From: Patescibacteria group bacterium UBA926
GTDB lineage: Bacteria; Patescibacteriota; Doudnabacteria; UBA920
Direction: 5' to 3'
NCBI GenBank assembly: GCA_002293685.1
Contig: DBDS01000007.1
Span: 40,140-104,139, forward strand
DNA length: 64,000 nt
Shown: one piece after another, positions 1 through 64,000 of the stretch
Layout: each line of letters opens with the position of its first letter
How positions within the stretch are numbered: the stretch's first letter is position 1
Position numbers and translations under genes: made by a program
The notes under the pieces: generated by a model
Seen by the model: the letters and a program-made list of their open reading frames with translations, nothing else
Databases searched by the model: none
Told to the model about the DNA's origin: nothing

Positions 1-1123
1 AGCTATTGTAGAAGACCAGCTCTTTATTGAGACTGGAAGTCCTTTCCAGACAGTTGAGTTGCTTCCTGGGACTTATGAGGTTATTGTACGTGCCTACGAT
101 AACGCAGGTAACTTTACAGAAGTTTCACAGAAATTAGAAATCACTGATTCATGGTTTTGGTTTTTGAGTCAGGACGGGATTACTTTACCAAACGGCCAAT
201 TGATTAGTTGGTGGGTAATTTTCCCGCTTCTATTACTTTTATTGTTACTTCTCCTATTAATTGCTTACATTACCAGACGTTGGTATAAGCTAGCTCACGA
301 AAAAGTGGAGAACAATCATTTACCAGAAAGTTTATCTGTACAACTACAAGAGTTAGAGCAGTACCGAAATCGGTATGGTAGAATCACGGGCGTAATTTTA
401 CTGTCTTTGTTTGCCGGTTTTAATTTATTTAGCTCAACTCCATTGGCTCAAGCTCAAGATATGTCACCGCCGGTAATTACCAGTTACTCCGCAAATATTA
501 AAGATGATGAACTGTTCTATGTTTCTGGAAGAACTACCGAACCGAATGCAGAAGTAATTGTGCACTTGCAAAGCACAGTAGATGGTTCTTCGTTTGATTT
601 TAATACAATGTCTGATAAACGAGGGGACTGGACTTATCGACACGACAGTTTCTTGGCTGGCGGAAAGTATAGTATTTGGGCGCATACCAGAAGCGGTGAT
701 CTACTCAGTCCGCCGAGTCCGCAGGTGGAGATGGATGTTAAACCAATCGCACTTAACTGGGGTAATTCACGCATCACTTATCAAAGTTTATACATTGGAG
801 CTATTCTAGGGTTGCTTTTTGTGTCCGCTGCATTATTCCTTTACATAGTTATTCATACAATTCTGGTTCGTCGTCGCAGACGTCAGTTTGGTCATCAGTT
901 GAGGCAGGCCGAAGATTCAATTAAGCGAGGTTTCATTGCACTGCGTCGAGACATTGAAGCTGAGCTAATGATAATCAAGCAGGCACATCTCACCGATGAT
1001 TTAGTGGGGGAGCAAAAAGTTCGCCAACAACAGCTTGAAGAAGATTTGAAGAACATTGAAGCGCTTGTGGGTAGGGAATTATGGGAAGTTGAAAGCTTCG
1101 AAAAGCTGTCTGGAAATTCGTGA
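1..1123 (+). CDS. Hypothetical membrane protein, 5' partial: the reading frame is open from the window start. It has a poly-Leu transmembrane segment and predicted extracytoplasmic beta-rich domains.
   Basis: The ORF-track protein begins at 59, but the same frame has no stop back to nucleotide 2. A hydrophobic run (LLLLLLLLLIAYI) is followed by a basic stretch, and a second transmembrane segment lies near the C-terminus. No recognisable catalytic motif. Confidence 0.5.
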   Translation, partial: AIVEDQLFIETGSPFQTVELLPGTYEVIVRAYDNAGNFTEVSQKLEITDSWFWFLSQDGITLPNGQLISWWVIFPLLLLLLLLLLLIAYITRRWYKLAHEKVENNHLPESLSVQLQELEQYRNRYGRITGVILLSLFAGFNLFSSTPLAQAQDMSPPVITSYSANIKDDELFYVSGRTTEPNAEVIVHLQSTVDGSSFDFNTMSDKRGDWTYRHDSFLAGGKYSIWAHTRSGDLLSPPSPQVEMDVKPIALNWGNSRITYQSLYIGAILGLLFVSAALFLYIVIHTILVRRRRRQFGHQLRQAEDSIKRGFIALRRDIEAELMIIKQAHLTDDLVGEQKVRQQQLEEDLKNIEALVGRELWEVESFEKLSGNS

Positions 1124-1142
1124 TAAAATAAATTAAGCTTCT

Positions 1143-1254
1143 TTGTCATCCTAAGTCCTGAGTCAATTAAAACCTACCTTGTCATTCTGAGTCCGCCAAA
1201 GGCGGACGAAGAATCCCATGAGATCCTTCAGTCACTCCGTTCCTTCAGGATGAC
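1143..1254. repeat. Family-A palindromic repeat, composite copy (about 1.5 units).
   Basis: TTGTCATCCTAAGTCCTGAGTC, then GTCATTCTGAGTCCGCCAAAGGCGGACGAAGAATCCCATGAGATCCTTC...CCTTCAGGATGACG. Near-identical to the copy at 48072-48150. Confidence 0.7.
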
Positions 1255-1268
1255 GTAAACATAAATTT

Positions 1269-1652
1269 ATGGACACAGACTATAAAGGAATTGCCATTAT
1301 TGCCCTGATAATTGTAGCTTTATTTGGTGCGGGGTTATTCTATGTGATTTCAGAAGGTAACAACCGCAGAGTCGCTCTAGAGCTAACTAGGCAGTATTTA
1401 AACACCAATAACCCTGAAGAACAGATGGCTTTGGAAACCGAGATTCGTGAGCGAATTGAGAAACCCCCAATTGCGATGACAAGCAGAGCTAGTTTAGATT
1501 CATTTGAGGTATTAATTGCTAATGCTAGAGCTTGTGAGGATTATGCAGAAAGGGTCCAGTCTGATGGCTCTGAGGTTGATACAGATGAGGTCTGGCGCTA
1601 CTGCATGGATAATCCTGAAGTCCTCACTCTGCCAATAAATCTTATAAGGTAA
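1269..1652 (+). CDS. Small hypothetical protein with an N-terminal transmembrane helix.
   Basis: 127 aa ORF with N-terminal hydrophobic segment IAIIALIIVALFGAGLFYVI. A hairpin terminator follows. Confidence 0.4.
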   Translation: MDTDYKGIAIIALIIVALFGAGLFYVISEGNNRRVALELTRQYLNTNNPEEQMALETEIRERIEKPPIAMTSRASLDSFEVLIANARACEDYAERVQSDGSEVDTDEVWRYCMDNPEVLTLPINLIR

Positions 1653-1663
1653 ATTGAAAAAAG

Positions 1664-1706
1664 AATCCCCGGAAGCCTGAAAGGCTATCCGGGGTCTTTT
1701 TATTTT
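1664..1706. terminator. Bidirectional rho-independent terminator between the convergent 127-aa gene and valS.
   Basis: Hairpin CCCCGGAAGCCTGAAAGGCTATCCGGGG followed by TCTTTTTATTTT on the + strand. On the - strand the same hairpin is followed by TTCTTTTTT. Confidence 0.55.
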
Positions 1707-4003
1707 GGCCAGTTGGCGATAATGAGTGTTTTATCTTCCACGAGCTTACCTTCGCGTAACTTCTGCCATAGTACTTCTGTTACGAATGGCATGAACGGAT
1801 GGAGAAGTTTTAAAATGTGTAAGAGAATGTGAAGCAGTATTGCTTGAGTATTAGCTTTTTGATTTTCGTTCTGAATTTGTTCTTTTGTTGCTTCGATATA
1901 GACGTCTGCAAATTCTTTCCATACGAATTCATAAAGTGTTTGCGCCGCGTCATGAATGCGGAAAACATTCAAGCTCTTGGAAACAGATTCAATTGTTTCT
2001 GAAAGCTGGTTTAAGATGAGTTGATCGGCTTTGGTGAGCTTGTCATTCTGAGGCGAAGCCGAAGAATCTAGATCCTTCGCTACACTCAGGATGACAGCCA
2101 CTTCATCTGCAGAGATATTGGTTAGGATATATCTTGTGATATTCCAAAGCTTGTTCCCAAAGTGCTTCATACCTTTGATTTTATCCTCTGCTAAAGCGGT
2201 ATCTGTTCCAGGGGCTGTATTGAATACCAAGGCAAAACGCAATGCGTCGGTGCCGTATTTTTCAATCATGTCGAGCGGGTCGATAATATTGCCAAGGCTT
2301 TTACTCATTTTTTGGTTTTTGGAATCTCGGATTAAGCCGTGCAAATAAACATGTTCGAACGGAATTTGCCCTAAGTGATAACCGCTCATCAATACCATAC
2401 GAGCAACCCAGAAGAATAAGATATCGTATCCAGTTTCCATTACAGTTGTTGGATGGAAGGTTTTTAAATCCGGGGTTTCGTTTGGCCAACCTAAAGTAGA
2501 GAAAGTCCACAGTCCAGAAGAGAACCAAGTGTCCAAAGTGTCTTCGTCCTGAGTCCAGCCTTCGCCTTCAGGCGCTTCAATTCCTACATACATGTTACTG
2601 TCATCCTGAGCATCACTGTCATCCTGAGCGTTAGCGAAGGATCCATTATCAGATTCTTCATTCCGCTTCGCTCCACTCAGAATGACAGGGGTAGTTTTGT
2701 ACCAAACAGGAATACGATGCCCGAACCAAATCTGACGAGAAATACACCAATCGCGCAAGTTATCTATCCAGTGGAAGTAGGTTTTGTTAAAGTGATCTGG
2801 AAAAATTTTTATTTGCCCGCTTGTTACCACTTGCCGCATTAACTCTTTTAACGTGGTTTCTGTGCCTGAATCAATTCCTTCAATTTGAGACTTCTTTAAA
2901 GTAAAAGGTTTATTTACATCTAAGAACCACTGCAGTTTCGGTAATGGCTCGATAATGCCACCGCTTCTTTCGGCTGTGGCAACATTTTGTTTGACCGATT
3001 CTTCGCGCTCCAATAGATTCTCGCTTCGCAACCATTCGACAATGGCTTCACGCGCCACTGTTGTTTTTTGATCAATCACACCTTCTTGCCCAGCGGTCAT
3101 TTTTGCAAACTCGTTAATGACTTGCTTGAAAGGAAGCTTGTGTCGTTCGCCGATTTCAGCATCAACTTGGCTATGAGCTGGAGTGACGCCCAAAGCACCA
3201 GTTCCAAATTCTGGGTCAACGCTTTCTTCACCAATAATTTTGATGTGAAGTTGTTCACCTGCAAAAGTAACATCAAATTCTTGACCGATAAATTGTTTGT
3301 AGCGAGCATCTTCAGGATGAACTGCAACTGCGGTGTCACCAATTTTGGTTTCCGGGCGTGTGGTAGAAATTGAGATAGGGAAGTCGGCGCTATATTTGAA
3401 AGTATAAAGAGTCGCTTCACGCTCTTCGTGAACAATTTCGTCATCAGAGATAACAGTTTGGCCTTTCGGATCCCAGTTGATTACTTTGTGCGCACGGTAA
3501 ATTAAACCGTCGTCGTACATATTCTTAAAAGCTGTGCGAACAGCTAGACTGCGAGGTTCGTCTAAGGTGTATGCTTCGCGGCTCCAATCAACGGAAGCAC
3601 CAAGCGCTTTGATTTGACCAACGATTGTGTCGCGACTTTCTGCTGCAAATGTTTCCACGCGCTTTACGAATTCTTCACGACCTAAATCGGTTTTGCGAAC
3701 ACCTTCTTTGGTTAAGATTTTTTCTACTTTGGATTGGGTCGCGATTGCAGCGTGGTCTGTTCCTGGTAACCATAAAGTCTTGCGTCCTTGCATGCGACGG
3801 AAGCGAGTGAGTATATCTTGAATTGTCACGAACAGCGCGTGGCCAACATGAAGCGTTCCAGTCACGTTTGGGGGCGGCATGATAATAGAGAACGGTTCGC
3901 CGTCACCTAAATTATCTGGGTTAAAATACCCAGAATCTAGCCAGTTTTGGTAAATATCCGCTTCGTATTTTGAGGCTTCATAGGCCTTATCTAGTTCAAT
4001 CAT
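1700..4003 (-). CDS. valS: Valyl-tRNA synthetase (class I aminoacyl-tRNA synthetase). It carries two in-frame family-A repeat insertions.
   Basis: HIGH motif (PNVTGTLHVGHAL) and KMSKS motif are present. CP1 editing-domain region and anticodon-binding region are present. 767 aa. Inserted peptides AVILSVAKDLDSSASPQNDK and NEESDNGSFANAQDDSDAQDDS are encoded by repeat DNA. Confidence 0.93.
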   Translation of the reverse strand: MIELDKAYEASKYEADIYQNWLDSGYFNPDNLGDGEPFSIIMPPPNVTGTLHVGHALFVTIQDILTRFRRMQGRKTLWLPGTDHAAIATQSKVEKILTKEGVRKTDLGREEFVKRVETFAAESRDTIVGQIKALGASVDWSREAYTLDEPRSLAVRTAFKNMYDDGLIYRAHKVINWDPKGQTVISDDEIVHEEREATLYTFKYSADFPISISTTRPETKIGDTAVAVHPEDARYKQFIGQEFDVTFAGEQLHIKIIGEESVDPEFGTGALGVTPAHSQVDAEIGERHKLPFKQVINEFAKMTAGQEGVIDQKTTVAREAIVEWLRSENLLEREESVKQNVATAERSGGIIEPLPKLQWFLDVNKPFTLKKSQIEGIDSGTETTLKELMRQVVTSGQIKIFPDHFNKTYFHWIDNLRDWCISRQIWFGHRIPVWYKTTPVILSGAKRNEESDNGSFANAQDDSDAQDDSNMYVGIEAPEGEGWTQDEDTLDTWFSSGLWTFSTLGWPNETPDLKTFHPTTVMETGYDILFFWVARMVLMSGYHLGQIPFEHVYLHGLIRDSKNQKMSKSLGNIIDPLDMIEKYGTDALRFALVFNTAPGTDTALAEDKIKGMKHFGNKLWNITRYILTNISADEVAVILSVAKDLDSSASPQNDKLTKADQLILNQLSETIESVSKSLNVFRIHDAAQTLYEFVWKEFADVYIEATKEQIQNENQKANTQAILLHILLHILKLLHPFMPFVTEVLWQKLREGKLVEDKTLIIANWPK
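2041..2096. repeat. Family-A repeat, short copy, inserted in-frame inside valS.
   Basis: TGTCATTCTGAGGCGAAGCCGAAGAATCTAGATCCTTCGCTACACTCAGGATGACA. Translated on the minus strand it gives AVILSVAKDLDSSASPQNDK within ValRS. Confidence 0.7.
2598..2689. repeat. Family-A repeat with a duplicated left terminus, inserted in-frame inside valS.
   Basis: CTGTCATCCTGAGCATCACTGTCATCCTGAGCG...CTCAGAATGACAG. It encodes the acidic, low-complexity ValRS segment NEESDNGSFANAQDDSDAQDDSNMY. Confidence 0.7.
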
Positions 4004-4179
4004 AAATTTATAAATTAAAAAGACACCAATCCGCTTGCGCAGGGTGTCTAGAGTTTGGTAAGTTCTAACTTACCAAACGGTACCATCTAGAGCTTTCGCT
4101 TAATTTTTCCAGATTACGGTTGGGGCCGACAGGTTCTACTCGCTGGGATTATCCCGAGCTTTCTTCCTGTACCTATCCG

Positions 4180-4758
4180 CTATGGGCGGAGCACTTTGGT
4201 GACAGCCAAAGAATCGGTTTGCCTTTGTAGGTTCATTATACTGACAGCCTTTGCGTTTGTAAAGCTAGTAGATAGTTTTGAGATTAGTCCTAGCTTTTCT
4301 CCGGGAGGAATTGGAATTTCTCCGTATTTAAGTACAACTCCATAGTGCACCTCTACTGAACGCAAGAAGTTTCTCGATTGCTCAAAGAAATCTTCTGTGG
4401 TGAGTGAAGAGGTCTTTAGCATTAAGAACCTTCCATCCTGATTAGGTTCCAAATAGAGCAGACTCAAGAGACGTCTTCGTTCAAGATCGCTCAGGAGACG
4501 TTTAGTTTTTTCTGAAGTTTGATGTGGTGATTTTTCGATCAGTCTATAAAGTTCATTGAACACATCTTCAGAAAAAACCAGGCCGATTTTTCTTTGTACT
4601 TCAACTAGCTCGCGGGACATGGTTTTTGGGTTGATGTTGAAATACTGAGTATCTTCGTCTACCAGAGCTATGTAGCCGATAGAGGGTTGGGCCGAGGTGA
4701 CACACCAGCTCATCAAAAGCCAGCCTATTAAAACTACTAGTTTCATTCTTGCCTCCAT
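4180..4758 (-). CDS. Hypothetical secreted protein with an N-terminal signal peptide.
   Basis: N-terminus MKLVVLIGWLLMSWCVTSAQP is signal-peptide-like. No recognisable domain. Confidence 0.45.
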   Translation of the reverse strand: MEARMKLVVLIGWLLMSWCVTSAQPSIGYIALVDEDTQYFNINPKTMSRELVEVQRKIGLVFSEDVFNELYRLIEKSPHQTSEKTKRLLSDLERRRLLSLLYLEPNQDGRFLMLKTSSLTTEDFFEQSRNFLRSVEVHYGVVLKYGEIPIPPGEKLGLISKLSTSFTNAKAVSIMNLQRQTDSLAVTKVLRP

Positions 4759-4808
4759 TTCAATTGATGAGGCATTTTAGTATTTGAGCGAGTGGTCTGT
4801 CAAATTTA

Positions 4809-5846
4809 TTATAGGAGCTCCCAAGCTGGGTTCGCGTGAACTTGACTTGGTTTGGAAGGCTTTACTCCTGCGAGTAAGTTGAAGTAAGCGGCTAGAGCTA
4901 TCATTTGGGCATTGTCACCGCAAAGTTCGTGATTTGGAACTTTGAAGTTTAAGCCGTTTTCGGCTGAGAGTTTAGCGAGTGATTCGCGCAACGCGCGGTT
5001 GGCAGCGACACCGCCGGCAAGAGTGATTGTTTTACAGCCGTGCTTCTGTACAGCCTTGAGAGCTTTCTGTGTGATTACATCGACAACAGCATTCTCAAAA
5101 GACATAGCGATGTCGGCTTTGGTTTGTTTGGAAAGAGGTTTCTTAAGCTTATCAATGTGATATAGAACGGCGGTTTTTAATCCGGCGAATGAGAAATCAA
5201 AGTTTTTAAAATGAAGCATCGGTCTTGGGAAATTTAAATCAGTCTTTCCACTTTGAGCAAGTTTAGAAATTTCTGGACCGCCAGGATAGGGAAGATTCAA
5301 AAGTCTGGCAACTTTATCAAAAGCTTCGCCTGCCGCATCATCGACTGTGTTGCCAACAACCTTGTAGGATTTGTAATCCTTCATAAGTAAGAACATAGTG
5401 TGACCACCAGAAACGATTATTGCTAATGCAGGGAATTGGGCAGGTTTTCCGTCAGCGAAGGCTGAATAGAGATGGCCACTCATGTGGTTAGTAGGAAGGA
5501 GTGGAATGTTTGCTCCTGTAGCTATACCTTTGGCAAATTCAGTTCCTACGATTAATGAGGCAATTAATCCCGGACCGGAAGTTACGGCAACATAATCCAA
5601 TTTAGATAAAGTTAGCTTTGCATCTGCCAATGTTTTTTGCACGACAGGAGAAATCACTGCCATGTGCTCTCGAGCAGCAACCTCAGGAACAACTCCACCA
5701 GTTTTTTGGTGAATGGAGATTTGTGATTTGATAACTGACGATAAAAATTTAAAGGAGGGTTGCTTGGATTCTATAGAACCTGAAAGAATCGCGGCCGCGG
5801 TTTCGTCACAACTTGTTTCAATGGCAAGGATGGTTATTTGCTTCAT
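4809..5846 (-). CDS. tsaD: tRNA N6-adenosine threonylcarbamoyltransferase TsaD (Kae1/Gcp family).
   Basis: N-terminus ILAIETSCDETAAAIL, metal-binding His motif (HMSGHL), GGVAAN motif. 345 aa. Confidence 0.9.
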   Translation of the reverse strand: MKQITILAIETSCDETAAAILSGSIESKQPSFKFLSSVIKSQISIHQKTGGVVPEVAAREHMAVISPVVQKTLADAKLTLSKLDYVAVTSGPGLIASLIVGTEFAKGIATGANIPLLPTNHMSGHLYSAFADGKPAQFPALAIIVSGGHTMFLLMKDYKSYKVVGNTVDDAAGEAFDKVARLLNLPYPGGPEISKLAQSGKTDLNFPRPMLHFKNFDFSFAGLKTAVLYHIDKLKKPLSKQTKADIAMSFENAVVDVITQKALKAVQKHGCKTITLAGGVAANRALRESLAKLSAENGLNFKVPNHELCGDNAQMIALAAYFNLLAGVKPSKPSQVHANPAWELL

Positions 5847-6022
5847 AACTTATTTAAAAATGTCATCCCGACGACCACATGTCCTGAGTAAAGTCGAAGG
5901 ACGCGGGCCAGCCGGGATCTGTGTTGGTATTATATCGGGTTTTGAAGCAAAACAAAAACCACTTAATTTCACTATAATAGTGCCCAATGATGGGAAAATG
6001 GCTTTTGTTAGACGTATAAAAA

Positions 6023-6250
6023 TTACATTGTGGAAGCAGAGGCTGGTGCTGAATCGCTTCCTTTCATGCTGTTGATGGCAACTAGGACCGCAGATAAACC
6101 TACCAATATATAAACAATGGTAGTTAGCATTGTATCCCCAAAGATTGTTGTAACTAGATTGAAGTTAAAAGCTCCAACTAGTCCCCAGTTCAAACCGCCA
6201 ACAACCAAGAGAATCATTGCGAGGGTATTTAGCATTTTCAAATTTCTCAC
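6023..6250 (-). CDS. DUF378-family small membrane protein.
   Basis: 75 aa with two transmembrane helices. The motif GGLNWGLVGAFNFNLV is typical of DUF378. Confidence 0.5.
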   Translation of the reverse strand: MRNLKMLNTLAMILLVVGGLNWGLVGAFNFNLVTTIFGDTMLTTIVYILVGLSAVLVAINSMKGSDSAPASASTM

Positions 6251-6368
6251 CCCCTTCCCTTACGAGATGAATTCTAACTCAATTATATCATTATTTAAGT
6301 GAAATTTTTTCAAACCTGTGTATAAAAAAACCGCCTCTATTTTTTATTGAAGAGACGGTTTTTGAAAT

Positions 6369-7781
6369 TTAAGCATGTGCAGGTTCTGACTCGGCTTGCT
6401 TTTTAAGCAAGTAAGAAAGAATTGGTGGTGTAAAGAGGGTAGTTAAGATTACCATGATGATGATAATCGAAAACACTTCATCATTTACAACACCGAGAGA
6501 TTTACCGATAGTGGCAAAAATCAATCCAACTTCTCCACGAGGAACCATCCCGAACCCGACCAAGTTCTTGTTGACACTGCCAGCAGCTAATCCGGAAAGC
6601 CATTTACCGATGAATGCTACTGCAGTAATTGCTAGTCCGACAAGAAGGATTTTTGGTTCGAATAAGGTAGCTAAATCAACGTTCATACCGGTGTATACGA
6701 AGAATAGCGGAACCAAGAACAGAGCGATTGGCTCGATTAGTTCTTCAACGTGCTTGTCGGAGTGGTGGGTAACAAGCTTCATAATCTTTTCTTTTCCAGC
6801 TTCATCAACGTGTTCCAAATGTTCTTCGATATCACGCGCCACTTTTGGTCTACGGAAGTACTTAAAGTGAACAGGGTCGAGCACAAGTCCGGCCGCGAAC
6901 GCGCCTACGATTGGAGCCAAGCCAATAAATCCAGCTACGGCCGCAAAGATTAACGCGAAGCTGATGGCGAGAGTGAACTTCATTCCAACGCCTGTGTGAA
7001 CTTTGGATAAGAAACGCCCGAAGTAAGGCGCAGTAAGCTGTCCAAGAACAATCGCACCAATTAAGAACGCAAGAGCTTTAACGATAATCAATCCTACTGT
7101 GCCCACACCAACTGTTCCAAGAGTTACAAGTGCAGAAACTACAGCCAAAATGATTAAACCAATTACGTCATCAATAACAGCCGCGCCAAGAACAATTTTT
7201 GCTTCAGGCAAACTGAGCTTGCCCAAATCTTTGAACACGCGAGCGGTAATACCTACTGATGTCGCGGTTAGAGCTGCACCGAGGAATAGGTAAGTGTTGA
7301 GTTCAAGACCTGGCATTAACAAAGGTCCAACCACCCAAGTTCCAAGGACAAACGGTGCTACAACACCAATGATTGCAACCATAAACGCACGCAAACCGAC
7401 TTTCTTCATCTCAACGATATTTGATTCCAAACCAACTTGGAATAACAAAATGATCACACCAAGTTCCGCAAGGAATGGAATGAATAAATCGCTTTTGATT
7501 GGCTCGAAAAAATTCAAACCGATTAAAGCTAGGTTACCAAGAACGATACCAATCACAAGCTCACCGAGTACTGCGGATTGTCCGAAGCGTTCAATTAAAC
7601 TTGCAAGCTTGGCAGCGACTAAGATTACCGCTAACCAAAGGATGCTCATTAGGAATCCATCACCACCTGCACCACCTGCTGCATGAACAACTGGAGCAAA
7701 AGTTAGGGTGATTAAACCCATGTAGATAAAAGTCTTCGCGCGCATTCGCGCTGGCCAGAAGCGGCCGAGTAGGGATTGCAT
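6369..7781 (-). CDS. Cation:proton antiporter (CPA family Na+/H+ or K+/H+ exchanger) with a C-terminal cytoplasmic extension.
   Basis: About 11 transmembrane helices with glycine-rich segments, then a charged soluble segment (DIEEHLEHVDEAGKEK). Confidence 0.6.
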   Translation of the reverse strand: MQSLLGRFWPARMRAKTFIYMGLITLTFAPVVHAAGGAGGDGFLMSILWLAVILVAAKLASLIERFGQSAVLGELVIGIVLGNLALIGLNFFEPIKSDLFIPFLAELGVIILLFQVGLESNIVEMKKVGLRAFMVAIIGVVAPFVLGTWVVGPLLMPGLELNTYLFLGAALTATSVGITARVFKDLGKLSLPEAKIVLGAAVIDDVIGLIILAVVSALVTLGTVGVGTVGLIIVKALAFLIGAIVLGQLTAPYFGRFLSKVHTGVGMKFTLAISFALIFAAVAGFIGLAPIVGAFAAGLVLDPVHFKYFRRPKVARDIEEHLEHVDEAGKEKIMKLVTHHSDKHVEELIEPIALFLVPLFFVYTGMNVDLATLFEPKILLVGLAITAVAFIGKWLSGLAAGSVNKNLVGFGMVPRGEVGLIFATIGKSLGVVNDEVFSIIIIMVILTTLFTPPILSYLLKKQAESEPAHA

Positions 7782-7905
7782 ATCTGAAATTAATCCATTT
7801 AATTTTTTAACAACCTAATCATTATATTCCTAATTTTTAAGTTTGCCAAGACAGATAGGGTAAAAAGAAAAAGCCGTCCCGAAAATTGGGACGGCGAAAG
7901 TTTTG

Positions 7906-9225
7906 CTAGGCGTTAACCGTGCGATTGAATCGCTTGGTTATATCCATCATTTCCATGCAGACTACGATTCCAACCATGCCGATTAACAGCTGAAGTCCGA
8001 ACGGCGGTTCGAGTCCTGTGTAGCTAATCCACATCGTGGTACCAACTTGCCAGAGTAGAAGATAGGGCGCAAAAACCCACGCTTCAATTAACCAGCCTTT
8101 GAAAACTTGGGCCGATGTTACGACCTTTGCCGCAACAAGTATGACGAGGAAAGTCACAATCTGTGGACCGTTACCGAGAGGTGAGAGTCCTCCATAGACT
8201 ACCGATGGGAAAAGATTGAACCACAACTGCATAGTCATGCCGAGCTTCTCGTACACTGGATACGCGGCAGCGAATGCGGCTGCGTTGTCTGCGCCGAGTG
8301 TCATCGCAATAACCGCCCAGTAAAGTTGATCCGGGGGAATGTCTGTGTGATGAAGCCCAAGGTGCGCGAATGACACAACCGAGAAGAACGCCAGAAAAAT
8401 CACGGCTGTCTCAATGGACCAGTGAATCGTGTGATGCCGAGCTTCTTTTGAAAAGAAGAGGCTAGATATCAAAGTGATCAAGAACACTGAGCCAAGGAAG
8501 ATTGTAATTTGAAATTCTCTTAAGAAGGTTATGGCGATGCTTATGCATAGCGCCAGTACACTTCCGTAAAGAATCTTTAACCAGCTTTTAGGTCGGATGG
8601 TTTTTAGTTCAAGGTAGATGTTTCCAAATTCAGTCCCAAGCCTTTTTAGGGAGATGTAATACAACACCGCTGTGAAAGACATATAGAGCCAGAATTTTGT
8701 AAACGGAAAGAAGTAATTCAGGGTTTGTCCCATCTGACCAAACTTTACAGCAAGGTACGATTGCGGCGGGTCTGCAGCCGTCGTACCAAGAGCTAGCATG
8801 TTCATCGAGAAGATTGCGACCGTGATAAGTATCAACAGCCTACGTTCTTCATCTCGACTTTTCAAAACATGATAGATGGACAGCAAGAGCGGTACTACCG
8901 CCCAGGTTGTTCCAAAGTTTCCTGCGAGTGGGAAGACAAGAAATAAAAGCCAACCAATTTTGGTTGTCTTGGGAACTTCGATCTCGAATAAATTAAGTCC
9001 GGCAATGGCTATCGCCACCAACGGCACCATGATGAATTGCGGGTAGTCCACTAAGAAGACATGCTTCGCAACTTCACGGGTTTCATCATTGTAGATCAAA
9101 AGAAAAATAATCGTAGGGAGAGACAAAAAAAGGAAAATTATTACCTTTTTTTTGAGGTCCCCGACCTTAAGCGACGTGTAAACAATTACGACTAAAATCG
9201 CTAATGCGACAAGAAAAAAGTGCAT
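7906..9225 (-). CDS. Polytopic integral membrane protein of unknown function.
   Basis: 439 aa with at least 10 predicted transmembrane segments. No catalytic motif recognised. Confidence 0.5.
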   Translation of the reverse strand: MHFFLVALAILVVIVYTSLKVGDLKKKVIIFLFLSLPTIIFLLIYNDETREVAKHVFLVDYPQFIMVPLVAIAIAGLNLFEIEVPKTTKIGWLLFLVFPLAGNFGTTWAVVPLLLSIYHVLKSRDEERRLLILITVAIFSMNMLALGTTAADPPQSYLAVKFGQMGQTLNYFFPFTKFWLYMSFTAVLYYISLKRLGTEFGNIYLELKTIRPKSWLKILYGSVLALCISIAITFLREFQITIFLGSVFLITLISSLFFSKEARHHTIHWSIETAVIFLAFFSVVSFAHLGLHHTDIPPDQLYWAVIAMTLGADNAAAFAAAYPVYEKLGMTMQLWFNLFPSVVYGGLSPLGNGPQIVTFLVILVAAKVVTSAQVFKGWLIEAWVFAPYLLLWQVGTTMWISYTGLEPPFGLQLLIGMVGIVVCMEMMDITKRFNRTVNA

Positions 9226-9380
9226 GATCCATAGATCCTCCTAGGTTTTTTTGTTTCGGTTATTTTCACACCGACTCGATATTTTACTACTTCTGGACTG
9301 TTTTGTCGAGGGGGTGGTATTACTAAATTTCTTGGTCGCGAAGGTGAATATGTTATAATTTAGTTAAATAATAAAGAACT

Positions 9381-9575
9381 ATGTGTGCAGTTTGTGGGTT
9401 AACTAGTATTCCAGCTTGTTCAGTTAGTGGTCAATGTGGGTTGAATATTCAACAGGTTGTTGGTGTTGCGGCTATATCGGGTGGCGCGGCTTTAACTTTG
9501 CTTCGTCATTGGTTAGCGGTCCGTGTGAAATCTGCGACGACAAAAATAAGTAAACTATTTAAACATGGAAGTTAA
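9381..9575 (+). CDS. Small Cys-rich peptide (64 aa), hypothetical. See finding.
   Basis: MCAVCGLTSIPACSVSGQCG followed by a hydrophobic stretch. An extended -10 (TGTTATAAT) lies about 30 bp upstream. Confidence 0.25.
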   Translation: MCAVCGLTSIPACSVSGQCGLNIQQVVGVAAISGGAALTLLRHWLAVRVKSATTKISKLFKHGS

Positions 9576-9915
9576 AAGATACGATATTTATTTAGTGGGA
9601 TTAGTAGTCTTGCACTTTGTGGTTTTTTTCCGAATTCTTTCTATGATAACAGTCGGTAGTGCTTTGCAAATGATGAGTATTGAAAATGGATTTGGATATA
9701 TGATGATAGCCATTTTTGTAGCCATTTTTTCTTTAAGTTTTTTCAATCTATCGCACATGTTTAGGATTACAACAAAGCCGAGCGGGGAGAATAGCTCGGC
9801 AGAAGTTTCGCAGTTACACGGAACCGCTCAAAGATTTTTGATCATCCTGTTAATCTACTTATTCCTTGAATGTATTCAAGCGCTTCATTACATGGGCGAA
9901 ATAGGTTCTGTGTAA
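9565..9915 (+). CDS. Hypothetical small membrane protein.
   Basis: 116 aa with three predicted transmembrane helices. Confidence 0.35.
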   Translation: MEVKRYDIYLVGLVVLHFVVFFRILSMITVGSALQMMSIENGFGYMMIAIFVAIFSLSFFNLSHMFRITTKPSGENSSAEVSQLHGTAQRFLIILLIYLFLECIQALHYMGEIGSV

Positions 9916-10112
9916 ATACCAAAACACCGCCATGAGGCGGTGTTTTGGTATTGGTAGAGGTCGTCTGAACGGCTGGAAAACTTATTTGGCTTTAATAAGA
10001 GAGCTGTATTTATGCCTGACGCGGATGGGTCCCTTGCAGGGTTGAAAACCCAATTAATCTTAAATCGGCAGATTCATGATATAATTTTATCGTAATATTA
10101 AAATTACCAAAT

Positions 10113-10820
10113 ATGCAGAAGGTGGCTTACGGAATCCTATTCTTCATAATAGGGTTGATTGGTTCGATTATACTCTTGCTAATAGTTAGCAACAAGTTGG
10201 ATACAAATTTGGGAGATATTCCATTTTTCATACTATCCTTTGTAGGTGCAATTCTGTTCTCAATTGTTGGCATAAAAAATACAGGTTATAAAGAAAGTAT
10301 TCATGCTAACATGGCATTTACAATCTTGGGAATATTATTAGGAATAATAGTCTCCTCCTTAATTGCGAACTTAATCTATGGTTCGTTTCCAAGTGTTATT
10401 GATAAGTATCCGTATTTTTATTTTGGTTTACTATTGCTGATTTGGGTGTTAGGTGCTTTGCTTGGCCATTGGGTGGGCAATCAGTATAATGCTATAAAAT
10501 TGGAACAAGGTGTTCAAAAGCAAAGTAAATTATCTAAATTCTTTTCTTATTATGTTTTTTCAGCAAAAAGGGTTGAAGGTAACTACATAATCTACGAAGT
10601 TGATACTAAACGCTATCGTCAATTCACTATTATGCTTTTAATAGTTGGGGTGACACAATATTTTGCGGGGATTAAGTATGTTTGGTTCACTGTATTGGTT
10701 ATAATTATTGATTTAAGTATCGGAAGTGTTACAAAACTGAACGATAGCTTAAGGGCTATTTCCAGGAAGAAAATAGTCAAAGAGAATGGCATTATAGAAT
10801 ACTGGTACGAAGTCGAGTAA
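10113..10820 (+). CDS. Hypothetical membrane protein.
   Basis: 235 aa with four N-terminal transmembrane helices. Two more transmembrane helices lie in the C-terminal half. Confidence 0.45.
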   Translation: MQKVAYGILFFIIGLIGSIILLLIVSNKLDTNLGDIPFFILSFVGAILFSIVGIKNTGYKESIHANMAFTILGILLGIIVSSLIANLIYGSFPSVIDKYPYFYFGLLLLIWVLGALLGHWVGNQYNAIKLEQGVQKQSKLSKFFSYYVFSAKRVEGNYIIYEVDTKRYRQFTIMLLIVGVTQYFAGIKYVWFTVLVIIIDLSIGSVTKLNDSLRAISRKKIVKENGIIEYWYEVE

Positions 10821-10942
10821 AGTAATCAAGTCAGAAAAGTTTTCATTCTCTTTTGGTCTACTCGAAATTGCCGTTTTGGAAAACTAATCCTTGACCAATA
10901 AAACCAAACTAAAAACCCCATTCTGGGGAATGAGGTTGTTAG

Positions 10943-10961
10943 TGGTAGCGCTACGGGGAAT
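10943..10961 (-). repeat. 19 bp direct repeat of the tRNA-Glu 3' end. Candidate att site remnant and left boundary of the island.
   Basis: TGGTAGCGCTACGGGGAAT is identical to 31811-31829, the 3'-terminal 19 nt of the tRNA on the minus strand. The flanks diverge immediately afterwards. Confidence 0.55.
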
Positions 10962-11289
10962 TCCGCCTCACCGCGCTGCTGCGCGGCTCGTTGTTCGGGG
11001 TTGCGAGAAACTGCTCCCAGCAGTTTCTCGATCGCTCGGTTTCAGTTTTCTCTGCTAGATACAACTTCACCTCGCTTCAACCCGTTCGATTCCTCTATAC
11101 CAATACCATAATAAAAACCCGAAGCAAGTTCGAGTTTTTATTATGGTAGTGATACCGCGTCTAGAACTGCCCAGATGGGGGAATTACAAGGGGTTTCAAG
11201 CATTCCCAGTATGGACGCTGCGACGCATCCGAGTCTGCCGTATAAATGCTACAAATGAGACATTATAAAAGCTATATAAGACTGTCTCA

Positions 11290-13503
11290 TTATATAATTT
11301 TTAAGCATTCGAAGAATTCGACAAGTATTGCTTTGATATCACCATCTGAAGCGGTTGAAGTGTTGTCATGAAGTTCAATTTGAAGGCTATCACATAATCT
11401 AATAAATCTTGTTTTCTTCGCAGGATCCCCATCGAATACCTTTATAGAAAATGTACGAACACTTTTTCTTTGAGCCAATTCGTCTTTTATATCGAAGTAG
11501 TACTTCCTTTTAAATATATTTTCTAAAATTATACGACAGTCATCTGCATATTTTTGATCAAAGCTTTCGTTAGCTAAAATATTTTGGACACGTTTTAGTC
11601 GATCAATAATATCATCATCTGGAAAATCTTGATCAATATCACAATATTCTATTTCGCTTTGTTTTGTGCCATCCGATATTTTTGAAGAGATTTTTAAAGT
11701 CTGAGCATTAGATAGTTCGGGGAGTTTTTTAAAATCCTTATAGAATTCTTTTTCATGAGTCAGAATAATCTTTTGTTTAGGTGTGTCAGTTCCATTAGAA
11801 ACGTCTGCTATAAAATGAATGGTTTTCATTTTTCTTTCTCTGTCAAAGCTTGAAAGAGGATCATCGAAAACTACAATCTTATTTTTTAGATCTTGATCAT
11901 GGCTTAAGATGGATAAGAAGAATGCAAAGGCTAAAAGACGCTTATCGCTTTCACTGAATGTGTTATGAAAGGATGGGGAATCTTCAGTGTCACCGTCTAT
12001 TGTGATTGAATGTTCGTTGAAGAATCGAATGGCGAAGATTCTTTCTTTTTGGTTACGCAATTTCTTTAGGGGTACAAAATCGATTATTTCGAAATCTGCA
12101 CCAAGTTGGGAACAAAATGAATTAATAGTACCTTTATGTTCACTAAAGATTGTAGTTGAGTATTCTTCCAGTTCTTTTCTTTGGAGATCGCGCTTGTAAC
12201 GCAACTCATTAGCTGTTTTCTCTATTTGTGCGCTACTGTCAAAGAATTCTACCCACTCTGGTTCGAATCTCTTTTTAATATTTTCTAAATCAATCTTTTC
12301 GTCCCGAAGTTGTTTTATATCTATGGCGCCAGGCTCCGCTACACTTGCTTGCAAGTTTTTTATGTCTCCTAAAATTCTACTGAATTCGCTCTTGATGAGA
12401 ACAAAGTCAGGATTTTCTGCGCAATTCACAATCAAATTTAAGTTTTTTTGTTTAGCCTCAACTATAAGGTCGAATCTTTTTTTAGCAGAGACTATCTCTT
12501 GTTTTTGGGTTTCGGTGATATTTAAGGTGACGCCAATTTGTTTAAACTCAGTAATAGTTTTATCCAGCACACTTTCTATATCCCATCTAAGAAAGCTATT
12601 ACCCGTAGTTTCTATCTCATTTCTTAATGCTTCATATTCTTCACGAAATAGCTCCTTGTATGATTTAATTAAATCTTGTGCTTCGCTTAAAAGCGCTTGT
12701 CCACAAAAAACACAATTTGTTGCATTCTCACCCAATAGCTCAACTCCTTCTTTCAAAAATTGTTGCGAGTGGAATTTGTCTTTCCAGTGTTTTGATATAT
12801 GCTCTTCTACTGCATCTTGTTTAGCATCAAAAGTCTTATCAAAAGTAGTTTCATAAGAGATGAAGTCGGTATTAAAAACATTGTTCCTGACTAAGTTGTT
12901 AAATTGAACCTGTTCGTCGAAAAATTTGATTTTTTCGTCTAAGACTTTAATATGTTCATCAATATCAGGGTCGTTCTCAACAGCACCCAATTTCTTAAAA
13001 TCTGCTCCTGGAAAGCTTCTAGAAAATTCTGTAGTTTTAGCACTTTTCTGTGCGGTTAATTTATCAGATTCTATCTGTAGATCGTTGATCTGTTTCTGAA
13101 GCAATTTACCTCGTTCGCCAATAATAATTTCATTTAAGTTTTTTTGATGCTCAAAAGAAATCTGTTCGCCATCAAATATATTTTCAGCTATAAATTTAGT
13201 ATCAAAAATATGGATGTCTCTGTTCTGATTATTCCATTTTCCATTTTGAAAAAGATATGAGGTTTTTATTCCCCCATCTTCAAAGTCTAAAGATATTTTT
13301 TGATCATCCGTTGATCCAAAACTTCTCCTGCTGATGACTAAATTTCCGACCCCAGTCTTGAGAGAGCGGAGGATGGCAGTAAAGGTGCTTTTGCCACAAG
13401 TATTGTGAGCAAATATCAAAGTATTTATACCAAACTCCTGACCAGGCGGATGACTGTCTCTAAATTTCCCTACATTTTTTATGTTTTGAATTCTTTTAAG
13501 CAT
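11290..13503 (-). CDS. RloC-like ABC-type ATPase with a long coiled-coil insert carrying a CxxC zinc hook. Candidate anticodon-nuclease or abortive-infection defence protein.
   Basis: Walker A (NTLIFAHNTCGKSTF) near the N-terminus. A coiled-coil region of about 500 aa contains CVFCGQ, a Rad50-like hook. Walker B/D-loop (KIVVFDDPLSSFD) lies near residue 545, followed by a C-terminal domain of about 190 aa. This architecture matches the RloC/PrrC family. Confidence 0.45.
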   Translation of the reverse strand: MLKRIQNIKNVGKFRDSHPPGQEFGINTLIFAHNTCGKSTFTAILRSLKTGVGNLVISRRSFGSTDDQKISLDFEDGGIKTSYLFQNGKWNNQNRDIHIFDTKFIAENIFDGEQISFEHQKNLNEIIIGERGKLLQKQINDLQIESDKLTAQKSAKTTEFSRSFPGADFKKLGAVENDPDIDEHIKVLDEKIKFFDEQVQFNNLVRNNVFNTDFISYETTFDKTFDAKQDAVEEHISKHWKDKFHSQQFLKEGVELLGENATNCVFCGQALLSEAQDLIKSYKELFREEYEALRNEIETTGNSFLRWDIESVLDKTITEFKQIGVTLNITETQKQEIVSAKKRFDLIVEAKQKNLNLIVNCAENPDFVLIKSEFSRILGDIKNLQASVAEPGAIDIKQLRDEKIDLENIKKRFEPEWVEFFDSSAQIEKTANELRYKRDLQRKELEEYSTTIFSEHKGTINSFCSQLGADFEIIDFVPLKKLRNQKERIFAIRFFNEHSITIDGDTEDSPSFHNTFSESDKRLLAFAFFLSILSHDQDLKNKIVVFDDPLSSFDRERKMKTIHFIADVSNGTDTPKQKIILTHEKEFYKDFKKLPELSNAQTLKISSKISDGTKQSEIEYCDIDQDFPDDDIIDRLKRVQNILANESFDQKYADDCRIILENIFKRKYYFDIKDELAQRKSVRTFSIKVFDGDPAKKTRFIRLCDSLQIELHDNTSTASDGDIKAILVEFFECLKII

Positions 13504-13598
13504 TGGTCAGGGTTAAATTAAGCTTATTTTAGCACTTTTATGTACTTCTGAATAGATTACATAAGTTCAAATAATAAGGTAAAATAAAGACAATATAT

Positions 13599-14204
13599 AT
13601 GAACAAAAAAGTAAAAAAGCCAGAATTTACATATCCTTTTAACGATAAAGAGCATGAAGAATCTCTTAAGTTTTTAGATATTCGTAGAATGAATATGGTA
13701 AGTCAACGTGGTTCTAAAGTCGAACTAACGGAAACCATGTATCACAGTAGTAAATATCACAAACTTGAGCTGAAAGAAACAATTTACATAAAGAAAAGTG
13801 AAAGTAAGAATTTAGGCGAAATTTTATATCTCCGTCCCCATAATCAAGTAAAGGGTCAAAAATACTTAGTGTTTGCAGTAAATATCAAGAAGGATGGTAA
13901 AGTATATTTTGCTCGAGAAACAATTCTTGAGAAAGTGGCAGAGTTCTCTAATGACCAATGGATGATCATAAAGACGTTTTATGAATCAAAAAACGTTTCG
14001 CTAAAGGACGCACTAGAAATTATTAGCCGCCATACAGGTGGGGTATATAATACCACCGGATCGCTGAGGTCAACTATTAATAAGATCAACCGTAAAATAA
14101 AGAGTGCATTCAAGTTAACAGAAAACGATAAAATGATAAGTGGTGAACAAGGCAGTGGTTACTCTTTTAATTCACATATCCGCTTAAATGTAATTGAAGA
14201 TTAA
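13599..14204 (+). CDS. Hypothetical protein, divergently transcribed from the ATPase gene.
   Basis: 201 aa. No recognisable motif. Possible C-terminal DNA-binding region. Confidence 0.45.
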   Translation: MNKKVKKPEFTYPFNDKEHEESLKFLDIRRMNMVSQRGSKVELTETMYHSSKYHKLELKETIYIKKSESKNLGEILYLRPHNQVKGQKYLVFAVNIKKDGKVYFARETILEKVAEFSNDQWMIIKTFYESKNVSLKDALEIISRHTGGVYNTTGSLRSTINKINRKIKSAFKLTENDKMISGEQGSGYSFNSHIRLNVIED

Positions 14205-14359
14205 TACTAATTAGGTGTAGTGGATAAATCTTCTTAAAAGCCTTATTTTAAAGGCTTTTTTGTTTGTTTTAATTTTTCTGGTTGCACGTTTCAATAACGT
14301 GCTTTTTGGTTATGCTGAATTTGATAAAGCTATCTACATTATTAATTAAAATAAATTTT

Positions 14360-15637
14360 ATGAGCAAGAAAATAATTTGGCATACGGAAAAGAGAGTAGT
14401 GAAAGACCTTATTCGATACGAGAAAAACCCGCGTAAACTTTCGTCCTCACAACTTGAAGGCTTGAAACGCAGTCTTAAGAAATTTGATGTTGCAGAGTTA
14501 CCATGTATTAACACTGACGGAACATTAGTAGTAGGGAATCAGCGCGTAATGGTGCTATCGCTTCTTGGGCGGGAAAATGAAGAAATAGAAGTGAGAGTCC
14601 CAAACAGATTACTCTCGGAAGCAGAATTTAAGGACTACCTTCTTACATCGAATCGCAGTGGCGGCACGTTTGACTACGAAAAACTTGCTGCGGATTTTGA
14701 TCTAGAAGAACTATTAACAGCAGGTTTTGATTCGTTAGATTTAAGTAATATCTTTGACGATAATCTGGAAATCAACGATGACGAATTCGATGAAGTCCGT
14801 GAGCTTGAGAAAGCAAAAACTACTGATATAAAGATTGGTAACATGTTTAGGCTAGGTAGGCATTTCTTAATCTGTGGAGATGCCCTTGATCCTAATACTG
14901 TTAAAAAACTCATGGGAGATGCTCGTGCCGACCTTATCGACACAGATTTGCCATACAATATAGGACTCTCCTATGATCGTGGTGTAAGTAACCACCGAAG
15001 CTTCGGCGGTTCTACAGACGATAGTAAACCTGACGAGCAGTACAAACAGTTCGTTAAAACGATTATGCAAAATTCATTATCTGTTGCTAAGAAAGATGCG
15101 CATTGCGCATGGTGGTGCGATGAACGATATGTCTATATTTTTCAGCAAATCTATAAAGAGCTTGGTATTGATTCCAAACGGCTTCTTATCTGGGTAAAGA
15201 ATAATCAATCGGTTACTCCTAAGAACGCATTTAATAAGATTACAGAGTTTGCAGTGTATGGCACTATCGGCAAGCCTTGGCTGAATGACAAAGTAAGAAA
15301 CTTGCACGAGGTTCAAAACAAAGAAATAACTACCGGCAATCGAGTTATCGAAGACATTCTTGATCTTATAAATATCTGGTTGGTTAAAAGAATACCAGGT
15401 TCAGAGATGGATCACCCAACAGAAAAAAGTCCGACTATTCACGAAAAGATTCTGCGCCGTTGTACTCGTCCTGGAGACATTGTTTTAGATATGACTGCAG
15501 GATCTGGAAGTATACTATCGGCTTGTGAGCAATTAAAACGAACTGCTTACGTGTGCGATTATGAACCTATTTTCTGTCAGTTAATAATTAATAGATTTAA
15601 ACAAATATCAAATGAAAAAGTTATCAAGCTCAATTAA
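14360..15637 (+). CDS. ParB-like nuclease domain fused to an N6-adenine/N4-cytosine DNA methyltransferase (phage-type).
   Basis: N-terminal ParB/Srx box (EKNPRKLSSSQLEGLKRSLKKF). Methyltransferase motif IV variant DLPYN and motif I (DMTAGSGS). The first Met at 14360 is the preferred start. Confidence 0.7.
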   Translation: MSKKIIWHTEKRVVKDLIRYEKNPRKLSSSQLEGLKRSLKKFDVAELPCINTDGTLVVGNQRVMVLSLLGRENEEIEVRVPNRLLSEAEFKDYLLTSNRSGGTFDYEKLAADFDLEELLTAGFDSLDLSNIFDDNLEINDDEFDEVRELEKAKTTDIKIGNMFRLGRHFLICGDALDPNTVKKLMGDARADLIDTDLPYNIGLSYDRGVSNHRSFGGSTDDSKPDEQYKQFVKTIMQNSLSVAKKDAHCAWWCDERYVYIFQQIYKELGIDSKRLLIWVKNNQSVTPKNAFNKITEFAVYGTIGKPWLNDKVRNLHEVQNKEITTGNRVIEDILDLINIWLVKRIPGSEMDHPTEKSPTIHEKILRRCTRPGDIVLDMTAGSGSILSACEQLKRTAYVCDYEPIFCQLIINRFKQISNEKVIKLN

Positions 15638-16370
15638 ACTTGGAAACACTTTTCGCTTAGGGTCGCACTTGCTGTTTTGCGGCGATTCTCGAAATAAAGA
15701 AATGGTTGCAAAGCTTATTGGCAAATATAAAATCAAAGCAGTTATCACTGATCCTCCCTACGGTGTTGCAGTCACGGAAAGCAAGGAAAAATTCCAAGCC
15801 CTCTCTAAAAATAAACCCATTCTAAACGATCACTTGCAGAGTGATGAAGAGTACCAAGTCTTTAGCCGTGAATGGATTGAAGTTATAACCCCATACCTTG
15901 AACTTAAAAATAGCTTCTACATTTTTAACTCAGATAAAATGGTTTTTGCTTTACGCGAAGGTATGTTAAACGCAGGTATTAAACTTGCGCAGCTTCTAGT
16001 CTGGGTAAAAACCCAAGCAGTTATTGGAAGAATGGATTATGCACCTCAGCATGAATTAATTGCATATGGATGGCTTGGTGTGCATGAGTTTCTTAAATCT
16101 AAAGATAAAAGTGTACTAGTATGTCCGAAACCAAACAAAAGTAATATGCATCCTTCTACTAAACCTTTAGATTTGATCCGTAGACTTATCCTTAATAGCA
16201 CTCGCATTGGCGATATAGTCTTTGACGGCTTTCTTGGGAGTGGCACTACCTTGCTTGCCTGCGAACAGACAAAGCGAATCTGTATCGGTGTAGAAATGGA
16301 TACCGAGTATTGCCAAACTATAATAGATAGGTTTGAAAAATTAACTGGCGTAAAAGCAGAAAAGTTATGA
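15612..16370 (+). CDS. N6-adenine/N4-cytosine DNA methyltransferase, beta class.
   Basis: Motif IV DPPY (VITDPPYGVAV) precedes motif I FLGSGTT (DGFLGSGTTLLACEQ). Confidence 0.8.
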   Translation: MKKLSSSIKLGNTFRLGSHLLFCGDSRNKEMVAKLIGKYKIKAVITDPPYGVAVTESKEKFQALSKNKPILNDHLQSDEEYQVFSREWIEVITPYLELKNSFYIFNSDKMVFALREGMLNAGIKLAQLLVWVKTQAVIGRMDYAPQHELIAYGWLGVHEFLKSKDKSVLVCPKPNKSNMHPSTKPLDLIRRLILNSTRIGDIVFDGFLGSGTTLLACEQTKRICIGVEMDTEYCQTIIDRFEKLTGVKAEKL

Positions 16371-16804
16371 GTAGGAAAGACACTATTAAGCAGCGGCAGA
16401 ACAAACTCAAAGAAGCATTTCTGACTCAGCTTAAACGTTCACCGACCATTGAAACATCTTGTCAGAAAATCGGCATTGCTAGAGCCACAGTCTATCGCTG
16501 GATAACTGCCAGTGAAAAATTTGAGCGGCAAGTTGATAAGGCTCTACATGAAGGTCGAACGTTTATGTCAGACATTGCCGAAAATCAACTCTTCTCCCTT
16601 ATTAGTGATAAGAAAATTGAAGCAATTAGGCTTTTCCTTTCTACACATAATCCTCGCTATAGTAATAAGCTTGAATTATCCGGATCAGTCGCAGCTAAAG
16701 ATGAAAAGCTCACCAAAGAACAGAAGAAATTGATTCGCGCTGCTCTCAAACTTTCCTCTCTAAACAAACATGAAAACAAAAGTAGAAAAAATAAACAGCC
16801 TTGA
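16367..16804 (+). CDS. Small HTH protein, putative terminase small subunit.
   Basis: HTH (IGIARATVYRWI). 145 aa. Immediately upstream of, and overlapping, the TerL gene. Confidence 0.4.
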   Translation: MSRKDTIKQRQNKLKEAFLTQLKRSPTIETSCQKIGIARATVYRWITASEKFERQVDKALHEGRTFMSDIAENQLFSLISDKKIEAIRLFLSTHNPRYSNKLELSGSVAAKDEKLTKEQKKLIRAALKLSSLNKHENKSRKNKQP

Positions 16805-18233
16805 GTCAGTATTAGAAAAAATCTTGGTTGATAAAACTGTTCGTACTAATACTGTTACGAAAAGTCTTGAATACTTTTTCCCTATTTACTTTCATCGGTA
16901 TATGGAATACGAGACTGCGCCTTTTCATGAAGATATGTTTCGTATTCTTGAAGATGACCAGATTAAACTGGCAGTTATTGTGGCCTTTAGGGGATCAGCT
17001 AAATCAACTATCATTACTACTGCCTATGTCTTGTGGTCTATTTTAGGTGTGCAGCAACGGAAGTTCATCGTCATTTGCGGACAGACCGAGCAAAAGGCTC
17101 GCCAGTATTTGTTAAACATAAAAAATCAACTACTGCACAATGAACTACTACGAAAAGATCTTGGTCCCTTTGAAGAAGAAAAGAATAACTTAGGTAATGC
17201 AACAGCTTTAATTATCAAAAGATTGAATGTCAAAATAATGATTAGTTCGGTTGAGCAAAGCATTCGCGGAATGAGACATGATGAGCATCGCCCTGACCTT
17301 ATTATTTTAGATGACATTGAAGACATTAATTCAGTGAAGACCCGCGAAGGCAGAGATAAGGCATTTAACTGGCTCACTGGCGAAGTGATTCCTGCGGGTA
17401 GCAAACGCACTCGCATCATTGCAGTTGGTAATTTGTTGCATGAAGATTCAGTCTTAAAGAGGTTGCAGAAAAAAATTGAAGGCGGTGAAATGGAGCGAAT
17501 GCGGGGCGTGTATCGAGAATATCCTATTGTCGATGCCAAAGGAAATGCACTCTGGCCAGGAAAATATCCGACTGCTGAAGATGTAGAAATGGAGCGAGAG
17601 AAAACTATGAACGAAGTGGCATGGTATAGAGAATATATGCTGCAGATTATTACGACCGATGAACAAATAGTAATACCTGAATGGATTCACTTTTATGACA
17701 ACATGCCAGCTGATGGACTACGCAGTATTTGTATCGGTGTAGATCTTGCTGTCAGTGAAAAGAGTTCAGCTGACTGTACTGCCATAGTTGTTGGGTATGT
17801 ATTCGGTACAGGTAAAAACTTGAAGATATATATTCAAGAACACCCGTATAATAAGCGGTCGTCGTTTCCCGTTCATGCAGAATATATTAAAGGACTAGTA
17901 GCTAGAGAAAAAATGATGCATTCTCGAGTGAAGTTATATATTGAAGATGTAGGGTATCAAAAAGCTCTCATTCAATATTTTGAAAGCAAGAAATACGATG
18001 TTGAAGGCGTGCCAACCGGCAGAACAGACAAAGCAGCAAGACTTCGCCTAACTACTCCACTACTTAAAGATGCTAGAGTCTTATTCCCTGAAAAAGGTGC
18101 CGAGGAGTTAATTGATCAGCTACTAGGTTTTGGGAAAGAAAAACATGATGACCTGGCAGATGCATTTGCCATATTAGCTTTGAAGATTATTGAGAATAAT
18201 CCTATCCAATCTACAGGGATTCTTATTGGGTAA
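16770..18233 (+). CDS. Phage terminase large subunit (ATPase plus RNaseH-like nuclease).
   Basis: Walker A-like FRGSAKST. Walker B LIILDDIED. C-terminal nuclease acidic residues (DLADAF). 487 aa. Confidence 0.7.
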   Translation: MKTKVEKINSLESVLEKILVDKTVRTNTVTKSLEYFFPIYFHRYMEYETAPFHEDMFRILEDDQIKLAVIVAFRGSAKSTIITTAYVLWSILGVQQRKFIVICGQTEQKARQYLLNIKNQLLHNELLRKDLGPFEEEKNNLGNATALIIKRLNVKIMISSVEQSIRGMRHDEHRPDLIILDDIEDINSVKTREGRDKAFNWLTGEVIPAGSKRTRIIAVGNLLHEDSVLKRLQKKIEGGEMERMRGVYREYPIVDAKGNALWPGKYPTAEDVEMEREKTMNEVAWYREYMLQIITTDEQIVIPEWIHFYDNMPADGLRSICIGVDLAVSEKSSADCTAIVVGYVFGTGKNLKIYIQEHPYNKRSSFPVHAEYIKGLVAREKMMHSRVKLYIEDVGYQKALIQYFESKKYDVEGVPTGRTDKAARLRLTTPLLKDARVLFPEKGAEELIDQLLGFGKEKHDDLADAFAILALKIIENNPIQSTGILIG

Positions 18234-18555
18234 ATATTTTAAATTTTAGCTGGACTTTATAAGAGTTCAGCGGTACTGTTGTCCTTATGAATAATTAGAC
18301 ACAGAAAGGAGCTTGTAGAGAAAAACGTTGATTCTTAAGGAGAAAATCCGTATAATAATAGTAACAATTTATTAAGTAGCCTAAACCGTTTTTATTGGCG
18401 GCATGGTGAAAAGCCCCATGGAAAATACTGAACCCTGCGTTCAGCGTCCTTCCATGGGCCATATCGGGAAACTGATATGGAAGCTTCGGCTTCAGCTGGC
18501 GTGGGGCTTTGTGTTATACAAAGCGTGAAGCCAGCAGAAAGACCCATGGAAAACA

Positions 18556-19500
18556 ATGAAACAATGTCCTTATTGCGCTGAAGAGGTGCAAGAAGCAGCG
18601 ATTGTCTGCAAACACTGCAAGAGAAGTTTATCAACCGCACCTTCTCCTGTAGTAAACCCTAATGTGCAAACCACTGGTACGGATTGGCTAAATATATTTA
18701 AATGGATTGGTATTGTCATACTGATAATCATGGCAATCCCTTTGTGGTTCATAAGTATCCCCACTCTTATTGGTTGGTACTTATTCAAGAAGAAGAAAAA
18801 CAAATTCAGCAAACGCACAAATATACTTATTACCGTAGGGGCGTTTGTAATATTTATTGTATTGTTCAGTGTTAATGAACACTCTAATAAACCACCAGAA
18901 ATAACTATTATAGAGCCGCAAGAACAATCTAGCGTACAAGCTGAGTCAGTAATCGTTAAAGGTACTGTTAACCCTGTAGATAGCACAATTAGCGTTAATG
19001 GGATTATTATCCCAATGGATAATGGAAACTTTACCTATGAGCTAGCTCTGAATGACGAAAGCAATACCGTCAATTTTATAGCAGCGCGAGAAGATAAAAC
19101 TACAGAAAAAACATTTGTAGTAAACCGGGTATTTACACCTGAAGAAATAGCAGCAAGAGAAGCTAAAAAACAGGCAGAGCTTGAAGCACAGAAGAAAGCT
19201 CAGGCAGAGGCTGAGGCTAAAGCTGTTGCCGAACAAGCTGCATATGACAGAAGTAAAGCAGGTCAGCTTTGCAAGCAACATATTGATTGGACTAAAGAAG
19301 ATTGCCAAAGAGTTGCTGACCGAAAAATTTGGGTTGGCATGACGTATGACATGCTAATTGCCTCTTACGGTGGTAAGCCAAGAAGTGCTAACCCTTCAAA
19401 CTACGGAGGCAAAACTCAGTGGCAATGGTGTTTTGATACCCTGAGCCCATCATGTTTTTACGACAACAATGATGATGGCATAATTGATAGCTATAACTAA
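18556..19500 (+). CDS. Zinc-ribbon membrane protein with an extracytoplasmic Ig-like region, a coiled coil and a Cys-containing C-terminal domain.
   Basis: N-terminal CPYC...CKHC zinc ribbon, two transmembrane helices, coiled coil EAKKQAELEAQKKAQAEAEAK, four C-terminal Cys. Confidence 0.5.
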   Translation: MKQCPYCAEEVQEAAIVCKHCKRSLSTAPSPVVNPNVQTTGTDWLNIFKWIGIVILIIMAIPLWFISIPTLIGWYLFKKKKNKFSKRTNILITVGAFVIFIVLFSVNEHSNKPPEITIIEPQEQSSVQAESVIVKGTVNPVDSTISVNGIIIPMDNGNFTYELALNDESNTVNFIAAREDKTTEKTFVVNRVFTPEEIAAREAKKQAELEAQKKAQAEAEAKAVAEQAAYDRSKAGQLCKQHIDWTKEDCQRVADRKIWVGMTYDMLIASYGGKPRSANPSNYGGKTQWQWCFDTLSPSCFYDNNDDGIIDSYN

Positions 19501-19515
19501 ACATAATTTAAAGAA

Positions 19516-19797
19516 ATGGAAAATACAGAAAAGCAGTGTCCGTACTGCGCTGAAGTAATTAAAAAGGAAGCTGTCATTTGCAAACACTGCGGTCATGATT
19601 TACAGACTGGACAACCATCAGATTCGCTGAGGTTAGAAAATCGACCTGTGGTAGAAATAGTTAAACCTGCTAAAGCCGCGAGTACTATTAGTGATGGGGT
19701 AAAACTAGGTTGTGGGATGTTTATAATATTACCGATTATTATTGTAGTGATAATTATTGTGATTATAGCTATAGCCATGGCAGGAGCAGGAGCTTAA
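19516..19797 (+). CDS. Small zinc-ribbon membrane protein, paralog of the N-terminus of the preceding gene.
   Basis: CPYCAEVIKKEAVICKHCGHDL followed by one transmembrane helix rich in Ile/Val. Confidence 0.45.
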   Translation: MENTEKQCPYCAEVIKKEAVICKHCGHDLQTGQPSDSLRLENRPVVEIVKPAKAASTISDGVKLGCGMFIILPIIIVVIIIVIIAIAMAGAGA

Positions 19798-19927
19798 TTA
19801 AACCAATTATTATCATTTACAAAATTAGTATGCATAAGTTTTAGATCATTTGGGGTTATAAGTTATCTACTTTAGGTCTAGACTTACTTTAACCCATCCG
19901 GTACTGTGTCCCTGAAAGGAAAAAGTT

Positions 19928-21280
19928 ATGGAAAATGAAGCACTCAAAGAGGCTTTAGCTAGTACAATAGCCAGTAGGCAAATAGAGGCAATACCAGCGC
20001 AGCCAGTAAAGTATTGCCTCTACGCCAGAAAATCAACTGAGCAAGAAGAAAGACAAGTATTGTCCATAGACTCTCAGATTAAAGAGATGCTCGCCGCCGC
20101 AGAACGAGATAGCCTTAACATAGTAGAGATTAGAAAAGAAAGCCATTCTGCTAAAGATTCAGGCCAGCGACCTGTGTTCAATGGGTTGATAACAGACATC
20201 CGTGAAAAGAAGTTCAACGGTATTCTGACATGGGCACCAGATCGGTTAAGTAGAAACGCTGGCGATCTGGGTAGCTTAGTAGATTTAATGGATCAAAAGC
20301 TGCTGGAAGAAATTCGCACTAATGGCCAGCGGTTTAGTAATAACCCAAATGAAAAGTTCTTGCTAATGATTCTATGCAGTCAAGCTAAGCTTGAGAATGA
20401 CAATAAGAGCTTGAATGTAAAAAGGGGATTACGAGCAAAAGCTGAATTAGGATTGTGGGCAAACCCTGCACCAACTGGATATTTGCATGAAAAGCGGACT
20501 GACAGAAAAGGTTACATCATGCTTGACCCAAAGCGTGCGCCGATCATCAAGAAGATGTTTGAGAAAGTAGCTAATGAACAATATTCTGGCAGAAGATTAT
20601 ATGGTTGGTTAAAAGATGAGATCAAATTCACCACTAAGAATGATAAACCTCTTGCTTTAGGAAATATATACAGAATACTAAAAAACACCATGTACTATGG
20701 TGTTTTTGAATATCCTGTTAATAGCGGTAACTGGTACACGGGTAAACATACACCGATTATCACTCAAGATTTATATTTGAAAGTACAAGAACAGATTAAT
20801 ACTGAGGGCCACAATTATGCTATAAAAGAATTTGCTTTTACAAAGCTTATTACATGCGGGTTATGTGGATCAGGAATTACAGCCATGGAAAAATTGAAGA
20901 AATTGGTGGATGGGACGACGAGTAGATACATATATTACGGCTGTACCCGAAGCAGAGATATTAATTGCAAGGGTGGGTATTTACGAGAGGAAGAATTAAT
21001 AACACAGCTCTCGAAAATTATTGATGAAATGGATATTAATGAACTTGGGATTAAACATCAACTTGAGCAGGAGATTGTAAGGTATGACAGGTTTCAATAT
21101 GGGGTGCTTGGTAAGAAAAAAGAAGCGATGCCTAGTAAGATGGATAATGATGTAGATATTCGCACCTATGCTAAGTATATACTGAAGCAGGGGAGCATCG
21201 TCGAAAAACGAGAACTACTCGGATGTTTGAAAAGTAACGTGGTGCTAACTGATAAGCAAATTAGCTTAAAGAATGTCTAG
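19928..21280 (+). CDS. Large serine recombinase (integrase or resolvase family).
   Basis: N-terminal resolvase catalytic domain (YARKSTEQEE with the catalytic Ser, LSRN), recombinase domain, C-terminal zinc ribbon (CGLCGS...YYGCTRSRDINC) and coiled coil. Confidence 0.85.
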   Translation: MENEALKEALASTIASRQIEAIPAQPVKYCLYARKSTEQEERQVLSIDSQIKEMLAAAERDSLNIVEIRKESHSAKDSGQRPVFNGLITDIREKKFNGILTWAPDRLSRNAGDLGSLVDLMDQKLLEEIRTNGQRFSNNPNEKFLLMILCSQAKLENDNKSLNVKRGLRAKAELGLWANPAPTGYLHEKRTDRKGYIMLDPKRAPIIKKMFEKVANEQYSGRRLYGWLKDEIKFTTKNDKPLALGNIYRILKNTMYYGVFEYPVNSGNWYTGKHTPIITQDLYLKVQEQINTEGHNYAIKEFAFTKLITCGLCGSGITAMEKLKKLVDGTTSRYIYYGCTRSRDINCKGGYLREEELITQLSKIIDEMDINELGIKHQLEQEIVRYDRFQYGVLGKKKEAMPSKMDNDVDIRTYAKYILKQGSIVEKRELLGCLKSNVVLTDKQISLKNV

Positions 21281-21309
21281 TGAATATTACTAACCCTGAT
21301 TTTGGAGAA

Positions 21310-21864
21310 TTAATTTTGCTCAATTCTCCTGCGTGAGAATTTAAACATTCCGTACCAGGCCGTGGGAGCTAATAGTAATACACTCAGCATTCCAGGGAAA
21401 TAACGGTAAGATTCCGAAGTAAATAACGGAAAAACAAAATGAGCAAGCTCAGTAATTCCCATAGAAGCAAAAAATGTCCACGCTATATAATAACCAAATG
21501 CGTACCCTCGTTTAATCAGGTAAGGTGCTACGAGCCACGCAACAACTGTTAAGATCAGTAGTACGATAAGCGGTATAGAACTAACTTCAGGAACTGGCAC
21601 TCCAGTAATCTTTGAAAGTTCTTCTTGAAACTTCATAACATTTTCCTCCACTCTGTGAATGATAAAAAAGAAGAATGTTAGCCAGTACCAAAATTTAATT
21701 GATTTGAAAGATACTGTATTCGGTGTGAGTAACCATAAGATATATCCGCCTAAGAAACCAGCTAGGAAAATGAGTGCTGTGACTATACCGAAAGAGATGT
21801 ATCCAATTGCAGGAACCGCTAGTGTAAATATGAGAAATAGAATGACTTGTTTTTGTTTCTTCAT
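21310..21864 (-). CDS. HXXEE-domain membrane protein.
   Basis: Motif HRVEE inside a polytopic membrane protein of about 180 aa. Confidence 0.5.
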   Translation of the reverse strand: MKKQKQVILFLIFTLAVPAIGYISFGIVTALIFLAGFLGGYILWLLTPNTVSFKSIKFWYWLTFFFFIIHRVEENVMKFQEELSKITGVPVPEVSSIPLIVLLILTVVAWLVAPYLIKRGYAFGYYIAWTFFASMGITELAHFVFPLFTSESYRYFPGMLSVLLLAPTAWYGMFKFSRRRIEQN

Positions 21865-21966
21865 GACTTGTTTTGTTAACTTAATGATAGCAAACCATTG
21901 AATTTAGTTATAGATGATAAGTCGAAGAAGGTAGAGTTAACTTCAGAAAAATGGTAAAATGACAAT

Positions 21967-22347
21967 ATGCTATTTTTGAAGAATACATTAAGTATTAAAG
22001 GATATATTGCTGTAATTGCTGTAGCAATTTACGCATCTTTAAGTATTTTTGGTCTATATTTCAGTATGAGTAATGGAATTGATATTAATGTAAATGCTTG
22101 TTTTTCTCAAACTGATGCTGGCTGTGATACCGCTATCGATCATATTACCCATTGGCAAGGACTTTTTATCACTACTTCAAATGTGAATCAGATACTTTCC
22201 CTTGAATCCTTTATTGTGTTCGTTGTAATTCCGTTAAGTTTGATGGTTTTACTTATCACTGCACACAAGTTTTATAAAAAAGAACATCTTACCGTAGTAT
22301 CTAACTACTTTATCAGGCATTTGCCCGATCTGCAGCCCCAGCCATAA
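21967..22347 (+). CDS. Hypothetical membrane protein.
   Basis: 126 aa with two transmembrane helices. Confidence 0.35.
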   Translation: MLFLKNTLSIKGYIAVIAVAIYASLSIFGLYFSMSNGIDINVNACFSQTDAGCDTAIDHITHWQGLFITTSNVNQILSLESFIVFVVIPLSLMVLLITAHKFYKKEHLTVVSNYFIRHLPDLQPQP

Positions 22348-22420
22348 ATAATAACCAGACCGTTTAATAGCCTTTTTGCTATGAACGGTTTTTTGCGTTT
22401 ATTATTTAATGTAGAAAGGA

Positions 22421-22687
22421 ATGTTTATGAAATGCCCAAATGATAATAGCGATTTGCAGATGTCAGAGCGACAAGGAGTAGAGATCGATTATTGCCCAGA
22501 ATGCCGTGGAGTGTGGTTAGACAGAGGAGAGCTAGATAAAATCATTGAACGTTTAGAAAATGATTCCAGCTCCCAAAACAGCCCGCCTCAATTTTCACAG
22601 CAACAACCCCAGCACGATAATTATCGAAATGATTATAAGTACTCAAAAAAGAAGAAGACATCTTGGCTTGGAGAAATTTTTGACTAG
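22421..22687 (+). CDS. zf-TFIIB-like zinc-ribbon protein.
   Basis: CPNDNSDL...CPECRGVWLDRGELDKI matches the zf-TFIIB (PF13453) pattern. Confidence 0.5.
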   Translation: MFMKCPNDNSDLQMSERQGVEIDYCPECRGVWLDRGELDKIIERLENDSSSQNSPPQFSQQQPQHDNYRNDYKYSKKKKTSWLGEIFD

Positions 22688-22699
22688 CAAATAGAATCT

Positions 22700-23140
22700 A
22701 TGAAAAAAATATTCACTCTTGTCCAACAGAACATTCTGTACCTAGTCCTTATTCAAGCACTAGTGGCCATGCTCGGCAGCTTGTACTTTAGTAACGTAAT
22801 GAACTTGCCTCCCTGCGTTCTATGCTGGTATCAAAGAATTACCATGTATCCTCTTGTCGCTATATTGGCAGTCGGCATCCTGAAGCGGGACCGCAATGTC
22901 TTACTGTATAGCTTTCCGTTAAGTATCACAGGCCTACTGGTCTCTATTTATCATAACTTGTTGTATTACGGGGTGATCCCCGAGAGCATCGCTCCCTGTA
23001 TGCTTGGTATATCATGTACCACTAGGCAAATTGAGTGGCTCGGTTTTATCACGATTCCTCTAATGGCCTTAACCGCTTTCGTTATTATTAACACATTATT
23101 AATTATTTATTGGAGAACACATTATGAGCAAAGAAGCTAA
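22700..23140 (+). CDS. Disulfide bond formation protein B (BdbC/DsbB family).
   Basis: Four transmembrane helices, CxxC in the first periplasmic loop (CVLCWYQRITMYPL) and a second Cys pair (CMLGISC). Confidence 0.7.
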   Translation: MKKIFTLVQQNILYLVLIQALVAMLGSLYFSNVMNLPPCVLCWYQRITMYPLVAILAVGILKRDRNVLLYSFPLSITGLLVSIYHNLLYYGVIPESIAPCMLGISCTTRQIEWLGFITIPLMALTAFVIINTLLIIYWRTHYEQRS

Positions 23141-23789
23141 AATTTTAATCGGTATAGCTGTAGTTGTTATTGGCGTCGGCATCCTCTTGGCTATGCAGGA
23201 ACCTAAACCTGATCCAACCTTTGACAAGCCTGCAGACGCAGGTCAGCTGGTCCGTGAAGACAGTAATATCAAGGGTGGTAAAGATGCCAAGGTAACAGTG
23301 GTGGAATTCCTGGACTTTGAATGCGAAGCCTGTCGAGCTTCTTATCCTGTAGTAAAACAAGTGCTTGCTGAGTACGGTGACAAGGTCAAATTTGTTCAGC
23401 GCTATTTCCCGCTACCGAACCATAAAAATTCTCAGTCTGCCGCTTTAGCAGCAGCTGCTGCTGGGGAGCAAGGCAAGTTCTGGGAAATGCATGACAAACT
23501 CTTTGAAAACCAAAGTTTATGGACTTACGACAATGCCCAAAAAACTACTGAACTGCAAGCTAAGGAGATGTTTATTAGTTATGCCAAAGAGTTGGGCTTG
23601 AATATTGATCAATTTACACAATCTTTAGAAGAAAAAAAATATCTTAACATCATTCAACGAGACATAGCTGACGCAAACGAACTAGGGGTCAATTCTACTC
23701 CAACATTCTATATTAATGGCACAAAGCAAGCGGGTGGCTTATCGCTTGATAAGTTCAAGGAGAAGATTGATGCTGAGTTGAAAAAATAA
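23124..23789 (+). CDS. DsbA/BdbD-family thiol:disulfide oxidoreductase.
   Basis: Thioredoxin fold with active site FECEACRASYP. N-terminal transmembrane anchor. Overlaps the dsbB stop. Confidence 0.75.
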   Translation: MSKEAKILIGIAVVVIGVGILLAMQEPKPDPTFDKPADAGQLVREDSNIKGGKDAKVTVVEFLDFECEACRASYPVVKQVLAEYGDKVKFVQRYFPLPNHKNSQSAALAAAAAGEQGKFWEMHDKLFENQSLWTYDNAQKTTELQAKEMFISYAKELGLNIDQFTQSLEEKKYLNIIQRDIADANELGVNSTPTFYINGTKQAGGLSLDKFKEKIDAELKK

Positions 23790-23799
23790 AGGCAAATAT

Positions 23800-24261
23800 A
23801 TGTATAAAAAATCAATAGTCTTAGTAACAGCGTTGGTATTTGCGCTCGGTATATTCTTGTATTTTAACCTGAGGTCAGAAAATGTACCCGCACAATTATC
23901 AGACTCACATAAAAAGCCTCAGAATTCCCAATCGAATAACTCCAACTCAAATAAGGATGCAGTAGACAATGATACTGAAACAGGCGAATCACAGCCCAAG
24001 CCAGATGTATCAGAGAAGTTTACTTTAAGCGCTGGCAATATTGGTTCGAAAGATGTAAACGTCAAAGTCGGTCAGCGAGTTGAATTAATATTTGACGCTA
24101 ATTTTGAAGATGAAGTTCGACTTGATGAATATGAGGTGAAAGGAATTTATCTTTTACCATTAAGTGAACATTCGACACAGGTTGTTGCAGATAAGCCAGG
24201 GGAGTTCAGAATATATTTAGTAAAGAGGGATAAGACTATTGGCACGTTAATTGTTAAATAG
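23800..24261 (+). CDS. Hypothetical membrane-anchored beta-sandwich protein.
   Basis: N-terminal transmembrane helix, low-complexity linker (NSQSNNSNSN), C-terminal beta-rich domain. Confidence 0.4.
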   Translation: MYKKSIVLVTALVFALGIFLYFNLRSENVPAQLSDSHKKPQNSQSNNSNSNKDAVDNDTETGESQPKPDVSEKFTLSAGNIGSKDVNVKVGQRVELIFDANFEDEVRLDEYEVKGIYLLPLSEHSTQVVADKPGEFRIYLVKRDKTIGTLIVK

Positions 24262-24270
24262 AAATTATCT

Positions 24271-24552
24271 ATGAAAAAACTTGAATTAATCGAACATCTC
24301 GCAGCCAGGCTTAGCATTACAAATTCTGAATCAGAAAGATTCGTAAATACCTTTATAAACATGATTTATGAAACTTTGCGTGGTGGTGATACGGTAAATA
24401 TTTCTGGCTTTGGACAGTTTAGTGTTTCGCATCGTGATTCGCGAATGGGTGTTCATCCACGTAACCCATCTCAAAAAATTACTATCCCAGAGCTTAATAC
24501 GCCGAAGTTTAAAGCTGGCGAAGCTTTCAAATCCGCTGTTAAGCTGAGGTAA
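24271..24552 (+). CDS. hup: DNA-binding protein HU.
   Basis: MKKLELIEHLA..GFGQFSV..R..RNP.. arm motif. 93 aa. Confidence 0.85.
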   Translation: MKKLELIEHLAARLSITNSESERFVNTFINMIYETLRGGDTVNISGFGQFSVSHRDSRMGVHPRNPSQKITIPELNTPKFKAGEAFKSAVKLR

Positions 24553-24587
24553 GACCCTAACAATTAACTAGAATAAATTAAAAATAT

Positions 24588-25253
24588 ATGGACGATATCA
24601 ATATTCCTGGAAATGAACCTGCTTCTGATGAAACTAAGGAAAGTGCAACAAAGTTTAAATTCAAAAAACCAAGACCGTTGGTAATTGCTATTATAATTGC
24701 AGTGGTTGTCGTTGGATTGGCTTTGTACTTTGCTAAGGGTCTGTTTGTGGCTGCAGTCGTTAATGGCATGCCAATCAGTCGTTGGTCTGTAATTAAAGTA
24801 TTAGAACAACAAGGTGGCAAACAAGCTCTGCAAGGTATTATTGATGAAAAGGTTATTGAAGCCGAACTCGACAAGCAAAAGGTTTCAGTAACTCCTAAAG
24901 AGATTGATGAACAGATAAAGAAAATTGAGGAGCAAGTAACTAGTCAGGGCGGAACATTAGCAGAAGCACTGGCTCAGCAAGGTATGACAGCAGAGAAGTT
25001 GCGAGAACAAATTACTGTTCAAGAAAAGCTTAAAAAATTATTGGCAGATAAAATTGCAGTTTCTGAGACAGATGTAGATGCGTACGTTTCAGAGAGCAAG
25101 ACACCTGTTCCAGAGGGAGTCAGCCCGGAAGACTTTAGAAAACAAATCAGCGAACAATTAAAGCAGCAGAAGTTCCAGAAGGAAGCTCAAGCCTGGATTG
25201 CTGATCTGACAGGGAATGCCAAAATTAAATACTTCGTGAACTACGGAGAATAA
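24588..25253 (+). CDS. Membrane-anchored SurA-N-terminal-like chaperone domain protein.
   Basis: Transmembrane helix followed by a charged helical domain resembling the SurA_N / PpiC-associated chaperone region. Confidence 0.4.
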   Translation: MDDINIPGNEPASDETKESATKFKFKKPRPLVIAIIIAVVVVGLALYFAKGLFVAAVVNGMPISRWSVIKVLEQQGGKQALQGIIDEKVIEAELDKQKVSVTPKEIDEQIKKIEEQVTSQGGTLAEALAQQGMTAEKLREQITVQEKLKKLLADKIAVSETDVDAYVSESKTPVPEGVSPEDFRKQISEQLKQQKFQKEAQAWIADLTGNAKIKYFVNYGE

Positions 25254-25385
25254 ATATGGGCAAAACAATTAACATCCTAATTGTTCTTAGTCTTCTAGCT
25301 TTAGCTCTTTTAGGTTATGCTCTTTTGAGGAACGATAGTAGTACTATCAACACCACTATTAACAAACCGATTAATAATTAATCAT

Positions 25386-27251
25386 ATGAACAAAAATAAT
25401 ACAAAGTTAGCGGTTACTATAGTCTCTGGGGTGTGTATTGCGCTAGCTTTCTTATTAGAAAAATTAGGCATCTCAGAGTTGGTTGTTAATAGTTTAAATT
25501 ACCTAGCTATCGTATCAGGTGGTTACTTCGTGGCTATTGATGCTTTTCGTGGTTTGTACAAACAGCGGTTTCTAAATATTAACTTTTTAGTTACTGTTGC
25601 TGCTTTGGGCGCTATGTATATTAACCAACTTGGTGAAGCCGCATCTGTCGTATTTTTCTTTTCTCTTGCAGAAGCTTTTGAAAGATACGGAGTTGAGAGA
25701 TCAAGGAAAGCGTTAGAAACGCTAATCAAAAAGTCTCCGCAGATAGCTGTAATGCTAGACGGCTCTAAAGTTAGCGTCGATGCAGTAAAGATCAAAGATG
25801 TTATTACAGTTCGCCCTGGAGATATTATTCCTCTTGATGGTATTGTCCTTAAAGGCACTTCATCAGTTGATGAAGCAACGATTACCGGAGAGCCAATACC
25901 GAAAGATAAACGAGAAGGAGACACAGTATTCGCCAGTACTTTGAATCGTAATGGCTATTTAGAAATAGAAGTAACGAAAGAAAGCAAAGACTCCACTTTC
26001 TCTAAAATAGTTAAGCTGGTCGCACAGGCACAAAGCTCCCGTGCCCCTGCTCAAGACTTCGTAGATAAGTTTGCTAAATACTATACCCCTTCTATTGTAG
26101 TAGCAGCATTGCTGATTGTAGCCGTTCCTACTTTGTTCTTTGGAGGTGTTTTTACAGAATGGCTGTATAGAGCTTTAGTTTTACTCGTGATAGCTTGTCC
26201 GTGCTCCTTAGTTATCTCAACCCCAGTATCAATCGCTTCCGCAATAGGTGGAGCTTCTCGTAAGGGGATCCTGATTAAGGGAGGTAAATTCTTAGAAGCA
26301 TTGAGTAAGGTTAAGGCAGTGGCGTTTGATAAAACTAGAACCCTGACAATGGGAGAACCCTACATTTCCGATGTCGTTACTTTTAGCGGGTTTACCGAAG
26401 AACAAGTATTGTCTGATGCCGCTGGAGTTGAAAAATTTTCATCTCATCCACTCTCTAAAAGCATAGTGGATTTTGCTTTAGCTAAGGGCATTGATCCGCA
26501 TACTATGAGCGAGTATGAAAATATCGCAGGTAAAGGTGGTATGGCTTCCTGTTTAGTTTGTAATGATAAAGCCCACTGTGTTGGTAATCTAAAACTAATC
26601 GGTGCTAACAGCGAAACCACTAAAGAAGTTTTGGCAAAAACTGAAGAGCTGGAGCAACAAGGTAAAACAGTTGTACTGGTTAGTGAAGGTAAAAAGGTTA
26701 TGGGGCTATTGGCTATTTCAGATAAGCTTCGTCCAGAATCAAAATCAGCAATCAACGCCTTAACGGCACAAAAAGTTATTCCAGCAATGCTTACGGGAGA
26801 CAATGAACACAGTGCCGCTTTTGTAGGCAGAGAGTTGGGCATTACTAAGATCTACGCTTCACTGCTTCCTAATGACAAAGTAACAAAGATTGAACTGCTT
26901 AAAAAAGAAATGGGATCAGTGGCAATGGTTGGTGACGGAGTTAATGATGCTCCTTCTCTTGCTACGGCAAATGTTGGCATAGCTATGGGTTCTGGAGGTA
27001 GTGACGTTGCTATTGAAACAGCGGACATTGCTTTGATGAATAGTGATCTACGAAATATTCCAATAGCGATACGACTTGGTAAACGAACCGTAAGAACAAT
27101 AAGACAGAATATAACTGCTTCATTATTAGTGAAAGCTGTGTTCCTTACTGCTGCTCTATTTGGGATTACGGATTTGGAGTATGCCATCGGTGCAGATTCA
27201 ATTTTGGCAATATTAGTAATTGTTAATGGTCTACGACTGTTTTCAGTGTAG
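25386..27251 (+). CDS. Heavy-metal translocating P1B-type ATPase without an N-terminal metal-binding domain.
   Basis: CPC motif (IACPCSL), DKTRT phosphorylation site, SSHPL, TGDN, GDGVNDAP. Confidence 0.85.
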   Translation: MNKNNTKLAVTIVSGVCIALAFLLEKLGISELVVNSLNYLAIVSGGYFVAIDAFRGLYKQRFLNINFLVTVAALGAMYINQLGEAASVVFFFSLAEAFERYGVERSRKALETLIKKSPQIAVMLDGSKVSVDAVKIKDVITVRPGDIIPLDGIVLKGTSSVDEATITGEPIPKDKREGDTVFASTLNRNGYLEIEVTKESKDSTFSKIVKLVAQAQSSRAPAQDFVDKFAKYYTPSIVVAALLIVAVPTLFFGGVFTEWLYRALVLLVIACPCSLVISTPVSIASAIGGASRKGILIKGGKFLEALSKVKAVAFDKTRTLTMGEPYISDVVTFSGFTEEQVLSDAAGVEKFSSHPLSKSIVDFALAKGIDPHTMSEYENIAGKGGMASCLVCNDKAHCVGNLKLIGANSETTKEVLAKTEELEQQGKTVVLVSEGKKVMGLLAISDKLRPESKSAINALTAQKVIPAMLTGDNEHSAAFVGRELGITKIYASLLPNDKVTKIELLKKEMGSVAMVGDGVNDAPSLATANVGIAMGSGGSDVAIETADIALMNSDLRNIPIAIRLGKRTVRTIRQNITASLLVKAVFLTAALFGITDLEYAIGADSILAILVIVNGLRLFSV

Positions 27252-27273
27252 AAATTTATTAAAGTAGATCATC

Positions 27274-28044
27274 ATGCTGAATCTTTTATATGCAGGGTTG
27301 TTAGGAATAGTTGAAGGCATTACGGAATTTTTACCAATTTCTTCCACAGCTCACTTAATTCTTACAGCTAAACTTTTAAATTTACCTCAGACTGAATATC
27401 TCAAAAGCTTTGAAATTATTATTCAGCTTGGAGCAATTTCTTCAGTGGTGGTGCTGTACTGGAAACAGCTATGGCAATGGGAAGTAATAAAGAGGTTAAT
27501 TGTCGCTTTTATTCCAACAGGAATCATTGGGCTGATTGCATATAAATTTGCTAAGCAGTACCTACTAGGAAATACTTCAGTAGTTTTGTGGACGCTATTA
27601 ATTGGCGGTATTCTTATAATTATCTTTGAGTACCTGTATAAAGAAGGAGAGAGCGGATCCCAGGAAATGGCTACTATTTCGTATAAACAATGTTTAGCGA
27701 TTGGATTATTCCAGTCAGTAGCTATTGTCCCAGGGGTATCTAGATCAGCTGCCACAGTAATTGGCGGACTACTGCTTGGGTTAAATCGCAAGACAATTGT
27801 GGAGTTTTCTTTTTTGCTTGCTGTGCCAACGATGCTCGCCGCGAGCGGCCTTGATTTAATAAAGTCTGCTGATCAATTCTCAAAGGATCAGGTTGGTTTT
27901 TTAGCTGTAGGATTTGTAGTGTCATTTGTCGTTGCATTGCTAAGCATAAAGTTTTTACTTCGATATATTAAGAACCACGATTTTAAAGCTTTTGGAATTT
28001 ACCGCATTGCTATAGCAATTCTACTATGGCTTGGGATGAAATGA
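27274..28044 (+). CDS. uppP: Undecaprenyl-diphosphatase.
   Basis: GIVEGITEFLPISSTAHL signature. Eight transmembrane helices. 256 aa. Confidence 0.85.
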   Translation: MLNLLYAGLLGIVEGITEFLPISSTAHLILTAKLLNLPQTEYLKSFEIIIQLGAISSVVVLYWKQLWQWEVIKRLIVAFIPTGIIGLIAYKFAKQYLLGNTSVVLWTLLIGGILIIIFEYLYKEGESGSQEMATISYKQCLAIGLFQSVAIVPGVSRSAATVIGGLLLGLNRKTIVEFSFLLAVPTMLAASGLDLIKSADQFSKDQVGFLAVGFVVSFVVALLSIKFLLRYIKNHDFKAFGIYRIAIAILLWLGMK

Positions 28045-28142
28045 CATCAATTTTTAGTAAATCATCAAATTTCATATCTGTATAGTAATATTATTATTCG
28101 CGTGAAGAGCGAAACCAACATTAACACAATTAATAAAACCTC

Positions 28143-29657
28143 ATGAAACAAAAACTATTAATATATTTTAGTGCCACATTGTTAATATTTACAATGACTG
28201 TGTCATTTATTCCAAATGCTAGTGCGCAATTATCCGTTGTTCGCAATATCACTTTTCCAGTTATTGGAGGTGGTTCATATGCAAATGATTTTGGTGCACC
28301 TCGAAGTGGAGGGCGGTCTCATGAAGGTAATGATATAATGGGAAATAAAATGCAGAAGATGGTGTCTGCTGTTGATGGTGTGATAAGTGATATTACCACT
28401 TCGGAAGCCTCGTGGGGTTTCGCCATTTCCGTTACAGACAATGACGGGTATGAATATAACTATTTGCATGTGAACAATGATACTCCAGGCACTGATGACG
28501 GTAATGGTGGATTTAAAAATGCATTCCCGTCTGGGATGAAAAAAGGATTGCGTGTTAAAGCTGGACAACACATTGCTTATATGGGAGACAGCGGTAATGC
28601 CGAGGAAGTAGGTGCACAGTTACACTTTGAGATTCGTAAAGCACCTAACAATGATCCTATTAATCCGTATGAAAGTTTAAAGCAAGCGAAAGCAATATCG
28701 CAACCACTGGATGATGATAATTCTGATTCCGATTCTGACGATGAATCTTCTTCAAAGGTAACGGAATTTTTCCCATATGATATTTTTGAAGGTGGTGCAA
28801 ATATAGCCAGCGGGAATTTAGATGGAGACTCTGCTGTCGAAATAGTAACAGGCACAGCCTTTGGGGGTGGGGGTCGTACTATTATTAATATCCATGATAC
28901 CAATGGCGACTTGAAACATAAGTTTTTCGCCTATGGCGAAGTATTCCGAGGTGGCGTTGATGTCGCAGTAGCGGATGTAGATGGTGATGGTAAGCAGGAT
29001 ATTATTACTGCAGCCGGACCAGGTGGAGGGCCACATATTAAAGTGTTCAAACCCGATGGCACGTTAATTACTGAATTCTTTGCATACGGTACGAACTTCC
29101 GAGGTGGAGTGTATGTTTCTGCCGCAGATATGGATGGCGACGGCAAAGCCGAGATTGTAACTGGCCCTGGAGCAGGAGGTGGTCCCCATGTGCGTATGTT
29201 TAATGGTAACGGTGTTGTTCAAAAAGAACTGTTCGCATACGATGCTGGGTTTACAGGCGGTGTTGATGTCGCTGCATTTGGTGTAACTAATAAACAGCCA
29301 GGTGGTTTTGCTACTGCTCCAGGTTCAAGTGGCGGTCCTCATATTAAGGTCTTTGATGCATCAGCAAAACTGACCAACGAATTTATGACTTATGAAGGAA
29401 GTTTTACAAATGGCGTGCGCATTTCAGCCGGAAATTTATTACGCACAAATGGGGCAGAGATAGTTACGATTCCCGCTAACAACAGTAATCCCACGTTAAA
29501 AGTATTTAGAACCAATGGCACTTTAGAAGAAACAGAAATTGGTGGTTTTGAAAGTAATGCTGTTGGTGGTTACGATGCAGCAATAGTAGGATCAGATGTT
29601 TATACTGCTTCTCAATCTGGTCGCAAAACTTCTGTACGAAAAGTCTTAGGGTTGTAA
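28143..29657 (+). CDS. Secreted M23-family peptidase fused to FG-GAP/VCBS-like beta-propeller repeats.
   Basis: Signal peptide. M23 motifs (HEGNDI ... YLHVNN ... HFEIR). Repeated GDLDGDSA / DVDGDGK and GPGGGPHIKVF units. Confidence 0.7.
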   Translation: MKQKLLIYFSATLLIFTMTVSFIPNASAQLSVVRNITFPVIGGGSYANDFGAPRSGGRSHEGNDIMGNKMQKMVSAVDGVISDITTSEASWGFAISVTDNDGYEYNYLHVNNDTPGTDDGNGGFKNAFPSGMKKGLRVKAGQHIAYMGDSGNAEEVGAQLHFEIRKAPNNDPINPYESLKQAKAISQPLDDDNSDSDSDDESSSKVTEFFPYDIFEGGANIASGNLDGDSAVEIVTGTAFGGGGRTIINIHDTNGDLKHKFFAYGEVFRGGVDVAVADVDGDGKQDIITAAGPGGGPHIKVFKPDGTLITEFFAYGTNFRGGVYVSAADMDGDGKAEIVTGPGAGGGPHVRMFNGNGVVQKELFAYDAGFTGGVDVAAFGVTNKQPGGFATAPGSSGGPHIKVFDASAKLTNEFMTYEGSFTNGVRISAGNLLRTNGAEIVTIPANNSNPTLKVFRTNGTLEETEIGGFESNAVGGYDAAIVGSDVYTASQSGRKTSVRKVLGL

Positions 29658-29663
29658 TTTGGT

Positions 29664-30365
29664 ATGAAAAAATTATTCTTGACTTTTATATTTATCGGGG
29701 TAGGGATTTACTTTGTTTATCCTAAAATAGATAGAGCCGAACAATCAAATGTTGAAAAGGTATCTGTAAATAATTTACCTAAAACAGTTGCTATAGATGT
29801 TCCTTTCACTTCTCAAGCACCTCTAGATGGACAGTGGGAAGATGACCGTTATCAAAACGCTTGTGAGGAAGCATCTATCCTTATGGCGATGGCTTGGGTT
29901 AATTCATTTACTTTGACGCCAGAAGAGGCAAGCGAGGAAATCGCCAAGCTAACACAATATCAACAAGACCGTTATGGTGAACATCGTGACCGTTCAGCTA
30001 AAGATACTGCTCAGCTCATTCAGGATTATTTTCAGTATGACAATGTAGAATATAAGACTAATATCGACACTGAAGATATTATCGCAGAACTGAATAAAGG
30101 CAATATCGTAGTTGCACCATTCAATGGTCAGAAATTGAATAACCCTTATTATATCCCACCTGGGCCAATTGAGCATATGGCTGTAATTGTAGGTTATGCC
30201 GAGTCAACTGATGAATTTATAGTAAATGACCCAGGTACAAAAAGAGGTAAAGATTTTCGTTATTCTGCAAGTGTAGTCCAAAATGCTTTGCAGGATTATC
30301 CTACTGGCTATCACTTGCCTATAACACAAGTGGATAAGAACATGATAATTATTCGACCAAAGTAA
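29664..30365 (+). CDS. Secreted C39-like (papain-fold) peptidase domain protein.
   Basis: Signal or transmembrane anchor. Candidate catalytic Cys (QNACEEAS) and His (HMAVIVGY). Confidence 0.4.
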   Translation: MKKLFLTFIFIGVGIYFVYPKIDRAEQSNVEKVSVNNLPKTVAIDVPFTSQAPLDGQWEDDRYQNACEEASILMAMAWVNSFTLTPEEASEEIAKLTQYQQDRYGEHRDRSAKDTAQLIQDYFQYDNVEYKTNIDTEDIIAELNKGNIVVAPFNGQKLNNPYYIPPGPIEHMAVIVGYAESTDEFIVNDPGTKRGKDFRYSASVVQNALQDYPTGYHLPITQVDKNMIIIRPK

Positions 30366-30736
30366 TAATCAAACACTGAAGGATAAAAATAGATAACCAC
30401 CATACAGAATTCTTACAGGAAATTATCTTGGTTAAATTCCAAATTAAAGAGGGCTTAATCTGGCTAAAGTTATGGTTTTTCCACAAAAAATAGTTGATGG
30501 TAAAATTTGCTTTTGGTAACCTTAAAAAGCATCATAAACAGTTTTAAAAAATAATCTGAATTATTGACCTTGCGCAGATTGCAAGTAAAGGAAACAACAT
30601 TATAGATATTTATAATTCCAAGCACAGGCAGAGTAAAATAGTATTTTTTAGACCTCTGAAATTTCATACCATAATTCCTAAGCAGAAACCAAGTTTATGG
30701 CAATATGCATCAAAATTTTCCAGTAAAATTTTCATT

Positions 30737-31672
30737 ATGCTTATTGTTGTTGGGATTGCTGGCTTTAGTTTTATATTTTTAGGTAAACCACAAAATAACC
30801 AACCAGAAGGGCAAGTGCTGGGAGCAACTTCTTCTGCTAATCAGGAAGAGAGTAAACCTAGTGAAGATAATCTTCTAATAAAAACAGCCCAAGCTGCTAG
30901 TCTTGAAGATCAAGAGCAAGGCGAGCATAAGCCATTCGAATATGAAGTGGAAGGCGGAGACACATTGTTGGGCATTGCTCAGAAATACAACCTTAAGCTG
31001 GAAACAATCCTTTGGGCTAACAACCTAACTGAAAAGAGCGTAATTAAACCCGGTCAAATATTGACTTTGATTCCAGTAGATGGGGTTCTGCATACAGTTC
31101 AAAAAGGAAATACTATTAGTGAGATCGCCAGCGTCTACAAAGCGGACACTCAAAAAATCATTGATTACAATGGATTATCAGATGTTACGAATATACATGC
31201 TGGAGATGTAGTCATTGTTCCAGACGGTAAGCCTTTACCAACCTCTCCAGCTCCAAAAGGCAACGGTAAGATTGCGAAAGGTACTCCATGGATGCAAGTT
31301 GCAGCAGGTAGCCTTCTGTGGCCTACAACCCATCGTAATGTCAGTCAGGGGTACTCTGCTGCACATCGCGGCTTGGACATCGCTAATGGCGGTAAACCAA
31401 TAATTATTGCTGCTCAAAGTGGCAAAGTGGAATTCGCAGGATCAGATGGCCCATGGGGGAATACAATCGTTATCCGTGGTAATGATGGTCTTGTAACTCG
31501 CTACTCTCATAACTCTGAAAATTATGTTAAAACTGGAGATGATGTAACAGCTGGAGAAACTATTGGTAAAGTTGGCAATACCGGTAATGTTAGAGGTAAG
31601 ACTGGTTTGCATGTTGACTTCAGGGTATATAAGAATGGGGTGGCAATCAATCCAAAATCCGTAACAAAATAA
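30737..31672 (+). CDS. LysM-domain (x2) M23 peptidoglycan endopeptidase.
   Basis: Two LysM motifs (GDTLLGIAQKY.., GNTISEIASVY..) and M23 motifs (HRGLDIA, HVDFRV). Confidence 0.8.
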   Translation: MLIVVGIAGFSFIFLGKPQNNQPEGQVLGATSSANQEESKPSEDNLLIKTAQAASLEDQEQGEHKPFEYEVEGGDTLLGIAQKYNLKLETILWANNLTEKSVIKPGQILTLIPVDGVLHTVQKGNTISEIASVYKADTQKIIDYNGLSDVTNIHAGDVVIVPDGKPLPTSPAPKGNGKIAKGTPWMQVAAGSLLWPTTHRNVSQGYSAAHRGLDIANGGKPIIIAAQSGKVEFAGSDGPWGNTIVIRGNDGLVTRYSHNSENYVKTGDDVTAGETIGKVGNTGNVRGKTGLHVDFRVYKNGVAINPKSVTK

Positions 31673-31724
31673 GGCTCTTAATTTTTAGTTATCATTCTTC
31701 ATATCACGTGAGCTTGAATTAAGA

Positions 31725-31757
31725 AAACACCACCCAATTGGGTGGTGTTTTCTTTGG
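31725..31757 (+). terminator. Rho-independent terminator after the LysM-M23 gene.
   Basis: AAAACACCACCCAATTGGGTGGTGTTTTCTTT. Confidence 0.6.
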
Positions 31758-31810
31758 AACAGCTCGCAGCATATAGCGACCCTTCCGAGTCACTCGATAC
31801 TGCGAGCTGT

Positions 31811-31885
31811 TGGTAGCGCTACGGGGAATCGAACCCCGATTACCAGGATGAAAACCTGGCGTCCTAACCATTAGACGATAGCGCC
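31811..31885 (-). tRNA. tRNA-Glu (anticodon UUC), CCA encoded.
   Basis: Minus-strand cloverleaf: acceptor GGCGCTA / TAGCGCT, D-loop AATGGTTA, anticodon stem CCAGG/CCTGG with loop TTTTCAT, T-arm CGGGG-TTCGATT-CCCCG, ACCA 3' end. Confidence 0.8.
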
Positions 31886-32187
31886 GCGTCCAAGTTTGGC
31901 TCCCGCCTTCGCATACAAGCTGACGCTTGTCTGCTCCGGCTATCACCAATCTTCTCCTTTCAAACTTTCGCTTAACCTTACTCCCTCGCACTGAACCTCC
32001 TCGTGCAACTAGCGTCGGTTCGGCTCGGTCGTGGCCCAAGTAAAAGTTTGCTTTGGAATTTATAGATAACTATCGCATTTTAACAGAAATTAGCAGTTTT
32101 GACAAGTCCAAGACTTCATAAGGTACAGTGTGTAATGCAAATATAAATATATGGAATAATCAGAATATCTTTGATAAAGTAATACTA

Positions 32188-32913
32188 ATGGCAAAAATAA
32201 AGCATGGCTTGGCAGGACGTCCTGAGATTAAAGTTCATTACATCCGTCCTTGGCAGCAAAAACCAAAATCAATTTTTAAACCAAATGCATTGCAATATGT
32301 TATGCTTGGTGTTTTTGGTTTCGGTGTTTTGCTTGGCGGTGGGGTGGTGGCAAACGATAAAATTTCACAAGCAGATCAACTTAGTCGTTCTCAAGGTCAA
32401 GTTGCTAGTGCGACAACTACGGAGCAATGGAGTAAGCCTTTAGATTTTTCGATGGAAGATCTTAATGTTGTTACCGATTTTCTTCCAGCTTTAATCGAAG
32501 AATCAAGACATGAGCCAACACCGGAGGAACTGGCTAACCAAAAGCGTCGCGACCAATTACGTGAATATTTTGTAAACCGGAAAAGTCCGTTCGCCAAAGA
32601 CGATTCAACTCTCGATGCATTCTTAAATTCCAACAACATGAAATTAATGATTGCGATTTCATTTGTTGAGAGTACTATGGGGAAGCGTTGTTACTATAAT
32701 AACTGTAGTGGTATTGGTGGCTACCCTCCAAATTTACGGAAGTACGATTCTTACGCAGACTGGGTGAGGGATTTTGACTCTCTTTTGGAGCGTCGATATA
32801 AAGGTATGAAGCCTGAGCAAATGATGGGAGTGTATGTACAACCTGGAAGTCCGAATTGGATTAACGGAGTTCGTCAGATTTTAGCAGAACTAGAAAAACA
32901 TGGGATTGAATAG
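32188..32913 (+). CDS. Membrane-anchored protein with a C-terminal glucosaminidase-like (GH73-like) domain; putative peptidoglycan hydrolase.
   Basis: Transmembrane helix. C-terminal SFVESTMGKR...YDSYADWVRDFDSLL resembles the GH73 glucosaminidase motif. Confidence 0.4.
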   Translation: MAKIKHGLAGRPEIKVHYIRPWQQKPKSIFKPNALQYVMLGVFGFGVLLGGGVVANDKISQADQLSRSQGQVASATTTEQWSKPLDFSMEDLNVVTDFLPALIEESRHEPTPEELANQKRRDQLREYFVNRKSPFAKDDSTLDAFLNSNNMKLMIAISFVESTMGKRCYYNNCSGIGGYPPNLRKYDSYADWVRDFDSLLERRYKGMKPEQMMGVYVQPGSPNWINGVRQILAELEKHGIE

Positions 32914-33041
32914 ATGAGGGATCCCGGGTCTTCGCCCGGGATTACTAGAACTACCTCCATCTTGATTAATCCAGTAGTAACCCCGGCCTTGAGCCGGGGC
33001 CTTTATTTGACACACGTCAAGAAAAGGATGTAATATATAAG

Positions 33042-33059
33042 TACCCCCCCTAGGGGGGT
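33042..33059. promoter_or_regulatory. Candidate CsoR-type operator: G/C-tract palindrome overlapping a -10 box, upstream of csoR.
   Basis: TACCCCCCCTAGGGGGGT lies 14 bp upstream of the csoR ATG and is preceded by TAATAT. Confidence 0.45.
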
Positions 33060-33072
33060 CAGCAAGATTAAG

Positions 33073-33339
33073 ATGACAAAAGAACAACAAAATTTAGTAA
33101 AGCGAATTAAGACAGCACAAGGTCATCTTGGTGCGGTTGCTAATATGGTTGAAAAAGATGTGTATTGTATGGACATTTTAAATCAAAATCATGCAGTCAT
33201 AGAAGCTTTGCGTAAAATTAACGAACTCATTCTTGAGGGTTATTTAGGTGAGTGCGCTCTAGATGCAGTAAACCACAAGAATCCTGCTAAGCGCAAAGCC
33301 GCAGTAGCAGAATTAGTAAAGATTTATAGTAAGAAATGA
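33073..33339 (+). CDS. csoR: CsoR/RcnR/FrmR-family metal-sensing transcriptional repressor.
   Basis: 88 aa. LVKRIKTAQGHLGAVANMVE..YCMDIL..H, conserved C-H-C ligands. Confidence 0.8.
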   Translation: MTKEQQNLVKRIKTAQGHLGAVANMVEKDVYCMDILNQNHAVIEALRKINELILEGYLGECALDAVNHKNPAKRKAAVAELVKIYSKK

Positions 33340-33361
33340 CCCGATATTTTCCGGGGAAAAT

Positions 33362-33437
33362 GTCGGGTCATCCCGGACTTGATCCGGGATCTCGAGATTA
33401 TTTAGAAGATCCTGACCTTCGTCAGGATGACTTAATT
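33362..33437. repeat. Family-A-related palindromic repeats (variant termini GTCATCCCGGA / GTCAGGATGAC).
   Basis: GGTCATCCCGGACTTGATCCGGGATCTCGAG ... GATCCTGACCTTCGTCAGGATGAC. Confidence 0.5.
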
Positions 33438-33453
33438 ACAGAAAGCAAATAAG

Positions 33454-34386
33454 ATGGAAAAGATATACAACACAATTATAATTGGAAGTGGCCCAGCAGG
33501 CCTAACAGCGGCTTTATACGCAGGCAGAGCAGAGATAGAACCATTAGTAATCGCAGGGCTTCAACCAGGCGGACAGTTAACAATCACAACCGATGTAGAA
33601 AATTTTCCAGGTTTTCCCGAAGGGATTCAAGGTCCCGAATTAGTTGCTAATATGACTAAACAAGCTGAGCGCTTTGGGGCAAAGATTGCATACGAAAATG
33701 TTGCAGGTGTAGATTTTTCACAGAAGCCCTTCAAAGTTAAAACTGATGGCAATGAGTATCAAGCAAAGAGCGTAATCATTGCAACTGGTGCGGAAGTTAA
33801 ATGGCTTGGCTTGGAAAATGAAACTCGGCTTCGTGGTAAAGGTGTAACAGCTTGCGCAACTTGCGATGGATTCTTCTTTAAAGATTTAGACATTGTTGTG
33901 ATTGGCGGCGGAGACAGCGCGATGGAAGAAGCTTTGTTCCTTACAAAATTTGGAAAGTCGGTAACTATTGTTCATCGTCGTGATGAATTTAAAGCTTCAA
34001 AGATAATGCTTAAACGTGCACAAGATCATCCAAAGATTTCATTTATCACAGACGTAACCGTTGTAGATATTTTAGGAGAAGATTCTTTTTCTGGTATTCG
34101 TATCAAGGATAATAAAACTGGTGAAGAACGCGATGTTGCTGCTAAAGGATACTTTGTTGCAATCGGTCACACACCAGCATCGAAAGTATTCCAAGAAGCA
34201 GGAATTGAAGTTGATGCTAAGGGTTATGTGATTCCAAAAGAATTTACACAAACAAATATCGAAGGAGTATTTGTAGCGGGAGATGTTCATGATCATCGAT
34301 ATCGTCAGGCCATCACAGCGGCAGGGGAAGGTTGTAAGGCGGCGTTAGATGTAGAGAAATATCTTACTGAGAAAGCACAGGAATAA
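33454..34386 (+). CDS. trxB: Thioredoxin-disulfide reductase.
   Basis: FAD site GSGPAGLTAALYAGRA, redox CATCDG, NADPH site GGGDSAMEEA. Confidence 0.9.
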   Translation: MEKIYNTIIIGSGPAGLTAALYAGRAEIEPLVIAGLQPGGQLTITTDVENFPGFPEGIQGPELVANMTKQAERFGAKIAYENVAGVDFSQKPFKVKTDGNEYQAKSVIIATGAEVKWLGLENETRLRGKGVTACATCDGFFFKDLDIVVIGGGDSAMEEALFLTKFGKSVTIVHRRDEFKASKIMLKRAQDHPKISFITDVTVVDILGEDSFSGIRIKDNKTGEERDVAAKGYFVAIGHTPASKVFQEAGIEVDAKGYVIPKEFTQTNIEGVFVAGDVHDHRYRQAITAAGEGCKAALDVEKYLTEKAQE

Positions 34387-34390
34387 TTTA

Positions 34391-34492
34391 CTGTCATTCT
34401 GAGCGAAGTCCGCCTAAATCTCGCAGAGATTTTGTGCGGACGAAGCAAAGAATCCCATAAGATCCTTCGTCGCTTCGCTCCTCAGGATGACG
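34391..34492. repeat. Family-A palindromic repeat, intergenic.
   Basis: CTGTCATTCTGAGCGAAGTCCGCCTAAATCTC...GACGAAGCAAAGAATCCCATAAGATCCTTCGTCGCTTCGCTCCTCAGGATGACG. Confidence 0.7.
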
Positions 34493-34683
34493 TCTCTATG
34501 TCATTACCGGGCCCACCGCAGGTGGGAACCGGGAATCCACTAGTATAGACAACATAATTTAATAGATCCCCGGTTCTCCTCGCTCACCGTACCTGTAGTA
34601 CGGTTCGCTCAGTGCTCGCCAGCTTCGAGCTCTTGGCCAAACTAGACAGCTTTCTGGAAATTCTAAAATAATTTATTAGTACT

Positions 34684-35934
34684 ATGAACAATCCATTTGA
34701 ATCTGCGAAAAAACAATTGCAAATAGCAGCCGATACCGCGCAGCTAAATCTAAATCAGGTTGAAAGATTGATGCATCCAGATAGATACATCGAGGTTTCT
34801 ATCCCGGTAGAAATGGATGACGGTTCGCAAAGAATCTTTGAAGGCTTTAGAAGCCAACACAACAATACCATGGGGCCATACAAAGGTGGTATTCGTTATC
34901 ACCAAGACGTTAATCTTGATGAAGTAAGGGCTTTAAGCTTTTGGATGTCTTTTAAAAATGCCGTTATTAATGTTCCTTTTGGTGGTGGTAAAGGTGGAAT
35001 TATTGTAAACCCAAAAGAGTTATCCGAAACCGAATTAGAAAAACTTTCTCGTGGTTACATGCGTCAAATGTGGCGAAATTTCGGTCCGGAAATTGATGTT
35101 CCTGCACCGGATGTAAATACCAACGGTACAATTATGGGCTGGATGCGCGATGAGTTTGAAAAGCTTAGCGGTACAATCGCGCCGGGAGTAATCACAGGTA
35201 AAGCAATTGAAGATGGTGGTAGTGAAGGTCGAACAGAAGCAACTGGTTTTGGCGGCGGTTATATACTTAGAGAAGCCTTGGAAGCAGGTTTGATTTCCCC
35301 TCCTTCTCAAGGAGGGGTGGCCGAAGGCCGGGGTGGTCTAACCATTGCAATCCAAGGGTTTGGTAACGTAGCTACTTATTTGTCTGAATATGTTGCCCAG
35401 CATGGTTTCAAAATAGTTGCGTTGTCTGATAGCAAAGGTGGTGTTTATAGTTCAGATGGTATAGATGTCAGTTTGGCAGAACAGCATAAGAAAATTTCAG
35501 GCTCACTCAAGGATTTAGAAGGAACTTCAGAAATTACTAACGAGCAATTATTAGAACTTGATGTTGATGTATTAGTTCCAGCCGCTTTGGAAAATGTATT
35601 TACAGCAGAAAACGCTGAAAAGATTAAAGCGAAATTTATTCTGGAAATGGCGAACGGTCCAACTACTCCAGAAGCCGACGAAATTTTTGCTAAGAATGGC
35701 GTTACTGTTGTGCCTGATATTTTAGCTAACAGTGGAGGGGTATGTGTTAGTTATTTTGAGTGGTATCAAAATATGCACAATGAGAAGTGGTCAAAAGAAG
35801 ATGCTCTAAAGAAATTAGATGAACACATGGTTGCTGCTTTCAAAGAAGTACGCGATGCTCAAGTAAAATATAATTGTACTCTGCGAACCGCAGCCTATAT
35901 CGTGGCAGCAAACCGAATTCTTTCAAAAATGTAA
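34684..35934 (+). CDS. gdhA: Glutamate dehydrogenase (Glu/Leu/Phe/Val dehydrogenase family). It carries an in-frame family-B repeat insertion.
   Basis: Catalytic Lys box GPYKGGIRYH. NAD(P) site GFGNVA. The inserted peptide ISPPSQGGVAEGRGGL is encoded by repeat B. Confidence 0.85.
   Translation: MNNPFESAKKQLQIAADTAQLNLNQVERLMHPDRYIEVSIPVEMDDGSQRIFEGFRSQHNNTMGPYKGGIRYHQDVNLDEVRALSFWMSFKNAVINVPFGGGKGGIIVNPKELSETELEKLSRGYMRQMWRNFGPEIDVPAPDVNTNGTIMGWMRDEFEKLSGTIAPGVITGKAIEDGGSEGRTEATGFGGGYILREALEAGLISPPSQGGVAEGRGGLTIAIQGFGNVATYLSEYVAQHGFKIVALSDSKGGVYSSDGIDVSLAEQHKKISGSLKDLEGTSEITNEQLLELDVDVLVPAALENVFTAENAEKIKAKFILEMANGPTTPEADEIFAKNGVTVVPDILANSGGVCVSYFEWYQNMHNEKWSKEDALKKLDEHMVAAFKEVRDAQVKYNCTLRTAAYIVAANRILSKM
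35297..35338. repeat. Family-B GC-rich double-hairpin repeat, inserted in-frame in gdhA.
   Basis: CCCCTCCTTCTCAAGGAGGGGTGGCCGAAGGCCGGGGTGGTC. Confidence 0.7.
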
Positions 35935-36336
35935 ATCTAAACGCAAGTCACACGACTTGCGTTTTATTTCAAATAAAAGAGCGCCAGCAGGTGCCAGCGC
36001 TAGGGAATTGATAATTGCTTCTCGGATAAATGAGATAGCTATGGTATGGCGTTCAATTTCCTTGGGTAACAAGTAATCTATTATCCCATGGAATTCTTTT
36101 GCGTAGGGGATGCAATCATCCAGTTTGAAGATTGTGGAAATACCCATTTGTTGTAAACGAATTGTTGATCGTTTGTCGTAGTGGTATTCCCATTCAAAAT
36201 AGTAACCCTTGCCTCGGAAGTGAAGGTTAGTAGGGATTCCATACTGATTCCGACCAATTGTTAATCTTTCTGGATTAAGTTCAATATCGCCGGAGATAGT
36301 GCAAAGAGTCGCAAACTTTTGACAATTCTTAAGCAT
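35923..36336 (-). CDS. Hypothetical protein.
   Basis: 137 aa ORF between gdhA and the protease gene. No motif recognised. Confidence 0.3.
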   Translation of the reverse strand: MLKNCQKFATLCTISGDIELNPERLTIGRNQYGIPTNLHFRGKGYYFEWEYHYDKRSTIRLQQMGISTIFKLDDCIPYAKEFHGIIDYLLPKEIERHTIAISFIREAIINSLALAPAGALLFEIKRKSCDLRLDLHF

Positions 36337-36359
36337 ATCAGACCTCCTTTTGACTAAAT

Positions 36360-37934
36360 TTATGCAGGGATCGCTGGTGTTGGATTAGAATCTTGCGGAA
36401 CAGCCGAGTGCTTACTTGATCTCCATAGTAGGAAACCTGATGCGGTACTAATCAGTATCAAACCGATTAATCCACCCCAAGCATAAAGAGGGGCGTTTTC
36501 AATTTTTTCTCTGGCTTGGTATAGAAAACCATCTTTCGAAGTTCCGGCAGCTATAGAGTCGTTACAGGTGTCGATGTATTTCTGTAAATTTGGATTGTTG
36601 AAAGTTTGGTTGAGACTTTGGGATAAAGAGAATTGTTCATTAGCTTTACGGCAGAGGCTTTGAGCTGCGAAGCTCACACCTTCAGTGAAGCTTGTCATAT
36701 ATGGATTTGCGCTTGGCTTAACATTGTTAGCATTCATCATTGTAATAGCGTGCTCAATAGGTATAGCGAAGCCAAAACTATCACCAACATCTCCATTAGT
36801 GAGGAAAGAGATGACTCCAATCACTTCACCGTTGGTGTTAATCATTGGGCTACCGCTTGAGCCTGGAGAAATCTTTGCATCTGTTTGGTAGACATCGATT
36901 CCTTTGATGCTTCGAACTGAACTGATTGTACCCTGAGTCACACTTTTGCTAAATAAATCATTTGAGCTAAGTTCAGCGCTTGATGGATAGCCGATTAAAT
37001 AAATTTGCTGACCAGCCGAGCCTTTATTATTTCCATTCAAAGTTAGGAAAGGAGTAGCAGTGTGTTCGATGCGGATGAGCGCAACATCTTTGTGGGTTTC
37101 TCGATAGTCATTGTTTATCGCAATCAAAGTCGCTGGAATACTCTCATTTGCTAATTTGATTAATTCTGCTTCATTATCAATCGATACCCCCGATTTACCT
37201 GGATCCAAAACAGTTATAGTTTGCTTTGCGTCGATAGTTGATTTTTCAGATATATATCTTTCGACTTCCATTAAAATATCTAGAGCAAATGCAAACGCCG
37301 CTGATTCTACATCAGGTCCGTATTCTTGTAGAATGGCTTGTTTTAGTGCATTCGCTTCTTGCTCAGAAAGAGTTTCGAGCTGCTCGAATATAGTATTACT
37401 GTAATAATCTAAAGCCCCTAAAATGAATGAATCTAAAATAATATCCTTACTAACAACATGCGCGTTTGTTAAAATATTTCCGCCACTGTCTACAAAAAAA
37501 CCAGTACCTGTGGCACTTGCTTTCGATCGGCCTGTATAATTGGTGCCAGTTGGTACGAATCTAAAGTTGTTAAAATCTATGGTGAATTCAGGGAATGTAA
37601 TGGAACCATCTACTTGATTGAAAATTCTAACAACGGTTGGTGTAGAGATGTCCGCAATCTCTTCTTGTTTTAAAACAACAGGTGATGTTTCACCAAGGAC
37701 ATAACCGTTTTCAAATTGCTTGTAATCAAAAACTTGAGCGATAACCTTTCTACTTATATCTAAAGCCTTCGCTTCATTCGGTGTGTTTACCAACGATTTC
37801 TTTGTTGCATAGTTCTCTATGTCGGCTTTGGCTTGCTTGTCTAAATCTGAGTGGTAATAAAAAGACGCGCCCATAGTAATGAGAATCGCGACCAGACTCG
37901 CCCCCCAAAGCTTTAAAATATAGTGTTTGTTCAT
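36360..37934 (-). CDS. Secreted trypsin-like (S1) serine protease with a C-terminal membrane anchor.
   Basis: Signal peptide. His box TNAHVV. Ser box GSSGSPMIN. C-terminal transmembrane helix plus Pro-rich tail. Confidence 0.6.
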   Translation of the reverse strand: MNKHYILKLWGASLVAILITMGASFYYHSDLDKQAKADIENYATKKSLVNTPNEAKALDISRKVIAQVFDYKQFENGYVLGETSPVVLKQEEIADISTPTVVRIFNQVDGSITFPEFTIDFNNFRFVPTGTNYTGRSKASATGTGFFVDSGGNILTNAHVVSKDIILDSFILGALDYYSNTIFEQLETLSEQEANALKQAILQEYGPDVESAAFAFALDILMEVERYISEKSTIDAKQTITVLDPGKSGVSIDNEAELIKLANESIPATLIAINNDYRETHKDVALIRIEHTATPFLTLNGNNKGSAGQQIYLIGYPSSAELSSNDLFSKSVTQGTISSVRSIKGIDVYQTDAKISPGSSGSPMINTNGEVIGVISFLTNGDVGDSFGFAIPIEHAITMMNANNVKPSANPYMTSFTEGVSFAAQSLCRKANEQFSLSQSLNQTFNNPNLQKYIDTCNDSIAAGTSKDGFLYQAREKIENAPLYAWGGLIGLILISTASGFLLWRSSKHSAVPQDSNPTPAIPA

Positions 37935-38000
37935 ATTTTTTTCTTGCTTTAATTATACCATTTTAGAAAAATAACGCCCAATTCGTGATAAAATGTATGT

Positions 38001-38915
38001 ATGTATGACGTGATTATAATTGGTGCCGGTCCAGCTGGGATGACCGCTGCGATTTACACAGCCCGAAAGAGATTGAACACTTTAGTGCTGGGGAAAGAAG
38101 CCGGCGGGCAGATGGTGTGGAGCAGTGATGTTGAAAACTATACCGGTTTTTCGGTGATTACTGGAGCGGAATTAACTTTGAAGTTTCAAGAACACTTAGC
38201 GACTTTAAAAGATAGTCTCGAAGTAAAAATTGGCAGTGAAGTAGTAAGTCTGGAAAAAAATATCACCAGTTTTGTTGTTGAAGATACAGCAGGAAACCAA
38301 TATTTTTCTAAAGCTGTGATCATTGCTTCGGGGCGTTCACCAAAACACTTAGGAATTCCAGGCGAAAGTGAATTTTTTGGCCACGGTGTCGCAACTTGTG
38401 CAACTTGCGACGCGCCATTGTATAAAAAGAAGACCGTTGCAGTTGTTGGCGGAGGAAACTCAGCGTTAGATGCAGCTTTAGCGTTATCAAAAGTAGCGAC
38501 CCTGGTTTATATCATCGACATTAATCAGTCTTTGGTTGGTGATGTTGTCTTAAAACAGAAGATTGAAAATTCACCAAATGTTAAAATTTTGAACAATACT
38601 AAATCGACAGCTATTCTGGGCGACAAGGTTGTAACTGGTTTGGAAATTGAACCTTTCGGGAAACCTCGCGAGGTTTTAAAAGTAGATGGTGTTTTTATAG
38701 AAATCGGCTACGAACCAAATCATAAGTTTGATGAACTTACAGAAAAAAATGCCAAAGGTGAAATAAAAGTTGACGCAGATTTGATGACCAACGTCCCAGG
38801 ATTATTTGCGGCAGGGGATATCAATGACGCCTGGGGCGAGCAAATTATTATCGCCGCCGGCGAAGGCGCCAAGGCCGCCATGGCTGTAAGTGATTATTTG
38901 AATAAGTTAAAATAG
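38001..38915 (+). CDS. Thioredoxin reductase-like flavoprotein (second trxB paralog).
   Basis: GAGPAGMTAAIY, CATCDA, GGGNSALDAA. Confidence 0.75.
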   Translation: MYDVIIIGAGPAGMTAAIYTARKRLNTLVLGKEAGGQMVWSSDVENYTGFSVITGAELTLKFQEHLATLKDSLEVKIGSEVVSLEKNITSFVVEDTAGNQYFSKAVIIASGRSPKHLGIPGESEFFGHGVATCATCDAPLYKKKTVAVVGGGNSALDAALALSKVATLVYIIDINQSLVGDVVLKQKIENSPNVKILNNTKSTAILGDKVVTGLEIEPFGKPREVLKVDGVFIEIGYEPNHKFDELTEKNAKGEIKVDADLMTNVPGLFAAGDINDAWGEQIIIAAGEGAKAAMAVSDYLNKLK

Positions 38916-38948
38916 ATTGATATAGTACCCACAAAGGAGGACTGAATT

Positions 38949-39353
38949 ATGATATGGAGAGAATATGTACTCGAGAATTTGTACGAGTACTTTATCATTT
39001 GGATTTTATTGGTTGCGGCTCAGTTTTTTGCACTGTTAACGATGACTGTTGCATCTTCGTACTGGTTAAGCATTATTCTATCCCTGTTCTTGCTTGCTGT
39101 TTCGGCTGAGAAGTTACTCGCGTTGTTGCCTAAAGCAAGCAAAAGACGGTGGATTTTCTATTTTTCTTTCCTGGGTTGGGGCATGATATATTGTTGGTCA
39201 ACTGCTTCGTTGACTGCTCGGAATTCAAGCCTGTTTGGATGGTCAATTTTTTTTCAACTCCTTGGCTTATTCCTTGCTGCATCGATGATATATTTTCTCA
39301 CGGGCTTCATTTTTGATGAAGTTAAAAAACAACCAGCAAAAAAGACTCCTTAG
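38949..39353 (+). CDS. Hypothetical membrane protein.
   Basis: 134 aa with four transmembrane helices. Confidence 0.4.
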   Translation: MIWREYVLENLYEYFIIWILLVAAQFFALLTMTVASSYWLSIILSLFLLAVSAEKLLALLPKASKRRWIFYFSFLGWGMIYCWSTASLTARNSSLFGWSIFFQLLGLFLAASMIYFLTGFIFDEVKKQPAKKTP

Positions 39354-39366
39354 GGAGTCCTTTTAT

Positions 39367-39921
39367 TTATACACGTTCTACGTAGGTGCCTTCTCGAGTA
39401 TCTACTCTGATGATGTCACCTTCTTTGATGAACATCGGCGCTTGAACACTGAGTCCAGTTTCTAGTTTAACAGGTTTGGTGACGTTACCACCGCTGTTGC
39501 CGGTAACTCCTGGAGGTGCTTCCACTACTTTGAGATCTACTTTTATTGGTAGGTCTACACCGACTGGCTTTCCATTGAACCGCAAAATGATTACTTTAAG
39601 CCCTTCGGTAAGGAATGGTTCTTGCTCAGCTGTAATCTCTTTATCGAAATCGATAGTCTCGAAAGTTTCATTATTCATGAAGTGAGTGCCTTCATCATCA
39701 GCGTAGAGGAAGTTGGCGTTTTCTCTAGTTACGTCAGCGCTTTCAACTTTTTCACCGAACTTGAAGCTGTACTCCAAAACTTTTCCAGTAATTACATTGC
39801 GAAGCTTCGCTTGCATTACCGGTTTGCGTTGGGCAGTGCGCATGCGGTTTGACCAGATTACCTGAAAAGGTTCACCGTTCATTAGCACAACAGCACCTAA
39901 TTTTACGTCGTTGAGGTCCAT
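39367..39921 (-). CDS. efp: Elongation factor P.
   Basis: N-terminus KLGAVVLMNGEPFQV. 184 aa with three OB-like domains. Confidence 0.9.
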   Translation of the reverse strand: MDLNDVKLGAVVLMNGEPFQVIWSNRMRTAQRKPVMQAKLRNVITGKVLEYSFKFGEKVESADVTRENANFLYADDEGTHFMNNETFETIDFDKEITAEQEPFLTEGLKVIILRFNGKPVGVDLPIKVDLKVVEAPPGVTGNSGGNVTKPVKLETGLSVQAPMFIKEGDIIRVDTREGTYVERV

Positions 39922-40139
39922 ATTTTATTACTATATCTATTCTCAAACATCTATGTTATTCCGTGAATGCGGAACTTCATTCTTTGATTTTATGATTTAG
40001 AATTTTTAATTGCAAATTAGCCGTCCACTTTTTCGGGGGCGCTCTCGCGGCTTATCCAGTCAAATCCGCATAGATTTGACTGGGCCGCTGGCGCTAGCTT
40101 ACCCCCTCTTAAGTGGACAGCGGGAAGTAGTAAATGCTG

Positions 40140-40391
40140 TTAAGCTGCGACGAATGGCAACAGAGCCATATGGCGAGCGCGCTTCAATGAGGTTGTAATC
40201 ATGCGTTGGTGCTTTGGGCAAGAACCAGTACGGTTACGAGAAAGAATCTTCGCATGAGGTGACATAAAGCGACGCAGTGTTTGCGTATCTTTATAGTCTA
40301 AGGTTGTGATTTTGTTCGCGCACAAGTAGCAAACCTTTTTTACAGGTGCTTGGTCGCGATCACGAGAATTGTTTTTGTTATTGTAGGGCAT
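40140..40391 (-). CDS. rpsR: 30S ribosomal protein S18. The core is called from the internal Met; the ORF is open upstream to 40538.
   Basis: [18 protein letters not shown]...[39 protein letters not shown]. Confidence 0.75.
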
Positions 40392-40645
40392 AATATTTAT
40401 CGGCTTTCTCGCTTGTTCGCCCGCAGTCTGAAGTAAATTCAGACTTTTGGGCGAACTTCGCCCTGCGGGTTTGACCAATTTCTTTGTCGAAATACTTACG
40501 TTGCTGCTCGCCGTAGCCTTCACTACGGCTCGCACCATCCGCGTATTTCTTCGCGAACTTGGTCAAACGAGAAACCCTTAAGGATAATTAGTTATTGATT
40601 AAATAATTGAGAGTTTAGCCTCCCTCCGGGGAGGAGATTCTAGGT

Positions 40646-41134
40646 TTAAAACGGAATATCGTCTACGTTAATATCTTCACCTTGTTGAATAGTAGGTAGT
40701 TCTTCTGCTGGGCTAGGTTGAGCCATCCCGCTCGCACCCATTCCTGCAGCAGCTCCACCAGCAGCTGCGCCGTAGTTTCCACCTGAAGCAGGGGAGTCAC
40801 CACGACCACCGTCCAACATAATCATGTTATCGGCGACGATTTCTGTTTTATAGTTCTTTTTACCATCGGTTCCATCCCATGAACGGGTTTGGAGACGACC
40901 TTCGATATACACGCGCTGTCCCTTTTTAAGATATTGAGCCGCGATTTCACCAAGCTTGCGCCAAAGGATAACGTTATGATACTCAACGTTTTCAACTTTT
41001 TGGCCAGATTGCTGGTTAGTATAGACGAAGTTGGTGGCTATTCCAAGTTGGCAAACGCTTGCGCCGCTTGGTATAGTCTTGAGTTCTGGATCACGGGTTA
41101 GGCGACCGATGATCATTACTTTGTTTAGATCCAT
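40646..41134 (-). CDS. ssb: Single-stranded DNA-binding protein.
   Basis: OB-fold N-terminus (MDLNKVMIIGRLTRDPEL). Gly-rich linker. Acidic tail ending DDIPF. Confidence 0.9.
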   Translation of the reverse strand: MDLNKVMIIGRLTRDPELKTIPSGASVCQLGIATNFVYTNQQSGQKVENVEYHNVILWRKLGEIAAQYLKKGQRVYIEGRLQTRSWDGTDGKKNYKTEIVADNMIMLDGGRGDSPASGGNYGAAAGGAAAGMGASGMAQPSPAEELPTIQQGEDINVDDIPF

Positions 41135-41398
41135 AGTTTTAGTTTCGGTCTCTTGGTCGTCTGCTATCGGTTCGGGAAACCCGAACCTTCAGCAGACTCT
41201 TGGTCGATAACTTTGTCATTTCACTGCGTTGCTCACTTTGCGTACGTTTCAGTACGCGTCGTTCGCTACTCGTGAAATTCCTCGTTCTCGACCAATCCAA
41301 GAAACCTCTATTAATGGTTTTGAGTTTGTCGTCCCGAACTTGCATTGTCCGCCATAGCTTTAGCGGAGGTGGAATTCGGGATCTCGTGAATATTCTCT

Positions 41399-41460
41399 AG
41401 ATCCTGACTTTCGCCCGCCCGCATGCTTCGCAAAGCGAAGCGGGTAGGGTCAGGATGACA
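41399..41460. repeat. Family-A-related palindromic repeat (variant), intergenic between rpsF and ssb.
   Basis: GATCCTGACTTTCGCCCGCCCGCATGCTTCGCAAAGCGAAGCGGGTAGGGTCAGGATGACA. Confidence 0.55.
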
Positions 41461-41464
41461 GAAA

Positions 41465-41941
41465 TTAAGCCACTTCTTCGTTAAGAGCTTTTTCGATTTC
41501 TTCTTCCAACTTTTCGTTAGTCACTGGAGCAGCCGCTTTCTTAACTGGCTTTGGTTTTGCAGGAGTGCTAGTTCCTTCTTCAGTTTCTTCTGTTGGAATG
41601 CGACGCTTCATTTGAGATTGCACGACGCGATCTTTTTCTAAGCGTTCAAGATGCTCATCGATGTTCACGATTAAGTGACGGATGATTGTTGTCTTTTGGG
41701 TGCGGATCTTCGCATCTAAAGCAGCCATTTTTTTGCCGTCCATGTCAAAATTGACGACACCGTAATGACCATTACGAGTTTTGCCGATTTGGTAAGCAAG
41801 TTTTTTCTTGCCTAACATTTCGTGCACTATGTTTGTACCACCGAAGTCAGCAACAGTTTGCTCGACGCCAGCAGAAGTGGCTGGTACCTGATCATCAGAT
41901 ACGCCTGAGGCGAGAATGTACATAAGTTCATATCTCGGCAT
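41465..41941 (-). CDS. rpsF: 30S ribosomal protein S6 with a C-terminal charged extension.
   Basis: MPRYELMYIL...HYGVVNF signature. Classic gene order rpsF-ssb-rpsR. Confidence 0.85.
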   Translation of the reverse strand: MPRYELMYILASGVSDDQVPATSAGVEQTVADFGGTNIVHEMLGKKKLAYQIGKTRNGHYGVVNFDMDGKKMAALDAKIRTQKTTIIRHLIVNIDEHLERLEKDRVVQSQMKRRIPTEETEEGTSTPAKPKPVKKAAAPVTNEKLEEEIEKALNEEVA

Positions 41942-42242
41942 AAGGAGGGTCTCCTTATTCCTACACCCCAATCGGTATAGGAAACATTAATTATTGTACA
42001 TTTTGACTTGCCCTTCGAAGCTTTCTTGTCAACCGAAGCTTTAGCGTAGGTTGGAGCGTAGAAGGGACCTTCAGAATGGGATTGTTCTCTCAGGTCCTTT
42101 TCAGCATAACATATGCCTACTCAAGATTTCTTTAAGAAAAACCTAAATTTGAGCCAAAATATGCTTAATTGTATCTAAAATCTGCACTTTTGGCAAGAGT
42201 GTAGAGATAATAAAAACGGTGCCTAATTTGGCACCGTTTTTA

Positions 42243-43346
42243 TTATTTTGAGAACAGAAAATGCACCACATCGCCGTCTTGGACGACGTATTCTTTACCC
42301 TCTGTGCGGAGCCATCCTTTGGCGCGGGCGTTGGCGTAAGAGCCTGCTTCGAGAAGTTTGTCCCATTGAATCGTCTCTGCGCGAATAAAACCATGTTCAA
42401 AGTCGGTGTGAATAACGCCAGCGGCTTGAGGAGCTTTGGTACCGGCAGGGCAAGTCCAAGCTTTGCTTTCCTTTGGTCCGGCTGTGATGAAAGTAATCAA
42501 TCCCAAAGTTTTGTAGGCAGCTGTAATGATTCTATCTAACCCGCTTTCGGTTAACCCCAAGTCGGTTAGATATTCATCGTGTTCCGCGTCGTCCAATTGG
42601 GCAAGCTCAGTTTCTAATTTGGCATCAACCAAAATGACATCGCCGAAACCTTCGCCGAGCAGGGAGGCGTTGATTTCGTTACCGTCTTCGGACTCATATT
42701 TTTTAGTTGAAATATTGTAAGTCGCATTAGCCGCCAACAGGAAAGGCTTAGTGGTTAACAACTGAACATCCTTGCTAGCCGATTTTTCTTCTTCGTTCAA
42801 CACAACAGTATTGGCCATTTTGCCAGCTTCCAAGGCAACTTTATACTTTTCCAAAACAGATTGGCGAATCTTTGCGTCACGGTCACCAGCTTTAACTTGT
42901 TTAGCGTTAGATTCCAAACGCTTTTCGACGTTAGCTAAATCGGCCAACTGTAGTTCGATACCGATAGTTTCGATGTCGCGCTTAGCGTCGACGTTGCCAT
43001 TGACGTGAATAATATCGTCATCGGTGAACAGGCGAGCGACTTCTAAAATCGCATCAACTTCACGAATGTGAGATAAAAATTGATTACCCAAGCCTTCTCC
43101 TTTGTGTGCCCCTGATACTAATCCTGCGATATCTACAAATTCAATAGTAGTAGGAACTATTTTTTCAGACTTTTCTTGTGCTGCTAATTTAGCAAGGCGT
43201 TCATCGGGTACGGCAACTACCCCAACGTTTGGATCGATGGTGGCAAAGGGATAGTTGGCCGCTTCAACTTGCGACTTAGTGATGGCGTTAAATAAAGTGG
43301 ACTTACCAACGTTTGGCAGACCTACGATTCCGATTTGAAATGACAT
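42243..43346 (-). CDS. ychF: Ribosome-binding ATPase YchF (Obg-like GTPase family).
   Basis: IGIVGLPNVGKSTLFNA. TGS-like C-terminal domain. 367 aa. Confidence 0.9.
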   Translation of the reverse strand: MSFQIGIVGLPNVGKSTLFNAITKSQVEAANYPFATIDPNVGVVAVPDERLAKLAAQEKSEKIVPTTIEFVDIAGLVSGAHKGEGLGNQFLSHIREVDAILEVARLFTDDDIIHVNGNVDAKRDIETIGIELQLADLANVEKRLESNAKQVKAGDRDAKIRQSVLEKYKVALEAGKMANTVVLNEEEKSASKDVQLLTTKPFLLAANATYNISTKKYESEDGNEINASLLGEGFGDVILVDAKLETELAQLDDAEHDEYLTDLGLTESGLDRIITAAYKTLGLITFITAGPKESKAWTCPAGTKAPQAAGVIHTDFEHGFIRAETIQWDKLLEAGSYANARAKGWLRTEGKEYVVQDGDVVHFLFSK

Positions 43347-43562
43347 AATTATAGGGCTTTCATTTTCGGACAGTTTACTTATGAACTTGCCTCAAAAATG
43401 AAAGCCCTCAACGTTTAATTGCTTAGTTAGTTTGCCTGATTTGCTGAGTTTTGTCTATGGTTATTAAAATTCATAGCCATTCATTCTAGACAATATGCTT
43501 AGAATTAGGTATAGTGTAAGTCTGCTTAGTTCAGAAAAAAATCAAAGGAGAAAATACAATCT

Positions 43563-43748
43563 ATGCCGAAAGAGTCTACCGATTCTACTGTTACTCGTTT
43601 TGTCCAGCGCTATAACAATTTTTCTCGCACACCGAACAAAGTTCCGGTTGATCAAATCGAGAACCGCTTTGTGGTCAAGCGACGTGAATTCATGATGCGG
43701 AGAAAGGACGCCTCGATACACAGTACGAGTCCACCTCGACTCAAATAG
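43563..43748 (+). CDS. Small hypothetical protein (61 aa).
   Basis: SD AAAGGAG upstream. A strong hairpin terminator (GCCGCCCAGAGTACCGGGCGGCTTTTCTT) is immediately downstream. Confidence 0.35.
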   Translation: MPKESTDSTVTRFVQRYNNFSRTPNKVPVDQIENRFVVKRREFMMRRKDASIHSTSPPRLK

Positions 43749-43890
43749 ATTTATTCGAAGCCGCCCAGAGTACCGGGCGGCTTTTCTTATACACAGCTTA
43801 GGTTGACCAAACTTCAAAAATACATTATAGTACCAATTACAGTCTGTGAGTTATTTGGGCTGACTACAACCTACAGGAGATCAAGATAAG

Positions 43891-44202
43891 ATGAGTGAAA
43901 GCGATATAACTGTTCCTTATTTCAAAGTTCGGACGGAAACACAGAAAAAGGCAATCAGTAACATGATTACCATTACAGATGGTGATCTTGAAAAACTCGA
44001 TTCTGAAATAGCCAAAACAGCATTCAAGTCACTGATTGGCGACGGGACATCAGGGATTTCATCTGTGCCCCGTGTGGTTCCTGGTCCATATGGTCCAACG
44101 CTTCGAATCCCTATCAAGGATTCACCATTTCCGGCTTTCACCTCACTCGAGTATCTGAAGATTCAATTCAAAGAAGCTTTAGGTCAAGCTTCGGCTGCAT
44201 AA
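43891..44202 (+). CDS. Hypothetical protein (103 aa).
   Basis: SD AGGAG 8 nt upstream of the ATG. A terminator hairpin (GCGGTTC...GAACCGCTTTTTC) follows. Confidence 0.45.
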   Translation: MSESDITVPYFKVRTETQKKAISNMITITDGDLEKLDSEIAKTAFKSLIGDGTSGISSVPRVVPGPYGPTLRIPIKDSPFPAFTSLEYLKIQFKEALGQASAA

Positions 44203-44276
44203 TCTCAACGACGCGGTTCTACTATTCCCAAATGGAACCGCTTTTTCTTATCTTAAATTATTGCTAAAATTCACTT

Positions 44277-45071
44277 ATGAAAATCACAAACCCTTCAAAA
44301 ATGAAGAATAAGAAGCTATTTGTTTTCGACCTCGATGATACTTTAGCCGAATCAAAAATTCCTATGGACCAGGAGATGGCCAGCTTAGTCTTAGAACTAA
44401 TCACGAAAAAAAAGATGGCTGTTATTGGAGGAGGGAAATACGAACTATTTAAGTGGCAGTTTTTGGCATCGCTAAAAACCAAAAGCAAGATCCTTGAAAA
44501 TTTGTTTTTGTTTCCAACTTCTGGAAGCGCCTTTTATCGTTATAAGTCTGGCTGGAAAAAAGTGTATGGATATAACTTAAGTGCTGCCGAAAAGAAACAG
44601 ATTCGTCAGGCTTTTGACCAAGTGTTTAAAGATATAAATTATAAGCACCCTAAAAAAGTTTACGGTGATATTTTAGAAGACCGGATTACACAGATAAGTT
44701 TTTCTCCATTAGGTCAGGACATCGCTATGGTCTTAGGCCGCAAGGGCGTACAAAAGAAAAAAGAGTGGAGAGATAAATACGACCATATTCGACTAGATAT
44801 TGCTAAGCGACTAGCTAAATATTTACCAAACTTAGAAGTCCGCGTTGGTGGAATTACAACCATAGATGTAACCATGAAGGGAATCGATAAAGCTTACGGC
44901 GTGCGTCAGATGGAAAAACATCTCAAGATAAAAATCAAGGACATGTTTTTCGTTGGTGATGCGATTTTTCCAGGGGGTAACGATTACGCTGTATTAAAGA
45001 CAAAGATTGACTATATGCAAGTGGAAGGCTCCGAAGAAACTAAAGAAATTATTCGAAAGATTTTAGAATAG
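44277..45071 (+). CDS. HAD-superfamily hydrolase.
   Basis: Motif I FVFDLDDTL. C-terminal GDA..D motif (FVGDAIFPGGND). Confidence 0.6.
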   Translation: MKITNPSKMKNKKLFVFDLDDTLAESKIPMDQEMASLVLELITKKKMAVIGGGKYELFKWQFLASLKTKSKILENLFLFPTSGSAFYRYKSGWKKVYGYNLSAAEKKQIRQAFDQVFKDINYKHPKKVYGDILEDRITQISFSPLGQDIAMVLGRKGVQKKKEWRDKYDHIRLDIAKRLAKYLPNLEVRVGGITTIDVTMKGIDKAYGVRQMEKHLKIKIKDMFFVGDAIFPGGNDYAVLKTKIDYMQVEGSEETKEIIRKILE

Positions 45072-45091
45072 CAACTTAGAGGAGGGAAAAA

Positions 45092-45553
45092 ATGAATAGT
45101 ATTGACAGTATTTTGAATATGATTCGGACTGAAGCGGGGGAAAGAACTGCAAGTGCACGCACTGATCGATTGAGCGTTTCTGAGCTCGAACTGTATCAGC
45201 AGGTACAGTCAGAAGATGTGAACGAAGTTAGGATTTCAATTACGAATGAGCAGATCGAAGAAATCATGCATGCGGGTGCGTCTAACCCGAGCTATCATTC
45301 AAGCATCGATTGGGTTATAGAAACAACTCCTGAGTATGCTTTTATCGACAGTTTGGGTGTAACGGCATTGCCTGTACTTCGAAAGCTTTTGGCTGAAGAC
45401 TTCCATGATCAGTTAGTAGTAATTCACTTGCTGGGGAAACATGAACCTTTCTGTCCTGAAATTCCAGAGGAGGCACTAAGCCGTGTTCAGGAACTTAGGC
45501 GGATCTGGTTGGAATTTATTGAGTCCCACTCGCTTCTGACGGAAGATGGTTAA
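45092..45553 (+). CDS. Hypothetical protein.
   Basis: 153 aa. SD GGAGGG. Followed by the first copy of the duplicated terminator. Confidence 0.45.
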   Translation: MNSIDSILNMIRTEAGERTASARTDRLSVSELELYQQVQSEDVNEVRISITNEQIEEIMHAGASNPSYHSSIDWVIETTPEYAFIDSLGVTALPVLRKLLAEDFHDQLVVIHLLGKHEPFCPEIPEEALSRVQELRRIWLEFIESHSLLTEDG

Positions 45554-45590
45554 AACAAAATCGGCCTTGCTTACAGCAGGCTGATTTTTA
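45552..45590. repeat. Direct repeat, copy 1: a terminator-like hairpin nearly identical to the trpS terminator at 46184-46222.
   Basis: AAAACAAAATCGGCCTTGCTTACAGCAGGCTGATTTTT versus AAAACAAAACCGGCTTGCTTACAGCAGGCCGATTTTTT. Confidence 0.7.
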
Positions 45591-45644
45591 TTTTGAGAAT
45601 ATATTGAATAGGACTTTAGAGGTGGTGTGTTATCATCATTACTT

Positions 45645-45690
45645 CCCCTCCTTATTTATGAGGAGGGGTGCCCGTAGGGCGGGGTGGTGG
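45645..45690. repeat. Family-B double-hairpin repeat, forward orientation, at the 5' edge of the DUF559 gene.
   Basis: TCCCCTCCTTATTTATGAGGAGGGGTGCCCGTAGGGCGGGGTGGTGG. Confidence 0.7.
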
Positions 45691-46108
45691 TATGAGATTA
45701 CATAATATTAAAAAATTATATAAACATCGAAAAAAATTACGAAACCAATCAACCTTAGCAGAAATAAGATTGTGGTATTATCTGAAAAAATCAAAATTGG
45801 GCGTAAAGTTTAGAAGGCAGCACAGTGTCGGACCATATATTTTGGATTTTTACTGTAGTAAGTATAAATTAGCAGTTGAGTTGGATGGTTCATCTCATGA
45901 TTTTGAACAAGCTTATTCACGAGATACTGCTCGCACAAAATATCTTGAAGACCAAGGGCTAATTGTTTTGAGATTTGAGAATAGGTTGGTCTTTGAAAAT
46001 ATTCAAGGGGTGGTTGATATGATTAGTTTACATTGTAACCACCCCGGCCTTTCAGGCCACCCCTCCTATCCGCCTTTGGCGGCAGGAGGGGAGGGAAAAC
46101 TTCAGTAA
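45668..46108 (+). CDS. DUF559 / Vsr-like (restriction-endonuclease-fold) endonuclease domain protein. Both ends of the ORF extend into family-B repeats.
   Basis: LAEIRLWYYLKK...FRRQHSVGPYILDFYC...AVELDGSSHD...LIVLRFEN matches DUF559. The likely true start is the internal Met (MRLHNIKK). Confidence 0.65.
   Translation: MPVGRGGGMRLHNIKKLYKHRKKLRNQSTLAEIRLWYYLKKSKLGVKFRRQHSVGPYILDFYCSKYKLAVELDGSSHDFEQAYSRDTARTKYLEDQGLIVLRFENRLVFENIQGVVDMISLHCNHPGLSGHPSYPPLAAGGEGKLQ
46039..46095. repeat. Family-B double-hairpin repeat, inverted orientation, at the 3' edge of the DUF559 gene.
   Basis: CCACCCCGGCCTTTCAGGCCACCCCTCCTATCCGCCTTTGGCGGCAGGAGGGGAGGG. Its reverse complement matches family-B architecture. 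Confidence 0.7.
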
Positions 46109-46183
46109 ACCTCAGGATGCACCACATACCGGAACAGACGGGGTAGTGAAGTCTTTAAGTTCATCATTAAATCAAGTTAACTT

Positions 46184-46222
46184 AAAACAAAACCGGCTTG
46201 CTTACAGCAGGCCGATTTTTTG
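46184..46222. repeat. Direct repeat, copy 2: the trpS terminator hairpin, overlapping the trpS stop codon.
   Basis: See copy 1. About 36 of 38 nt identical. Confidence 0.7.
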
Positions 46223-47161
46223 TTTGACTTCAGTTATAGTTGGAACGGCGATTTCTCTTGCTCGGGCAGCTCCATCATTGAGAATTTTGGAAAGCTCAGA
46301 TTTATCGTTGAGTAATTCCTTTTTACGCTTTCGGAAATCTGCAAAATGATCGCTGATTGTTGTAGCTAGTACAGACTTCAATTCACTGTATCGAATTTCA
46401 CCCGATTTCTGTTCAGCAGTAAATTTATCGACGACGCTTTTATCAGCAAAATAGCTTAGAGTTTCGATTAAGTTTTTAGCGCCTGTTTCAGTCGTGACCG
46501 CCTTTTTTAACTTTGCTTCGATAATTTCTGGAGTGTCGTCCAGATAGAGAGGGTCATCGCCAGTTTTGCTCATCTTCTTGTCCGGATTTTTTAAACTCAT
46601 TATTCGAAGAGGCTTGCGTTCGTACGGTTTTGGCTCTGGAAAAGTTTCGCCAAATTGTCTGTTGAATTTTCGTGCAATTATTCGAGCGAGTTCTAAGTGC
46701 TGAACCTGATCTTCACCAACAGGAACAAAATTTGGTTTGTATAATAGAATGTCTGCGGCCATTAAGGTAGGGTAGGTAAGCAGACCAGCGTTTACGGAAT
46801 CTTTCTGGGATCGCCCCTTATCTTTATATTGAGTCATTTTCTCGAGTTCGCCAACTGGAGTTATACAATTAAATATCCAAGCCAGCTCGGCATGTTCTAA
46901 AACATGGTTTTGGATAAAGATAACCGATTTCTTTGGGTCGAGTCCGGCAGCAATGTATTCAGCCACAACTTCCAGAGTATCTTGGCGTAATTTTTCTGGA
47001 TCACGAGGAACTGTTAAAGCATGTAAATCCGCCACAAAGAAATAGCACTCAAGTTTCCCTTCATTTTGAATATCTACGAATTGCTTCAAGGCCCCGAGAT
47101 AATTGCCGATGTGCATTCGGCCAGTTGCCTGAACTCCTGATAAAATAGTCTCTTTTTTCAT
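46202..47161 (-). CDS. trpS: Tryptophanyl-tRNA synthetase.
   Basis: HIGH motif (TGRMHIGNYLG). KMSKS (KKMSKT). 319 aa. Confidence 0.9.
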   Translation of the reverse strand: MKKETILSGVQATGRMHIGNYLGALKQFVDIQNEGKLECYFFVADLHALTVPRDPEKLRQDTLEVVAEYIAAGLDPKKSVIFIQNHVLEHAELAWIFNCITPVGELEKMTQYKDKGRSQKDSVNAGLLTYPTLMAADILLYKPNFVPVGEDQVQHLELARIIARKFNRQFGETFPEPKPYERKPLRIMSLKNPDKKMSKTGDDPLYLDDTPEIIEAKLKKAVTTETGAKNLIETLSYFADKSVVDKFTAEQKSGEIRYSELKSVLATTISDHFADFRKRKKELLNDKSELSKILNDGAARAREIAVPTITEVKQKIGLL

Positions 47162-47285
47162 AAAGTCATTATACTAGAAAATATTAACATTTCCTAAGAC
47201 TTAGTTATGGCTAAATTAGCCAAGCATTGATTTTTTAGTCTATAATTGGTATAGTTGGAAATAAATTTAGAGGAGGGGAGAATAT

Positions 47286-47660
47286 ATGTCACAGGTTGTC
47301 GTGGAAGACATTATCAAAGGTAGTCTTGAGGATTTGGCGGTTATAATGGCAGTGTATGGAATCAATGCCGCATCGGATGGCCAGGATTCAGTAAACAATA
47401 GGCGAGGTAGAATCTTACGAAAGAAGGTTGAGTTTGCTAAAGCTAAGCTTGAGGATGACCGGGATTCCCATATTCGATATCAAAGAAGTTTGGGCGCGAA
47501 CCGAATACACTCTGCTGAGGAAGAGGTTTCAGAAAATGAAGCCTATGCCATGGCTCGAACTGAACTTGATTTAGAGATAGAAAGGGTTCGCAAGTGGCGA
47601 AAAGAAGGACTCGACTACGCACAGTGCGTGGCCGAGATGCACAAATTTTTAGAGAAATAG
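47286..47660 (+). CDS. Hypothetical protein.
   Basis: 124 aa. SD GGAGGGG. Charged and helical. Confidence 0.45.
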   Translation: MSQVVVEDIIKGSLEDLAVIMAVYGINAASDGQDSVNNRRGRILRKKVEFAKAKLEDDRDSHIRYQRSLGANRIHSAEEEVSENEAYAMARTELDLEIERVRKWRKEGLDYAQCVAEMHKFLEK

Positions 47661-47668
47661 GAGGACAT

Positions 47669-48019
47669 ATGTTGGTAGGTTGTCCAAATTTTGTAGAGTG
47701 TTCCAGGTTTGTTTCCCTGAGTCAAGATGGAGTGATTGAAGAACATGGTCATCTGTTCAGGCAAGGGCCAAATCGGCTCCCATGGTTTTTTACTAGCAAG
47801 AGATGTAAATTTTCCAATATGGTATACCCAGATTTGAGCAAGATTCAAAAGGCTTGCGACATTTGTGGTAGGCTACTCATCCCTTGCGATGATCAATCTT
47901 TACCTCCACACTATCCTGACCCAACGAAAACTTTTTCTCCGGATGGTTATTGTGGTTCGGGTGCGGGGTCTGGTCGTGGTAAAGTCAAGCAACGAACCAA
48001 TACCAGGTACTACCCGTGA
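47669..48019 (+). CDS. Hypothetical Cys-rich protein (9 Cys).
   Basis: SD AGGAGG upstream of the ATG at 47669. CPNFVEC ... CDICGRLLIPC ... GYCGSG. Confidence 0.4.
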   Translation: MLVGCPNFVECSRFVSLSQDGVIEEHGHLFRQGPNRLPWFFTSKRCKFSNMVYPDLSKIQKACDICGRLLIPCDDQSLPPHYPDPTKTFSPDGYCGSGAGSGRGKVKQRTNTRYYP

Positions 48020-48071
48020 TAAAAAAAGCGGCGAACGAATAATATCGTTCGACCGCTTCTTTTTTATGCGT

Positions 48072-48150
48072 GTGTCATTCTGAATCCGCCAAAGGCGGAC
48101 GAAGAATATCATGGAGATCCTTCGGTCGCTTTGCTCCCTCAGGATGACAT
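48072..48150. repeat. Family-A palindromic repeat, intergenic.
   Basis: GTGTCATTCTGAATCCGCCAAAGGCGGACGAAGAATATCATGGAGATCCTTCGGTCGCTTTGCTCCCTCAGGATGACAT. Confidence 0.7.
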
Positions 48151-48156
48151 TCAATT

Positions 48157-50079
48157 TTAAACTTCGATAACTACCGGAAGAATCATAGGGCGGCGCTGGG
48201 TTTTTTGAAATAAATATTCTCCAATATCATCGCGAACTTTTTGACGTAAGTCTGCCCAGTTTGGTTCACCGGTTTTATTACCATTACCTTCCACGATTTT
48301 ACGAATCTCGTGTTTCACTTCGCGAATCAATTCGTCGTTGTTTTTCATGTAGACGAAACCGCGGGAAAGAATTTCTGGGGGATTGATGAGCTTGCCAGTA
48401 TGACGATCAACAGTAGTGATGATTACGAACATACCGTCTTGAGCCATTGCTTGTCGGTCGCGAATTACAACTTCACCAACGTCACCGATACCCAATCCGT
48501 CTACGAATACGTAACCGGAAGGAACTTTTTCGTTGAGCTGTTTAGCTTCACCGCGTTGGTTAATCTCCAAGATTGAACCGTTTTCCAAAAGGAAACAATT
48601 TTCTTCAGGAAGACCAATGCTTTGCGCTAATTTTGCGTGAGCGGCAAGCATGTGCAATTCACCGTGAATCGGTACGAAGAACTTTGGTTTAACTAATTGA
48701 ATCATTAGTTTAAGTTCTTCTTGTTGACCGTGTCCACCGGTGTGAATGTCGAGCACTTTGTTGTAAATTACGTTCGCACCTAAACGAGTTAGGTTGTCGA
48801 TAACAGTAACGATGGAACGTTCGTTTCCAGGAATGCTGGAAGCTGAAATAACAACTGTGTCATCTTTTTTAATTTTTACAAAGCGATGTTCACCGCGCGA
48901 CATACGGGCGAGCTGTGAGCTTTCTTCACCTTGACCACCTGTTGAAAGAATCAAAATTTGGTTGTCAGGGTACTTACTAGCTTGCTCCGATTTAATAATA
49001 ATTTTCGGTTGGATTTTAATGTAACCCATCGAAATCGCTGTTTCTAGAGTGTTAACAATACTGCGTCCAGTAACAATAACTTTACGGTTGTACTTTGCAG
49101 AAAGGTCGAACACTTGTTGAATACGCGCAATCAAAGATGAGAAACTTGTGAATACAATACGACCCTTTGCATCTTGGAAGATACGGTCCATAGTACGTCC
49201 AATTTCCTTTTCCGATTGAGAGTAACCAGGCTTAATCGCGTTGGTTGAGTCGCTCATCAAAGCAAGTACGCCTTCGCCACCGAAGCTGGCAATTTTATGG
49301 AATTCGGTTTGTACTTCGTTCACTGGAGTGTGGTCAAATTTCCAGTCACCAGTATGAATAACTTGGCCGATTGGGGTTTTGATAGATAGTCCTACAGAAT
49401 CAGGGATGTTGTGGTTTACCGCAAAGAAGCGAATTTGAAAGTTACCGAGAGGAACCATGTCGTCACGCTGGACAACATTAATTTTTGCCCGTTCCGCTAA
49501 GTTAAATTCTTCGAGACGCTTTTTAATCATTCCCGCTGATAGTTGCAAAGTGTAAATTGGTGGATCACCAAGTTTTGCTAGTAAGTAGGGGATAGCACCG
49601 ATATGGTCCATGTGACCATGAGTCACAAAGAGACCGCGAATATTATCTTTTTTATCTTCCAGATATTTTGTTTCTGGAATGATGTAGTCGATTCCAGGAG
49701 TGGTTTCGTCCGGAAACGCAAAACCAGCATCAACAATAATGATGTCATTACCAAATTCGTAAGCCATCATGTTTGCTCCGACTTCTTCAAGACCACCCAA
49801 TGGGATGATGCGAAGTGTGTCGCGAGAAACTGTATAAACACTGTTAGAGCCAGAGGCTATTCTTTCCAGTGGTGTGATTTTACTTTCGGTCGGCATAATA
49901 GGAAATTTGCGACCATTGGAGCGAGACTTGGAACCATTACCAGAATGTGTTCGGCCTGCAGAGATTGCTGGTTTGTTATTTGAAGCATTTGGCCGGGAAG
50001 GCCGTGCGGTCGGTCTTGCCGGACCGCGAGAGTGTGATGTTCTTCGGGAATCTCCGTCAGAACTTGTTTTTTTTACCAT
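48157..50079 (-). CDS. rnj: Ribonuclease J (metallo-beta-lactamase / beta-CASP) with a basic N-terminal extension of about 100 aa.
   Basis: HGHMDHIGAIPYL motif. beta-CASP region. N-terminus rich in R/S/T/P. Confidence 0.9.
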   Translation of the reverse strand: MVKKTSSDGDSRRTSHSRGPARPTARPSRPNASNNKPAISAGRTHSGNGSKSRSNGRKFPIMPTESKITPLERIASGSNSVYTVSRDTLRIIPLGGLEEVGANMMAYEFGNDIIIVDAGFAFPDETTPGIDYIIPETKYLEDKKDNIRGLFVTHGHMDHIGAIPYLLAKLGDPPIYTLQLSAGMIKKRLEEFNLAERAKINVVQRDDMVPLGNFQIRFFAVNHNIPDSVGLSIKTPIGQVIHTGDWKFDHTPVNEVQTEFHKIASFGGEGVLALMSDSTNAIKPGYSQSEKEIGRTMDRIFQDAKGRIVFTSFSSLIARIQQVFDLSAKYNRKVIVTGRSIVNTLETAISMGYIKIQPKIIIKSEQASKYPDNQILILSTGGQGEESSQLARMSRGEHRFVKIKKDDTVVISASSIPGNERSIVTVIDNLTRLGANVIYNKVLDIHTGGHGQQEELKLMIQLVKPKFFVPIHGELHMLAAHAKLAQSIGLPEENCFLLENGSILEINQRGEAKQLNEKVPSGYVFVDGLGIGDVGEVVIRDRQAMAQDGMFVIITTVDRHTGKLINPPEILSRGFVYMKNNDELIREVKHEIRKIVEGNGNKTGEPNWADLRQKVRDDIGEYLFQKTQRRPMILPVVIEV

Positions 50080-50587
50080 AGTTTATAAATGTACGTTTTC
50101 CGTACTTTGATTATAGAAAAAGTTTTTGCATTTCTGTGAGAACTTTCAATTTCTGTGCACGGAACGCCTAAAAAATTGTTCGCGTCGTGCGGGTGAACTT
50201 GTTGAAAATTCTGTAACATCCGGAATTGCATCGAAAAACTTAGATGCTAATAGCAAAAACTTTTTCATTAATAATTTTTGTGTTGATAGAATTCGAGAAA
50301 TTTTGGTCTGTATAATTTTGTCTCCAAAATAAATCTAAGATTCTAGGAATCAGGGAAGTGGCTTCCGGGGCCGCCTTCGCATGACTTTTACAAACATCTT
50401 GTTTGCAATTAACACATGAATGCTTACTTGATCTGTCATCCCAAGTCCGCTAAAGACGGATTAAGGATCTCAAATAAAAACTCATCTATTAATTGAGTAA
50501 GTTTAGTATACCAGTCATTGGCTTTTTTGTCAACCAACTTTTACCAGAAAACCCTTAAATAAAGGGTATTTTGACCAGTGTTGTATT

Positions 50588-52342
50588 TTAATTTTTTTGC
50601 AAAACCCGTTTAGTTTCTAAATACCAATCGCGAAGATTGAAGAAGCGCACGGTTTCATCGGGCATTTTAGAAACAGAGAAGCCCTTGATATTGTCGTTGA
50701 TTGCGTAAGTGTAAACAGATTGAACCAAAAAGATGGCTGGTAAATCTTGCTTCATAATATTATGAAGTTGAATGTACTTCTCATCTCGAATAGTTCTATC
50801 TGTGGTTGCTCGCGCTTCACTAATTAAAGCATCAACAGCATTGTTGGCGTAGCTGGATAAGTTAAGTCCTGGCGCTTTGGTCTGACTGGAATGCCAGAAT
50901 ACAAATGGGTCAGGATCGGCGCCAAGCTTGTGTGCAAACAAAAGCATGTCGTACGCGCGTGGTTGAATAACTTGTTCGTTTAATTCACGAGTTGGCATTG
51001 AAATCAACTCAACTTCAACCCCAAGCTCACGCCATTGCTCGATGATCATTTCTGCTGCGCGTAAATTTATCCAATTTTCGTTGGTTGCTAAACGGTACTT
51101 AAGTTGCTGGGTTCCTTTTTGACGTACGTTCCCGCCTTCAGGATAAAACCACCCTGCTTGTTCAAGTAAAAGCTTCGCTTCATCTAGATTAGTATTTGAA
51201 GTTGGTTCGGGTAAATTGGAAACTTGCTGAGCTAGAATTGGACTTTCGATTAGTAAACCTTGGTTGTCAAAAACTTCACTTAGAATTGCGGACTTATCGG
51301 TTGCTGTGTTTAAAGCTTGGCGAACACGAACTTCACCTAAACTTCTTACAGTTGTATTGAAGAATAAGGCTTGATATTGAGGTAAAGGAATTTGATGAAT
51401 AGTTAAACCTTTGGCGGACTGTCTAACTTGAACTCGGTTTTCAAACTGATTAAAACCAAAACCAGAAATTAGGTTGCCGTGTAATGCTTTTAATAAACTC
51501 TCAGCGTCATCAAAGAATTTAATTTCGACACTTTTAATGTAGCTTGGGCGGGTGTGGAAATTATTGAAAGCTTTTAAGGAGATACTCTGAACAGAGCCAT
51601 CAGTTAATTGACTAACTTCATTAACTTGATATGGTCCATTCCCAATCGGTTGAATATTGCCTTGTGATTGAATGAATTCTTCAGGTGATAATTTACTCCA
51701 AATCGTTTCACTGATTATCGGCAGTGTGAGATTGTTTAAAAATGGTCCAGAAGGTGCGCTGAGCGTAAACTGCACCGTCCTTTCATCAATAGCAGTGACA
51801 GTTGTAGAAAGCCAATCTATACGTTTCGGACTATTGTATTCTGGGTTTTGAAGTGTGCGAATAGTGTAAACTACATCCGAGCTAGTTACGGTTAAGCCGT
51901 TGTGCCATTGAGCATCACGAAGTTTGATAGTGTAGACTTTGCGGTCATCCGAAATTTCTGGAAAGTTTTCTGCTAAATCTGGTTCAACCTTCCCTTCAGC
52001 ATCATATTTATAAAGCCCCGCATAGATTAAGTTTACTAACGCTCTATCGGTACTAGAGGTTGCGTAGAGGGGATTGATAAATCTTGGTTGGCCAATAATT
52101 CCTTCAATGTAATTTCCTCCTGAATTAGGAACAACAGCAGTGTATGCTCCAAGGAAATTTCTGGAAGAGAAGCCGAAACTGACTAGGGCAACTAAGACTA
52201 AAGCAATCCAGATTCGCTTTTCGAATTTACCCATTAATGAAAAAACTCTCCTGAAGCCGGAAAGTCGGGTTTGAGGTAATACGCGCAATCCTTCGAGGAT
52301 GCGTTTACTTTGCACTGATAAATTGTTACTAAAACTATTCAC
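50588..52342 (-). CDS. ABC transporter substrate-binding protein, family 5 (peptide/nickel type), membrane-anchored.
   Basis: N-terminal transmembrane helix. Length and composition typical of OppA/DppA-like substrate-binding proteins. Confidence 0.65.
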   Translation of the reverse strand: MNSFSNNLSVQSKRILEGLRVLPQTRLSGFRRVFSLMGKFEKRIWIALVLVALVSFGFSSRNFLGAYTAVVPNSGGNYIEGIIGQPRFINPLYATSSTDRALVNLIYAGLYKYDAEGKVEPDLAENFPEISDDRKVYTIKLRDAQWHNGLTVTSSDVVYTIRTLQNPEYNSPKRIDWLSTTVTAIDERTVQFTLSAPSGPFLNNLTLPIISETIWSKLSPEEFIQSQGNIQPIGNGPYQVNEVSQLTDGSVQSISLKAFNNFHTRPSYIKSVEIKFFDDAESLLKALHGNLISGFGFNQFENRVQVRQSAKGLTIHQIPLPQYQALFFNTTVRSLGEVRVRQALNTATDKSAILSEVFDNQGLLIESPILAQQVSNLPEPTSNTNLDEAKLLLEQAGWFYPEGGNVRQKGTQQLKYRLATNENWINLRAAEMIIEQWRELGVEVELISMPTRELNEQVIQPRAYDMLLFAHKLGADPDPFVFWHSSQTKAPGLNLSSYANNAVDALISEARATTDRTIRDEKYIQLHNIMKQDLPAIFLVQSVYTYAINDNIKGFSVSKMPDETVRFFNLRDWYLETKRVLQKN

Positions 52343-52360
52343 AATAAGGCTTGTGCCAGA

Positions 52361-52588
52361 TTAGCGATTGAGGAGGACAATTGTTAAGCTAATGCCAGCG
52401 AATAAAACCCCGAGTACAATTGTCGCATAGAATAACCATTTATCTGAACCACGGCGAGTAGTAACAACACCACCACCACCAAAAACGTTGGATAAACCAG
52501 CAGATTTATTTTGAAGGGTGACAGTAATGATCAATAAAACCATAACTACCATGTCGATAATTGTTAGAATATACGCTAGATTTCTCAT
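52361..52588 (-). CDS. secG: Preprotein translocase subunit SecG.
   Basis: 75 aa. Two transmembrane helices. LQNKSAGLSNVFGGGG...RRG motif. Confidence 0.7.
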   Translation of the reverse strand: MRNLAYILTIIDMVVMVLLIITVTLQNKSAGLSNVFGGGGVVTTRRGSDKWLFYATIVLGVLFAGISLTIVLLNR

Positions 52589-52703
52589 AGATTTTGTGTC
52601 GGGAAGTTAAAAATTAAGCTTAGTCATTATAGTAATTTGAGGCAGTTGTGTCAATTAAACCTGGAAGGTATAATTGAAAGCGAAAACTAAGGAGGGAAAA
52701 TTG

Positions 52704-53024
52704 ATGGCATGGGGAGATAATAGTAAATTTTCGGAAGACGAACCATTGTGGTCGTTGGTTAAAGAAAGCTCAGGCAGTACTACAATTACACTAATGGCAG
52801 AGACCAGGACTGCTCGCGATGAACGACATAGCGGTAAAGAGCCCAGTGACCGCAAAGAGACAGTGGTTGATTTGGACGAAGATCTCAATCGCTTCATTAA
52901 CAAAAACCGTCGCGATTGTAGACATGAGGAGTTGCTTGCTTTAATTCAAGTGGTATCGGTAGAATCCGTCGCGCTTGAAGCGAGGAAGATTCGAGCACAA
53001 AAGACTACTTCAAGTATTTTATGA
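52704..53024 (+). CDS. Hypothetical protein.
   Basis: SD AGGAGGG 7 nt upstream of the ATG at 52704. Charged, about 106 aa. Confidence 0.35.
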   Translation: MAWGDNSKFSEDEPLWSLVKESSGSTTITLMAETRTARDERHSGKEPSDRKETVVDLDEDLNRFINKNRRDCRHEELLALIQVVSVESVALEARKIRAQKTTSSIL

Positions 53025-54891
53025 TGGCCTCAGCTTTTGCTTCACCAACGAGCTTGGTGAGTTCTTCTATCGGTGCGTGTTTGATTTGATCAACCGTACC
53101 GATTTTTTGTTTCAGTAATTTTTTAGTTTTTGGTCCGATTCCTGGAATCGAGTCGAGTGCAGATTTTGTAGCCTGTTTGCTTCGCAAAGATTTATGGAAT
53201 GTGATGCCAAATCTATGGGCTTCGTCGCGAAGTCTTTGTAATAGTTGAAGAACTGGATTGTCGTGGGACAATACTATCGGATCTTTTTGGTTGGGTAAAA
53301 AGATTTCTTCGATTCGCTTGGCAAGTCCAATCACAGGGATTTTGAGTTTAGCTTCTTTTAATGCTTCTACAGCCATTTTGAGCTGACCTTTACCACCGTC
53401 TATAACTAGCAAGTCTGGAATAGGCCACGCGTCTTTGGGGTCGGTAGGATTTACGCGAGTAAGTCGTCGCCCCAGCATCTGTTTCATCATGGCGAAATCG
53501 TCTGGAGTTTGTTTACCTGTGATTTTAAATTTGCGATACTCAGATTTTGCAGCAACACCATCTTTGGCGACGACCATACTTCCAACCGGATTGGTTCCTT
53601 GCGTGTTGCTTATGTCGTAGCCTTCAATCCGTCTTGGGGTAGTTGGCAATTTGAGTAATTTTTTTAACTCAGCCAAAGTTTCTTGAATCAAATCTGAATT
53701 ACTAGCTTGACTGCGTTGCCATTTCATCAGATGTTCCTTTGCATTTGTTTCACCCATGGCAATGAGTTTTAGTTTTTGACCACGAGTAGGGGAGCTAATC
53801 GCGATTTTAGTTTTGGTACGTGTTGCTAGAAGTGTAGTGAGTAATGGTTTGTTTGGTAGTTCGATTTGGGTGAAAATTTCCTTTGGTAAATCGGTCGCTT
53901 CGGCGTAATACATCTCTGAAAAAGCTTGAAGCACAGTTGCTCCGCGTTCTTCTTCTGGAATCGCCAACAAATTTTGATACAAGAAATTCTCTTTGTCCAT
54001 TAATTTGCCTTCGCGGACCTTGAAAAGGTTTACTCCAGCTGTGAGGCTGTCGCAGTAAATTGAAATAAAGTCCCATGACACTTTTTTGGTTAGAACCGTG
54101 AGTTGCTTTTCTTGCAGAACGGCAATGGCTTTGAATTCATCTCTAAGACGCGCCGCTTTCTCGAACTGTTTTCGTCTCGCCGCGACTTTCATCTCGGCTT
54201 GAATTTGTTTAACTATTGGTGCGGTTTGGCCAGAAAGGAACAAAGAAATTTTTTGAATGTGCAAATCATATTCTTCAGGAGACATTAAGCCGATGCAAAC
54301 TCCTGGACAACGATGGAGGAAATAATAGAAGCACGGGCGCTTGCCGACTTCTTTGTTGGCGCAAAAATGAAAGACGCGCCTAACTAAGTCTAAAGTTTGC
54401 CCAATTTTTTTGGTTGATGAGTACGGTCCGAAGAATTTATCCCGGGTTTTTTCCTCCCTTCGGGATGAAGTCAAGGAATCTAAGTTTTCCCCTCCTCGCT
54501 TGCGAGGAGGGGTGGCCCGTAGGGCCGGGGTGGTGTCTTCAACTTTACGAACATAAGTAATTTGCGGAATCTCAGTAGAATAATCGATTTTAATAAACGC
54601 GTAATTTTTATCATCACGCAACATGATGTTGTACGGAGGGAGATGCTCTTTAATCAGAGTATTTTCTAAGAATAAACTTTCGAGTTCGGAGTTCACTACT
54701 ATATAATCGAAATCGGTTGCTTCAGCCATAAGGAAGGGGAGTTGAGCACGGGTGTCTGTGCCAGAAAAATATTGTGCCAATCGACTACGCAAAACTTTTG
54801 CTTTTCCCACATACAAAACAGTTCCAGTTTTATCTAGGAACTTGTAAACGCCCGGCTTGCGGGGAACGTCCTTGACTTTGTTTTTCAGCAT
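53005..54891 (-). CDS. uvrC: Excinuclease ABC subunit C. It carries an in-frame family-B repeat insertion.
   Basis: GIY-YIG (GVYKFLDKTGTVLYVGKAKVLRSRL). UvrBC domain. RNaseH-like and HhH C-terminus. The inserted peptide TTPALRATPPRKRGGENL is encoded by repeat B. Confidence 0.9.
   Translation of the reverse strand: MLKNKVKDVPRKPGVYKFLDKTGTVLYVGKAKVLRSRLAQYFSGTDTRAQLPFLMAEATDFDYIVVNSELESLFLENTLIKEHLPPYNIMLRDDKNYAFIKIDYSTEIPQITYVRKVEDTTPALRATPPRKRGGENLDSLTSSRREEKTRDKFFGPYSSTKKIGQTLDLVRRVFHFCANKEVGKRPCFYYFLHRCPGVCIGLMSPEEYDLHIQKISLFLSGQTAPIVKQIQAEMKVAARRKQFEKAARLRDEFKAIAVLQEKQLTVLTKKVSWDFISIYCDSLTAGVNLFKVREGKLMDKENFLYQNLLAIPEEERGATVLQAFSEMYYAEATDLPKEIFTQIELPNKPLLTTLLATRTKTKIAISSPTRGQKLKLIAMGETNAKEHLMKWQRSQASNSDLIQETLAELKKLLKLPTTPRRIEGYDISNTQGTNPVGSMVVAKDGVAAKSEYRKFKITGKQTPDDFAMMKQMLGRRLTRVNPTDPKDAWPIPDLLVIDGGKGQLKMAVEALKEAKLKIPVIGLAKRIEEIFLPNQKDPIVLSHDNPVLQLLQRLRDEAHRFGITFHKSLRSKQATKSALDSIPGIGPKTKKLLKQKIGTVDQIKHAPIEELTKLVGEAKAEAIIKYLK
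54490..54536. repeat. Family-B double-hairpin repeat, inserted in-frame in uvrC.
   Basis: CCCCTCCTCGCTTGCGAGGAGGGGTGGCCCGTAGGGCCGGGGTGGTG. Confidence 0.7.
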
Positions 54892-54935
54892 ACCTATATT
54901 ATATACACTTTAAACTTGATTACGAAGGGGGGATT

Positions 54936-55319
54936 ATGAAGGTCTTTGCAGGGATAGTATGTTTTTGTTTAGGTTTGTTGTTTATCGCTTTGCTGGCGTA
55001 TATATTGCACATCTCATCAGATTATAGAGGTCTGTGGCTCGCTCTAAAAATATTTTATGGTGGAGCGGTAGCAATGATGGCGTATTGCATGTTTAAATTT
55101 TCTCTCAGATTCTTTAAGGATTGGCAATTCGATAGAGAGTTAGATATCCTCGCTAAGAATTACCAAGAATCCGAACCGGGGCAATTGGAGTTAGATTGTT
55201 CTTCTCAACGTTTAGCGAACGAGTTTTGGCGATTATATAAAGACACTCAGAATGGTCGAATGTATGATCGGCAAAAATATGATTCTGAAAATAAAAAGCT
55301 ACGTTTCAAAAAGCGGTAA
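54936..55319 (+). CDS. Hypothetical membrane protein.
   Basis: 127 aa. Two transmembrane helices and a charged C-terminus. Confidence 0.4.
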   Translation: MKVFAGIVCFCLGLLFIALLAYILHISSDYRGLWLALKIFYGGAVAMMAYCMFKFSLRFFKDWQFDRELDILAKNYQESEPGQLELDCSSQRLANEFWRLYKDTQNGRMYDRQKYDSENKKLRFKKR

Positions 55320-55443
55320 CAGCTTTTAACCCTACACTTCATTTTGAGGTGTAGGGTTCTTGTTTTTTTGTGAAATTTCTGCTAGCGTTATTAAAGTTTC
55401 AAGAAAAACTCAAGAAACCAAATTAGAGAAACATAATAACCTT

Positions 55444-58329
55444 ATGCCCAAGAAAACCCCTTTAAAAGCTTCTAAAACTACTGTTAAAAGCAATGAACAC
55501 AAGATTGTGGTTCGTGGTGCGCGCGTGCACAATTTAAAAAATGTTGATATAGATTTGCCACGTCACAAACTGATTGTGATGACCGGATTGTCTGGTAGCG
55601 GTAAATCGTCTTTAGCTTTCGACACTATTTATGCCGAAGGTCAGCGTCGTTACGTTGAGTCTTTGTCGGCTTATGCGCGCCAATTCATCGGCTTAATGGA
55701 TAAGCCAGATGTCGATAAAATTGAAGGATTGTCTCCAGCGATTTCCATCGATCAAAAATCTGCATCACACAATCCAAGATCTACTGTCGGTACTGTTACC
55801 GAAATTTATGACTACATGAGATTGCTTTACGCACGTATCGGAATTCCTCATTGTCCGGTTTGCGGTAAGCGCGTTGAAGGTCAGACTCTTCAAGCCATGG
55901 TAGAAAATATTTTGGCGATGCCCGAGGGAAGTCGAATCATGTTGTTAGCTCCTTTAATCCGCGATCAAAAAGGTGAACACAAGCTCGTGTTCGAGCAACT
56001 TAAAAAATCTGGATTTTCCAGAGTTCGTGTTGATGGTTCAATCATGGATTTAACAGAAGCTGCCCAATTAAATTTAGATAAACAAAAGAAACATTCCATC
56101 GAAGTAATTGTCGACCGCATTGCAGTTAATAAAGAAGACCGTGCAAGACTCTCCGAAAGCTTAGAAAAGACTTTAGATTATGGAGACCAATCTGCTTTAG
56201 TCTTGGTGATGAAAAATGATTCTGTGGAAAAAGAAATTCCGTTATCTCAAAAATTTGCTTGTCCAAGCGGACATGCTATCGCCCTAACCGAACTTGATCC
56301 TCGTGAATTTTCCTTCAACAGTCCTCACGGTGCTTGTCCTGAATGTAAAGGTTTGGGAACAAAACTTACTGTTGAACCAGACCTAGTAATCGCTAACCCA
56401 AAATTGACTTTAGCCGAGGGCGCAATCAGACCATGGAGTAAAACAACTTCACGGGTGTCCTGGTATTCTAGGGTGCTTGAATCAGTTGCAAAAGAATATG
56501 GTTTTTCGGTTAGTGTTCCTGTAAAAGATTTGCCAAAAAAAGCAATCGACATAATTATGAACGGTACCGGCGGTAAAAAAATTATGATGCCAACCGAAGG
56601 CGGACGCTACTATCAAGCCAATTTTGAAGGCGTAATTGCTCAGCTGGAACGACGTTGGCGCGAAACCGAATCCGATTACATGCGCAATGAAATTGAAAAC
56701 TACATGCGGATTCGCAAGTGTGGAACTTGTGGCGGAAAACGGCTTAAGCCAGAAGTTCTTTCGGTCACAGTTGGAGGTGAGGGTATTGTCGAAGTTTCTC
56801 AAAAGTCCATAGAAGACGCTGCGGTGTTTTTTGAAGGGCTTCCAAAACTACTTAATGCCAAAGAAATGGCTATTGCCAATCTAATCTTAAAAGAAATTAC
56901 AGCCCGACTTAAATTCTTGTTGGACGTCGGCTTGTCGTACTTATCTCTGGATAGAGGCGCAGATACTCTTAGCGGTGGAGAAGCACAACGTATTCGTTTG
57001 GCAACCCAGATTGGTTCAGGCTTAACTGGTGTCCTCTATATATTGGATGAACCTTCGATTGGTTTGCATCAACGCGACAACACTCGCTTGCTCACTACTT
57101 TAAAAAATTTGCGTGATCTTGGTAATACCGTGATTGTGGTTGAACATGATGAAGAAACAATCCGTGAAGCGGATTACGTTGTCGACATTGGACCAGGAGC
57201 AGGAAAACATGGTGGTGAAATCGTCGCCGAAGGACTTCCCGCCGACATCGAAAAGAATAAAGTTTCAATTACCGGACAGTACTTAAGCGGTAAAGAAGAA
57301 ATTTCAATTCCAAAACGCCGCCGTCCAGGTAATGGTAAGAAATTACAAATCATTGGTGCGACCGAGAATAATTTAAAAGATGTAAGTGTCGATATCCCGC
57401 TAGGAAAATTTGTCTGCATCACTGGTGTTTCTGGAAGCGGAAAATCAACTTTATTGAATGACATTTTGGCGAAAGCTTTATCTAAGTATTTTTGGAATAG
57501 CAAAGACGAACCAGGTGAGCACAAGAAATTATTAGGAATTGATCATATCGACAAAGTAATCAACATTGACCAATCACCAATCGGTCGAACACCGCGCTCG
57601 AATCCTGCAACATACACAGGTATTTTCACTTACATCCGTGATTTATTCGCCGAAACTCGCGAAGCAAAAATGAAAGGCTATAAAGCCGGTCGTTTCAGCT
57701 TCAATGTTAAGGGCGGTCGTTGTGAAAAGTGTCAGGGTGACGGTGTGATAAAGGTAGAAATGAATTTCTTGCCTGATGTATATATCACTTGCGAAGAATG
57801 TAATGGCAAGCGCTACAACCGCGAAGCTTTGGAAATTCACTACAATGGAAAAACTATTTCTGATGTTTTGCAAATGACAGTGGATGAAGCAAAGCAATTT
57901 TACGCAAACGTTCCTCCAGTTAAGCGCAAACTGGATACTCTATCCGAAGTTGGACTAGGTTACATGCACCTTGGACAGAACGCAACCACATTGAGCGGTG
58001 GGGAAGCGCAGCGTATTAAACTTGCGACAGAGCTTTCTCGTGCGCAAACTGGCCGCACACTATATATCTTAGACGAACCAACCACAGGTCTTCACTTTGC
58101 AGACGTGAAGCGCCTAATTTATGTTCTCAATCAATTGGTTGAAAAAGGCAATACTGTAATCGTGATTGAACACAACTTAGATATGATTAAGACCGCCGAT
58201 TGGATAGTTGATCTTGGCCCGGAAGGTGGGGACAAAGGTGGAATTATAGTAGCAGCAGGAACGCCCGAAGATGTAGCTAAGGTGAAGAAAAGTTATACTG
58301 GTCAGTATTTGAAGAAAATGTTGAAATAG
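55444..58329 (+). CDS. uvrA: Excinuclease ABC subunit A.
   Basis: Two ABC ATPase modules ([18 protein letters not shown]). Zinc fingers (CPVCGKR, C..C..C). LSGGEAQR signatures. Confidence 0.92.
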
Positions 58330-58550
58330 AATTATAAGCCCTCGCTTCGCGAGGGCTTTGTGTAAGCTAATCCTTACGGGTTTGTATGTTCGGTCTCTTG
58401 AGCTACGCCCGCCTAAATCTCCAATGAGATTTAGGCGGGCTGGGCTGCAAAGGCCCTCACTTAACAAACCCGTAAGGAGATCAAGAGAGAGTGTATAGTT
58501 GTGGTCGCAGCAAGCGCTCCACCTGTCAAAAAGGATAGGGTGGTAATAAA

Positions 58551-58588
58551 AAAATCCCACCTCGCTAGATGCGAAGTGGGTGTTTTGT
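58551..58588 (-). terminator. Rho-independent terminator for the minus-strand gene at 58657-58839.
   Basis: Minus-strand hairpin CCCACTTCGCATCTAGCGAGGTGGG followed by ATTTTTTT. Confidence 0.55.
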
Positions 58589-58656
58589 TAAATGTCATCA
58601 AGGACATGCGGGTCTAATAGGAGACCAAGGGCGAGAGCAATGGGAACTCCGCAAGC

Positions 58657-58839
58657 TCAGTCGTTTTGAATTTCTTTTTCCTTTTGTTGAGCAGCTGTGA
58701 GGTGCTCGTCGGGAATCGTTTGTGCGATTTCCGTAACAATCTCATTTGTTACACTCTGACTCAGTTTTTGGTCCGGAGTCACTTTCAAAATTTCCTTAAC
58801 AGCTTCTTGTTTTAAAAGAGCTGTTTTTTGATTTGACAT
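58657..58839 (-). CDS. Small hypothetical protein (60 aa).
   Basis: Charged helical peptide. Terminator downstream. Confidence 0.4.
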   Translation of the reverse strand: MSNQKTALLKQEAVKEILKVTPDQKLSQSVTNEIVTEIAQTIPDEHLTAAQQKEKEIQND

Positions 58840-58861
58840 GATGTTTCCTCCTGAGTGAAAT

Positions 58862-59230
58862 CTATTTTCGGTAGTTCAAGTATATCAAAGAAACTATTTT
58901 TGACAAGTTGATTCCCATTAGTGCCACAAGTAGCCAGTAGTCTAGTTGGTGAGAAATAAATACTTGGTAAAGAACTCCAAGCGATAAGATAACAGAACCG
59001 GCAATCATGGCGGCGCGGTTTGCAATCATTCGGTGATGAGCTTCGCGTTCATCTTCTTTAGGACCTTCACCAACTAACGACATCGCCACGACATAAATAG
59101 CTAAAGCAACACCTATGCTTACCATAGCAGGCATCTTCATAGCTTCAGTCGATTGTGTTTGAGAAATAAGGTAGCCTGTTACAATCGCAAGGAATAGTAA
59201 AAGGGATAGGTAATATAAAATTAGCTTCAT
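58862..59230 (-). CDS. Hypothetical membrane protein (four transmembrane helices).
   Basis: 122 aa. Lies immediately downstream of the XRE regulator gene. Confidence 0.45.
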   Translation of the reverse strand: MKLILYYLSLLLFLAIVTGYLISQTQSTEAMKMPAMVSIGVALAIYVVAMSLVGEGPKEDEREAHHRMIANRAAMIAGSVILSLGVLYQVFISHQLDYWLLVALMGINLSKIVSLIYLNYRK

Positions 59231-59247
59231 AAATTTAGTTTAGCAGA

Positions 59248-59457
59248 TTACTGACGTTTAAAAATATGCTCAATCGGTTTTCCAAAATGTTCCGCAATTT
59301 GCATTGCTAATAGAAGTGAAGGGGCATAGTTGCCTTTTTCAATTGCAATTACTGTTTGTCTGGATACGCCTAACTCAGACGCCAAGTCTTCCTGAGTTTG
59401 ATTACGTTCCTGTCTTAATTTTTTTATGTTGTTTTGTAGCATAAATTTCATTGTCAT
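59248..59457 (-). CDS. XRE-family helix-turn-helix transcriptional regulator.
   Basis: LRQERNQTQEDLASELGVSRQTVIAIEKG HTH_3 signature. 69 aa. Confidence 0.8.
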   Translation of the reverse strand: MTMKFMLQNNIKKLRQERNQTQEDLASELGVSRQTVIAIEKGNYAPSLLLAMQIAEHFGKPIEHIFKRQ

Positions 59458-59534
59458 CCTGAATCATTTTTGTCATCCTGAGCGAAGCGAAGGATCTCAT
59501 AAGGATTCTTCGTCCCGCCGTGGGCGGAACTCAG
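59452..59534. repeat. Family-A palindromic repeat with a duplicated left terminus.
   Basis: TTGTCATCCTGAATCATTTTTGTCATCCTGAGCGAAGCGAAGGATCTCATAAGGATTCTTCGTCCCGCC...CTCAGAATGACACC. Confidence 0.7.
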
Positions 59535-59554
59535 AATGACACCAGTTTGATAAA

Positions 59555-60607
59555 TTAACCGAAAGTAAATGTGAATACTTGGACTCCGCTGTCTGGGAAT
59601 TCAATTTCCATAGTTCGGTTTTGACCAGTGCTAGATTCGAACAGGGGATATAAATCGGAGTTGGTAATTGTCACGCCTTTTTGCAATTGACCATCAACGT
59701 AAATCTTTAAAGTCACCGGCTTTTCACTTTGAGCCACCATGAAAACCTTTGCTGCGTTAAAGTTAAGCCTAATTCTTCCAAAACCAGAGGTGTGGACTGC
59801 AGCTTCTGGTTCAATTTTCCAGCGGCCTTCAAGTGCGAAACGGTTGCGTTGCAAAGTACGAGGGAAAGCGTAAATCTGTTCTTCGCTAGATGGCTTTTCT
59901 AAACCACCAAAGTTTTTTAATCGAGCCAAGCCCAGATAAATTTCTGGAGTCTGAGACTGATTTTCTTCAGGCATCGGAGGCATTTGAAATTCACCTTCGA
60001 GTCCAAGTAAAGTTCTAATCGCTAATTCGGTTTTTTCGTATTCTCCCTCACCAAAGTGTGTATAAACAATTTCTCCGTTTTTATCGATTAAGTAGTGAGC
60101 AGGCCAAAACTGATTTTCAAAAGCTTGCCACGTGCGGTACTGATTGTCTTGAGCAACAGGGTAGGTAATATTATATCTTTTGATGGCAGTTTCTACATTA
60201 TTAGCAACACGTTCGAAAGCAAACTCTGGTGTGTGAATTCCTATAATCACAAACCCTTGGTCTTTATAAGTTTCATACCACTTTGTCACGTAAGGGAGAG
60301 TCCGAATACAGTTGATACATGAGTAGGTCCAGAAATCTACTAAGACAACTCGACCCTGGAGCTCGGCTAAAGTTAGAGGGTCACTGTTGAACCACTTGTT
60401 AAGTCCAACTAACTCTGGAGCTGGTCCGTAGTTTGAAAAATTTGGTTTAACTGGCTCGTCAGGGTTATCGGTTTGAGTTTGAGTTTCCTGAGTTCCAAAA
60501 GTGAGATTCAAAAATCCACCCTCTGGATTTTGAGATTGTAAAAATAATCCTGCTCCGGTGAGCATGGCAATTAAAATCAAAATGTAAGGAAGGATTTTTT
60601 TGAACAT
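59555..60607 (-). CDS. Secreted thioredoxin-like protein (DipZ C-terminal-type) with an extra C-terminal domain.
   Basis: Signal or transmembrane anchor. CxxC in VLVDFWTYSCINCIRTLP. C-terminal domain of about 150 aa. Confidence 0.65.
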   Translation of the reverse strand: MFKKILPYILILIAMLTGAGLFLQSQNPEGGFLNLTFGTQETQTQTDNPDEPVKPNFSNYGPAPELVGLNKWFNSDPLTLAELQGRVVLVDFWTYSCINCIRTLPYVTKWYETYKDQGFVIIGIHTPEFAFERVANNVETAIKRYNITYPVAQDNQYRTWQAFENQFWPAHYLIDKNGEIVYTHFGEGEYEKTELAIRTLLGLEGEFQMPPMPEENQSQTPEIYLGLARLKNFGGLEKPSSEEQIYAFPRTLQRNRFALEGRWKIEPEAAVHTSGFGRIRLNFNAAKVFMVAQSEKPVTLKIYVDGQLQKGVTITNSDLYPLFESSTGQNRTMEIEFPDSGVQVFTFTFG

Positions 60608-60608
60608 A

Positions 60609-61328
60609 TTAGCGATTTGGGTGTAACAGCTTATTTTCTAAAGAACTGTAATCATAAACGTCTAGAATTTTATTTTGTAGTACCAGGTCATAGCCAAAAA
60701 ATATTGCCATCGCCATCAGTATAATTAGCACTCCAAAGACTTGTTGAATACGGGTTGTGTAAGGGGCAATAGCACGAACTTTTTGAGCAGCAAGCTGTCC
60801 GCCGTAAGCGATTACTAACATTGGGATTCCAGCACCGATCGCGTAGGCGACTAATAGCACCGTAGAGGCTGCTAAATCGGACTGTGTCGCGATTAATGTT
60901 AAGATAGACCCTAATACTGGTCCTGCGCAAGGGGTCCAAATAATGCCGAGCGTAATACCTAAAACGAAACCACCGAAGTTTCCATTTCCAGCCGCTCTGC
61001 TCCAGCCTGTCGCTTTAGTAGAGAAACCACTTAAGTAAGTAGTTAATTTTTCGAATGGAGTCGGCCAAATCATTAACAGACCAAATATGCCAAGTGCCAC
61101 AACCGCCACATGTCTTAAAATATTCGGATCAAGATTGAGCGCTGTTGTAATGTAAGAGAGTGTTAGCCCTAGAATGGCAAATGTGAGTGCGAAGCCACCA
61201 GCGATAAATAGAGGACGAGTTTTTGGTCCACCGATTGAGCTGCCTAATAAAATAGGTAACAGCGGAAGAATGCACGGCGCCCCGACTGTGAGAATCCCTG
61301 CCAGAACGGCAAATAATATTTCTAACAT
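60609..61328 (-). CDS. ccdA: Cytochrome c-type biogenesis / thiol-disulfide electron transporter, CcdA (DsbD family).
   Basis: Six transmembrane helices with conserved Cys in TM1 (GAPCILP) and TM4 (TPCAGPVLGSIL). Confidence 0.8.
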   Translation of the reverse strand: MLEILFAVLAGILTVGAPCILPLLPILLGSSIGGPKTRPLFIAGGFALTFAILGLTLSYITTALNLDPNILRHVAVVALGIFGLLMIWPTPFEKLTTYLSGFSTKATGWSRAAGNGNFGGFVLGITLGIIWTPCAGPVLGSILTLIATQSDLAASTVLLVAYAIGAGIPMLVIAYGGQLAAQKVRAIAPYTTRIQQVFGVLIILMAMAIFFGYDLVLQNKILDVYDYSSLENKLLHPNR

Positions 61329-61329
61329 T

Positions 61330-61878
61330 TTATTTTACAAATTTAATCAAATTATCAATGTCGCCACCAGTCCATTTTGTAATCTGATTTCCTTCAGAAT
61401 CAATTTGTACGAAAGTGTGCTGGTAGGTGACTCCGTATTTTGTGCGGAGTTCAGTGTTCGAATCGTAATCGGTCTTTAACACGGTAACACCGCGTGGAAT
61501 TTGATCTAGGTTTGTTTTAAAAGCCGTGTCGGCAGTGCGACAGAATGGACACCAGGGAGCATGAAAGAACAGCACAACTTTATTTCCTTGCTTTTGTTCA
61601 CTGGAAACTCGGCTGACTGAGTAGTCTTGGTAGCTACCGGACTTTTGCATTGCTTCAGGTTGGCTTTGGTCTCCCTGCATCATGGAGTTGTCGACAGGCT
61701 CCATCATTGCATCGCCACGCATCTCGTTACTTTGATCATTTTCTAATTCCATCATACTTTCGGAATTGTTTTGATCCGACTCAACATCAGATTGTGGGCG
61801 ATTGCTGTACATTAAGTAACCGCCGATAAGGATAACGGCGACTGCTACAGCAATCCAAATAGAATTTGTTTTATTCAT
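61330..61878 (-). CDS. Secreted thioredoxin-like protein.
   Basis: N-terminal transmembrane anchor, acidic linker, WCPFC active site. Confidence 0.65.
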   Translation of the reverse strand: MNKTNSIWIAVAVAVILIGGYLMYSNRPQSDVESDQNNSESMMELENDQSNEMRGDAMMEPVDNSMMQGDQSQPEAMQKSGSYQDYSVSRVSSEQKQGNKVVLFFHAPWCPFCRTADTAFKTNLDQIPRGVTVLKTDYDSNTELRTKYGVTYQHTFVQIDSEGNQITKWTGGDIDNLIKFVK

Positions 61879-61995
61879 AAGGCTTTCGATTAATTAAATT
61901 AAGTATAACTCCTCAGAATATAATGTCAAGTCAACTTTACATTGAATAGCTTCAAGACTTTATGATATTGTAGAGCATAGTAAAGGAGGACACCA

Positions 61996-62589
61996 ATGAT
62001 GCGAAGTGAATATGGAAAGTGGTTTTACGTAATATTATGTGGTGCAAAGCTAGTTAAAGCCAAAGGTACGAAAGGTTTGCACTCAACTCAACAACTGATA
62101 ATCAAGAAGTGGCGTTATCCCTCCTTTTCGGAGGCCTGGGAATCAGCCGAAAGGACTAAGAAGCTAGAACTTACTTCTGGAGACAGTTGGCAGACTGACA
62201 TTCGGATAGAAATTCTACCTGGTGTCCCGGAAACCAACGGTCTTTATGATAAAATCTCGGGTAGGTTCAAGAAAATGTTGATTCCGCATTTTGACAAATA
62301 TTTCACACTTTTCACCCAAAGTGAGGCTTGGGTCTATAGACATGGTGGTTCCGATGCAGATGTGATGATGCGAACAGCTAATTTTTTCCTCAGCTTCACA
62401 GGAGAATCAAATGATCTTTGTGATCTGGATAAATTCCGAATCAGTTGCCCTGAGTGTGAGTACTGGGTGAATGATGAGGATTTACTTTCTATGATGAGGT
62501 ATTCAGTCATCGATTTCTTTATAGAAAAGCTTGGTGAGGAGAAGATTTTGGTCGAAACTTTTCAGGTAGGGGAAGGCGCAGGGTTTTGA
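61996..62589 (+). CDS. Hypothetical protein.
   Basis: 197 aa. SD AAAGGAGG. No motif recognised. Confidence 0.45.
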   Translation: MMRSEYGKWFYVILCGAKLVKAKGTKGLHSTQQLIIKKWRYPSFSEAWESAERTKKLELTSGDSWQTDIRIEILPGVPETNGLYDKISGRFKKMLIPHFDKYFTLFTQSEAWVYRHGGSDADVMMRTANFFLSFTGESNDLCDLDKFRISCPECEYWVNDEDLLSMMRYSVIDFFIEKLGEEKILVETFQVGEGAGF

Positions 62590-62613
62590 GGAAAGCCATG
62601 ATCAGAAATTTTA

Positions 62614-62640
62614 TTAGCACTCGACTTGACAGAGTGCTAA
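62614..62640. promoter_or_regulatory. CIRCE operator (HrcA binding site).
   Basis: TTAGCACTC-GACTTGACA-GAGTGCTAA, a perfect 9-N9-9 inverted repeat, 44 bp upstream of hrcA. Confidence 0.85.
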
Positions 62641-62683
62641 TTTTTTTATACATTAAAAATATATCGTATTAAAGCATTAAACC

Positions 62684-63442
62684 ATGTCTAAAAACGGTGA
62701 AATTACTCCGAGGCAAGCGAAGGTTTTAGCCTGTATTGTAAAACTACATTCCGAAACAGGTAAGCCAATTGCTTCCAAAGAGCTTATAGATAGGGGTTAC
62801 TTTGATGTCAGTGGAGCAACGTTACGTAATGAAATGCAAGCTCTCGAAGAAGCAGGGCTCATTACTCACCCGCACACATCGAGTGGGCGAGTCCCAACCG
62901 ACGAGGGATTTCGATATTTTGTAAATCAGTTAATGGGACACGTAGAACTTTCTTTAAAAGAGCGACAAGCTCTCAAAAAAGAAATCATCAAGCTTCAAGC
63001 GGTAAACGCAGAAATTGGTCGCAGGTTAGCAAAAATGCTGTCCTCACATTCTGCTCAAGCCTCGTTCACTATTTTACCGGAAGAAGTTTCTTCCACAGGA
63101 ATCTCTCACATATTAGAGAACGATCAGTTGCCAGCCGAAGACGCTAAAGAAATCGCCCGCTTCTTTGATAACTTAGATGAATACGCGGACCAGATTATGG
63201 CCGATTACTCGGACAAAGAACCACAAACTTTCATCGGTAAAGAATTAACTTTATCAAAAGGAAGTGACTACTCGATGATTGTCTCCGGTGTGAAATTACC
63301 ATCAGGTAAAAAAGGTGTTATTGGTTTGGTTGGTCCCAAGAGCATGAAGTATCCCAAAAACATTTCGCTGATGGAATATATTTCTAAGTTTCTCGGTAAG
63401 GGAGGCGGAGCCGCAGTACTATTAATTACAATTGTAAGCTGA
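62684..63442 (+). CDS. hrcA: Heat-inducible transcription repressor HrcA (short form).
   Basis: N-terminal wHTH. LRNEMQALEEAGLITHPHTSSGRVPTDEGFRYFV matches the HrcA signature. Confidence 0.75.
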   Translation: MSKNGEITPRQAKVLACIVKLHSETGKPIASKELIDRGYFDVSGATLRNEMQALEEAGLITHPHTSSGRVPTDEGFRYFVNQLMGHVELSLKERQALKKEIIKLQAVNAEIGRRLAKMLSSHSAQASFTILPEEVSSTGISHILENDQLPAEDAKEIARFFDNLDEYADQIMADYSDKEPQTFIGKELTLSKGSDYSMIVSGVKLPSGKKGVIGLVGPKSMKYPKNISLMEYISKFLGKGGGAAVLLITIVS

Positions 63443-63454
63443 CATGCCTAGCAT

Positions 63455-63522
63455 GTCATCCTGAAGGAGCGAAGTGACTGAAGGATCTCAACGAAAGATT
63501 CTTCGCTACGCTCAGAATGACA
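63455..63522. repeat. Family-A palindromic repeat between hrcA and grpE.
   Basis: ATGTCATCCTGAAGGAGCGAAGTGACTGAAGGATCTCAACGAAAGATTCTTCGCTACGCTCAGAATGACAAAG. Confidence 0.7.
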
Positions 63523-63529
63523 AAGTATT

Positions 63530-64000
63530 ATGAATCAAGAAAATAACGAACAAGAAAAAATAGAATTTGAAGATGCCGACATGCAGAGACAGGTCGCCGA
63601 AGCTCAAGAAGAAGCCAAGATGAATTTAGCTGGATGGCAACGAGCTCAAGCAGATTTTGAAAACTACAAGAAGCGAGAGGAAGGCAAGCAAGCCGAACTT
63701 CTGGAATTCGCCAAAGAGGTAACAATTGTAAAATTGTTGCCAACTCTAGATGCTCTTGCGCAAGGCCTAGCCCATGCTCCAGATGGAGTAGATGAAAAAT
63801 GGCTCGTGGGAATCAAGGGCACCCTGGCAAATTTAGATAAAGTTTTGCAAGAAATGGGCGTCAAGAAAATTGAAGCTGTTGGTAAACCGTTCGATCCACA
63901 TTTTCACGAAGCTGTTCGTGAAGTGGAAGGTGAACAAGACGGCTTAATTGTAGAGGAGCTTCAGGTAGGATACGAAATCAATGGTAAGGTGATACGACCA
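63530..64000 (+). CDS. grpE: Nucleotide exchange factor GrpE, 3' partial (it runs off the window end).
   Basis: My own translation from the ATG at 63530 gives MNQENNEQEKIEFEDADMQRQVAEAQEEAKMNLAGWQRAQADFENYKKRE. It is not in the ORF track because there is no stop codon before the window end. Confidence 0.8.
   Translation, partial: MNQENNEQEKIEFEDADMQRQVAEAQEEAKMNLAGWQRAQADFENYKKREEGKQAELLEFAKEVTIVKLLPTLDALAQGLAHAPDGVDEKWLVGIKGTLANLDKVLQEMGVKKIEAVGKPFDPHFHEAVREVEGEQDGLIVEELQVGYEINGKVIRP

Follow-up and report, generated by a model that had tools for sequence, protein, structure and literature searches.

Family-A repeats in the window

By what process was a 64-kb stretch of a Patescibacteria (CPR) genome of ~0.85 Mb, here called the window, seeded with short palindromes that resemble mobile elements? 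A sequence-only reading had listed nine imperfect palindromes and taken them for one dispersed family, designated family A here. All nine are present, either exactly at the positions given or a few bases away, and the family of hairpin-forming palindromes is genuine. The terminus TGTCATYCTGAG (at most one mismatch) occurs 17 times against 0.43 expected, a count reached in none of 100 shuffles, and a structural definition (GTC, a 5-nt arm, up to 75 nt, the reverse-complement arm and C) gave 20 matches in the window against 0.79 in 100 Markov shuffles (maximum 5). In total, 21 hairpin units and three partial units were found at 11 loci, with a chance expectation below one unit. They are arranged as nine inverted doublets, three single units and three 5′ partial units, and together amount to ~0.9 kb or 1.4% of the window. 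The elements measure 54–132 bp and have inverted termini (TGTCAT...ATGACA). Features are listed by position, doublets with no strand:

1144–1156, + strand: 5′ partial unit (“stutter”) TGTCATCCTAAGT, 36 nt upstream of doublet D1
1181–1254: doublet D1, T-type unit 1181–1215 (+), with inner hairpin TCCGCCAAAGGCGGA, and C-type unit 1222–1254 (−); fills the spacer between a cohesin-like gene (stop 1123) and a 127-aa gene (start 1269)
1700–4003, − strand: valS (valyl-tRNA synthetase), 767 aa, host of two in-frame doublets
2042–2095: doublet D2, 54 nt or 18 codons, within valS
2600–2611, + strand: 5′ partial unit within valS, 18 nt upstream of D3
2618–2686: doublet D3, within valS
5862–5919, + strand: old single unit, CCCGA...CCGGG stem around an inner hairpin; tsaD starts 16 nt downstream
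33367–33431: doublet D4, stems ATCCCGGA/TCCGGGAT and ATCCTGAC/GTCAGGAT, fully Watson-Crick; between a csoR-like gene and a pyridine-nucleotide oxidoreductase gene
34393–34491: doublet D5, immediately past the stop codon at 34386; 37-nt loop insert in its T-type unit
34500–34537, + strand: single divergent unit, GTCATTACCGGG...CCGGGAATC
41328–41459: doublet D6, GTCGTCCCGAA...TTCGGGATC and a CCTGAC-type unit with loop insert; rpsF (stop 41465)–ssb spacer
48074–48148: doublet D7, between a stop codon (48157) and a canonical terminator (48051–48032), therefore in a 3′ UTR
50435–50469, + strand: single unit, GTCATCCCAAG...TTAAGGATC
59453–59464, + strand: 5′ partial unit, 19 nt upstream of D8
59472–59540: doublet D8, minimal C-type unit GTCATCCTGAGCGAAGCGAAGGATC and a T-type unit; 15 nt past the stop of a redoxin gene
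63455–63521: doublet D9, fills the hrcA–grpE spacer

Several details of the initial description are revised by this inventory. The copy placed at 41399 exists, but is merely the right arm of the doublet that starts at 41328, and the supposed truncated half-copies at 5861 and 50443 are complete single units. The copies at 1143 and 48072, described as nearly identical, are ~87% identical over 76 aligned columns, with 10 differences. The irregular spacing stands: inverted doublets lie 0.5–27 kb apart with no regular direct repeats, and a CRISPR array is ruled out. An origin in tRNA or another known non-coding RNA fails as well, since the only matches at Rfam gathering thresholds, a LOOT RNA and a tRNA-Glu, lie at other places in the window.

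Anatomy of the unit

The family-A unit consists of 5′-GTC, a hairpin (ATYCTGAG...CGAAGRAT) and a C. A variable loop is enclosed by the stem ATYCT-GA...GA-AGRAT, and most units are joined in inverted hetero-doublets of one ATTCT/AGAAT and one ATCCT/AGGAT unit. Both flanks are present in 20 of the 21 full units in the window, the exception being unit 48074, which has A instead of the 3′ C; in predicted DNA folds the GTC and the 3′ C are left unpaired. Stem position 6 and its partner are Watson-Crick in 178 of 181 units from 120 loci (Fisher p = 3e-48), and in units 33431 and 41459 the G.A/A.G step is swapped for G-C/A-T. The related core that had been ascribed to all nine copies takes another form at 33362 and 41399, where the stems are fully Watson-Crick (CCCGGA/TCCGGG and CCTGAC/GTCAGG) instead of CTGAG/CGAAG. 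The expectation that copies form long hairpins is borne out by the folds of the doublets, with z-scores of −2.6 to −5.2.

The same unit is found in many phyla. An exact GCGNAGC hairpin cap is present in 74 of 202 units from many phyla, several window units included, and d(GCGNAGC) / d(GCGNNAGC) is a very stable mini-hairpin DNA motif (PMC13037366). The published work treats it as a physico-chemical motif and not as a genetic element (PMC13037366); in family A it is embedded in a longer, putative protein-recognition hairpin.

In-frame insertions in valS

Four of the 21 full units (19%), in two doublets, lie inside a gene, all in frame and in one essential gene. D2 is translated as ...VILSVAKDLDSSASPQND... 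in a variable loop of the anticodon-binding domain, D3 as ...VILSGAKRNEESDNGSFANAQDD..., and the partial unit at 2600–2611 as ...DAQDDS... on the valS strand. The doublets are 54 nt and 69 nt long (the latter 87 nt when the 18-nt partial-unit stutter is counted), contain no stop codon and keep the frame. D2 is missing from the related L005 and L007 but present in a 98% relative, and at D3 the net insertion is 93 nt (31 codons) compared with both L005 and L007. Neither insert occurs in the 16 more distant orthologues that were aligned. The two doublets are thus shown to be in-frame insertions in the essential valS. That the copies at 2041 and 2598 are in frame within a 767-aa open reading frame was not remarked in the sequence-only reading.

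Gain and loss at orthologous sites

At the D1 site L005 is empty and has ATAAATT once, where in the window the insert has ATAAATT on both sides. The L005 spacer is 12 nt at the D4 site and 3 nt at the D5 site. In L007 the site of the partial unit at 1144–1156 holds a full but decayed unit, and decayed doublets are retained at the D1 site and the ssn site, both of which are empty in L005; gain and loss are ambiguous at some sites. The unit at 5862–5919 is kept at the corresponding site of both L005 and L007, and is older than all three lineages. The 5′ partial-unit stutter, 18–22 nt in length, recurs in at least five phyla, and its copy number differs between strains that are 98.5% identical.

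A repeat-flanked nuclease gene

A gene for an Ssn-like GIY-YIG protein of 97 aa lies ~1.9 kb to the left of the window (L144, 6518–6811). GIY-YIG is its sole Pfam domain (E = 3.8e-16), and its match to solved UPF0213 proteins is weak. Family-A units flank the gene on both sides: the unit at 6800–6825 overlaps the ATG, and four units and two partial units lie downstream at 6360–6517. The identical protein is encoded on an 851,616-nt contig of GCA_022842405.1, a Saccharibacteria homologue is 53% identical, and 3,016 relatives were found among 50%-identity clusters (E ≤ 1e-10).

Six homologues from other phyla have flanking units built in the same way (Saccharibacteria, Gracilibacteria, Cyclobacteriaceae, Thiomicrospira, Berkelbacteria and Acidaminococcaceae), so that the association of unit and nuclease gene extends to seven genomes in five or more phyla, with the motif on both sides of the nuclease gene in L025, L040, L064, L146, L147 and L148 as in L144. 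For other homologues, ~50–55% identical, extended open reading frame calls translate canonical SRM subtypes. Only one ssn gene was found within 82 kb of the ~0.85-Mb genome, though each doublet has two unit types.

Relation to the SRM/Ssn system

The Ssn-related motifs (SRM), or NTS, are ssDNA hairpins that are bound and cut by the single-strand nuclease (Ssn) SsnA, a GIY-YIG nuclease of ~94–95 aa in Neisseria meningitidis (Chenal et al., Nat Commun 2025, PMC11893778). The NTS is CGTCATTCCCGCGMAVGCGGGAATCYRG; cleavage depends most on the three nucleotides 5′ of the palindrome, binding relies above all on the C after the palindrome, the identity of the loop is dispensable, and the ssn gene is itself flanked by the motif (PMC11893778). 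Family A agrees in its hairpin unit of 25–60 nt, oriented by a 5′ GTCAT and with a C directly past the palindrome, in its variable loop, high copy number and spread over many phyla, and in a single-domain GIY-YIG gene of ~95 aa with the motif on both sides. Folds, shuffles and covariation also identify its units as the 20–50 nt hairpin-capable inverted repeats by which SRM are recognised. Family A is therefore not lineage-specific: the same unit is found in many phyla and its anatomy matches the SRM/Ssn system published in 2025.

The differences lie in the tandem G.A step of the stem (CTGAG/CGAAG), often with a GCGNAGC cap, in copying of the units as hetero-doublets, and in the in-gene share, 19% of full units against 2% of NTS in N. 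meningitidis (PMC11893778). The host differs too, being a CPR genome. The published degenerate SRM pattern, HGTCWYN(0-2)YYVSBRHN(0-5)WNVSBRGN(0-2)RNCYNB, which is an operational search tool and not a biological definition, matched zero family-A units in the window or beside any of the seven nuclease genes; membership in SRM therefore rests on anatomy and gene association. All instances of the NTS consensus match the pattern, and the D4 unit at 33367 fits once terminal positions are dropped or relaxed. The G.A-stem subtype occurs in many phyla and is missed by the published pattern.

The best explanation of these observations is that family A is, in all probability, a G.A-stem subtype of SRM/NTS, and that the genome encodes the matching small, putatively Ssn-like GIY-YIG nuclease in motif-gene-motif order. 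By analogy with Neisseria SsnA and NTS, the nuclease would bind the unit hairpin only as single-stranded DNA and in one orientation and nick a few nucleotides 5′ of GTC, and recombination of motif-carrying ssDNA would be restricted as a result. The same analogy suggests that nuclease and repeats would act together as an element, selfish or domesticated, with a growing number of hairpins.

Alternative explanations

An action mainly as RNA, with the elements serving as 3′-UTR stabilisers, attenuators or terminators, is compatible with a DNA-level origin and draws on the long doublet hairpins and on the position of seven of the nine doublets, in spacers and 30 nt or less past a stop codon, some within operons (hrcA–grpE, rpsF–ssb). 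It is nevertheless unlikely, as none of 37 terminator-like sites in 41000–60999 overlaps an element, no doublet is followed by a T-run, and D7 precedes a canonical terminator that is distinct from it. Elements also occur in both orientations relative to genes, with two copies within a coding region, the cap found in 74 of the 202 units is a DNA motif, and SsnA does not bind RNA (PMC11893778).

Much of family A recalls REP, BIME and REPIN elements. Its hairpins carry a short conserved stretch on the 5′ side and pair up as inverted doublets; they are dispersed, cluster outside genes and mostly follow a gene closely, and the cognate gene is framed by the repeats. The REP-like inverted doublets of the REP/MITE-type assignment hold, but mobilisation by a REP-associated tyrosine transposase (RAYT) is very improbable. 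The REP enzyme is a Y1 HUH tyrosine transposase and its flank GTAG, where family A has GTC; the IS200/IS605-like RAYT that had been suggested as cognate is not seen, with no Y1_Tnp or other transposase domain among the genes called in ~82 kb, and in this genome as in six others the gene between the units encodes a GIY-YIG nuclease. REP families are moreover species-specific, whereas the family-A unit is common to many phyla.

The MITE part of the assignment, by which the elements would be IS deletion derivatives moved in trans by a DDE transposase, finds an echo in their size and inverted termini and in the 7-nt direct repeat ATAAATT around D1. Direct repeats are lacking at the valS and D4 sites and occur at only one of the four sites examined, and the term MITE does not fit because target-site duplications are inconsistent and no parent IS is seen. 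Single units stand alone, the two halves are each conserved as covarying hairpins in their own right, and the unit lies beside GIY-YIG genes in distant phyla, which leaves this origin hardly plausible. Chance palindromes or an assembly artefact, for which the shortness of the motif might speak, can be dismissed given the excess over shuffles, the identical sequence in independent JGI, ENA, Logan and NCBI assemblies and the retention of the elements in a strain 98.5% identical.

Possible self-spreading and in-gene palindromes elsewhere

Beyond the assignment to SRM/Ssn, one may speculate that nuclease and hairpins form a self-spreading element in which the nuclease starts the copying of doublets, and that the G.A-stem subtype is an overlooked pan-bacterial class; we regard this as a tentative extension that may well prove wrong. 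The nuclease would then initiate copying of whole doublets to new sites in addition to cutting incoming ssDNA, operon spacers and the essential valS could have been colonised because the ssn cassette had arrived, or been kept, in this CPR lineage, and the 18–22-nt stutter might be a footprint of the copying reaction. If such a class of G.A-stem mini-hairpins has been overlooked, the Ssn/SRM system would be much more extensive than has been reported, and many short peptide insertions in annotated proteins would stem from it.

The palindromes within valS have a parallel. Ogata and colleagues reportedly described, in 2000, Rickettsia palindromic elements (RPEs) lying in frame within protein-coding genes of a reduced genome, essential ones included. 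The likeness, drawn from descriptions of RPEs, is that family-A doublets are in frame in an essential gene of a reduced genome and add a peptide at a permissive site; RPEs differ in being 100–150 bp long and Rickettsia-specific. Further literature on RPEs is available (PMC1779305, PMC10969869). A link between RPEs and SRM is possible, Rickettsia being listed among the SRM-rich genera (PMC11893778).

Repeat units in the window

The element repeated in the window is each half of the palindromes, rather than the whole 60-110-bp palindrome that the sequence-only reading had taken as the repeating unit. Each half-palindrome starts with 5′-GTC, continues as a stem-loop (ATYCTGAG...CGAAGRAT) and ends with C, and when folded as DNA each unit is a hairpin with GTC and the 3′ C unpaired. 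For the TGTCATYCTGAG terminus, with at most one mismatch allowed, the window gave 17 occurrences where 0.43 would be expected, 17 being reached in 0 of 100 shuffles, and a structural definition (GTC, a 5-nt arm, at most 75 nt, the reverse complement of the arm and C) gave 20 matches against 0.79 in shuffles, which confirms a family beyond chance. All the copies located earlier are real. Copies 1143 and 48072, then described as nearly identical, measured about 87% identity, and the presumed half copies are in fact complete single units. The units occur as inverted doublets (D1-D9), as single units and as 5′ partial units in stretches here termed stutters.

Hairpin units in the window
1181-1254, doublet D1
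2042-2095, doublet D2, inside valS
2618-2686, doublet D3, inside valS
33367-33431, doublet D4
34393-34491, doublet D5
41328-41459, doublet D6
48074-48148, doublet D7
59472-59540, doublet D8
63455-63521, doublet D9
5862-5919, single unit
34500-34537, single unit
50435-50469, single unit
1144, 5′ partial unit (stutter stretch 1144-1179)
2600, 5′ partial unit (stutter stretch 2599-2616)
59453, 5′ partial unit (stutter stretch 59452-59470)

The 10-kb extension to the right of the window held no further units, and GCTGGGCTRCAAAGGC, considered as a second repeat family, occurs once in the window and is not a family here. An Rfam search of the window left the elements uncovered by any family. A literature search with GTCATCCTGAG returned unrelated primer matches only, and one for palindromic elements and Patescibacteria found no publication.

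Hairpin structure and doublet composition

The unit stem contains a tandem G.A/A.G step, replaced by G-C/A-T in units 33431(-) and 41459(-) and by a fully paired CCCGGA/TCCGGG in unit 33367. At stem position 6 the base is T or C, opposite A or G. This pair is Watson-Crick in 178 of 181 units (Fisher p = 3e-48) from 120 loci of many phyla among the matches listed in the scan described below, which shows constraint on the hairpin itself. Loops vary freely, from 5 nt up to inner hairpins of ~40 nt, and GCGNAGC or GCGNNAGC is the exact cap sequence of 74 of 202 units; the GCGNAGC-type cap is a very stable DNA mini-hairpin motif (PMC13037366). The window has seven TGAG-type doublets, and every one combines one ATTCT/AGAAT (T-type) with one ATCCT/AGGAT (C-type) unit, and this consistent hetero-doublet build suggests that the whole doublet is what gets copied in the UBA926 genome.

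A separate 108-nt nested palindrome (58371-58478), with outer arms that match perfectly over 15 nt and an inner hairpin of 30 nt, lies downstream of uvrA and has no Rfam match. The inner hairpin, GCCTAAATCTC...GAGATTTAGGC, is reminiscent of the loop insert in unit 34393-34454, and a similar 3′ motif is found downstream of valS in the sister lineage L005.

Relation to the Ssn/SRM system

The Neisseria repeat NTS (CGTCATTCCCGCGMAVGCGGGAATCYRG) and its relatives, named Ssn-related motifs (SRM), form ssDNA hairpins that are recognised and cleaved by SsnA, a GIY-YIG nuclease of 94 aa with a single domain (Chenal et al. 2025, PMC11893778). SsnA requires single-stranded DNA and one orientation of the motif, and its cut falls a few nucleotides upstream; cleavage depends most on the three nucleotides 5′ of the palindrome, the C just past the palindrome is most crucial for binding and the identity of the loop is unimportant (PMC11893778). 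The motif is found near 71% of ssn homologues and on both sides of 42% (PMC11893778). The units of the window have exactly that layout, GTCAT..., hairpin, ...ATC. Unlike NTS, they carry a G.A stem and a mini-hairpin cap and are organised as hetero-doublets, and 4 of 21 full units are located within a gene, compared to 2% for NTS in N. meningitidis (PMC11893778).

The published degenerate SRM pattern matches every NTS consensus instance and found no match among the window units or beside seven nuclease genes, unit 33367 fitting it once the end positions are relaxed. Judged by unit anatomy and association with the nuclease gene, the window elements are probably a new variant of the known SRM/Ssn system. 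The G.A-stem subtype is widespread and is missed by the published search motif, and counts of SRM-bearing genomes are consequently probably too low. A nuclease-hairpin system of Ssn/SRM type is now placed in the ultra-small genomes of Patescibacteria, and G.A-stem specificity, if true, would provide a new enzyme-site pair for the ssDNA toolbox proposed for Ssn nucleases.

A GIY-YIG nuclease gene flanked by units

Scanning one genome per species for GTCATYCTGAGN{3,25}CGAAGRATC gave at least 120 stretches, and the matches listed, cultured isolates included, belong to Nitrospirota, Chloroflexota, Acidobacteriota, Bacteroidota, Bacillota, Planctomycetota, Omnitrophota, several Patescibacteria and proteobacteria. 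When the ORFs from the 120 cross-phylum loci among these matches were all clustered without bias, the clusters were generic families, such as ABC ATPases and histidine kinases, apart from one specific signal: three small GIY-YIG ORFs, which each adjoin units directly or lie between them and which led to the Ssn system.

Within the window no Ssn-like ORF was found (best E = 0.43). The 10-kb extension to the left contains a gene for a 97-aa protein whose sole Pfam domain is GIY-YIG (E = 3.8e-16), located ~1.9-2.2 kb before window position 1 (6518-6811 of L144, the leftward DNA of the window lineage). A C-type unit overlaps the start codon of the gene, and its stop is followed directly by a T-type unit in inverted orientation, a pair of 21-nt partial units and another doublet. 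The identical protein is encoded on an 851,616-nt contig of GCA_022842405.1. This motif-gene-motif cassette is present in the UBA926 genome and six others, and ~60%-identical homologues in Thiomicrospira, Berkelbacteria and Acidaminococcaceae have hetero-doublet arrays of the same build on both sides. Some further homologues have ORF calls that run too far, and the translations then include G.A-type as well as canonical SRM units (e.g. VILSAAKNL, LRFAQDD, CHSGLDPES). The nuclease family counts 3,016 relatives among 50%-identity clusters (E <= 1e-10), and no curated NCBIfam family matches the small nucleases.

In the protein search most close homologues of the 97-aa nuclease belonged to very short contigs (0.5-3 kb), which would fit breaks in the assemblies at the repeats on either side; the nuclease genes and the repeats are then probably under-represented in MAG bins.

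Genomic context and in-frame copies in valS

Seven doublets occupy short spacers, usually beginning 6-30 nt past a stop codon, and some are within operons, e.g. hrcA-grpE and rpsF-ssb. No doublet coincides with a terminator-like site, and D7 lies past a stop codon and ahead of a distinct canonical terminator.

Two doublets lie in frame within valS (1700-4003, minus strand), where they translate as ...VILSGAKRNEESDNGSFANAQDDSDAQDDS... and ...VILSVAKDLDSSASPQND..., and this insertion into an essential gene resembles that of the palindromic elements (RPE) of Rickettsia. In an alignment of 18 ValRS orthologues the inserted segments are found only in the window protein and a 98% relative and are missing from the other 16, the 87% and 83% relatives included. 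Compared as DNA, the segments add a net 93 nt and 39 nt, both in indel-rich loops, and the inserted residues have no counterpart in T. thermophilus ValRS (1GAX). Their placement rests on the ortholog and 1GAX alignments, an AlphaFold model of ValRS built on the 18-sequence alignment (mean pLDDT 48.9) being too poor for placing the inserts and discarded. The D3 loop (2603-2695; valS codons ~436-466) is the site of the Cys-rich knuckle CEDC...CEAC in T. thermophilus ValRS, which the ValRS of the UBA926 clade does not have.

On direct reading of the sequence, TGA is absent from just two of the three reading frames of a unit, and the surviving in-gene copies share the VILS.../...QDD frame for this reason. 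In-frame unit-derived peptides are not peculiar to the UBA926 genome.

In-frame unit-derived peptides in other phyla
L023 2206-2230, HisA-like protein of Lacinutrix, unit in frame (CHSEQSEE)
L129 2764-2840, NtrC-like regulator of Bacteroidales, unit in frame (VILSEAKNL...DSSANGLRM)
L103 945-1073 and 4176-4415, NuoG-like protein of a Helicobacter MAG, long tracts of unit-derived peptides

An aminoacyl-tRNA synthetase of a reduced genome tolerates repeat-encoded inserts of 18-31 residues, and such peptides bear on annotation and on protein-family alignments.

Comparison with related lineages

The syntenic spacers of L005, which shares ~80-88% nucleotide identity with the window, are much shorter at D1 (12 nt versus 145 nt), D4 (12 nt versus 114 nt) and D5 (3 nt versus 297 nt). 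The D1 block is flanked on both sides by ATAAATT, present singly in L005, and among the sites examined D1 alone has a flanking direct repeat. Since L007, the third lineage, carries a decayed doublet at this site, either gain or precise loss may account for the difference there. The single unit 5862-5919 is orthologous in the window lineage, L005 and L007, and L005 thereby carries one old orthologous unit. The syntenic ssn site is a 12-nt spacer in L005 and a decayed doublet without the gene in L007.

The window lineage combines the ssn cassette with many doublets and the valS inserts, L007 shows decayed doublets and lacks ssn at that site, and the L005 sites are empty. This three-lineage contrast makes a possible spread of the repeats by Ssn nucleases directly testable.

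Strain L143, 98.5% identical to the window strain, shares every doublet with it, and the sole repeat-related difference is a 21-nt partial unit present in one versus two copies. In a stutter, only the first ~11 nt of a unit, together with 7-11 unrelated nt, form a repeat with a period of 18-22 nt, present once or twice in tandem just upstream of many full units; stutters recur in at least five phyla.

Stutters outside the window
L144 6431-6472
L007 8369-8388
also in L146, L148 and L064

They may be the footprint of a copying or cleavage-repair reaction.

Proposed mechanism and alternative explanations

By analogy with the SsnA/NTS experiments, the 97-aa nuclease would bind the unit in single-stranded DNA, e.g. 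during replication, repair or DNA uptake, and would then nick just 5′ of GTC, the inverted doublet offering one potentially cleavable site per strand. On copying, the Ssn authors go no further than an analogy with IS200/IS605 and RAYT elements (PMC11893778).

An RNA-level role, to which the 3′-UTR positions of the elements would be suited, is possible as a secondary effect, but leaves the in-gene copies, the occurrence in both orientations and the DNA-type mini-hairpin cap unexplained. The earlier proposal of REP elements with a cognate RAYT transposase was right in spirit as to REP-like repeats but named the wrong enzyme family, since the gene flanked by units encodes a GIY-YIG nuclease, no Y1 transposase was seen in ~82 kb of the ~0.85-Mb genome and the 5′ flank of the units is wrong for REP. 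The MITE-type origin proposed alongside is highly improbable, as target duplications are not uniform and no parent IS was seen in the same ~82 kb. The window strain, a Patescibacteria (CPR) bacterium related to Doudnabacteria, recurs at ~100% identity across numerous JGI, ENA, Logan and NCBI assemblies, and chance or assembly artefact is excluded.

Other features of the window

A LOOT RNA (Rfam RF03000; 18378-18493, plus strand; 70.2 bits versus a gathering score of 46.4) precedes a 314-aa gene. A low-GC island (0.355-0.39, ~7900-23500) encodes an AAA_13 ATPase, two N6/N4 DNA methyltransferases and a large serine recombinase, and looks strain-specific and mobile because synteny with L143 stops at its left edge. 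A 192-aa ORF without Pfam match (4180-4758, minus strand), between valS and tsaD, is absent from L005 (46-nt spacer) and L007, indicating a lineage-specific gene insertion. Finally, uvrC (53005-54891) is split into two gene calls in one ENA assembly (L016 7029-8910) by a single indel that sets it apart from the window, probably an assembly error.

Follow-up and report, generated by a model that had tools for sequence, protein, structure and literature searches.

Palindromic repeats within genes

Protein-coding palindromes were first shown in Rickettsia with the Rickettsia palindromic elements, RPEs (Ogata et al. 2000, 2002, as covered in PMC10969869 and PMC3733652). RPE-4 and RPE-6 belong, together with the Neisseria dRS3 elements, to a superfamily of CGTC/TGTC-tagged REPs that occur as head-to-head dimers (Di Nocera et al. 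2013, PMC3733652). Intragenic REP/RPE dimers encoding 20-30 amino acids have already been described in tRNA synthetase genes and also twice in one gene, in a survey that covered five phyla and did not include Patescibacteria (PMC3733652). REPINs, larger hairpins made up of two REP hairpins in inverted orientation, are non-autonomous (Bertels and Rainey 2011, PMC3116915). An association of GIY-YIG genes with hairpins was published in 2025: Ssn GIY-YIG nucleases cut ssDNA beside such hairpins, cleavage and binding depend critically on the 3 nt preceding the stem and on the C right behind it, and the loop is variable and can be extended (Chenal et al. 2025, available sections of PMC11893778). These sections make no mention of in-frame gene copies or of Patescibacteria. 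In full-text literature searches, the terminal 11-mers of the repeat described here matched only primers, and nothing relevant was found on palindromic elements in CPR bacteria or on COG2827/UPF0213/YhbQ.

Here we describe two copies of a palindromic repeat lying in frame within valS, the valyl-tRNA synthetase gene of a Patescibacteria/Doudnabacteria-like genome. The window is the whole 64-kb stretch of this genome that was analysed. In our reading, to which we assign a probability of roughly 85%, palindrome dimers of the REP superfamily entered valS and persist there as passengers, their spread being most likely driven by an Ssn-like nuclease.

A tagged repeat family in the window

The window contains seven canonical dimers of the repeat with hairpin z-scores of -2.5 to -4.9. 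The terminal 11-mer GTCATYCTGAG (at most one mismatch) occurs 21 times compared to 1.63 expected occurrences, a count reached in none of 100 shuffles. Except for the two copies in valS, all copies are intergenic: a dimer at 1180-1255 with a solo terminus at 1145-1155 (1145-1255 as a whole), a dimer with a long distal stem at 34392-34492, a dimer at 48073-48149, a dimer at 59471-59541 with a stutter terminus at 59453-59463 (59453-59541 as a whole), and a dimer at 63454-63522. A variant dimer of the same superfamily is located at 33367-33431, where GTCATCCCGG..CCGGGATC is paired with GTCATCCTGAC-GAAG-GTCAGGATC, forming an 8-bp stem and a 4-nt loop.

Each canonical copy is a head-to-head (inverted) pair of one T-type half-unit (GTC-ATTCT..AGAAT-C) and one C-type half-unit (GTC-ATCCT..AGGAT-C), and in each half-unit a 5-bp stem is followed by a tandem G.A and then by a distal stem whose length varies. 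As read by eye, the seven canonical dimers have 14 termini, 12 of them with the tag TGTC and two with CGTC. The stem arms vary in a compensatory manner (ATTCT/AGAAT, ATCCT/AGGAT, ATCCC/GGGAT, ATTCC/GGAAT, ATTGC/GCAAT, ATGCT/AGCAT, ACCCT/AGGGT), and half-units with self-complementary arms numbered 723 vs 115 in permutations. None of the seven copies shows a target-site duplication, and no conserved flank was found either. Next to the copies at 1169 and 2698, the flanking sequences agree in 8 of 12 positions (ungapped, by eye), which we judged to be chance. Classification as a classical MITE was rejected: terminal inverted repeats are present, but without target-site duplication, and the long form of the element carries a GIY-YIG gene and not a DDE transposase.

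Much of this architecture is shared with the CGTC/TGTC-tagged REPs, such as the (T/C)GTC tag, a stem starting with AT, an unpaired tail (here C), the mostly head-to-head heterodimers, and a distribution in which most copies are intergenic near gene ends and some are intragenic. However, described REP families have perfect 8-9 bp stems with 4-5 nt loops, unlike the canonical copies in the window, and only the variant at 33408-33431 fits with its 8-bp stem and GAAG loop. We regard the repeat as a member of the superfamily that comprises Neisseria dRS3/NTS and Rickettsia RPE-4/6.

The initial annotation had described the valS copies as analogous to RPEs. This likeness holds, as both are multi-copy palindromes found between genes and in frame in housekeeping genes, whose proteins gain a peptide and stay intact (for the RPEs, PMC10969869 and PMC3733652), but the relationship probably goes beyond analogy to homology, given the tag and AT-starting stem shared with RPE-4 and RPE-6 of R. 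conorii (PMC3733652). These two are CGTC-tagged hairpins or dimers that encode 20-30 amino acids, close to the size of the valS inserts (PMC3733652). The peptides of R. conorii RPE-6 (SFLRKQES...DSRFRGND) would back-translate to GTCATTCCTGCG-type hairpins, and a hairpin of this type flanks close homologs of the GIY-YIG gene of our genome at two metagenome loci (L142 and L178). On the other hand, the valS repeat resides in a Patescibacteria/Doudnabacteria-like host instead of Rickettsia, its core differs (CTGAG...GAAG, tandem G.A motif, variable distal stem), RPE-1 is far longer (~150 bp), and the frame used in valS (VILS...Q(D/N)D) is not that of the RPEs.

Two in-frame copies in valS

The valS gene (1700-4003, minus strand) is an intact open reading frame of 767 amino acids. 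Repeat copies had been placed within it at 2041-2096 and 2598-2689, coordinates that proved right within 1-2 nt, and both of the peptides quoted for them are present in the ValRS translation. Insert 1 (2599-2687, protein site 1, residues 440-468) is a hairpin dimer extended by a duplicated terminus of 18 nt and folds into a long hairpin (z -3.5); its core (2600-2686, 87 nt or 29 codons) encodes VILSGAKRNEESDNGSFANAQDDSDAQDD on the minus strand. It is composed of a T-type half-unit GTCATTCTGAG..GAAGAATC (2652-2686, minus), a C-type half-unit GTCATCCTGAG..GAAGGATC (2618-2643, plus) and an 18-nt 'stutter' copy of the C-type terminus, GTCATCCTGAGCATCACT (2600-2617, plus), which gives a second AQDDS unit in the acidic peptide. 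Insert 2 (2041-2096, protein site 2, residues 637-654) is a hairpin dimer (z -3.7) with a core of 54 nt or 18 codons (2042-2095) that encodes VILSVAKDLDSSASPQND on the minus strand and consists of a T-type (2042-2068, plus) and a C-type half-unit (2071-2095, minus).

The repeat DNA is recognisable at the nucleotide level, as had been claimed. An nhmmer profile built from 91 half-units flanking GIY-YIG genes, taken solely from unrelated metagenome contigs, detected all four valS half-units with window-wide E-values of 6.4e-5 (T-type) and 2.1e-5 (C-type) for insert 1 and 7.6e-6 (T-type) and 1.8e-5 (C-type) for insert 2; the stutter copy scored 0.045.

The two cores begin with the first position of a codon, have a length that is a multiple of 3 nt, and are read in a stop-free frame. 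In insert 2, only one of the six frames is open and this is the one used by valS. The phase in use reads GTC ATY CTG AG. as VILS at the start and CAG RAT GAC as Q(D/N)D at the end, and the persistence of the copies is probably owed to this single phase, in which the TGA codons inherent to the repeat termini stay out of frame.

Integrity of valS and translation of the inserts

The top PDB sequence match of the valS product is the ValRS 1gax (E 5e-165). Compared to a strain with 96.7% identical valS DNA (L004), 55 codons differ synonymously and 14 non-synonymously across the gene, and the resulting dN/dS of 0.067 points to a working gene. Both inserts are kept in this strain. Moreover, 14,003 nt of the window are identical in three independent JGI assemblies, and a protein identical to the 767-aa ValRS is recorded on at least 21 contigs. 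JGI samples containing this genome are 3300005688, 3300005689, and 3300014773. Judged by these sequence data, valS is a functional gene and neither a pseudogene nor an assembly artefact, which bears out the proposal that an essential synthetase has tolerated two insertions.

As the elements are able to form strong hairpins in the transcript, and as we infer translation from reading frame and selection, one could conceive of a removal or bypass of the segments at the RNA or protein level, or of an inactive valS whose work is done by another valS. We consider this very improbable. The segments of 54 and 87 nt have no likeness to introns or inteins, and an Rfam search of the repeat gave no family at the gathering threshold. 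A stop-free frame and multiples of 3 nt, found in both inserts, would be needless if they were excised, which argues against removal; the low dN/dS and a synteny corresponding to that of the single-copy ortholog likewise speak against such a scenario. Most likely, translation of the inserts yields passenger peptides, 29 residues long for insert 1 and 18 for insert 2. Predicted junction peptides are TTPVILSGAK and DLDSSASPQNDK, besides a long tryptic peptide beginning with NEESDNGSFANAQDDSDAQDDSNMYVGIEAPEGEGW.

Origin of the inserts within the ValRS lineage

The nearest ValRS orthologs (P0006, P0007, and P0008) have 724 amino acids, are 83-87% identical, and share the gene order TsaD-valS-cohesin with the window. 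Protein and DNA comparisons revealed that both insert peptides and the repeat DNA are absent in all three, and the inserts are carried only by the lineage of 98-100% identical ValRS. Relatives between 87% and 98% identity were looked for and none were found. The initial annotation had held the segments to be lineage-specific and had named in advance, as evidence to the contrary, orthologs with the same peptides in the absence of repeat DNA; the comparison came out in its favour, with the segments missing from syntenic orthologs. The two valS copies would have been acquired by the ancestor shared by the window strain and GCA_022842405.1, after the split from the lineage with the 724-aa ValRS.

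The insertions are not simple additions to an otherwise unchanged sequence. Site 1 is flanked by TTP and SNMY where orthologs have G/EEIF, and the ortholog alignment gives a net gain of 13 codons at site 2 compared to an insert of 18 codons. These unclean pairs of filled and empty sites imply extra change at or after insertion. The failure of the flanks to restore a clean empty site, together with the natural length variability of both sites among orthologs, could also be reconciled with ancestral or convergent loops or with assembly chimeras, the likeness to the repeat being coincidental. There is hardly any room for such an explanation, which we regard as effectively refuted: the independent profile finds all four half-units, copies in contigs of Saccharibacteria, other Patescibacteria, and Rickettsiales match the right half of insert 2 without a difference over its 27 nt, the segments are absent in close orthologs, and the same sequence is present in three independent assemblies as well as in a divergent strain.

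Position of the inserts in the protein

An AF2 model of the 767-aa ValRS built on 103 sequences (mean pLDDT 87) resembles 1gax with a TM of 0.83; an earlier AlphaFold model from 24 close sequences was set aside (mean pLDDT 56). Across the whole protein, pLDDT drops below 50 only at residues 439-467, i.e. in insert 1, which is predicted to be disordered. This insert lies between HRIPVWY and DTLDTWFSS, where the Thermus ValRS carries a CxxC...CxxC loop, and adjoins the catalytic core, with DTWFSS following some 25 residues downstream. Insert 2 is located in a loop behind the first helix of the anticodon-binding helical domain, with a pLDDT of 68-82 between helical blocks of 94-97. Sites 1 and 2 are the most length-variable columns of the ValRS ortholog alignment. 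The suggested mapping of the inserts to surface loops agrees well with the model for insert 1 and less so for insert 2, and both peptides appear compatible with the fold. Besides the reading phase, a position in two loops that rank among the most length-variable in the enzyme probably explains why the valS copies persist.

Copies in other genomes and genes

The repeat is also found in frame in ValRS and TsaD of Saccharibacteria, in an IleRS-like gene of Rickettsiales, and in GAPDH, RpoC, FolD, and PurL genes of other phyla. Such copies give near-identical peptides in different proteins (e.g. VILSAAKDLGDSSAAPQND), and exact matches to the family are present in three Rickettsiales MAGs (L016, L019, L056). 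Two other ValRS orthologs were rejected as carriers of older, decayed insertions, and neither was taken into account: one (P0020) has DNA without repeat signature at site 1, and the other (P0027) has just one CTCAAGATGAC/CTCAAATGAC pair, which is suggestive but lies at a third site.

Persistence in a housekeeping enzyme raises the question of co-option, in which the acidic disordered loop (insert 1) or a helical extension (insert 2) would serve ValRS, e.g. in tRNA binding or partner contacts, and be kept by positive or purifying selection. Both inserts have indeed remained intact and in frame in two strains whose valS differs by 3.3% of its nucleotides, and insert 1, beside the catalytic core, has no differences in 87 nt. 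However, the total of two differences in 141 nt of insert sequence does not fall significantly short of the 3.3% found across the gene and is too small to gauge selection on the insert peptides. Moreover, the closest orthologs work with neither of the segments, disorder is predicted for insert 1, and the same peptides are found in the unrelated proteins GAPDH, RpoC, and FolD, which argues for passengers. We therefore see co-option as improbable and favour the interpretation of the inserts as passenger peptides.

A GIY-YIG gene flanked by half-units of the repeat

A GIY-YIG gene of the same genome is located 1.9 kb past the left edge of the window. In the genome of the window (L207) and in strain L004, the 97-aa open reading frame (15925-16218 in L207) sits exactly between two half-units (positions 15909-16257). 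Its product matches the Pfam GIY-YIG family (E 3.8e-16) and, among PDB sequences, the UPF0213 proteins 1zg2 and 1ywl (E 1.6e-8), and has one weak match below the cut-off in NCBIfam. GIY-YIG genes between half-units also occur in contigs of Cyanobacteriota and Omnitrophota. Among 80 metagenome homologs, a forward hairpin is situated just upstream in 42 and a reverse hairpin just downstream in 42, with both in 27, and hairpin density near the gene is 12-fold that further away.

These flanking rates (42/80 per side, 27/80 for both) resemble the 71% and 42% given for Ssn in PMC11893778. According to the same paper, the Ssn system further resembles this genome in its single-domain GIY-YIG protein of ~95 amino acids, in oriented hairpins on both sides of the gene, and in repeats scattered genome-wide. 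The positions described there as critical for Ssn are the invariant features of the window repeat, i.e. the GTC tag and the trailing C, and the part that varies is the distal stem-loop. REPIN/RAYT systems offer a parallel in that their one dedicated nuclease gene also lies between repeats (PMC3116915), but they combine a GTAG tag with an HUH/Y1 transposase, whereas the window repeat combines a TGTC/CGTC tag with a GIY-YIG gene.

The published SRM search motif HGTCWYN(0-2)YYVSBRHN(0-5)WNVSBRGN(0-2)RNCYNB has no matches in the window and a single match in 189 kb of the 80 GIY-YIG loci, equal to the shuffled control and thus at chance level; as a control, the expression does match the Neisseria NTS sequence. 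The repeat hence represents a sub-family outside the published SRM definition. From the gene-repeat architecture and the published biochemistry, it is most likely that the spread of the repeat is driven by an Ssn-like single-domain, ssDNA-specific GIY-YIG nuclease, which would be the one encoded between half-units in the same genome.

Implications

With the valS case, a further example is added to the known protein-coding palindromes. It shows an essential class I aminoacyl-tRNA synthetase of the CPR/Patescibacteria that has absorbed two selfish-repeat insertions under strong purifying selection. It also joins the literatures on RPEs, CGTC-tagged REPs/dRS3, and Ssn nucleases, between which we did not encounter an explicit link in the literature consulted. 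The sub-family ranges from Patescibacteria to Rickettsiales, Clostridia, Omnitrophota, and Planctomycetia, and the published SRM search motif misses it despite this wide distribution. In practical terms, lineage-specific peptides such as VILSxAKDL...DSSASPQND in core proteins can mislead orthology calls, alignments, and gene calling in MAGs.

A more far-reaching idea, which we put forward tentatively and consider rather unlikely as a whole, is that an Ssn-like GIY-YIG ssDNA nuclease has active, non-autonomous partners in the CTGAG-type hairpin dimers and that this pair spreads horizontally across phyla, with the one stop-free frame allowing tolerant loops of ValRS, IleRS, RpoC, GAPDH, FolD, PurL, and TsaD to be colonised as safe havens. 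If true, this would tie the 25-year-old puzzle of the protein-coding palindromes of Rickettsia to one specific nuclease, and the small genomes of CPR bacteria would be a major reservoir of such insertions that lengthen core proteins.

Two repeat insertions in the reading frame of valS

The initial annotation proposed that two palindromic repeat copies lie in-frame inside valS, and this is what we found. The 767-aa ValRS reading frame (1700..4003, minus strand) is intact and the cores of both copies start at codon position 1. The core of insert 1 (2600-2686, 87 nt) encodes VILSGAKRNEESDNGSFANAQDDSDAQDD (aa 440-468) and that of insert 2 (2042-2095, 54 nt) encodes VILSVAKDLDSSASPQND (aa 637-654). 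At either end of the repeat, one frame runs into a TGA in the terminus, and multiple-of-three elements are TGA-free at both termini only in the frame GTC ATY CTG AG. ... CAG RAT GAC. One of the six frames of insert 2 is open, namely the one used by valS, and insert 1 has two open frames; its acidic low-complexity tail originates from an 18-nt terminus duplication (GCTCAGGATGACAGTGAT GCTCAGGATGACAGT) that reads AQDDSD-AQDDS. We infer that ValRS almost certainly contains both inserts as translated passenger peptides.

The terminal 11-mer GTCATYCTGAG (at most one mismatch) occurs 21 times in the window versus 1.63 expected, a number reached in none of 100 shuffles. Side-by-side comparison of the copies shows a single architecture, in which a T-type half-unit, (T/C)GTC-ATTCT-GAG-[variable stem-loop]-GA-AGAAT-C, is followed by a spacer of 2-9 nt and an inverted C-type half-unit, (T/C)GTC-ATCCT-GAG-[..]-GA-AGGAT-C, present as its reverse complement. 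Besides variants and partial copies, the window holds seven canonical dimers, at 1180-1255, 2041-2096 (insert 2), 2599-2687 (insert 1), 34392-34492, 48073-48149, 59471-59541 and 63454-63522, the valS pair being the only intragenic copies. An independent nhmmer profile, built solely from 91 half-units beside GIY-YIG genes on unrelated metagenome contigs, detected 4/4 valS half-units (window-wide E 7.6e-6 to 6.4e-5); the repeat DNA is thus truly present at these positions and no chance resemblance.

Superfamily variant hairpins with arms ATCCC/GGGAT and ATCCTGAC/GTCAGGAT are located at 33367-33431, 41374-41459 and 5862-5919 (after a CsoR-like repressor gene, beside rpsF and upstream of tsaD). 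At 2600-2617, 59453-59471 and 1145-1180, and likewise adjoining GIY-YIG genes in loci L177, L135, L137, L149, L146 and L157, we observed ‘stutter’ arrays, in which an intact half-unit is immediately preceded by one to four truncated copies of the hairpin 5' arm, each made up of GTCATCCTGAG and a further 8-12 nt or so, with a period of 18-23 nt. Such arrays may have been left by nested insertion at the tag or by repeated rounds of cleavage and repair. The window also contains an Rfam match to LOOT RNA (RF03000; 18378-18493, plus strand; 70.2 bits vs a gathering score of 46.4) and a tRNA gene (Rfam RF00005; 31814-31885, minus strand; 66.8 bits).

Lineage specificity and integrity of valS

Ortholog alignment bore out the proposal that the insertions are lineage-specific. 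ValRS proteins of 767 aa and 98-100% identity carry both segments, while the next-closest orthologs (P0006, P0007, P0008; 724 aa, 83-87% identical) lack both in the protein alignment, and their loci share the gene order TsaD, valS, 126-aa ORF and cohesin-like protein. At the DNA level, alignment with these orthologs leaves two gaps exactly over the repeats, and no repeat termini were found in valS of the 724-aa lineage. The orthologous sites are not perfectly ‘empty’: the flanks of site 1 are TTP/SNMY in the window vs G/EEIF in the orthologs, and the net gain at site 2 is 13 codons instead of 18, which means that further change took place during or after the insertions. No relative of intermediate identity (87% to 98%) that could resolve the flank changes was found.

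The window matches three independent JGI assemblies without a single difference over 14,003 nt, and the identical ValRS protein occurs on at least 21 contigs. In a second strain (GCA_022842405.1, L004) valS differs at 76/2304 nt and both inserts are kept in-frame; the 55 synonymous and 14 non-synonymous codon differences (dN/dS 0.067) mark valS as a functional gene under strong purifying selection. Only 2/141 insert nucleotides differ between the two strains, a number too small to weigh selection acting on the inserted peptides. Half of the non-synonymous differences (7/14) cluster at 2822-2872 (ValRS aa 378-394), a tract in which the window matches P0006 and L004 matches P0008; this mosaic suggests inter-lineage recombination inside the gene.

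Repeat content turns over fast among close relatives. The intergenic spot of the 1180-1255 dimer, flanked by the 126-aa ORF and the cohesin-like gene, is also occupied by a family dimer in the lineage of 83% identity (L003:5220-5271), and none is present there in the lineage of 87% identity (L001). The 805 nt separating valS from tsaD (4004-4808), which include a 192-aa ORF (4180..4758, minus strand) with no Pfam match, form a segment that is shared with L004 and absent in the 724-aa lineage, where the TsaD-valS spacer spans 46-122 nt (L001, L003).

Insert positions in the enzyme and copies in other genes

Both inserts map to tolerant loops in a sequence alignment with Thermus thermophilus ValRS (1gax; E 5e-165). 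Insert 1 lies between HRIPVWY and DEDTLDTWFSS, corresponding to the Thermus loop bearing CEDC...CEAC. The anticodon-binding helical domain begins with the NKLWN..R(Y/F)(I/V)L helix and a loop that follows it, and insert 2 lies in this loop; these two sites are the most length-variable alignment columns among orthologs. In an AlphaFold model (103 sequences; mean pLDDT 87, pTM 0.84, TM 0.83 on superposition with 1gax), residues 439-467 (insert 1) are the sole segment with pLDDT below 50, and insert 2 reaches 68-82 vs 94-97 in the flanking helical blocks.

Intragenic copies are found in other genes as well: the fetched loci contained 131 complete dimers, about a dozen of them inside long ORFs. 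Pfam confirmed host ORFs as real proteins, e.g. FGAM synthase (Omnitrophota), an IleRS-like class I synthetase (Rickettsiales), ValRS and TsaD on one Saccharibacteria contig, GAPDH, RNA polymerase beta-prime, FolD, and others. The encoded peptides are strikingly similar (e.g. VILSAAKDLGDSSAAPQND and VILSAPEGSQKDSSASPQND), and elements not multiple-of-three in length yield frame-switched forms such as SHPERSEGS...SSASPQND. The adjacent ValRS and TsaD genes of the Saccharibacteria MAG carry one in-frame copy each (L059:1131-1190 and L059:2617-2698), the one in ValRS using a third site, where the editing domain is entered, with YxxKY on one side and the TTRPET motif on the other. The Rickettsiales IleRS-like protein has two repeat-derived segments (L019:185-246 and the DNA encoding ...SYCEPLGCTVSPSTDPALSLRSPQDD...), one of which is a variant dimer in the loop aligned to ValRS site 2, a hint that this loop of class Ia synthetases repeatedly receives or tolerates insertions. 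Another ValRS (P0027, locus L007) contains the segment TAQDDNSNDTNHAPN (DNA GCTCAAGATGACAACTCAAATGACAC), possibly the decayed remains of two repeat termini at still another site and too degenerate to call.

A hairpin superfamily and its putative GIY-YIG nucleases

Taken over the fetched loci together, the 5-nt arm that follows GTC covaries with the partner arm preceding the trailing C, with pairs including ATTCT/AGAAT, ATCCT/AGGAT, ATCCC/GGGAT, ATTCC/GGAAT, ATTGC/GCAAT, ATGCT/AGCAT and ACCCT/AGGGT. Self-complementary arms numbered 723 vs a permuted mean of 115, and thus every half-unit is a conserved hairpin; full dimers, both valS copies included, fold as long hairpins (z -2.5 to -4.9). A pattern scan with one genome per species recovered the same architecture, among the matches listed, in Patescibacteria, Saccharibacteria, Omnitrophota, Clostridia, Bacteroidota, Rickettsiales, Planctomycetia, Nitrospirota and others. 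The family matches the CGTC-tagged REP superfamily of Di Nocera et al. 2013 (PMC3733652), to which Neisseria dRS3 and the R. conorii elements RPE-4 and RPE-6 belong, in its (T/C)GTC tag, AT-starting stem, short post-stem tail, head-to-head heterodimers and mainly intergenic copies, some being intragenic and encoding 20-30 aa. The same paper already lists tRNA synthetase genes among the hosts of intragenic copies, as well as single genes that received two insertions (PMC3733652). Unlike the described families, canonical copies here have a 5-bp stem, tandem G.A and a variable distal stem.

The window's own genome encodes a 97-aa GIY-YIG ORF 1.9 kb beyond window position 1 (Pfam E 3.8e-16). At loci L207, L208, L209 and L004 it has a C-type half-unit on one side and a T-type half-unit on the other (15909-16257), precisely at the position of the 2-9 nt spacer in short copies, and further short copies follow just downstream (about 16264-16350). 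The same nesting occurs in one Cyanobacteriota and one Omnitrophota contig, and full dimers flank the gene in a Tissierella contig, the four proteins being 52-58% identical. In a protein-first survey of 80 metagenome loci of GIY-YIG homologs, a family terminus was located within 130 nt of the gene in 68/80. With a second hairpin definition independent of the family sequence, a forward hairpin was found upstream in 42/80, a reverse hairpin downstream in 42/80 and both in 27/80, at 5.8 hairpins per kb near the gene vs 0.48 farther off.

This association is itself already published: Chenal et al. 2025 (PMC11893778) describe the Ssn family, whose members are single-domain GIY-YIG nucleases about 94 aa long that cut only single-stranded DNA, beside NTS/SRM hairpins, with the gene layout NTS-ssnA-NTS and binding that needs a C directly 3' of the stem and lets the loop vary. 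The critical and free hairpin positions in that paper coincide precisely with what is invariant and what varies in our repeat family. However, the published SRM search motif had no match in the window and chance-level matches in the 80 GIY-YIG loci; the window's hairpins are a sub-family outside that motif. By analogy of genes and hairpins, the repeat and its putative nuclease would work like Ssn/SRM, as a candidate member of that system.

Overall, the observation and interpretation of the initial annotation hold, with two in-frame, lineage-specific repeat insertions in tolerant valS loops. The phenomenon is already known in kind from RPEs, from CGTC-REP dimers inside genes and from the hairpins associated with Ssn. 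What is new is modest: Patescibacteria as a host lineage, two hits in the same ValRS, a widespread hairpin sub-family that escapes the published motif, and an explicit bridge from RPE-like coding palindromes to Ssn-type nucleases.

Follow-up and report, generated by a model that had tools for sequence, protein, structure and literature searches.

Tandem accretion arrays, in which integrase-less units flanked by att sites lie side by side, are known from the CIME and ICE elements of Streptococcus thermophilus. Islands inserted at tRNA genes by tyrosine integrases typically carry direct repeats of the length seen here (19 bp), and the sites used by serine integrases are usually dyad-symmetric. 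The mobile elements of the small, host-dependent CPR/Saccharibacteria are poorly charted, and for the present locus comparison with relatives shows where insertion took place, where the limits lie (to within a few bases) and in what order the units arrived.

The preliminary description of the window (the whole stretch of DNA analysed, 64 kb) proposed a 21-kb island bounded by a 19-bp repeat of the tRNA-Glu 3' end. DNA has been inserted at the tRNA, as it proposed, but the repeat belongs to a small unit, U, and the large insert is 11150-31810. The sites and units are:

9315-9951, + strand: unit B, the oldest, with a degenerate core TGGTAT (9315-9320), genes of 64 and 116 aa and a hairpin; placed by the end of homology with L096 and L103
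9952-10942, + strand: unit A, with a TGGTAG core (9952-9957), a 30-nt arm (9958-9990), a 235-aa gene and T3; placed by comparison of cores and arms
10914-10937, - strand: T3, a displaced former tRNA terminator (hairpin, then a T-run on the tRNA strand); terminator scan and alignment
10943-10961, + strand: displaced 19-bp copy of the tRNA-Glu 3' end; repeat search and homology to L106/L108
10962-11143, no strand: U unit, including hairpin T'; alignments, covariation, folding and nhmmer
11144-11149, + strand: TGGTAG core, left island junction; position of the tRNA start in relatives with U directly behind the tRNA
11150-31810, no strand: large insert of 20,661 bp (20.66 kb), an E1-family mobile module plus an envelope/metal block; absent from the same site in relatives
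31727-31811, no strand: right-hand island end, comprising the terminator hairpin T_w (about 31727-31765) and the interrupted inverted repeat I7
31811-31885, - strand: tRNA-Glu(TTC), intact; ARAGORN, and Rfam tRNA at 66.8 bits

The 19-mer TGGTAGCGCTACGGGGAAT is present in exactly two copies in the 64-kb window, at 10943-10961 and 31811-31829 in the same orientation, where none is expected by chance; no third copy was found in the window at up to three mismatches. It is the reverse complement of the last 19 bases of tRNA-Glu(TTC), a gene found by both ARAGORN and Rfam; the identity and orientation reported earlier are correct. The repeat covers the last three T-loop bases, the 3' T-stem, the 3' acceptor strand, the discriminator A and CCA, and is exactly 19 bp long because the flanking bases differ on both sides. 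The last six bases of the tRNA, CTACCA, read TGGTAG on the + strand (31811-31816) and are the core that recurs at the junctions. In every relative checked, tRNA-Glu(TTC) lies upstream of a 241-aa gene.

In L106 and L108 the terminator and tRNA 3' end align with the stretch 10874-10961, which comprises the old terminator and the 19-mer, and the tRNA part of the match ends right after GGGGAAT; T3 itself aligns with the terminators adjoining the tRNA in these two loci. Because the sequence to the left, terminator included, matches the native downstream flank of the tRNA in relatives, the alignments show that the 19-mer is a genuine displaced tRNA 3' end, which upholds the earlier view of a displaced tRNA fragment at the distal end.

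Relatives join the left flank of the window (to about 9315) to the tRNA and the right flank with 0.3-3.5 kb between them, and there is no large insert at this site in L096/L097, L102-L104, L105, L106, L108 or L109. In L096/L097, Cohesin, IleRS, TsaD, DUF378, a Na/H exchanger and a 439-aa gene are followed by about 1 kb and then by tRNA-Glu(TTC), the 241-aa gene, CsoR, TrxB and GDH. Because the relatives join both flanks with so little between them, the intervening DNA has been inserted; the search for an empty tRNA-Glu site in related genomes, proposed in the preliminary description, thus shows that this DNA is absent there. The comparison of composition proposed alongside it gave a concordant result, with both the GC content and the tetranucleotides of 11150-31810 differing from the flanks. 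GC is 0.372 in the module and 0.389 in the cargo block against 0.414-0.430 in the flanks, and the tetranucleotide correlation to the host is 0.88 and 0.86, respectively, against 0.96-0.98. The two halves are closer to each other (r = 0.93) than to the host.

U has a structured body of ~140 nt, in which two hairpins show covariation and the blocks GATCGCTCG and CAACCCGTTCGATTCC are conserved; the hairpin T' (about 11104-11143) also belongs to the unit. The ends of U pair with each other, its folding z-scores are -4.07 on the + strand and -2.24 on the - strand, and at 11080-11110 it contains the tRNA 3' end in inverted, degenerate form. No gene or recombinase was found within the unit. In Rfam searches only the tRNA and a LOOT RNA pass in the window, and nothing credible covers U in L014 at E-values up to 1. 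Copies were identified by nhmmer in L014, L096, L103, L105, L106, L108 and L109, and they are found behind both tRNA-Glu genes. In L014, a conspecific contig, the left flank of the window leads into two U units in tandem and then into tRNA-Glu(CTC) and ScpB.

The arrangement in relatives dates the repeat. Within 220 bp, L096/L097 have the tRNA followed by a hairpin, the ~140-nt U body and an identical 19-mer, with no island; L105 has the same order of tRNA, hairpin and U, with a diverged and split copy of the repeat. Since U and the 19-mer are present without the island in L096/L097, the 19-mer is older than the island. The comparison therefore shows that the 19-bp repeat marks an older insertion of ~200 bp, U, and not the 21-kb island. 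The preliminary description had also allowed that the 19-mer might belong to a tRNA pseudogene unrelated to integration: it is indeed separate from the island, but it still derives from an older, different integration.

In the window, U and its hairpin (10962-11143) adjoin the 19-mer and are followed by TGGTAG at the point where the tRNA of the relatives starts. T' is homologous to the hairpin that adjoins the tRNA in L103, and beyond it come TGGTAG and then non-homologous DNA. Because U and T' adjoin the 19-mer and TGGTAG stands at the tRNA start of the relatives, the large insert is 11150-31810, with boundaries placed to within a few bases. TGGTAG, corresponding to the last six tRNA bases, stands at both limits of the island (11144 and 31811). 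Of the 24 bases that start at 11144, 17 agree with the tRNA 3' end, the best non-self match in the window, and of the 18 bases after the left TGGTAG, 11 agree, with the same spacing. The + strand of the window has 18 copies of TGGTAG, and the junctions were called on comparative breakpoints, not on the 6-bp repeat alone. At the right end, an inverted repeat with 23-nt arms (31758-31780 and 31789-31811), 83% complementary and perfect over the outer 11 bp, abuts the tRNA; homology of L245 to this end stops at about 31810, and no tRNA follows in L245. The 19-mer is the distal boundary of U, not of the 20.7-kb island.

A single island of ~20.9 kb (10962-31810) could instead have entered the segment from the T loop to the 3' end of the tRNA, with U as its far end (attP arm) and the short forms of the relatives as deletion remnants of the same island family. 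The 19-bp repeat is an exact, true displaced tRNA end of the length typical of tyrosine integrases, and the conservation of U across species would suit an island end to which recombination proteins bind. We consider this quite unlikely. No tyrosine integrase was matched in the window, U is found alone in a minimum of four other species and the 20.7 kb only here, and T' adjoins U and then a tRNA-like stub, as in the short versions, whereas an intact island predicts a hairpin beside the real tRNA. In addition, L106 and L108 have unrelated inserts at the same hairpin-TGGTAG junction.

Further units lie beyond the 19-mer. The body of unit A (9958-10942), which falls outside the coordinates first proposed, carries a 235-aa gene (10113-10820) with no assigned function. 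The motif of its conserved 30-nt arm has a single copy in the window and two in L108, all of them directly after hairpin-TGGTAG. Unit B ends in a perfect 17-bp hairpin (I18, 9915-9952), and homology of L096/L103 with the window stops at TGGTA(T/A) or TGGTGG, the leftmost break being the degenerate core. A hairpin and TGGTAG followed by foreign DNA are found in the window at 9952, in L106 at 8754, in L108 at 7384 and 7938 and in L105 at 3671. The presence of this junction at 9952 and in the relatives shows that units have been stacked at the tRNA end, and the caution in the preliminary description that the structure might be composite was justified. L099 has a different element at the same tRNA end, directly adjoining it and encoding a 498-aa serine recombinase, which suggests that serine recombinases use this end.

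Local duplication and decay (unequal crossing-over, pseudogenes) could also yield pieces of tRNA end, with the intervening DNA coming from unrelated insertions. The tandem U units of L014 could come from unequal crossing-over, and the inverted tRNA end within U resembles a decayed convergent tRNA copy. The L014 units, however, differ by many paired hairpin changes, which argues against a recent duplication. The same tRNA-end base is the breakpoint in several species with unrelated inserts, the tRNA is intact in every case and the displaced fragment carries its old terminator along. Duplication is therefore highly improbable as the origin of the layers.

The preferred reading remains that of layered insertion, with the 20.66-kb island as the newest unit. 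Its genes are:

11290-13503, - strand: AAA_13 ATPase, candidate anti-phage defence PDC-S06 (Pfam AAA_13, 1e-21; PADLOC PDC-S06, 2.9e-60, full length)
14282-18233, + strand: ParB-like N6/N4 methyltransferase, second methyltransferase, small and large terminase (Pfam; PHROGs)
18378-18493, + strand: LOOT RNA (Rfam RF03000), 70.2 bits against a gathering score of 46.4
19928-21280, + strand: large serine recombinase (integrase) with Resolvase, Recombinase and Zn_ribbon_recom domains (phrog_95 integrase, 2e-57)
21310-31672, no strand: envelope/metal block with HXXEE, zinc-ribbon, DsbB, DsbA-like, HU, SurA-like, P-type ATPase, UppP, M23/FG-GAP, C39-like peptidase and LysM/M23 genes (Pfam)

The gene content first listed agrees with Pfam, PHROGs and PADLOC, the RloC-like ATPase being AAA_13/PDC-S06. 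In 14282-18233 the PHROGs matches are phrog_498, phrog_24579 and phrog_38 (8e-81). The large terminase shares no more than 24-27% identity with annotated phage terminases, and its best matches are Mu-like phages. The remaining ORFs match methylases, zinc ribbons or nothing in Pfam and PHROGs. No capsid, portal, tail or lysis genes were found in the island, where only TerS and TerL match virion-related families, and a complete prophage was rejected on this ground. No repressor, primase or replication module was recognisable in the window. The enzyme at 19928-21280 is the sole recombinase found in the 64-kb window. It has PF00239, PF07508, PF13408 and an N-terminal serine motif, its YARKST aligning with YVRVST of the L099 enzyme, and its distances from the two island ends are about 9 and 10.5 kb, which puts it mid-island and not beside the att site, as had been pointed out earlier.

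The core of the module (ParB-methylase, methylase, TerS, TerL, LOOT RNA and large serine integrase) recurs in the viral contigs L236-L242 and also in L244, with variable cargo on both sides. The methyltransferase/terminase gene order is the same in all of these, and LOOT RNA is present in 5/8 related element loci. Defence or other cargo flanks the integrase of L236 and L239 on either side, and the L244 integrase is likewise internal; no structural genes were found among the scanned L236/L239 flanking proteins or the called genes of L244. L244 joins a 68%-identical integrase to homologues of four cargo genes of the window.

The origin of the cargo is a separate question. Cargo homologues are clustered in a different order in L245 and L246, and those of L245 (ATPase, 92% aa identity; LysM/M23, 87%) lie among core-like genes (MnmA, YbaB), so the cargo could be lineage DNA moved by rearrangement. 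Only the ~10-kb module (about 11150-21300) would then be mobile, and 21.3-31.8 kb would have arrived by chromosomal rearrangement, for example through recombination between the two tRNA-Glu loci or between U copies. In agreement with this, the L244 integrase ends 9 nt from the neighbouring gene, suggesting that elements of the family end just past the integrase, and the junction of the left flank to tRNA-Glu(CTC)/ScpB in L014 shows that rearrangement or recombination between tRNA-Glu loci occurs. Against it, the cargo deviates in composition just as the module does and is missing from the site in all relatives, four of its homologues are again linked to an integrase in L244, the integrase of L236 and L239 is flanked by cargo on both sides, and no TGGTAG or tRNA-like scar was found at the module/cargo boundary (21281-21310). 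On this evidence a mobile module alone is unlikely. The recurrence of the module, the L244 linkage, the similarity of the two halves and the lack of a scar suggest that the island arrived as one piece.

Taken together, the data suggest that the 3' end of tRNA-Glu(TTC) is a hotspot for site-specific integration in this Saccharibacteria-like (candidate phyla radiation, CPR) lineage. Each arriving unit would recombine within or beside the last tRNA bases (CTACCA), bringing a new CTACCA copy and terminator hairpin and displacing the previous 3' end and terminator outward. The order outward from the tRNA would be the 20.66-kb island (11150-31810, newest), the U unit (10962-11143), without genes and with the 19-bp tRNA fragment at its far side, the 1-kb unit A (9958-10942) and the 0.6-kb unit B (9321-9951). 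The island would be one composite mobile element, its core having PDC-S06 cargo on one side and the envelope/metal-homeostasis block on the other. We give this explanation a probability of about 0.6. The crossover probably lies within CTACCA, and the island's own putative serine integrase probably made the insertion.

Some observations weigh against the layered explanation. The recombinase is far from both ends, the core is only 6 bp and no dyad symmetry was found around CTACCA in the reconstructed attP. No excised circle was found, nor any empty site within the species, in which all contigs carry the island at about 100% identity, and a scan of viral contigs gave no match to the predicted circle junction. 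The predicted attB is tRNA-Glu/T' and the reconstructed attP is GCGAGCTGT-TGGTAG-TGATACCGCG.

As the small units have no recombinase, an enzyme acting in trans and encoded outside the window may have inserted all of the units. A broader proposal is that such an enzyme serially inserts recombinase-less cassettes, each with a hairpin and a ~30-nt arm, at the last six bases of tRNA-Glu, as an integron- or IMEX-like platform; that U is a functional structured RNA or a folded-DNA recombination site and not a scar; and that the LOOT/terminase/serine-integrase module represents an undescribed, satellite-like family of CPR defence islands. We offer these ideas tentatively, and it is rather doubtful that all of them hold together.

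The locus carries a caution for island calling, namely that a perfect tRNA-derived direct repeat may not belong to the large element inside it. It also links the orphan LOOT RNA motif to a recurrent methylase/terminase/serine-integrase module and brings to light U, a small, structured and conserved element associated with tRNA-Glu genes. Should the serine integrase use the tRNA-Glu end, it would supply a defined attB/attP pair from a phylum for which genetic tools are few.

The recombinase resembles the phiC31, Bxb1 and TP901-1 integrases in its resolvase, recombinase and zinc ribbon domains and its N-terminal R-x-S-T, and differs in being encoded at neither island end and in having no dyad at the proposed core. 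Like phage satellites and phage-inducible chromosomal islands, the island combines an integrase, TerS/TerL and defence genes, and no capsid, portal or tail gene was found in it; unlike phage satellites, it has no recognisable repressor, primase or replication module and has LOOT RNA as a conserved component of its module. Serial recombinase-less units with a hairpin and a short core, the newest nearest the site, recall integron arrays and IMEX at dif; there is no IntI, attI or attC, and the site is a tRNA end and not dif. Membership of the integrons was rejected, there being no tyrosine recombinase in the window and the cores and arms being unrelated to attC, and the likeness would appear to be one of resemblance only. 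Compared with tRNA 3'-end islands and accretion arrays, three of the four junctions here have identity to the tRNA over its final six bases only, the sole recombinase is a large serine enzyme in mid-island and not a tyrosine integrase beside att, and one of the units, U, is non-coding, structured, 200 bp long and conserved across species. In common with those systems, the locus has insertion 3' of an intact tRNA, a displaced fragment and terminator at the far end, inserted DNA of atypical composition, and the newest unit at the tRNA, with small recombinase-less units beside a larger one that bears a recombinase.

The locus behind tRNA-Glu(TTC) is a multi-unit accretion array that reaches past the coordinates of the preliminary description, in which a candidate 21-kb island (10943-31885) was bounded by a 19-bp repeat. 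The repeat itself was confirmed. There are exactly two copies of TGGTAGCGCTACGGGGAAT in the 64-kb window, in the same orientation, where chance predicts none, and the 19-mer was also recovered as repeat family D18. It is the reverse complement of the final 19 bases of the tRNA and covers three T-loop bases, the 3' T-stem, the 3' acceptor strand, the discriminator and CCA. The identity spans 19 bp and no more, since the two copies have different neighbouring bases. The elements at this locus are as follows.

10943-10961: left copy of the 19-mer
10962-11103: body of U, a structured unit of about 200 bp
11104 onwards: hairpin T', homologous to the tRNA-adjoining hairpin of the related genome L103
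11150-31810: large insert, 20,661 bp, with TGGTAG at 11144 and 31811
31811-31829: right copy of the 19-mer, within the tRNA
31811-31885, minus strand: tRNA-Glu(TTC), the sole tRNA in the window

To the left of the copy at 10943, a terminator is predicted on the strand of the tRNA, and the sequence there aligns to the native DNA downstream of this tRNA in two related genomes, L106 and L108, the alignment with their tRNA ending precisely after GGGGAAT. The 19-mer is therefore a genuine tRNA 3' end, displaced with its old terminator attached, which bears out the geometry first proposed.

Relatives were collected via homologues of a lineage-specific 241-aa protein encoded just to the right of the tRNA, and their contigs were then compared. 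In L096/L097 (77% identity in this protein) the order is Cohesin, a 126-aa gene, IleRS, TsaD, DUF378, a Na/H exchanger, a 439-aa gene, about 1 kb, tRNA-Glu(TTC), the 241-aa gene, CsoR, TrxB and GDH; thus the left flank of the window (to about 9315) is joined there to the right flank from the tRNA onward. Only 0.3-3.5 kb occupies the island position in L102-L104, L105, L106/L107, L108 and L109, which makes the stretch 9316-31810, about 22.5 kb, specific to the lineage of the window. The empty tRNA-Glu site that had been suggested as a check is therefore present in relatives, and the interval behind the tRNA varies in all species examined. Near-identical contigs were retrieved from several metagenomes and from two assemblies of uncultured genomes; the nearest species representatives are CPR/Saccharibacteria-like genomes with a TrxB identity of only 69%. 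A TrxB scan for synteny was dropped as uninformative, since its best relatives were 69% identical and without the tRNA, and no relative emerged when genome_contigs was scanned with the 235-aa protein of the left flank. An inversion relative to L096, considered on the basis of the zinc-ribbon gene at 22421-22687, was also discarded because the match is 127 nt of conserved domain only. In L096 (9405-9480) and L108 (7200-7270), next to the zinc-ribbon gene of these genomes and just outside the array, a non-coding stretch of about 70 nt (GGTTGAAGCGCTCA...CTTCTTCCTCACCAG..CCCAAGGCT) is kept between the two species. About 8 kb to the right of the tRNA-Glu site in L106, a further large serine recombinase (544 aa; 18139-19773) and an HTH_17 gene lie beside YchF, so that the conserved right flank may contain another place of integration.

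The unit closed by the 19-mer is the 200-bp U element, which is older than the large insert. L096 and L097 carry the terminator hairpin T, a U body of about 140 nt and an identical 19-mer within 220 bp behind the tRNA, and the island is absent. The tRNA-T-U arrangement is also found in L105, where the repeat copy has diverged and is split by a 31-nt insert; U and T adjoin the tRNA in L109, whose contig begins inside U, and the right half of U is present in L103. In the conspecific contig L014, two tandem U units lie behind tRNA-Glu(CTC). This contig (JGI 3300005674, Ga0074423_100973; 1-3082) is 99.7% identical to window 9496-11118 and runs from the left flank of the window through the two U units to tRNA-Glu(CTC) and ScpB rather than into the island. 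Either the two tRNA-Glu loci were rearranged with each other at strain level, or the contig is a chimera assembled across the U repeat. Two unitig-style Logan contigs from different runs both end inside U hairpin 1, at window 11025, a hint that these samples contain a strain variant or a second U-like copy.

The stems of the two U hairpins vary between species by paired substitutions. U further contains two blocks that hardly vary (GATCGCTCG and CAACCCGTTCGATTCC), and its two ends pair with one another, the near one being a degenerate copy of the tRNA 3' end in inverted orientation. Extra hairpins have been inserted into it in L105 and L109. RNAalifold gave double changes in 19 of 48 pairs on the plus strand and 23 of 57 on the minus strand, and U folded better than shuffled sequence, with z = -4.07 (plus) and -2.24 (minus). 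The strand cues conflict: hairpin 2 has U-G pairs on the plus strand only, whereas hairpin T has G-U pairs on the minus strand only. U was recognised neither as a tRNA or tmRNA nor as any other known RNA by ARAGORN and Rfam, and no Rfam family matched it. Exact U motifs had no match in metagenome_contigs or viral_contigs; a looser 16-mer matched at least 119 stretches in the former and 7 in the latter, with no true U copy among them, and these motif scans did not find U beyond the lineage of the window. There was a single weak nhmmer match, in L117 (E = 5e-6). U may be an RNA, a recombination site of folded DNA or what is minimally left of an old island.

At the position where the tRNA starts in relatives, the window has TGGTAGTGATACCGCGTCTAGAAC, which has TGGTAG in common with the tRNA end, agrees with it at 17 of 24 bases overall and is its best non-self match in the window. 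The right end of the island consists of a LysM/M23 gene, a terminator and an interrupted inverted repeat, I7, with a perfect outer 11 bp; these are homologous to a locus in L245, where no tRNA follows and homology stops at about 31810. Taken together, U, T' and TGGTAG on the left and the end of the L245 homology on the right place the insert at 11150-31810. The proposal of an island integrated at the tRNA-Glu 3' end therefore stands, but the 19-mer closes the older U, and the true left edge lies 200 bp further in, with only six shared bases. The predicted junctions are ...ACTGCGAGCTGT-TGGTAG-TGATACCGCGTCTAG... for the circle (attP), ...GAGTTTTTATTA-TGGTAG-CGCTACGGGGAATCG... for the empty site and ...GGTTGTTAG-TGGTAGCGCTACGGGGAAT-CGAACCCC... 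for a deletion via the 19-mer. The predicted circle junction had no match in viral contigs; we infer both the exact crossover point and the current mobility of the island.

A hairpin and TGGTAG followed by unrelated DNA recur at the following positions.

Window 9952: opens a 1-kb unit with the 235-aa gene, ending at the 19-mer
L106 8754: 1.06-kb unit with DUF2975 and HTH genes
L108 7384 and 7938: two units
L105 3671: 2.6-kb unit with Zip, Fur and YibE_F

Three of these units, the one starting at 9958 in the window and the two in L108, open with a common arm of about 30 nt, TCGTCTGAACGG(C/T)TGGAAA(A/G)CTTATTT. The leftmost homology break between the window, L096 and L103 coincides with TGGTAT at 9315, a degenerate form of the core. 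Repeated site-specific insertion at the tRNA-Glu end is the simplest reading of these units: each newcomer would bring CTACCA and a terminator, and earlier units would be pushed outward. T' and TGGTAG (window 11104-11149) are 91% identical to L105 3633-3676, a hairpin with TGGTAG 2.9 kb from the tRNA-Glu of that genome; it is probably a former terminator of the tRNA that later insertions have moved away. In L099 (6268-7775), from a 74%-related species, a different element adjoins the same tRNA-Glu end and encodes a 498-aa serine recombinase, RuvC-like and TraG/VirD4-like proteins and a second recombinase-domain protein. The recombinase frame enters the tRNA and its final 20 codons are tRNA antisense, so excision would alter the protein C-terminus.

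The large insert holds the gene content named in the preliminary description.

Left half (about 11150-21300): AAA_13/PDC-S06 defence candidate; 201-aa gene; ParB-like methylase; second methylase; TerS; TerL; two zinc-ribbon proteins
18378-18493, plus strand: LOOT RNA (Rfam RF03000), between the large terminase and the integrase
19928-21280: large serine recombinase (450 aa), the sole recombinase in the window
Right half: HXXEE, DsbB/DsbA, HU, SurA-like, P-type ATPase, UppP, three peptidases

In L245, close homologues of the right-half cargo form a cluster with a different gene order that lies among core-like genes, as would be expected if only the module of about 10 kb were mobile and the cargo were rearranged lineage DNA. 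However, both halves have a lower GC content than the flanks (0.372 and 0.389 against 0.414-0.430), and their tetranucleotide correlation is 0.93 with each other and 0.88 and 0.86 with the host, against 0.96-0.98 for host segments. In L244, an integrase 68% identical to that of the window is linked to homologues of four cargo genes. There is no TGGTAG or tRNA-like match, and hence no third att scar, at the module/cargo boundary (21281-21310). Shared composition, the L244 linkage and the missing scar favour one composite element over a mobile module with rearranged cargo. Clusters similar to the cargo adjoin a serine integrase in L244 and a tyrosine integrase in L246, both from GCA_034680565.1, and include P-type ATPase, UppP/BacA, LysM-M23, DsbA, DUF3105 and HXXEE genes. 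This suggests that envelope/metal blocks often travel on mobile DNA in these bacteria.

No tyrosine integrase was found in the 64-kb window, and the serine recombinase is the putative enzyme of insertion. The methylase-TerS-TerL-integrase core was found again in seven viral contigs (L236-L242) and L244. In L236, L239 and L244, the loci with annotated flanks, the core lies beside an OLD-like nuclease, type III restriction-modification, a C5 methylase and a SAVED-domain protein. The integrases of L236 and L239 have defence or other cargo to their left and right, and therefore a mid-element integrase has precedents in the element family. No tRNA-end repeats surround the L240 integrase, near tRNA-Arg, within the 17.8 kb examined. 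LOOT RNA is present in five of eight related element loci (L244 13376-13492; L236 16354-16475; L240 8787-8899; L238 6985-7099; L241 1287-1423), often close to the integrase gene, and looks like a conserved part of the family; the main text of PMC5737381 contains no description of the motif. There are no capsid, portal or tail genes among the scanned flanking proteins of L236 and L239 or the called genes of L244. The window large terminase is only 24-27% identical to the nearest annotated phage terminases, with best matches in Mu-like phages, and the module looks nearer to a satellite or defence island than to a prophage.
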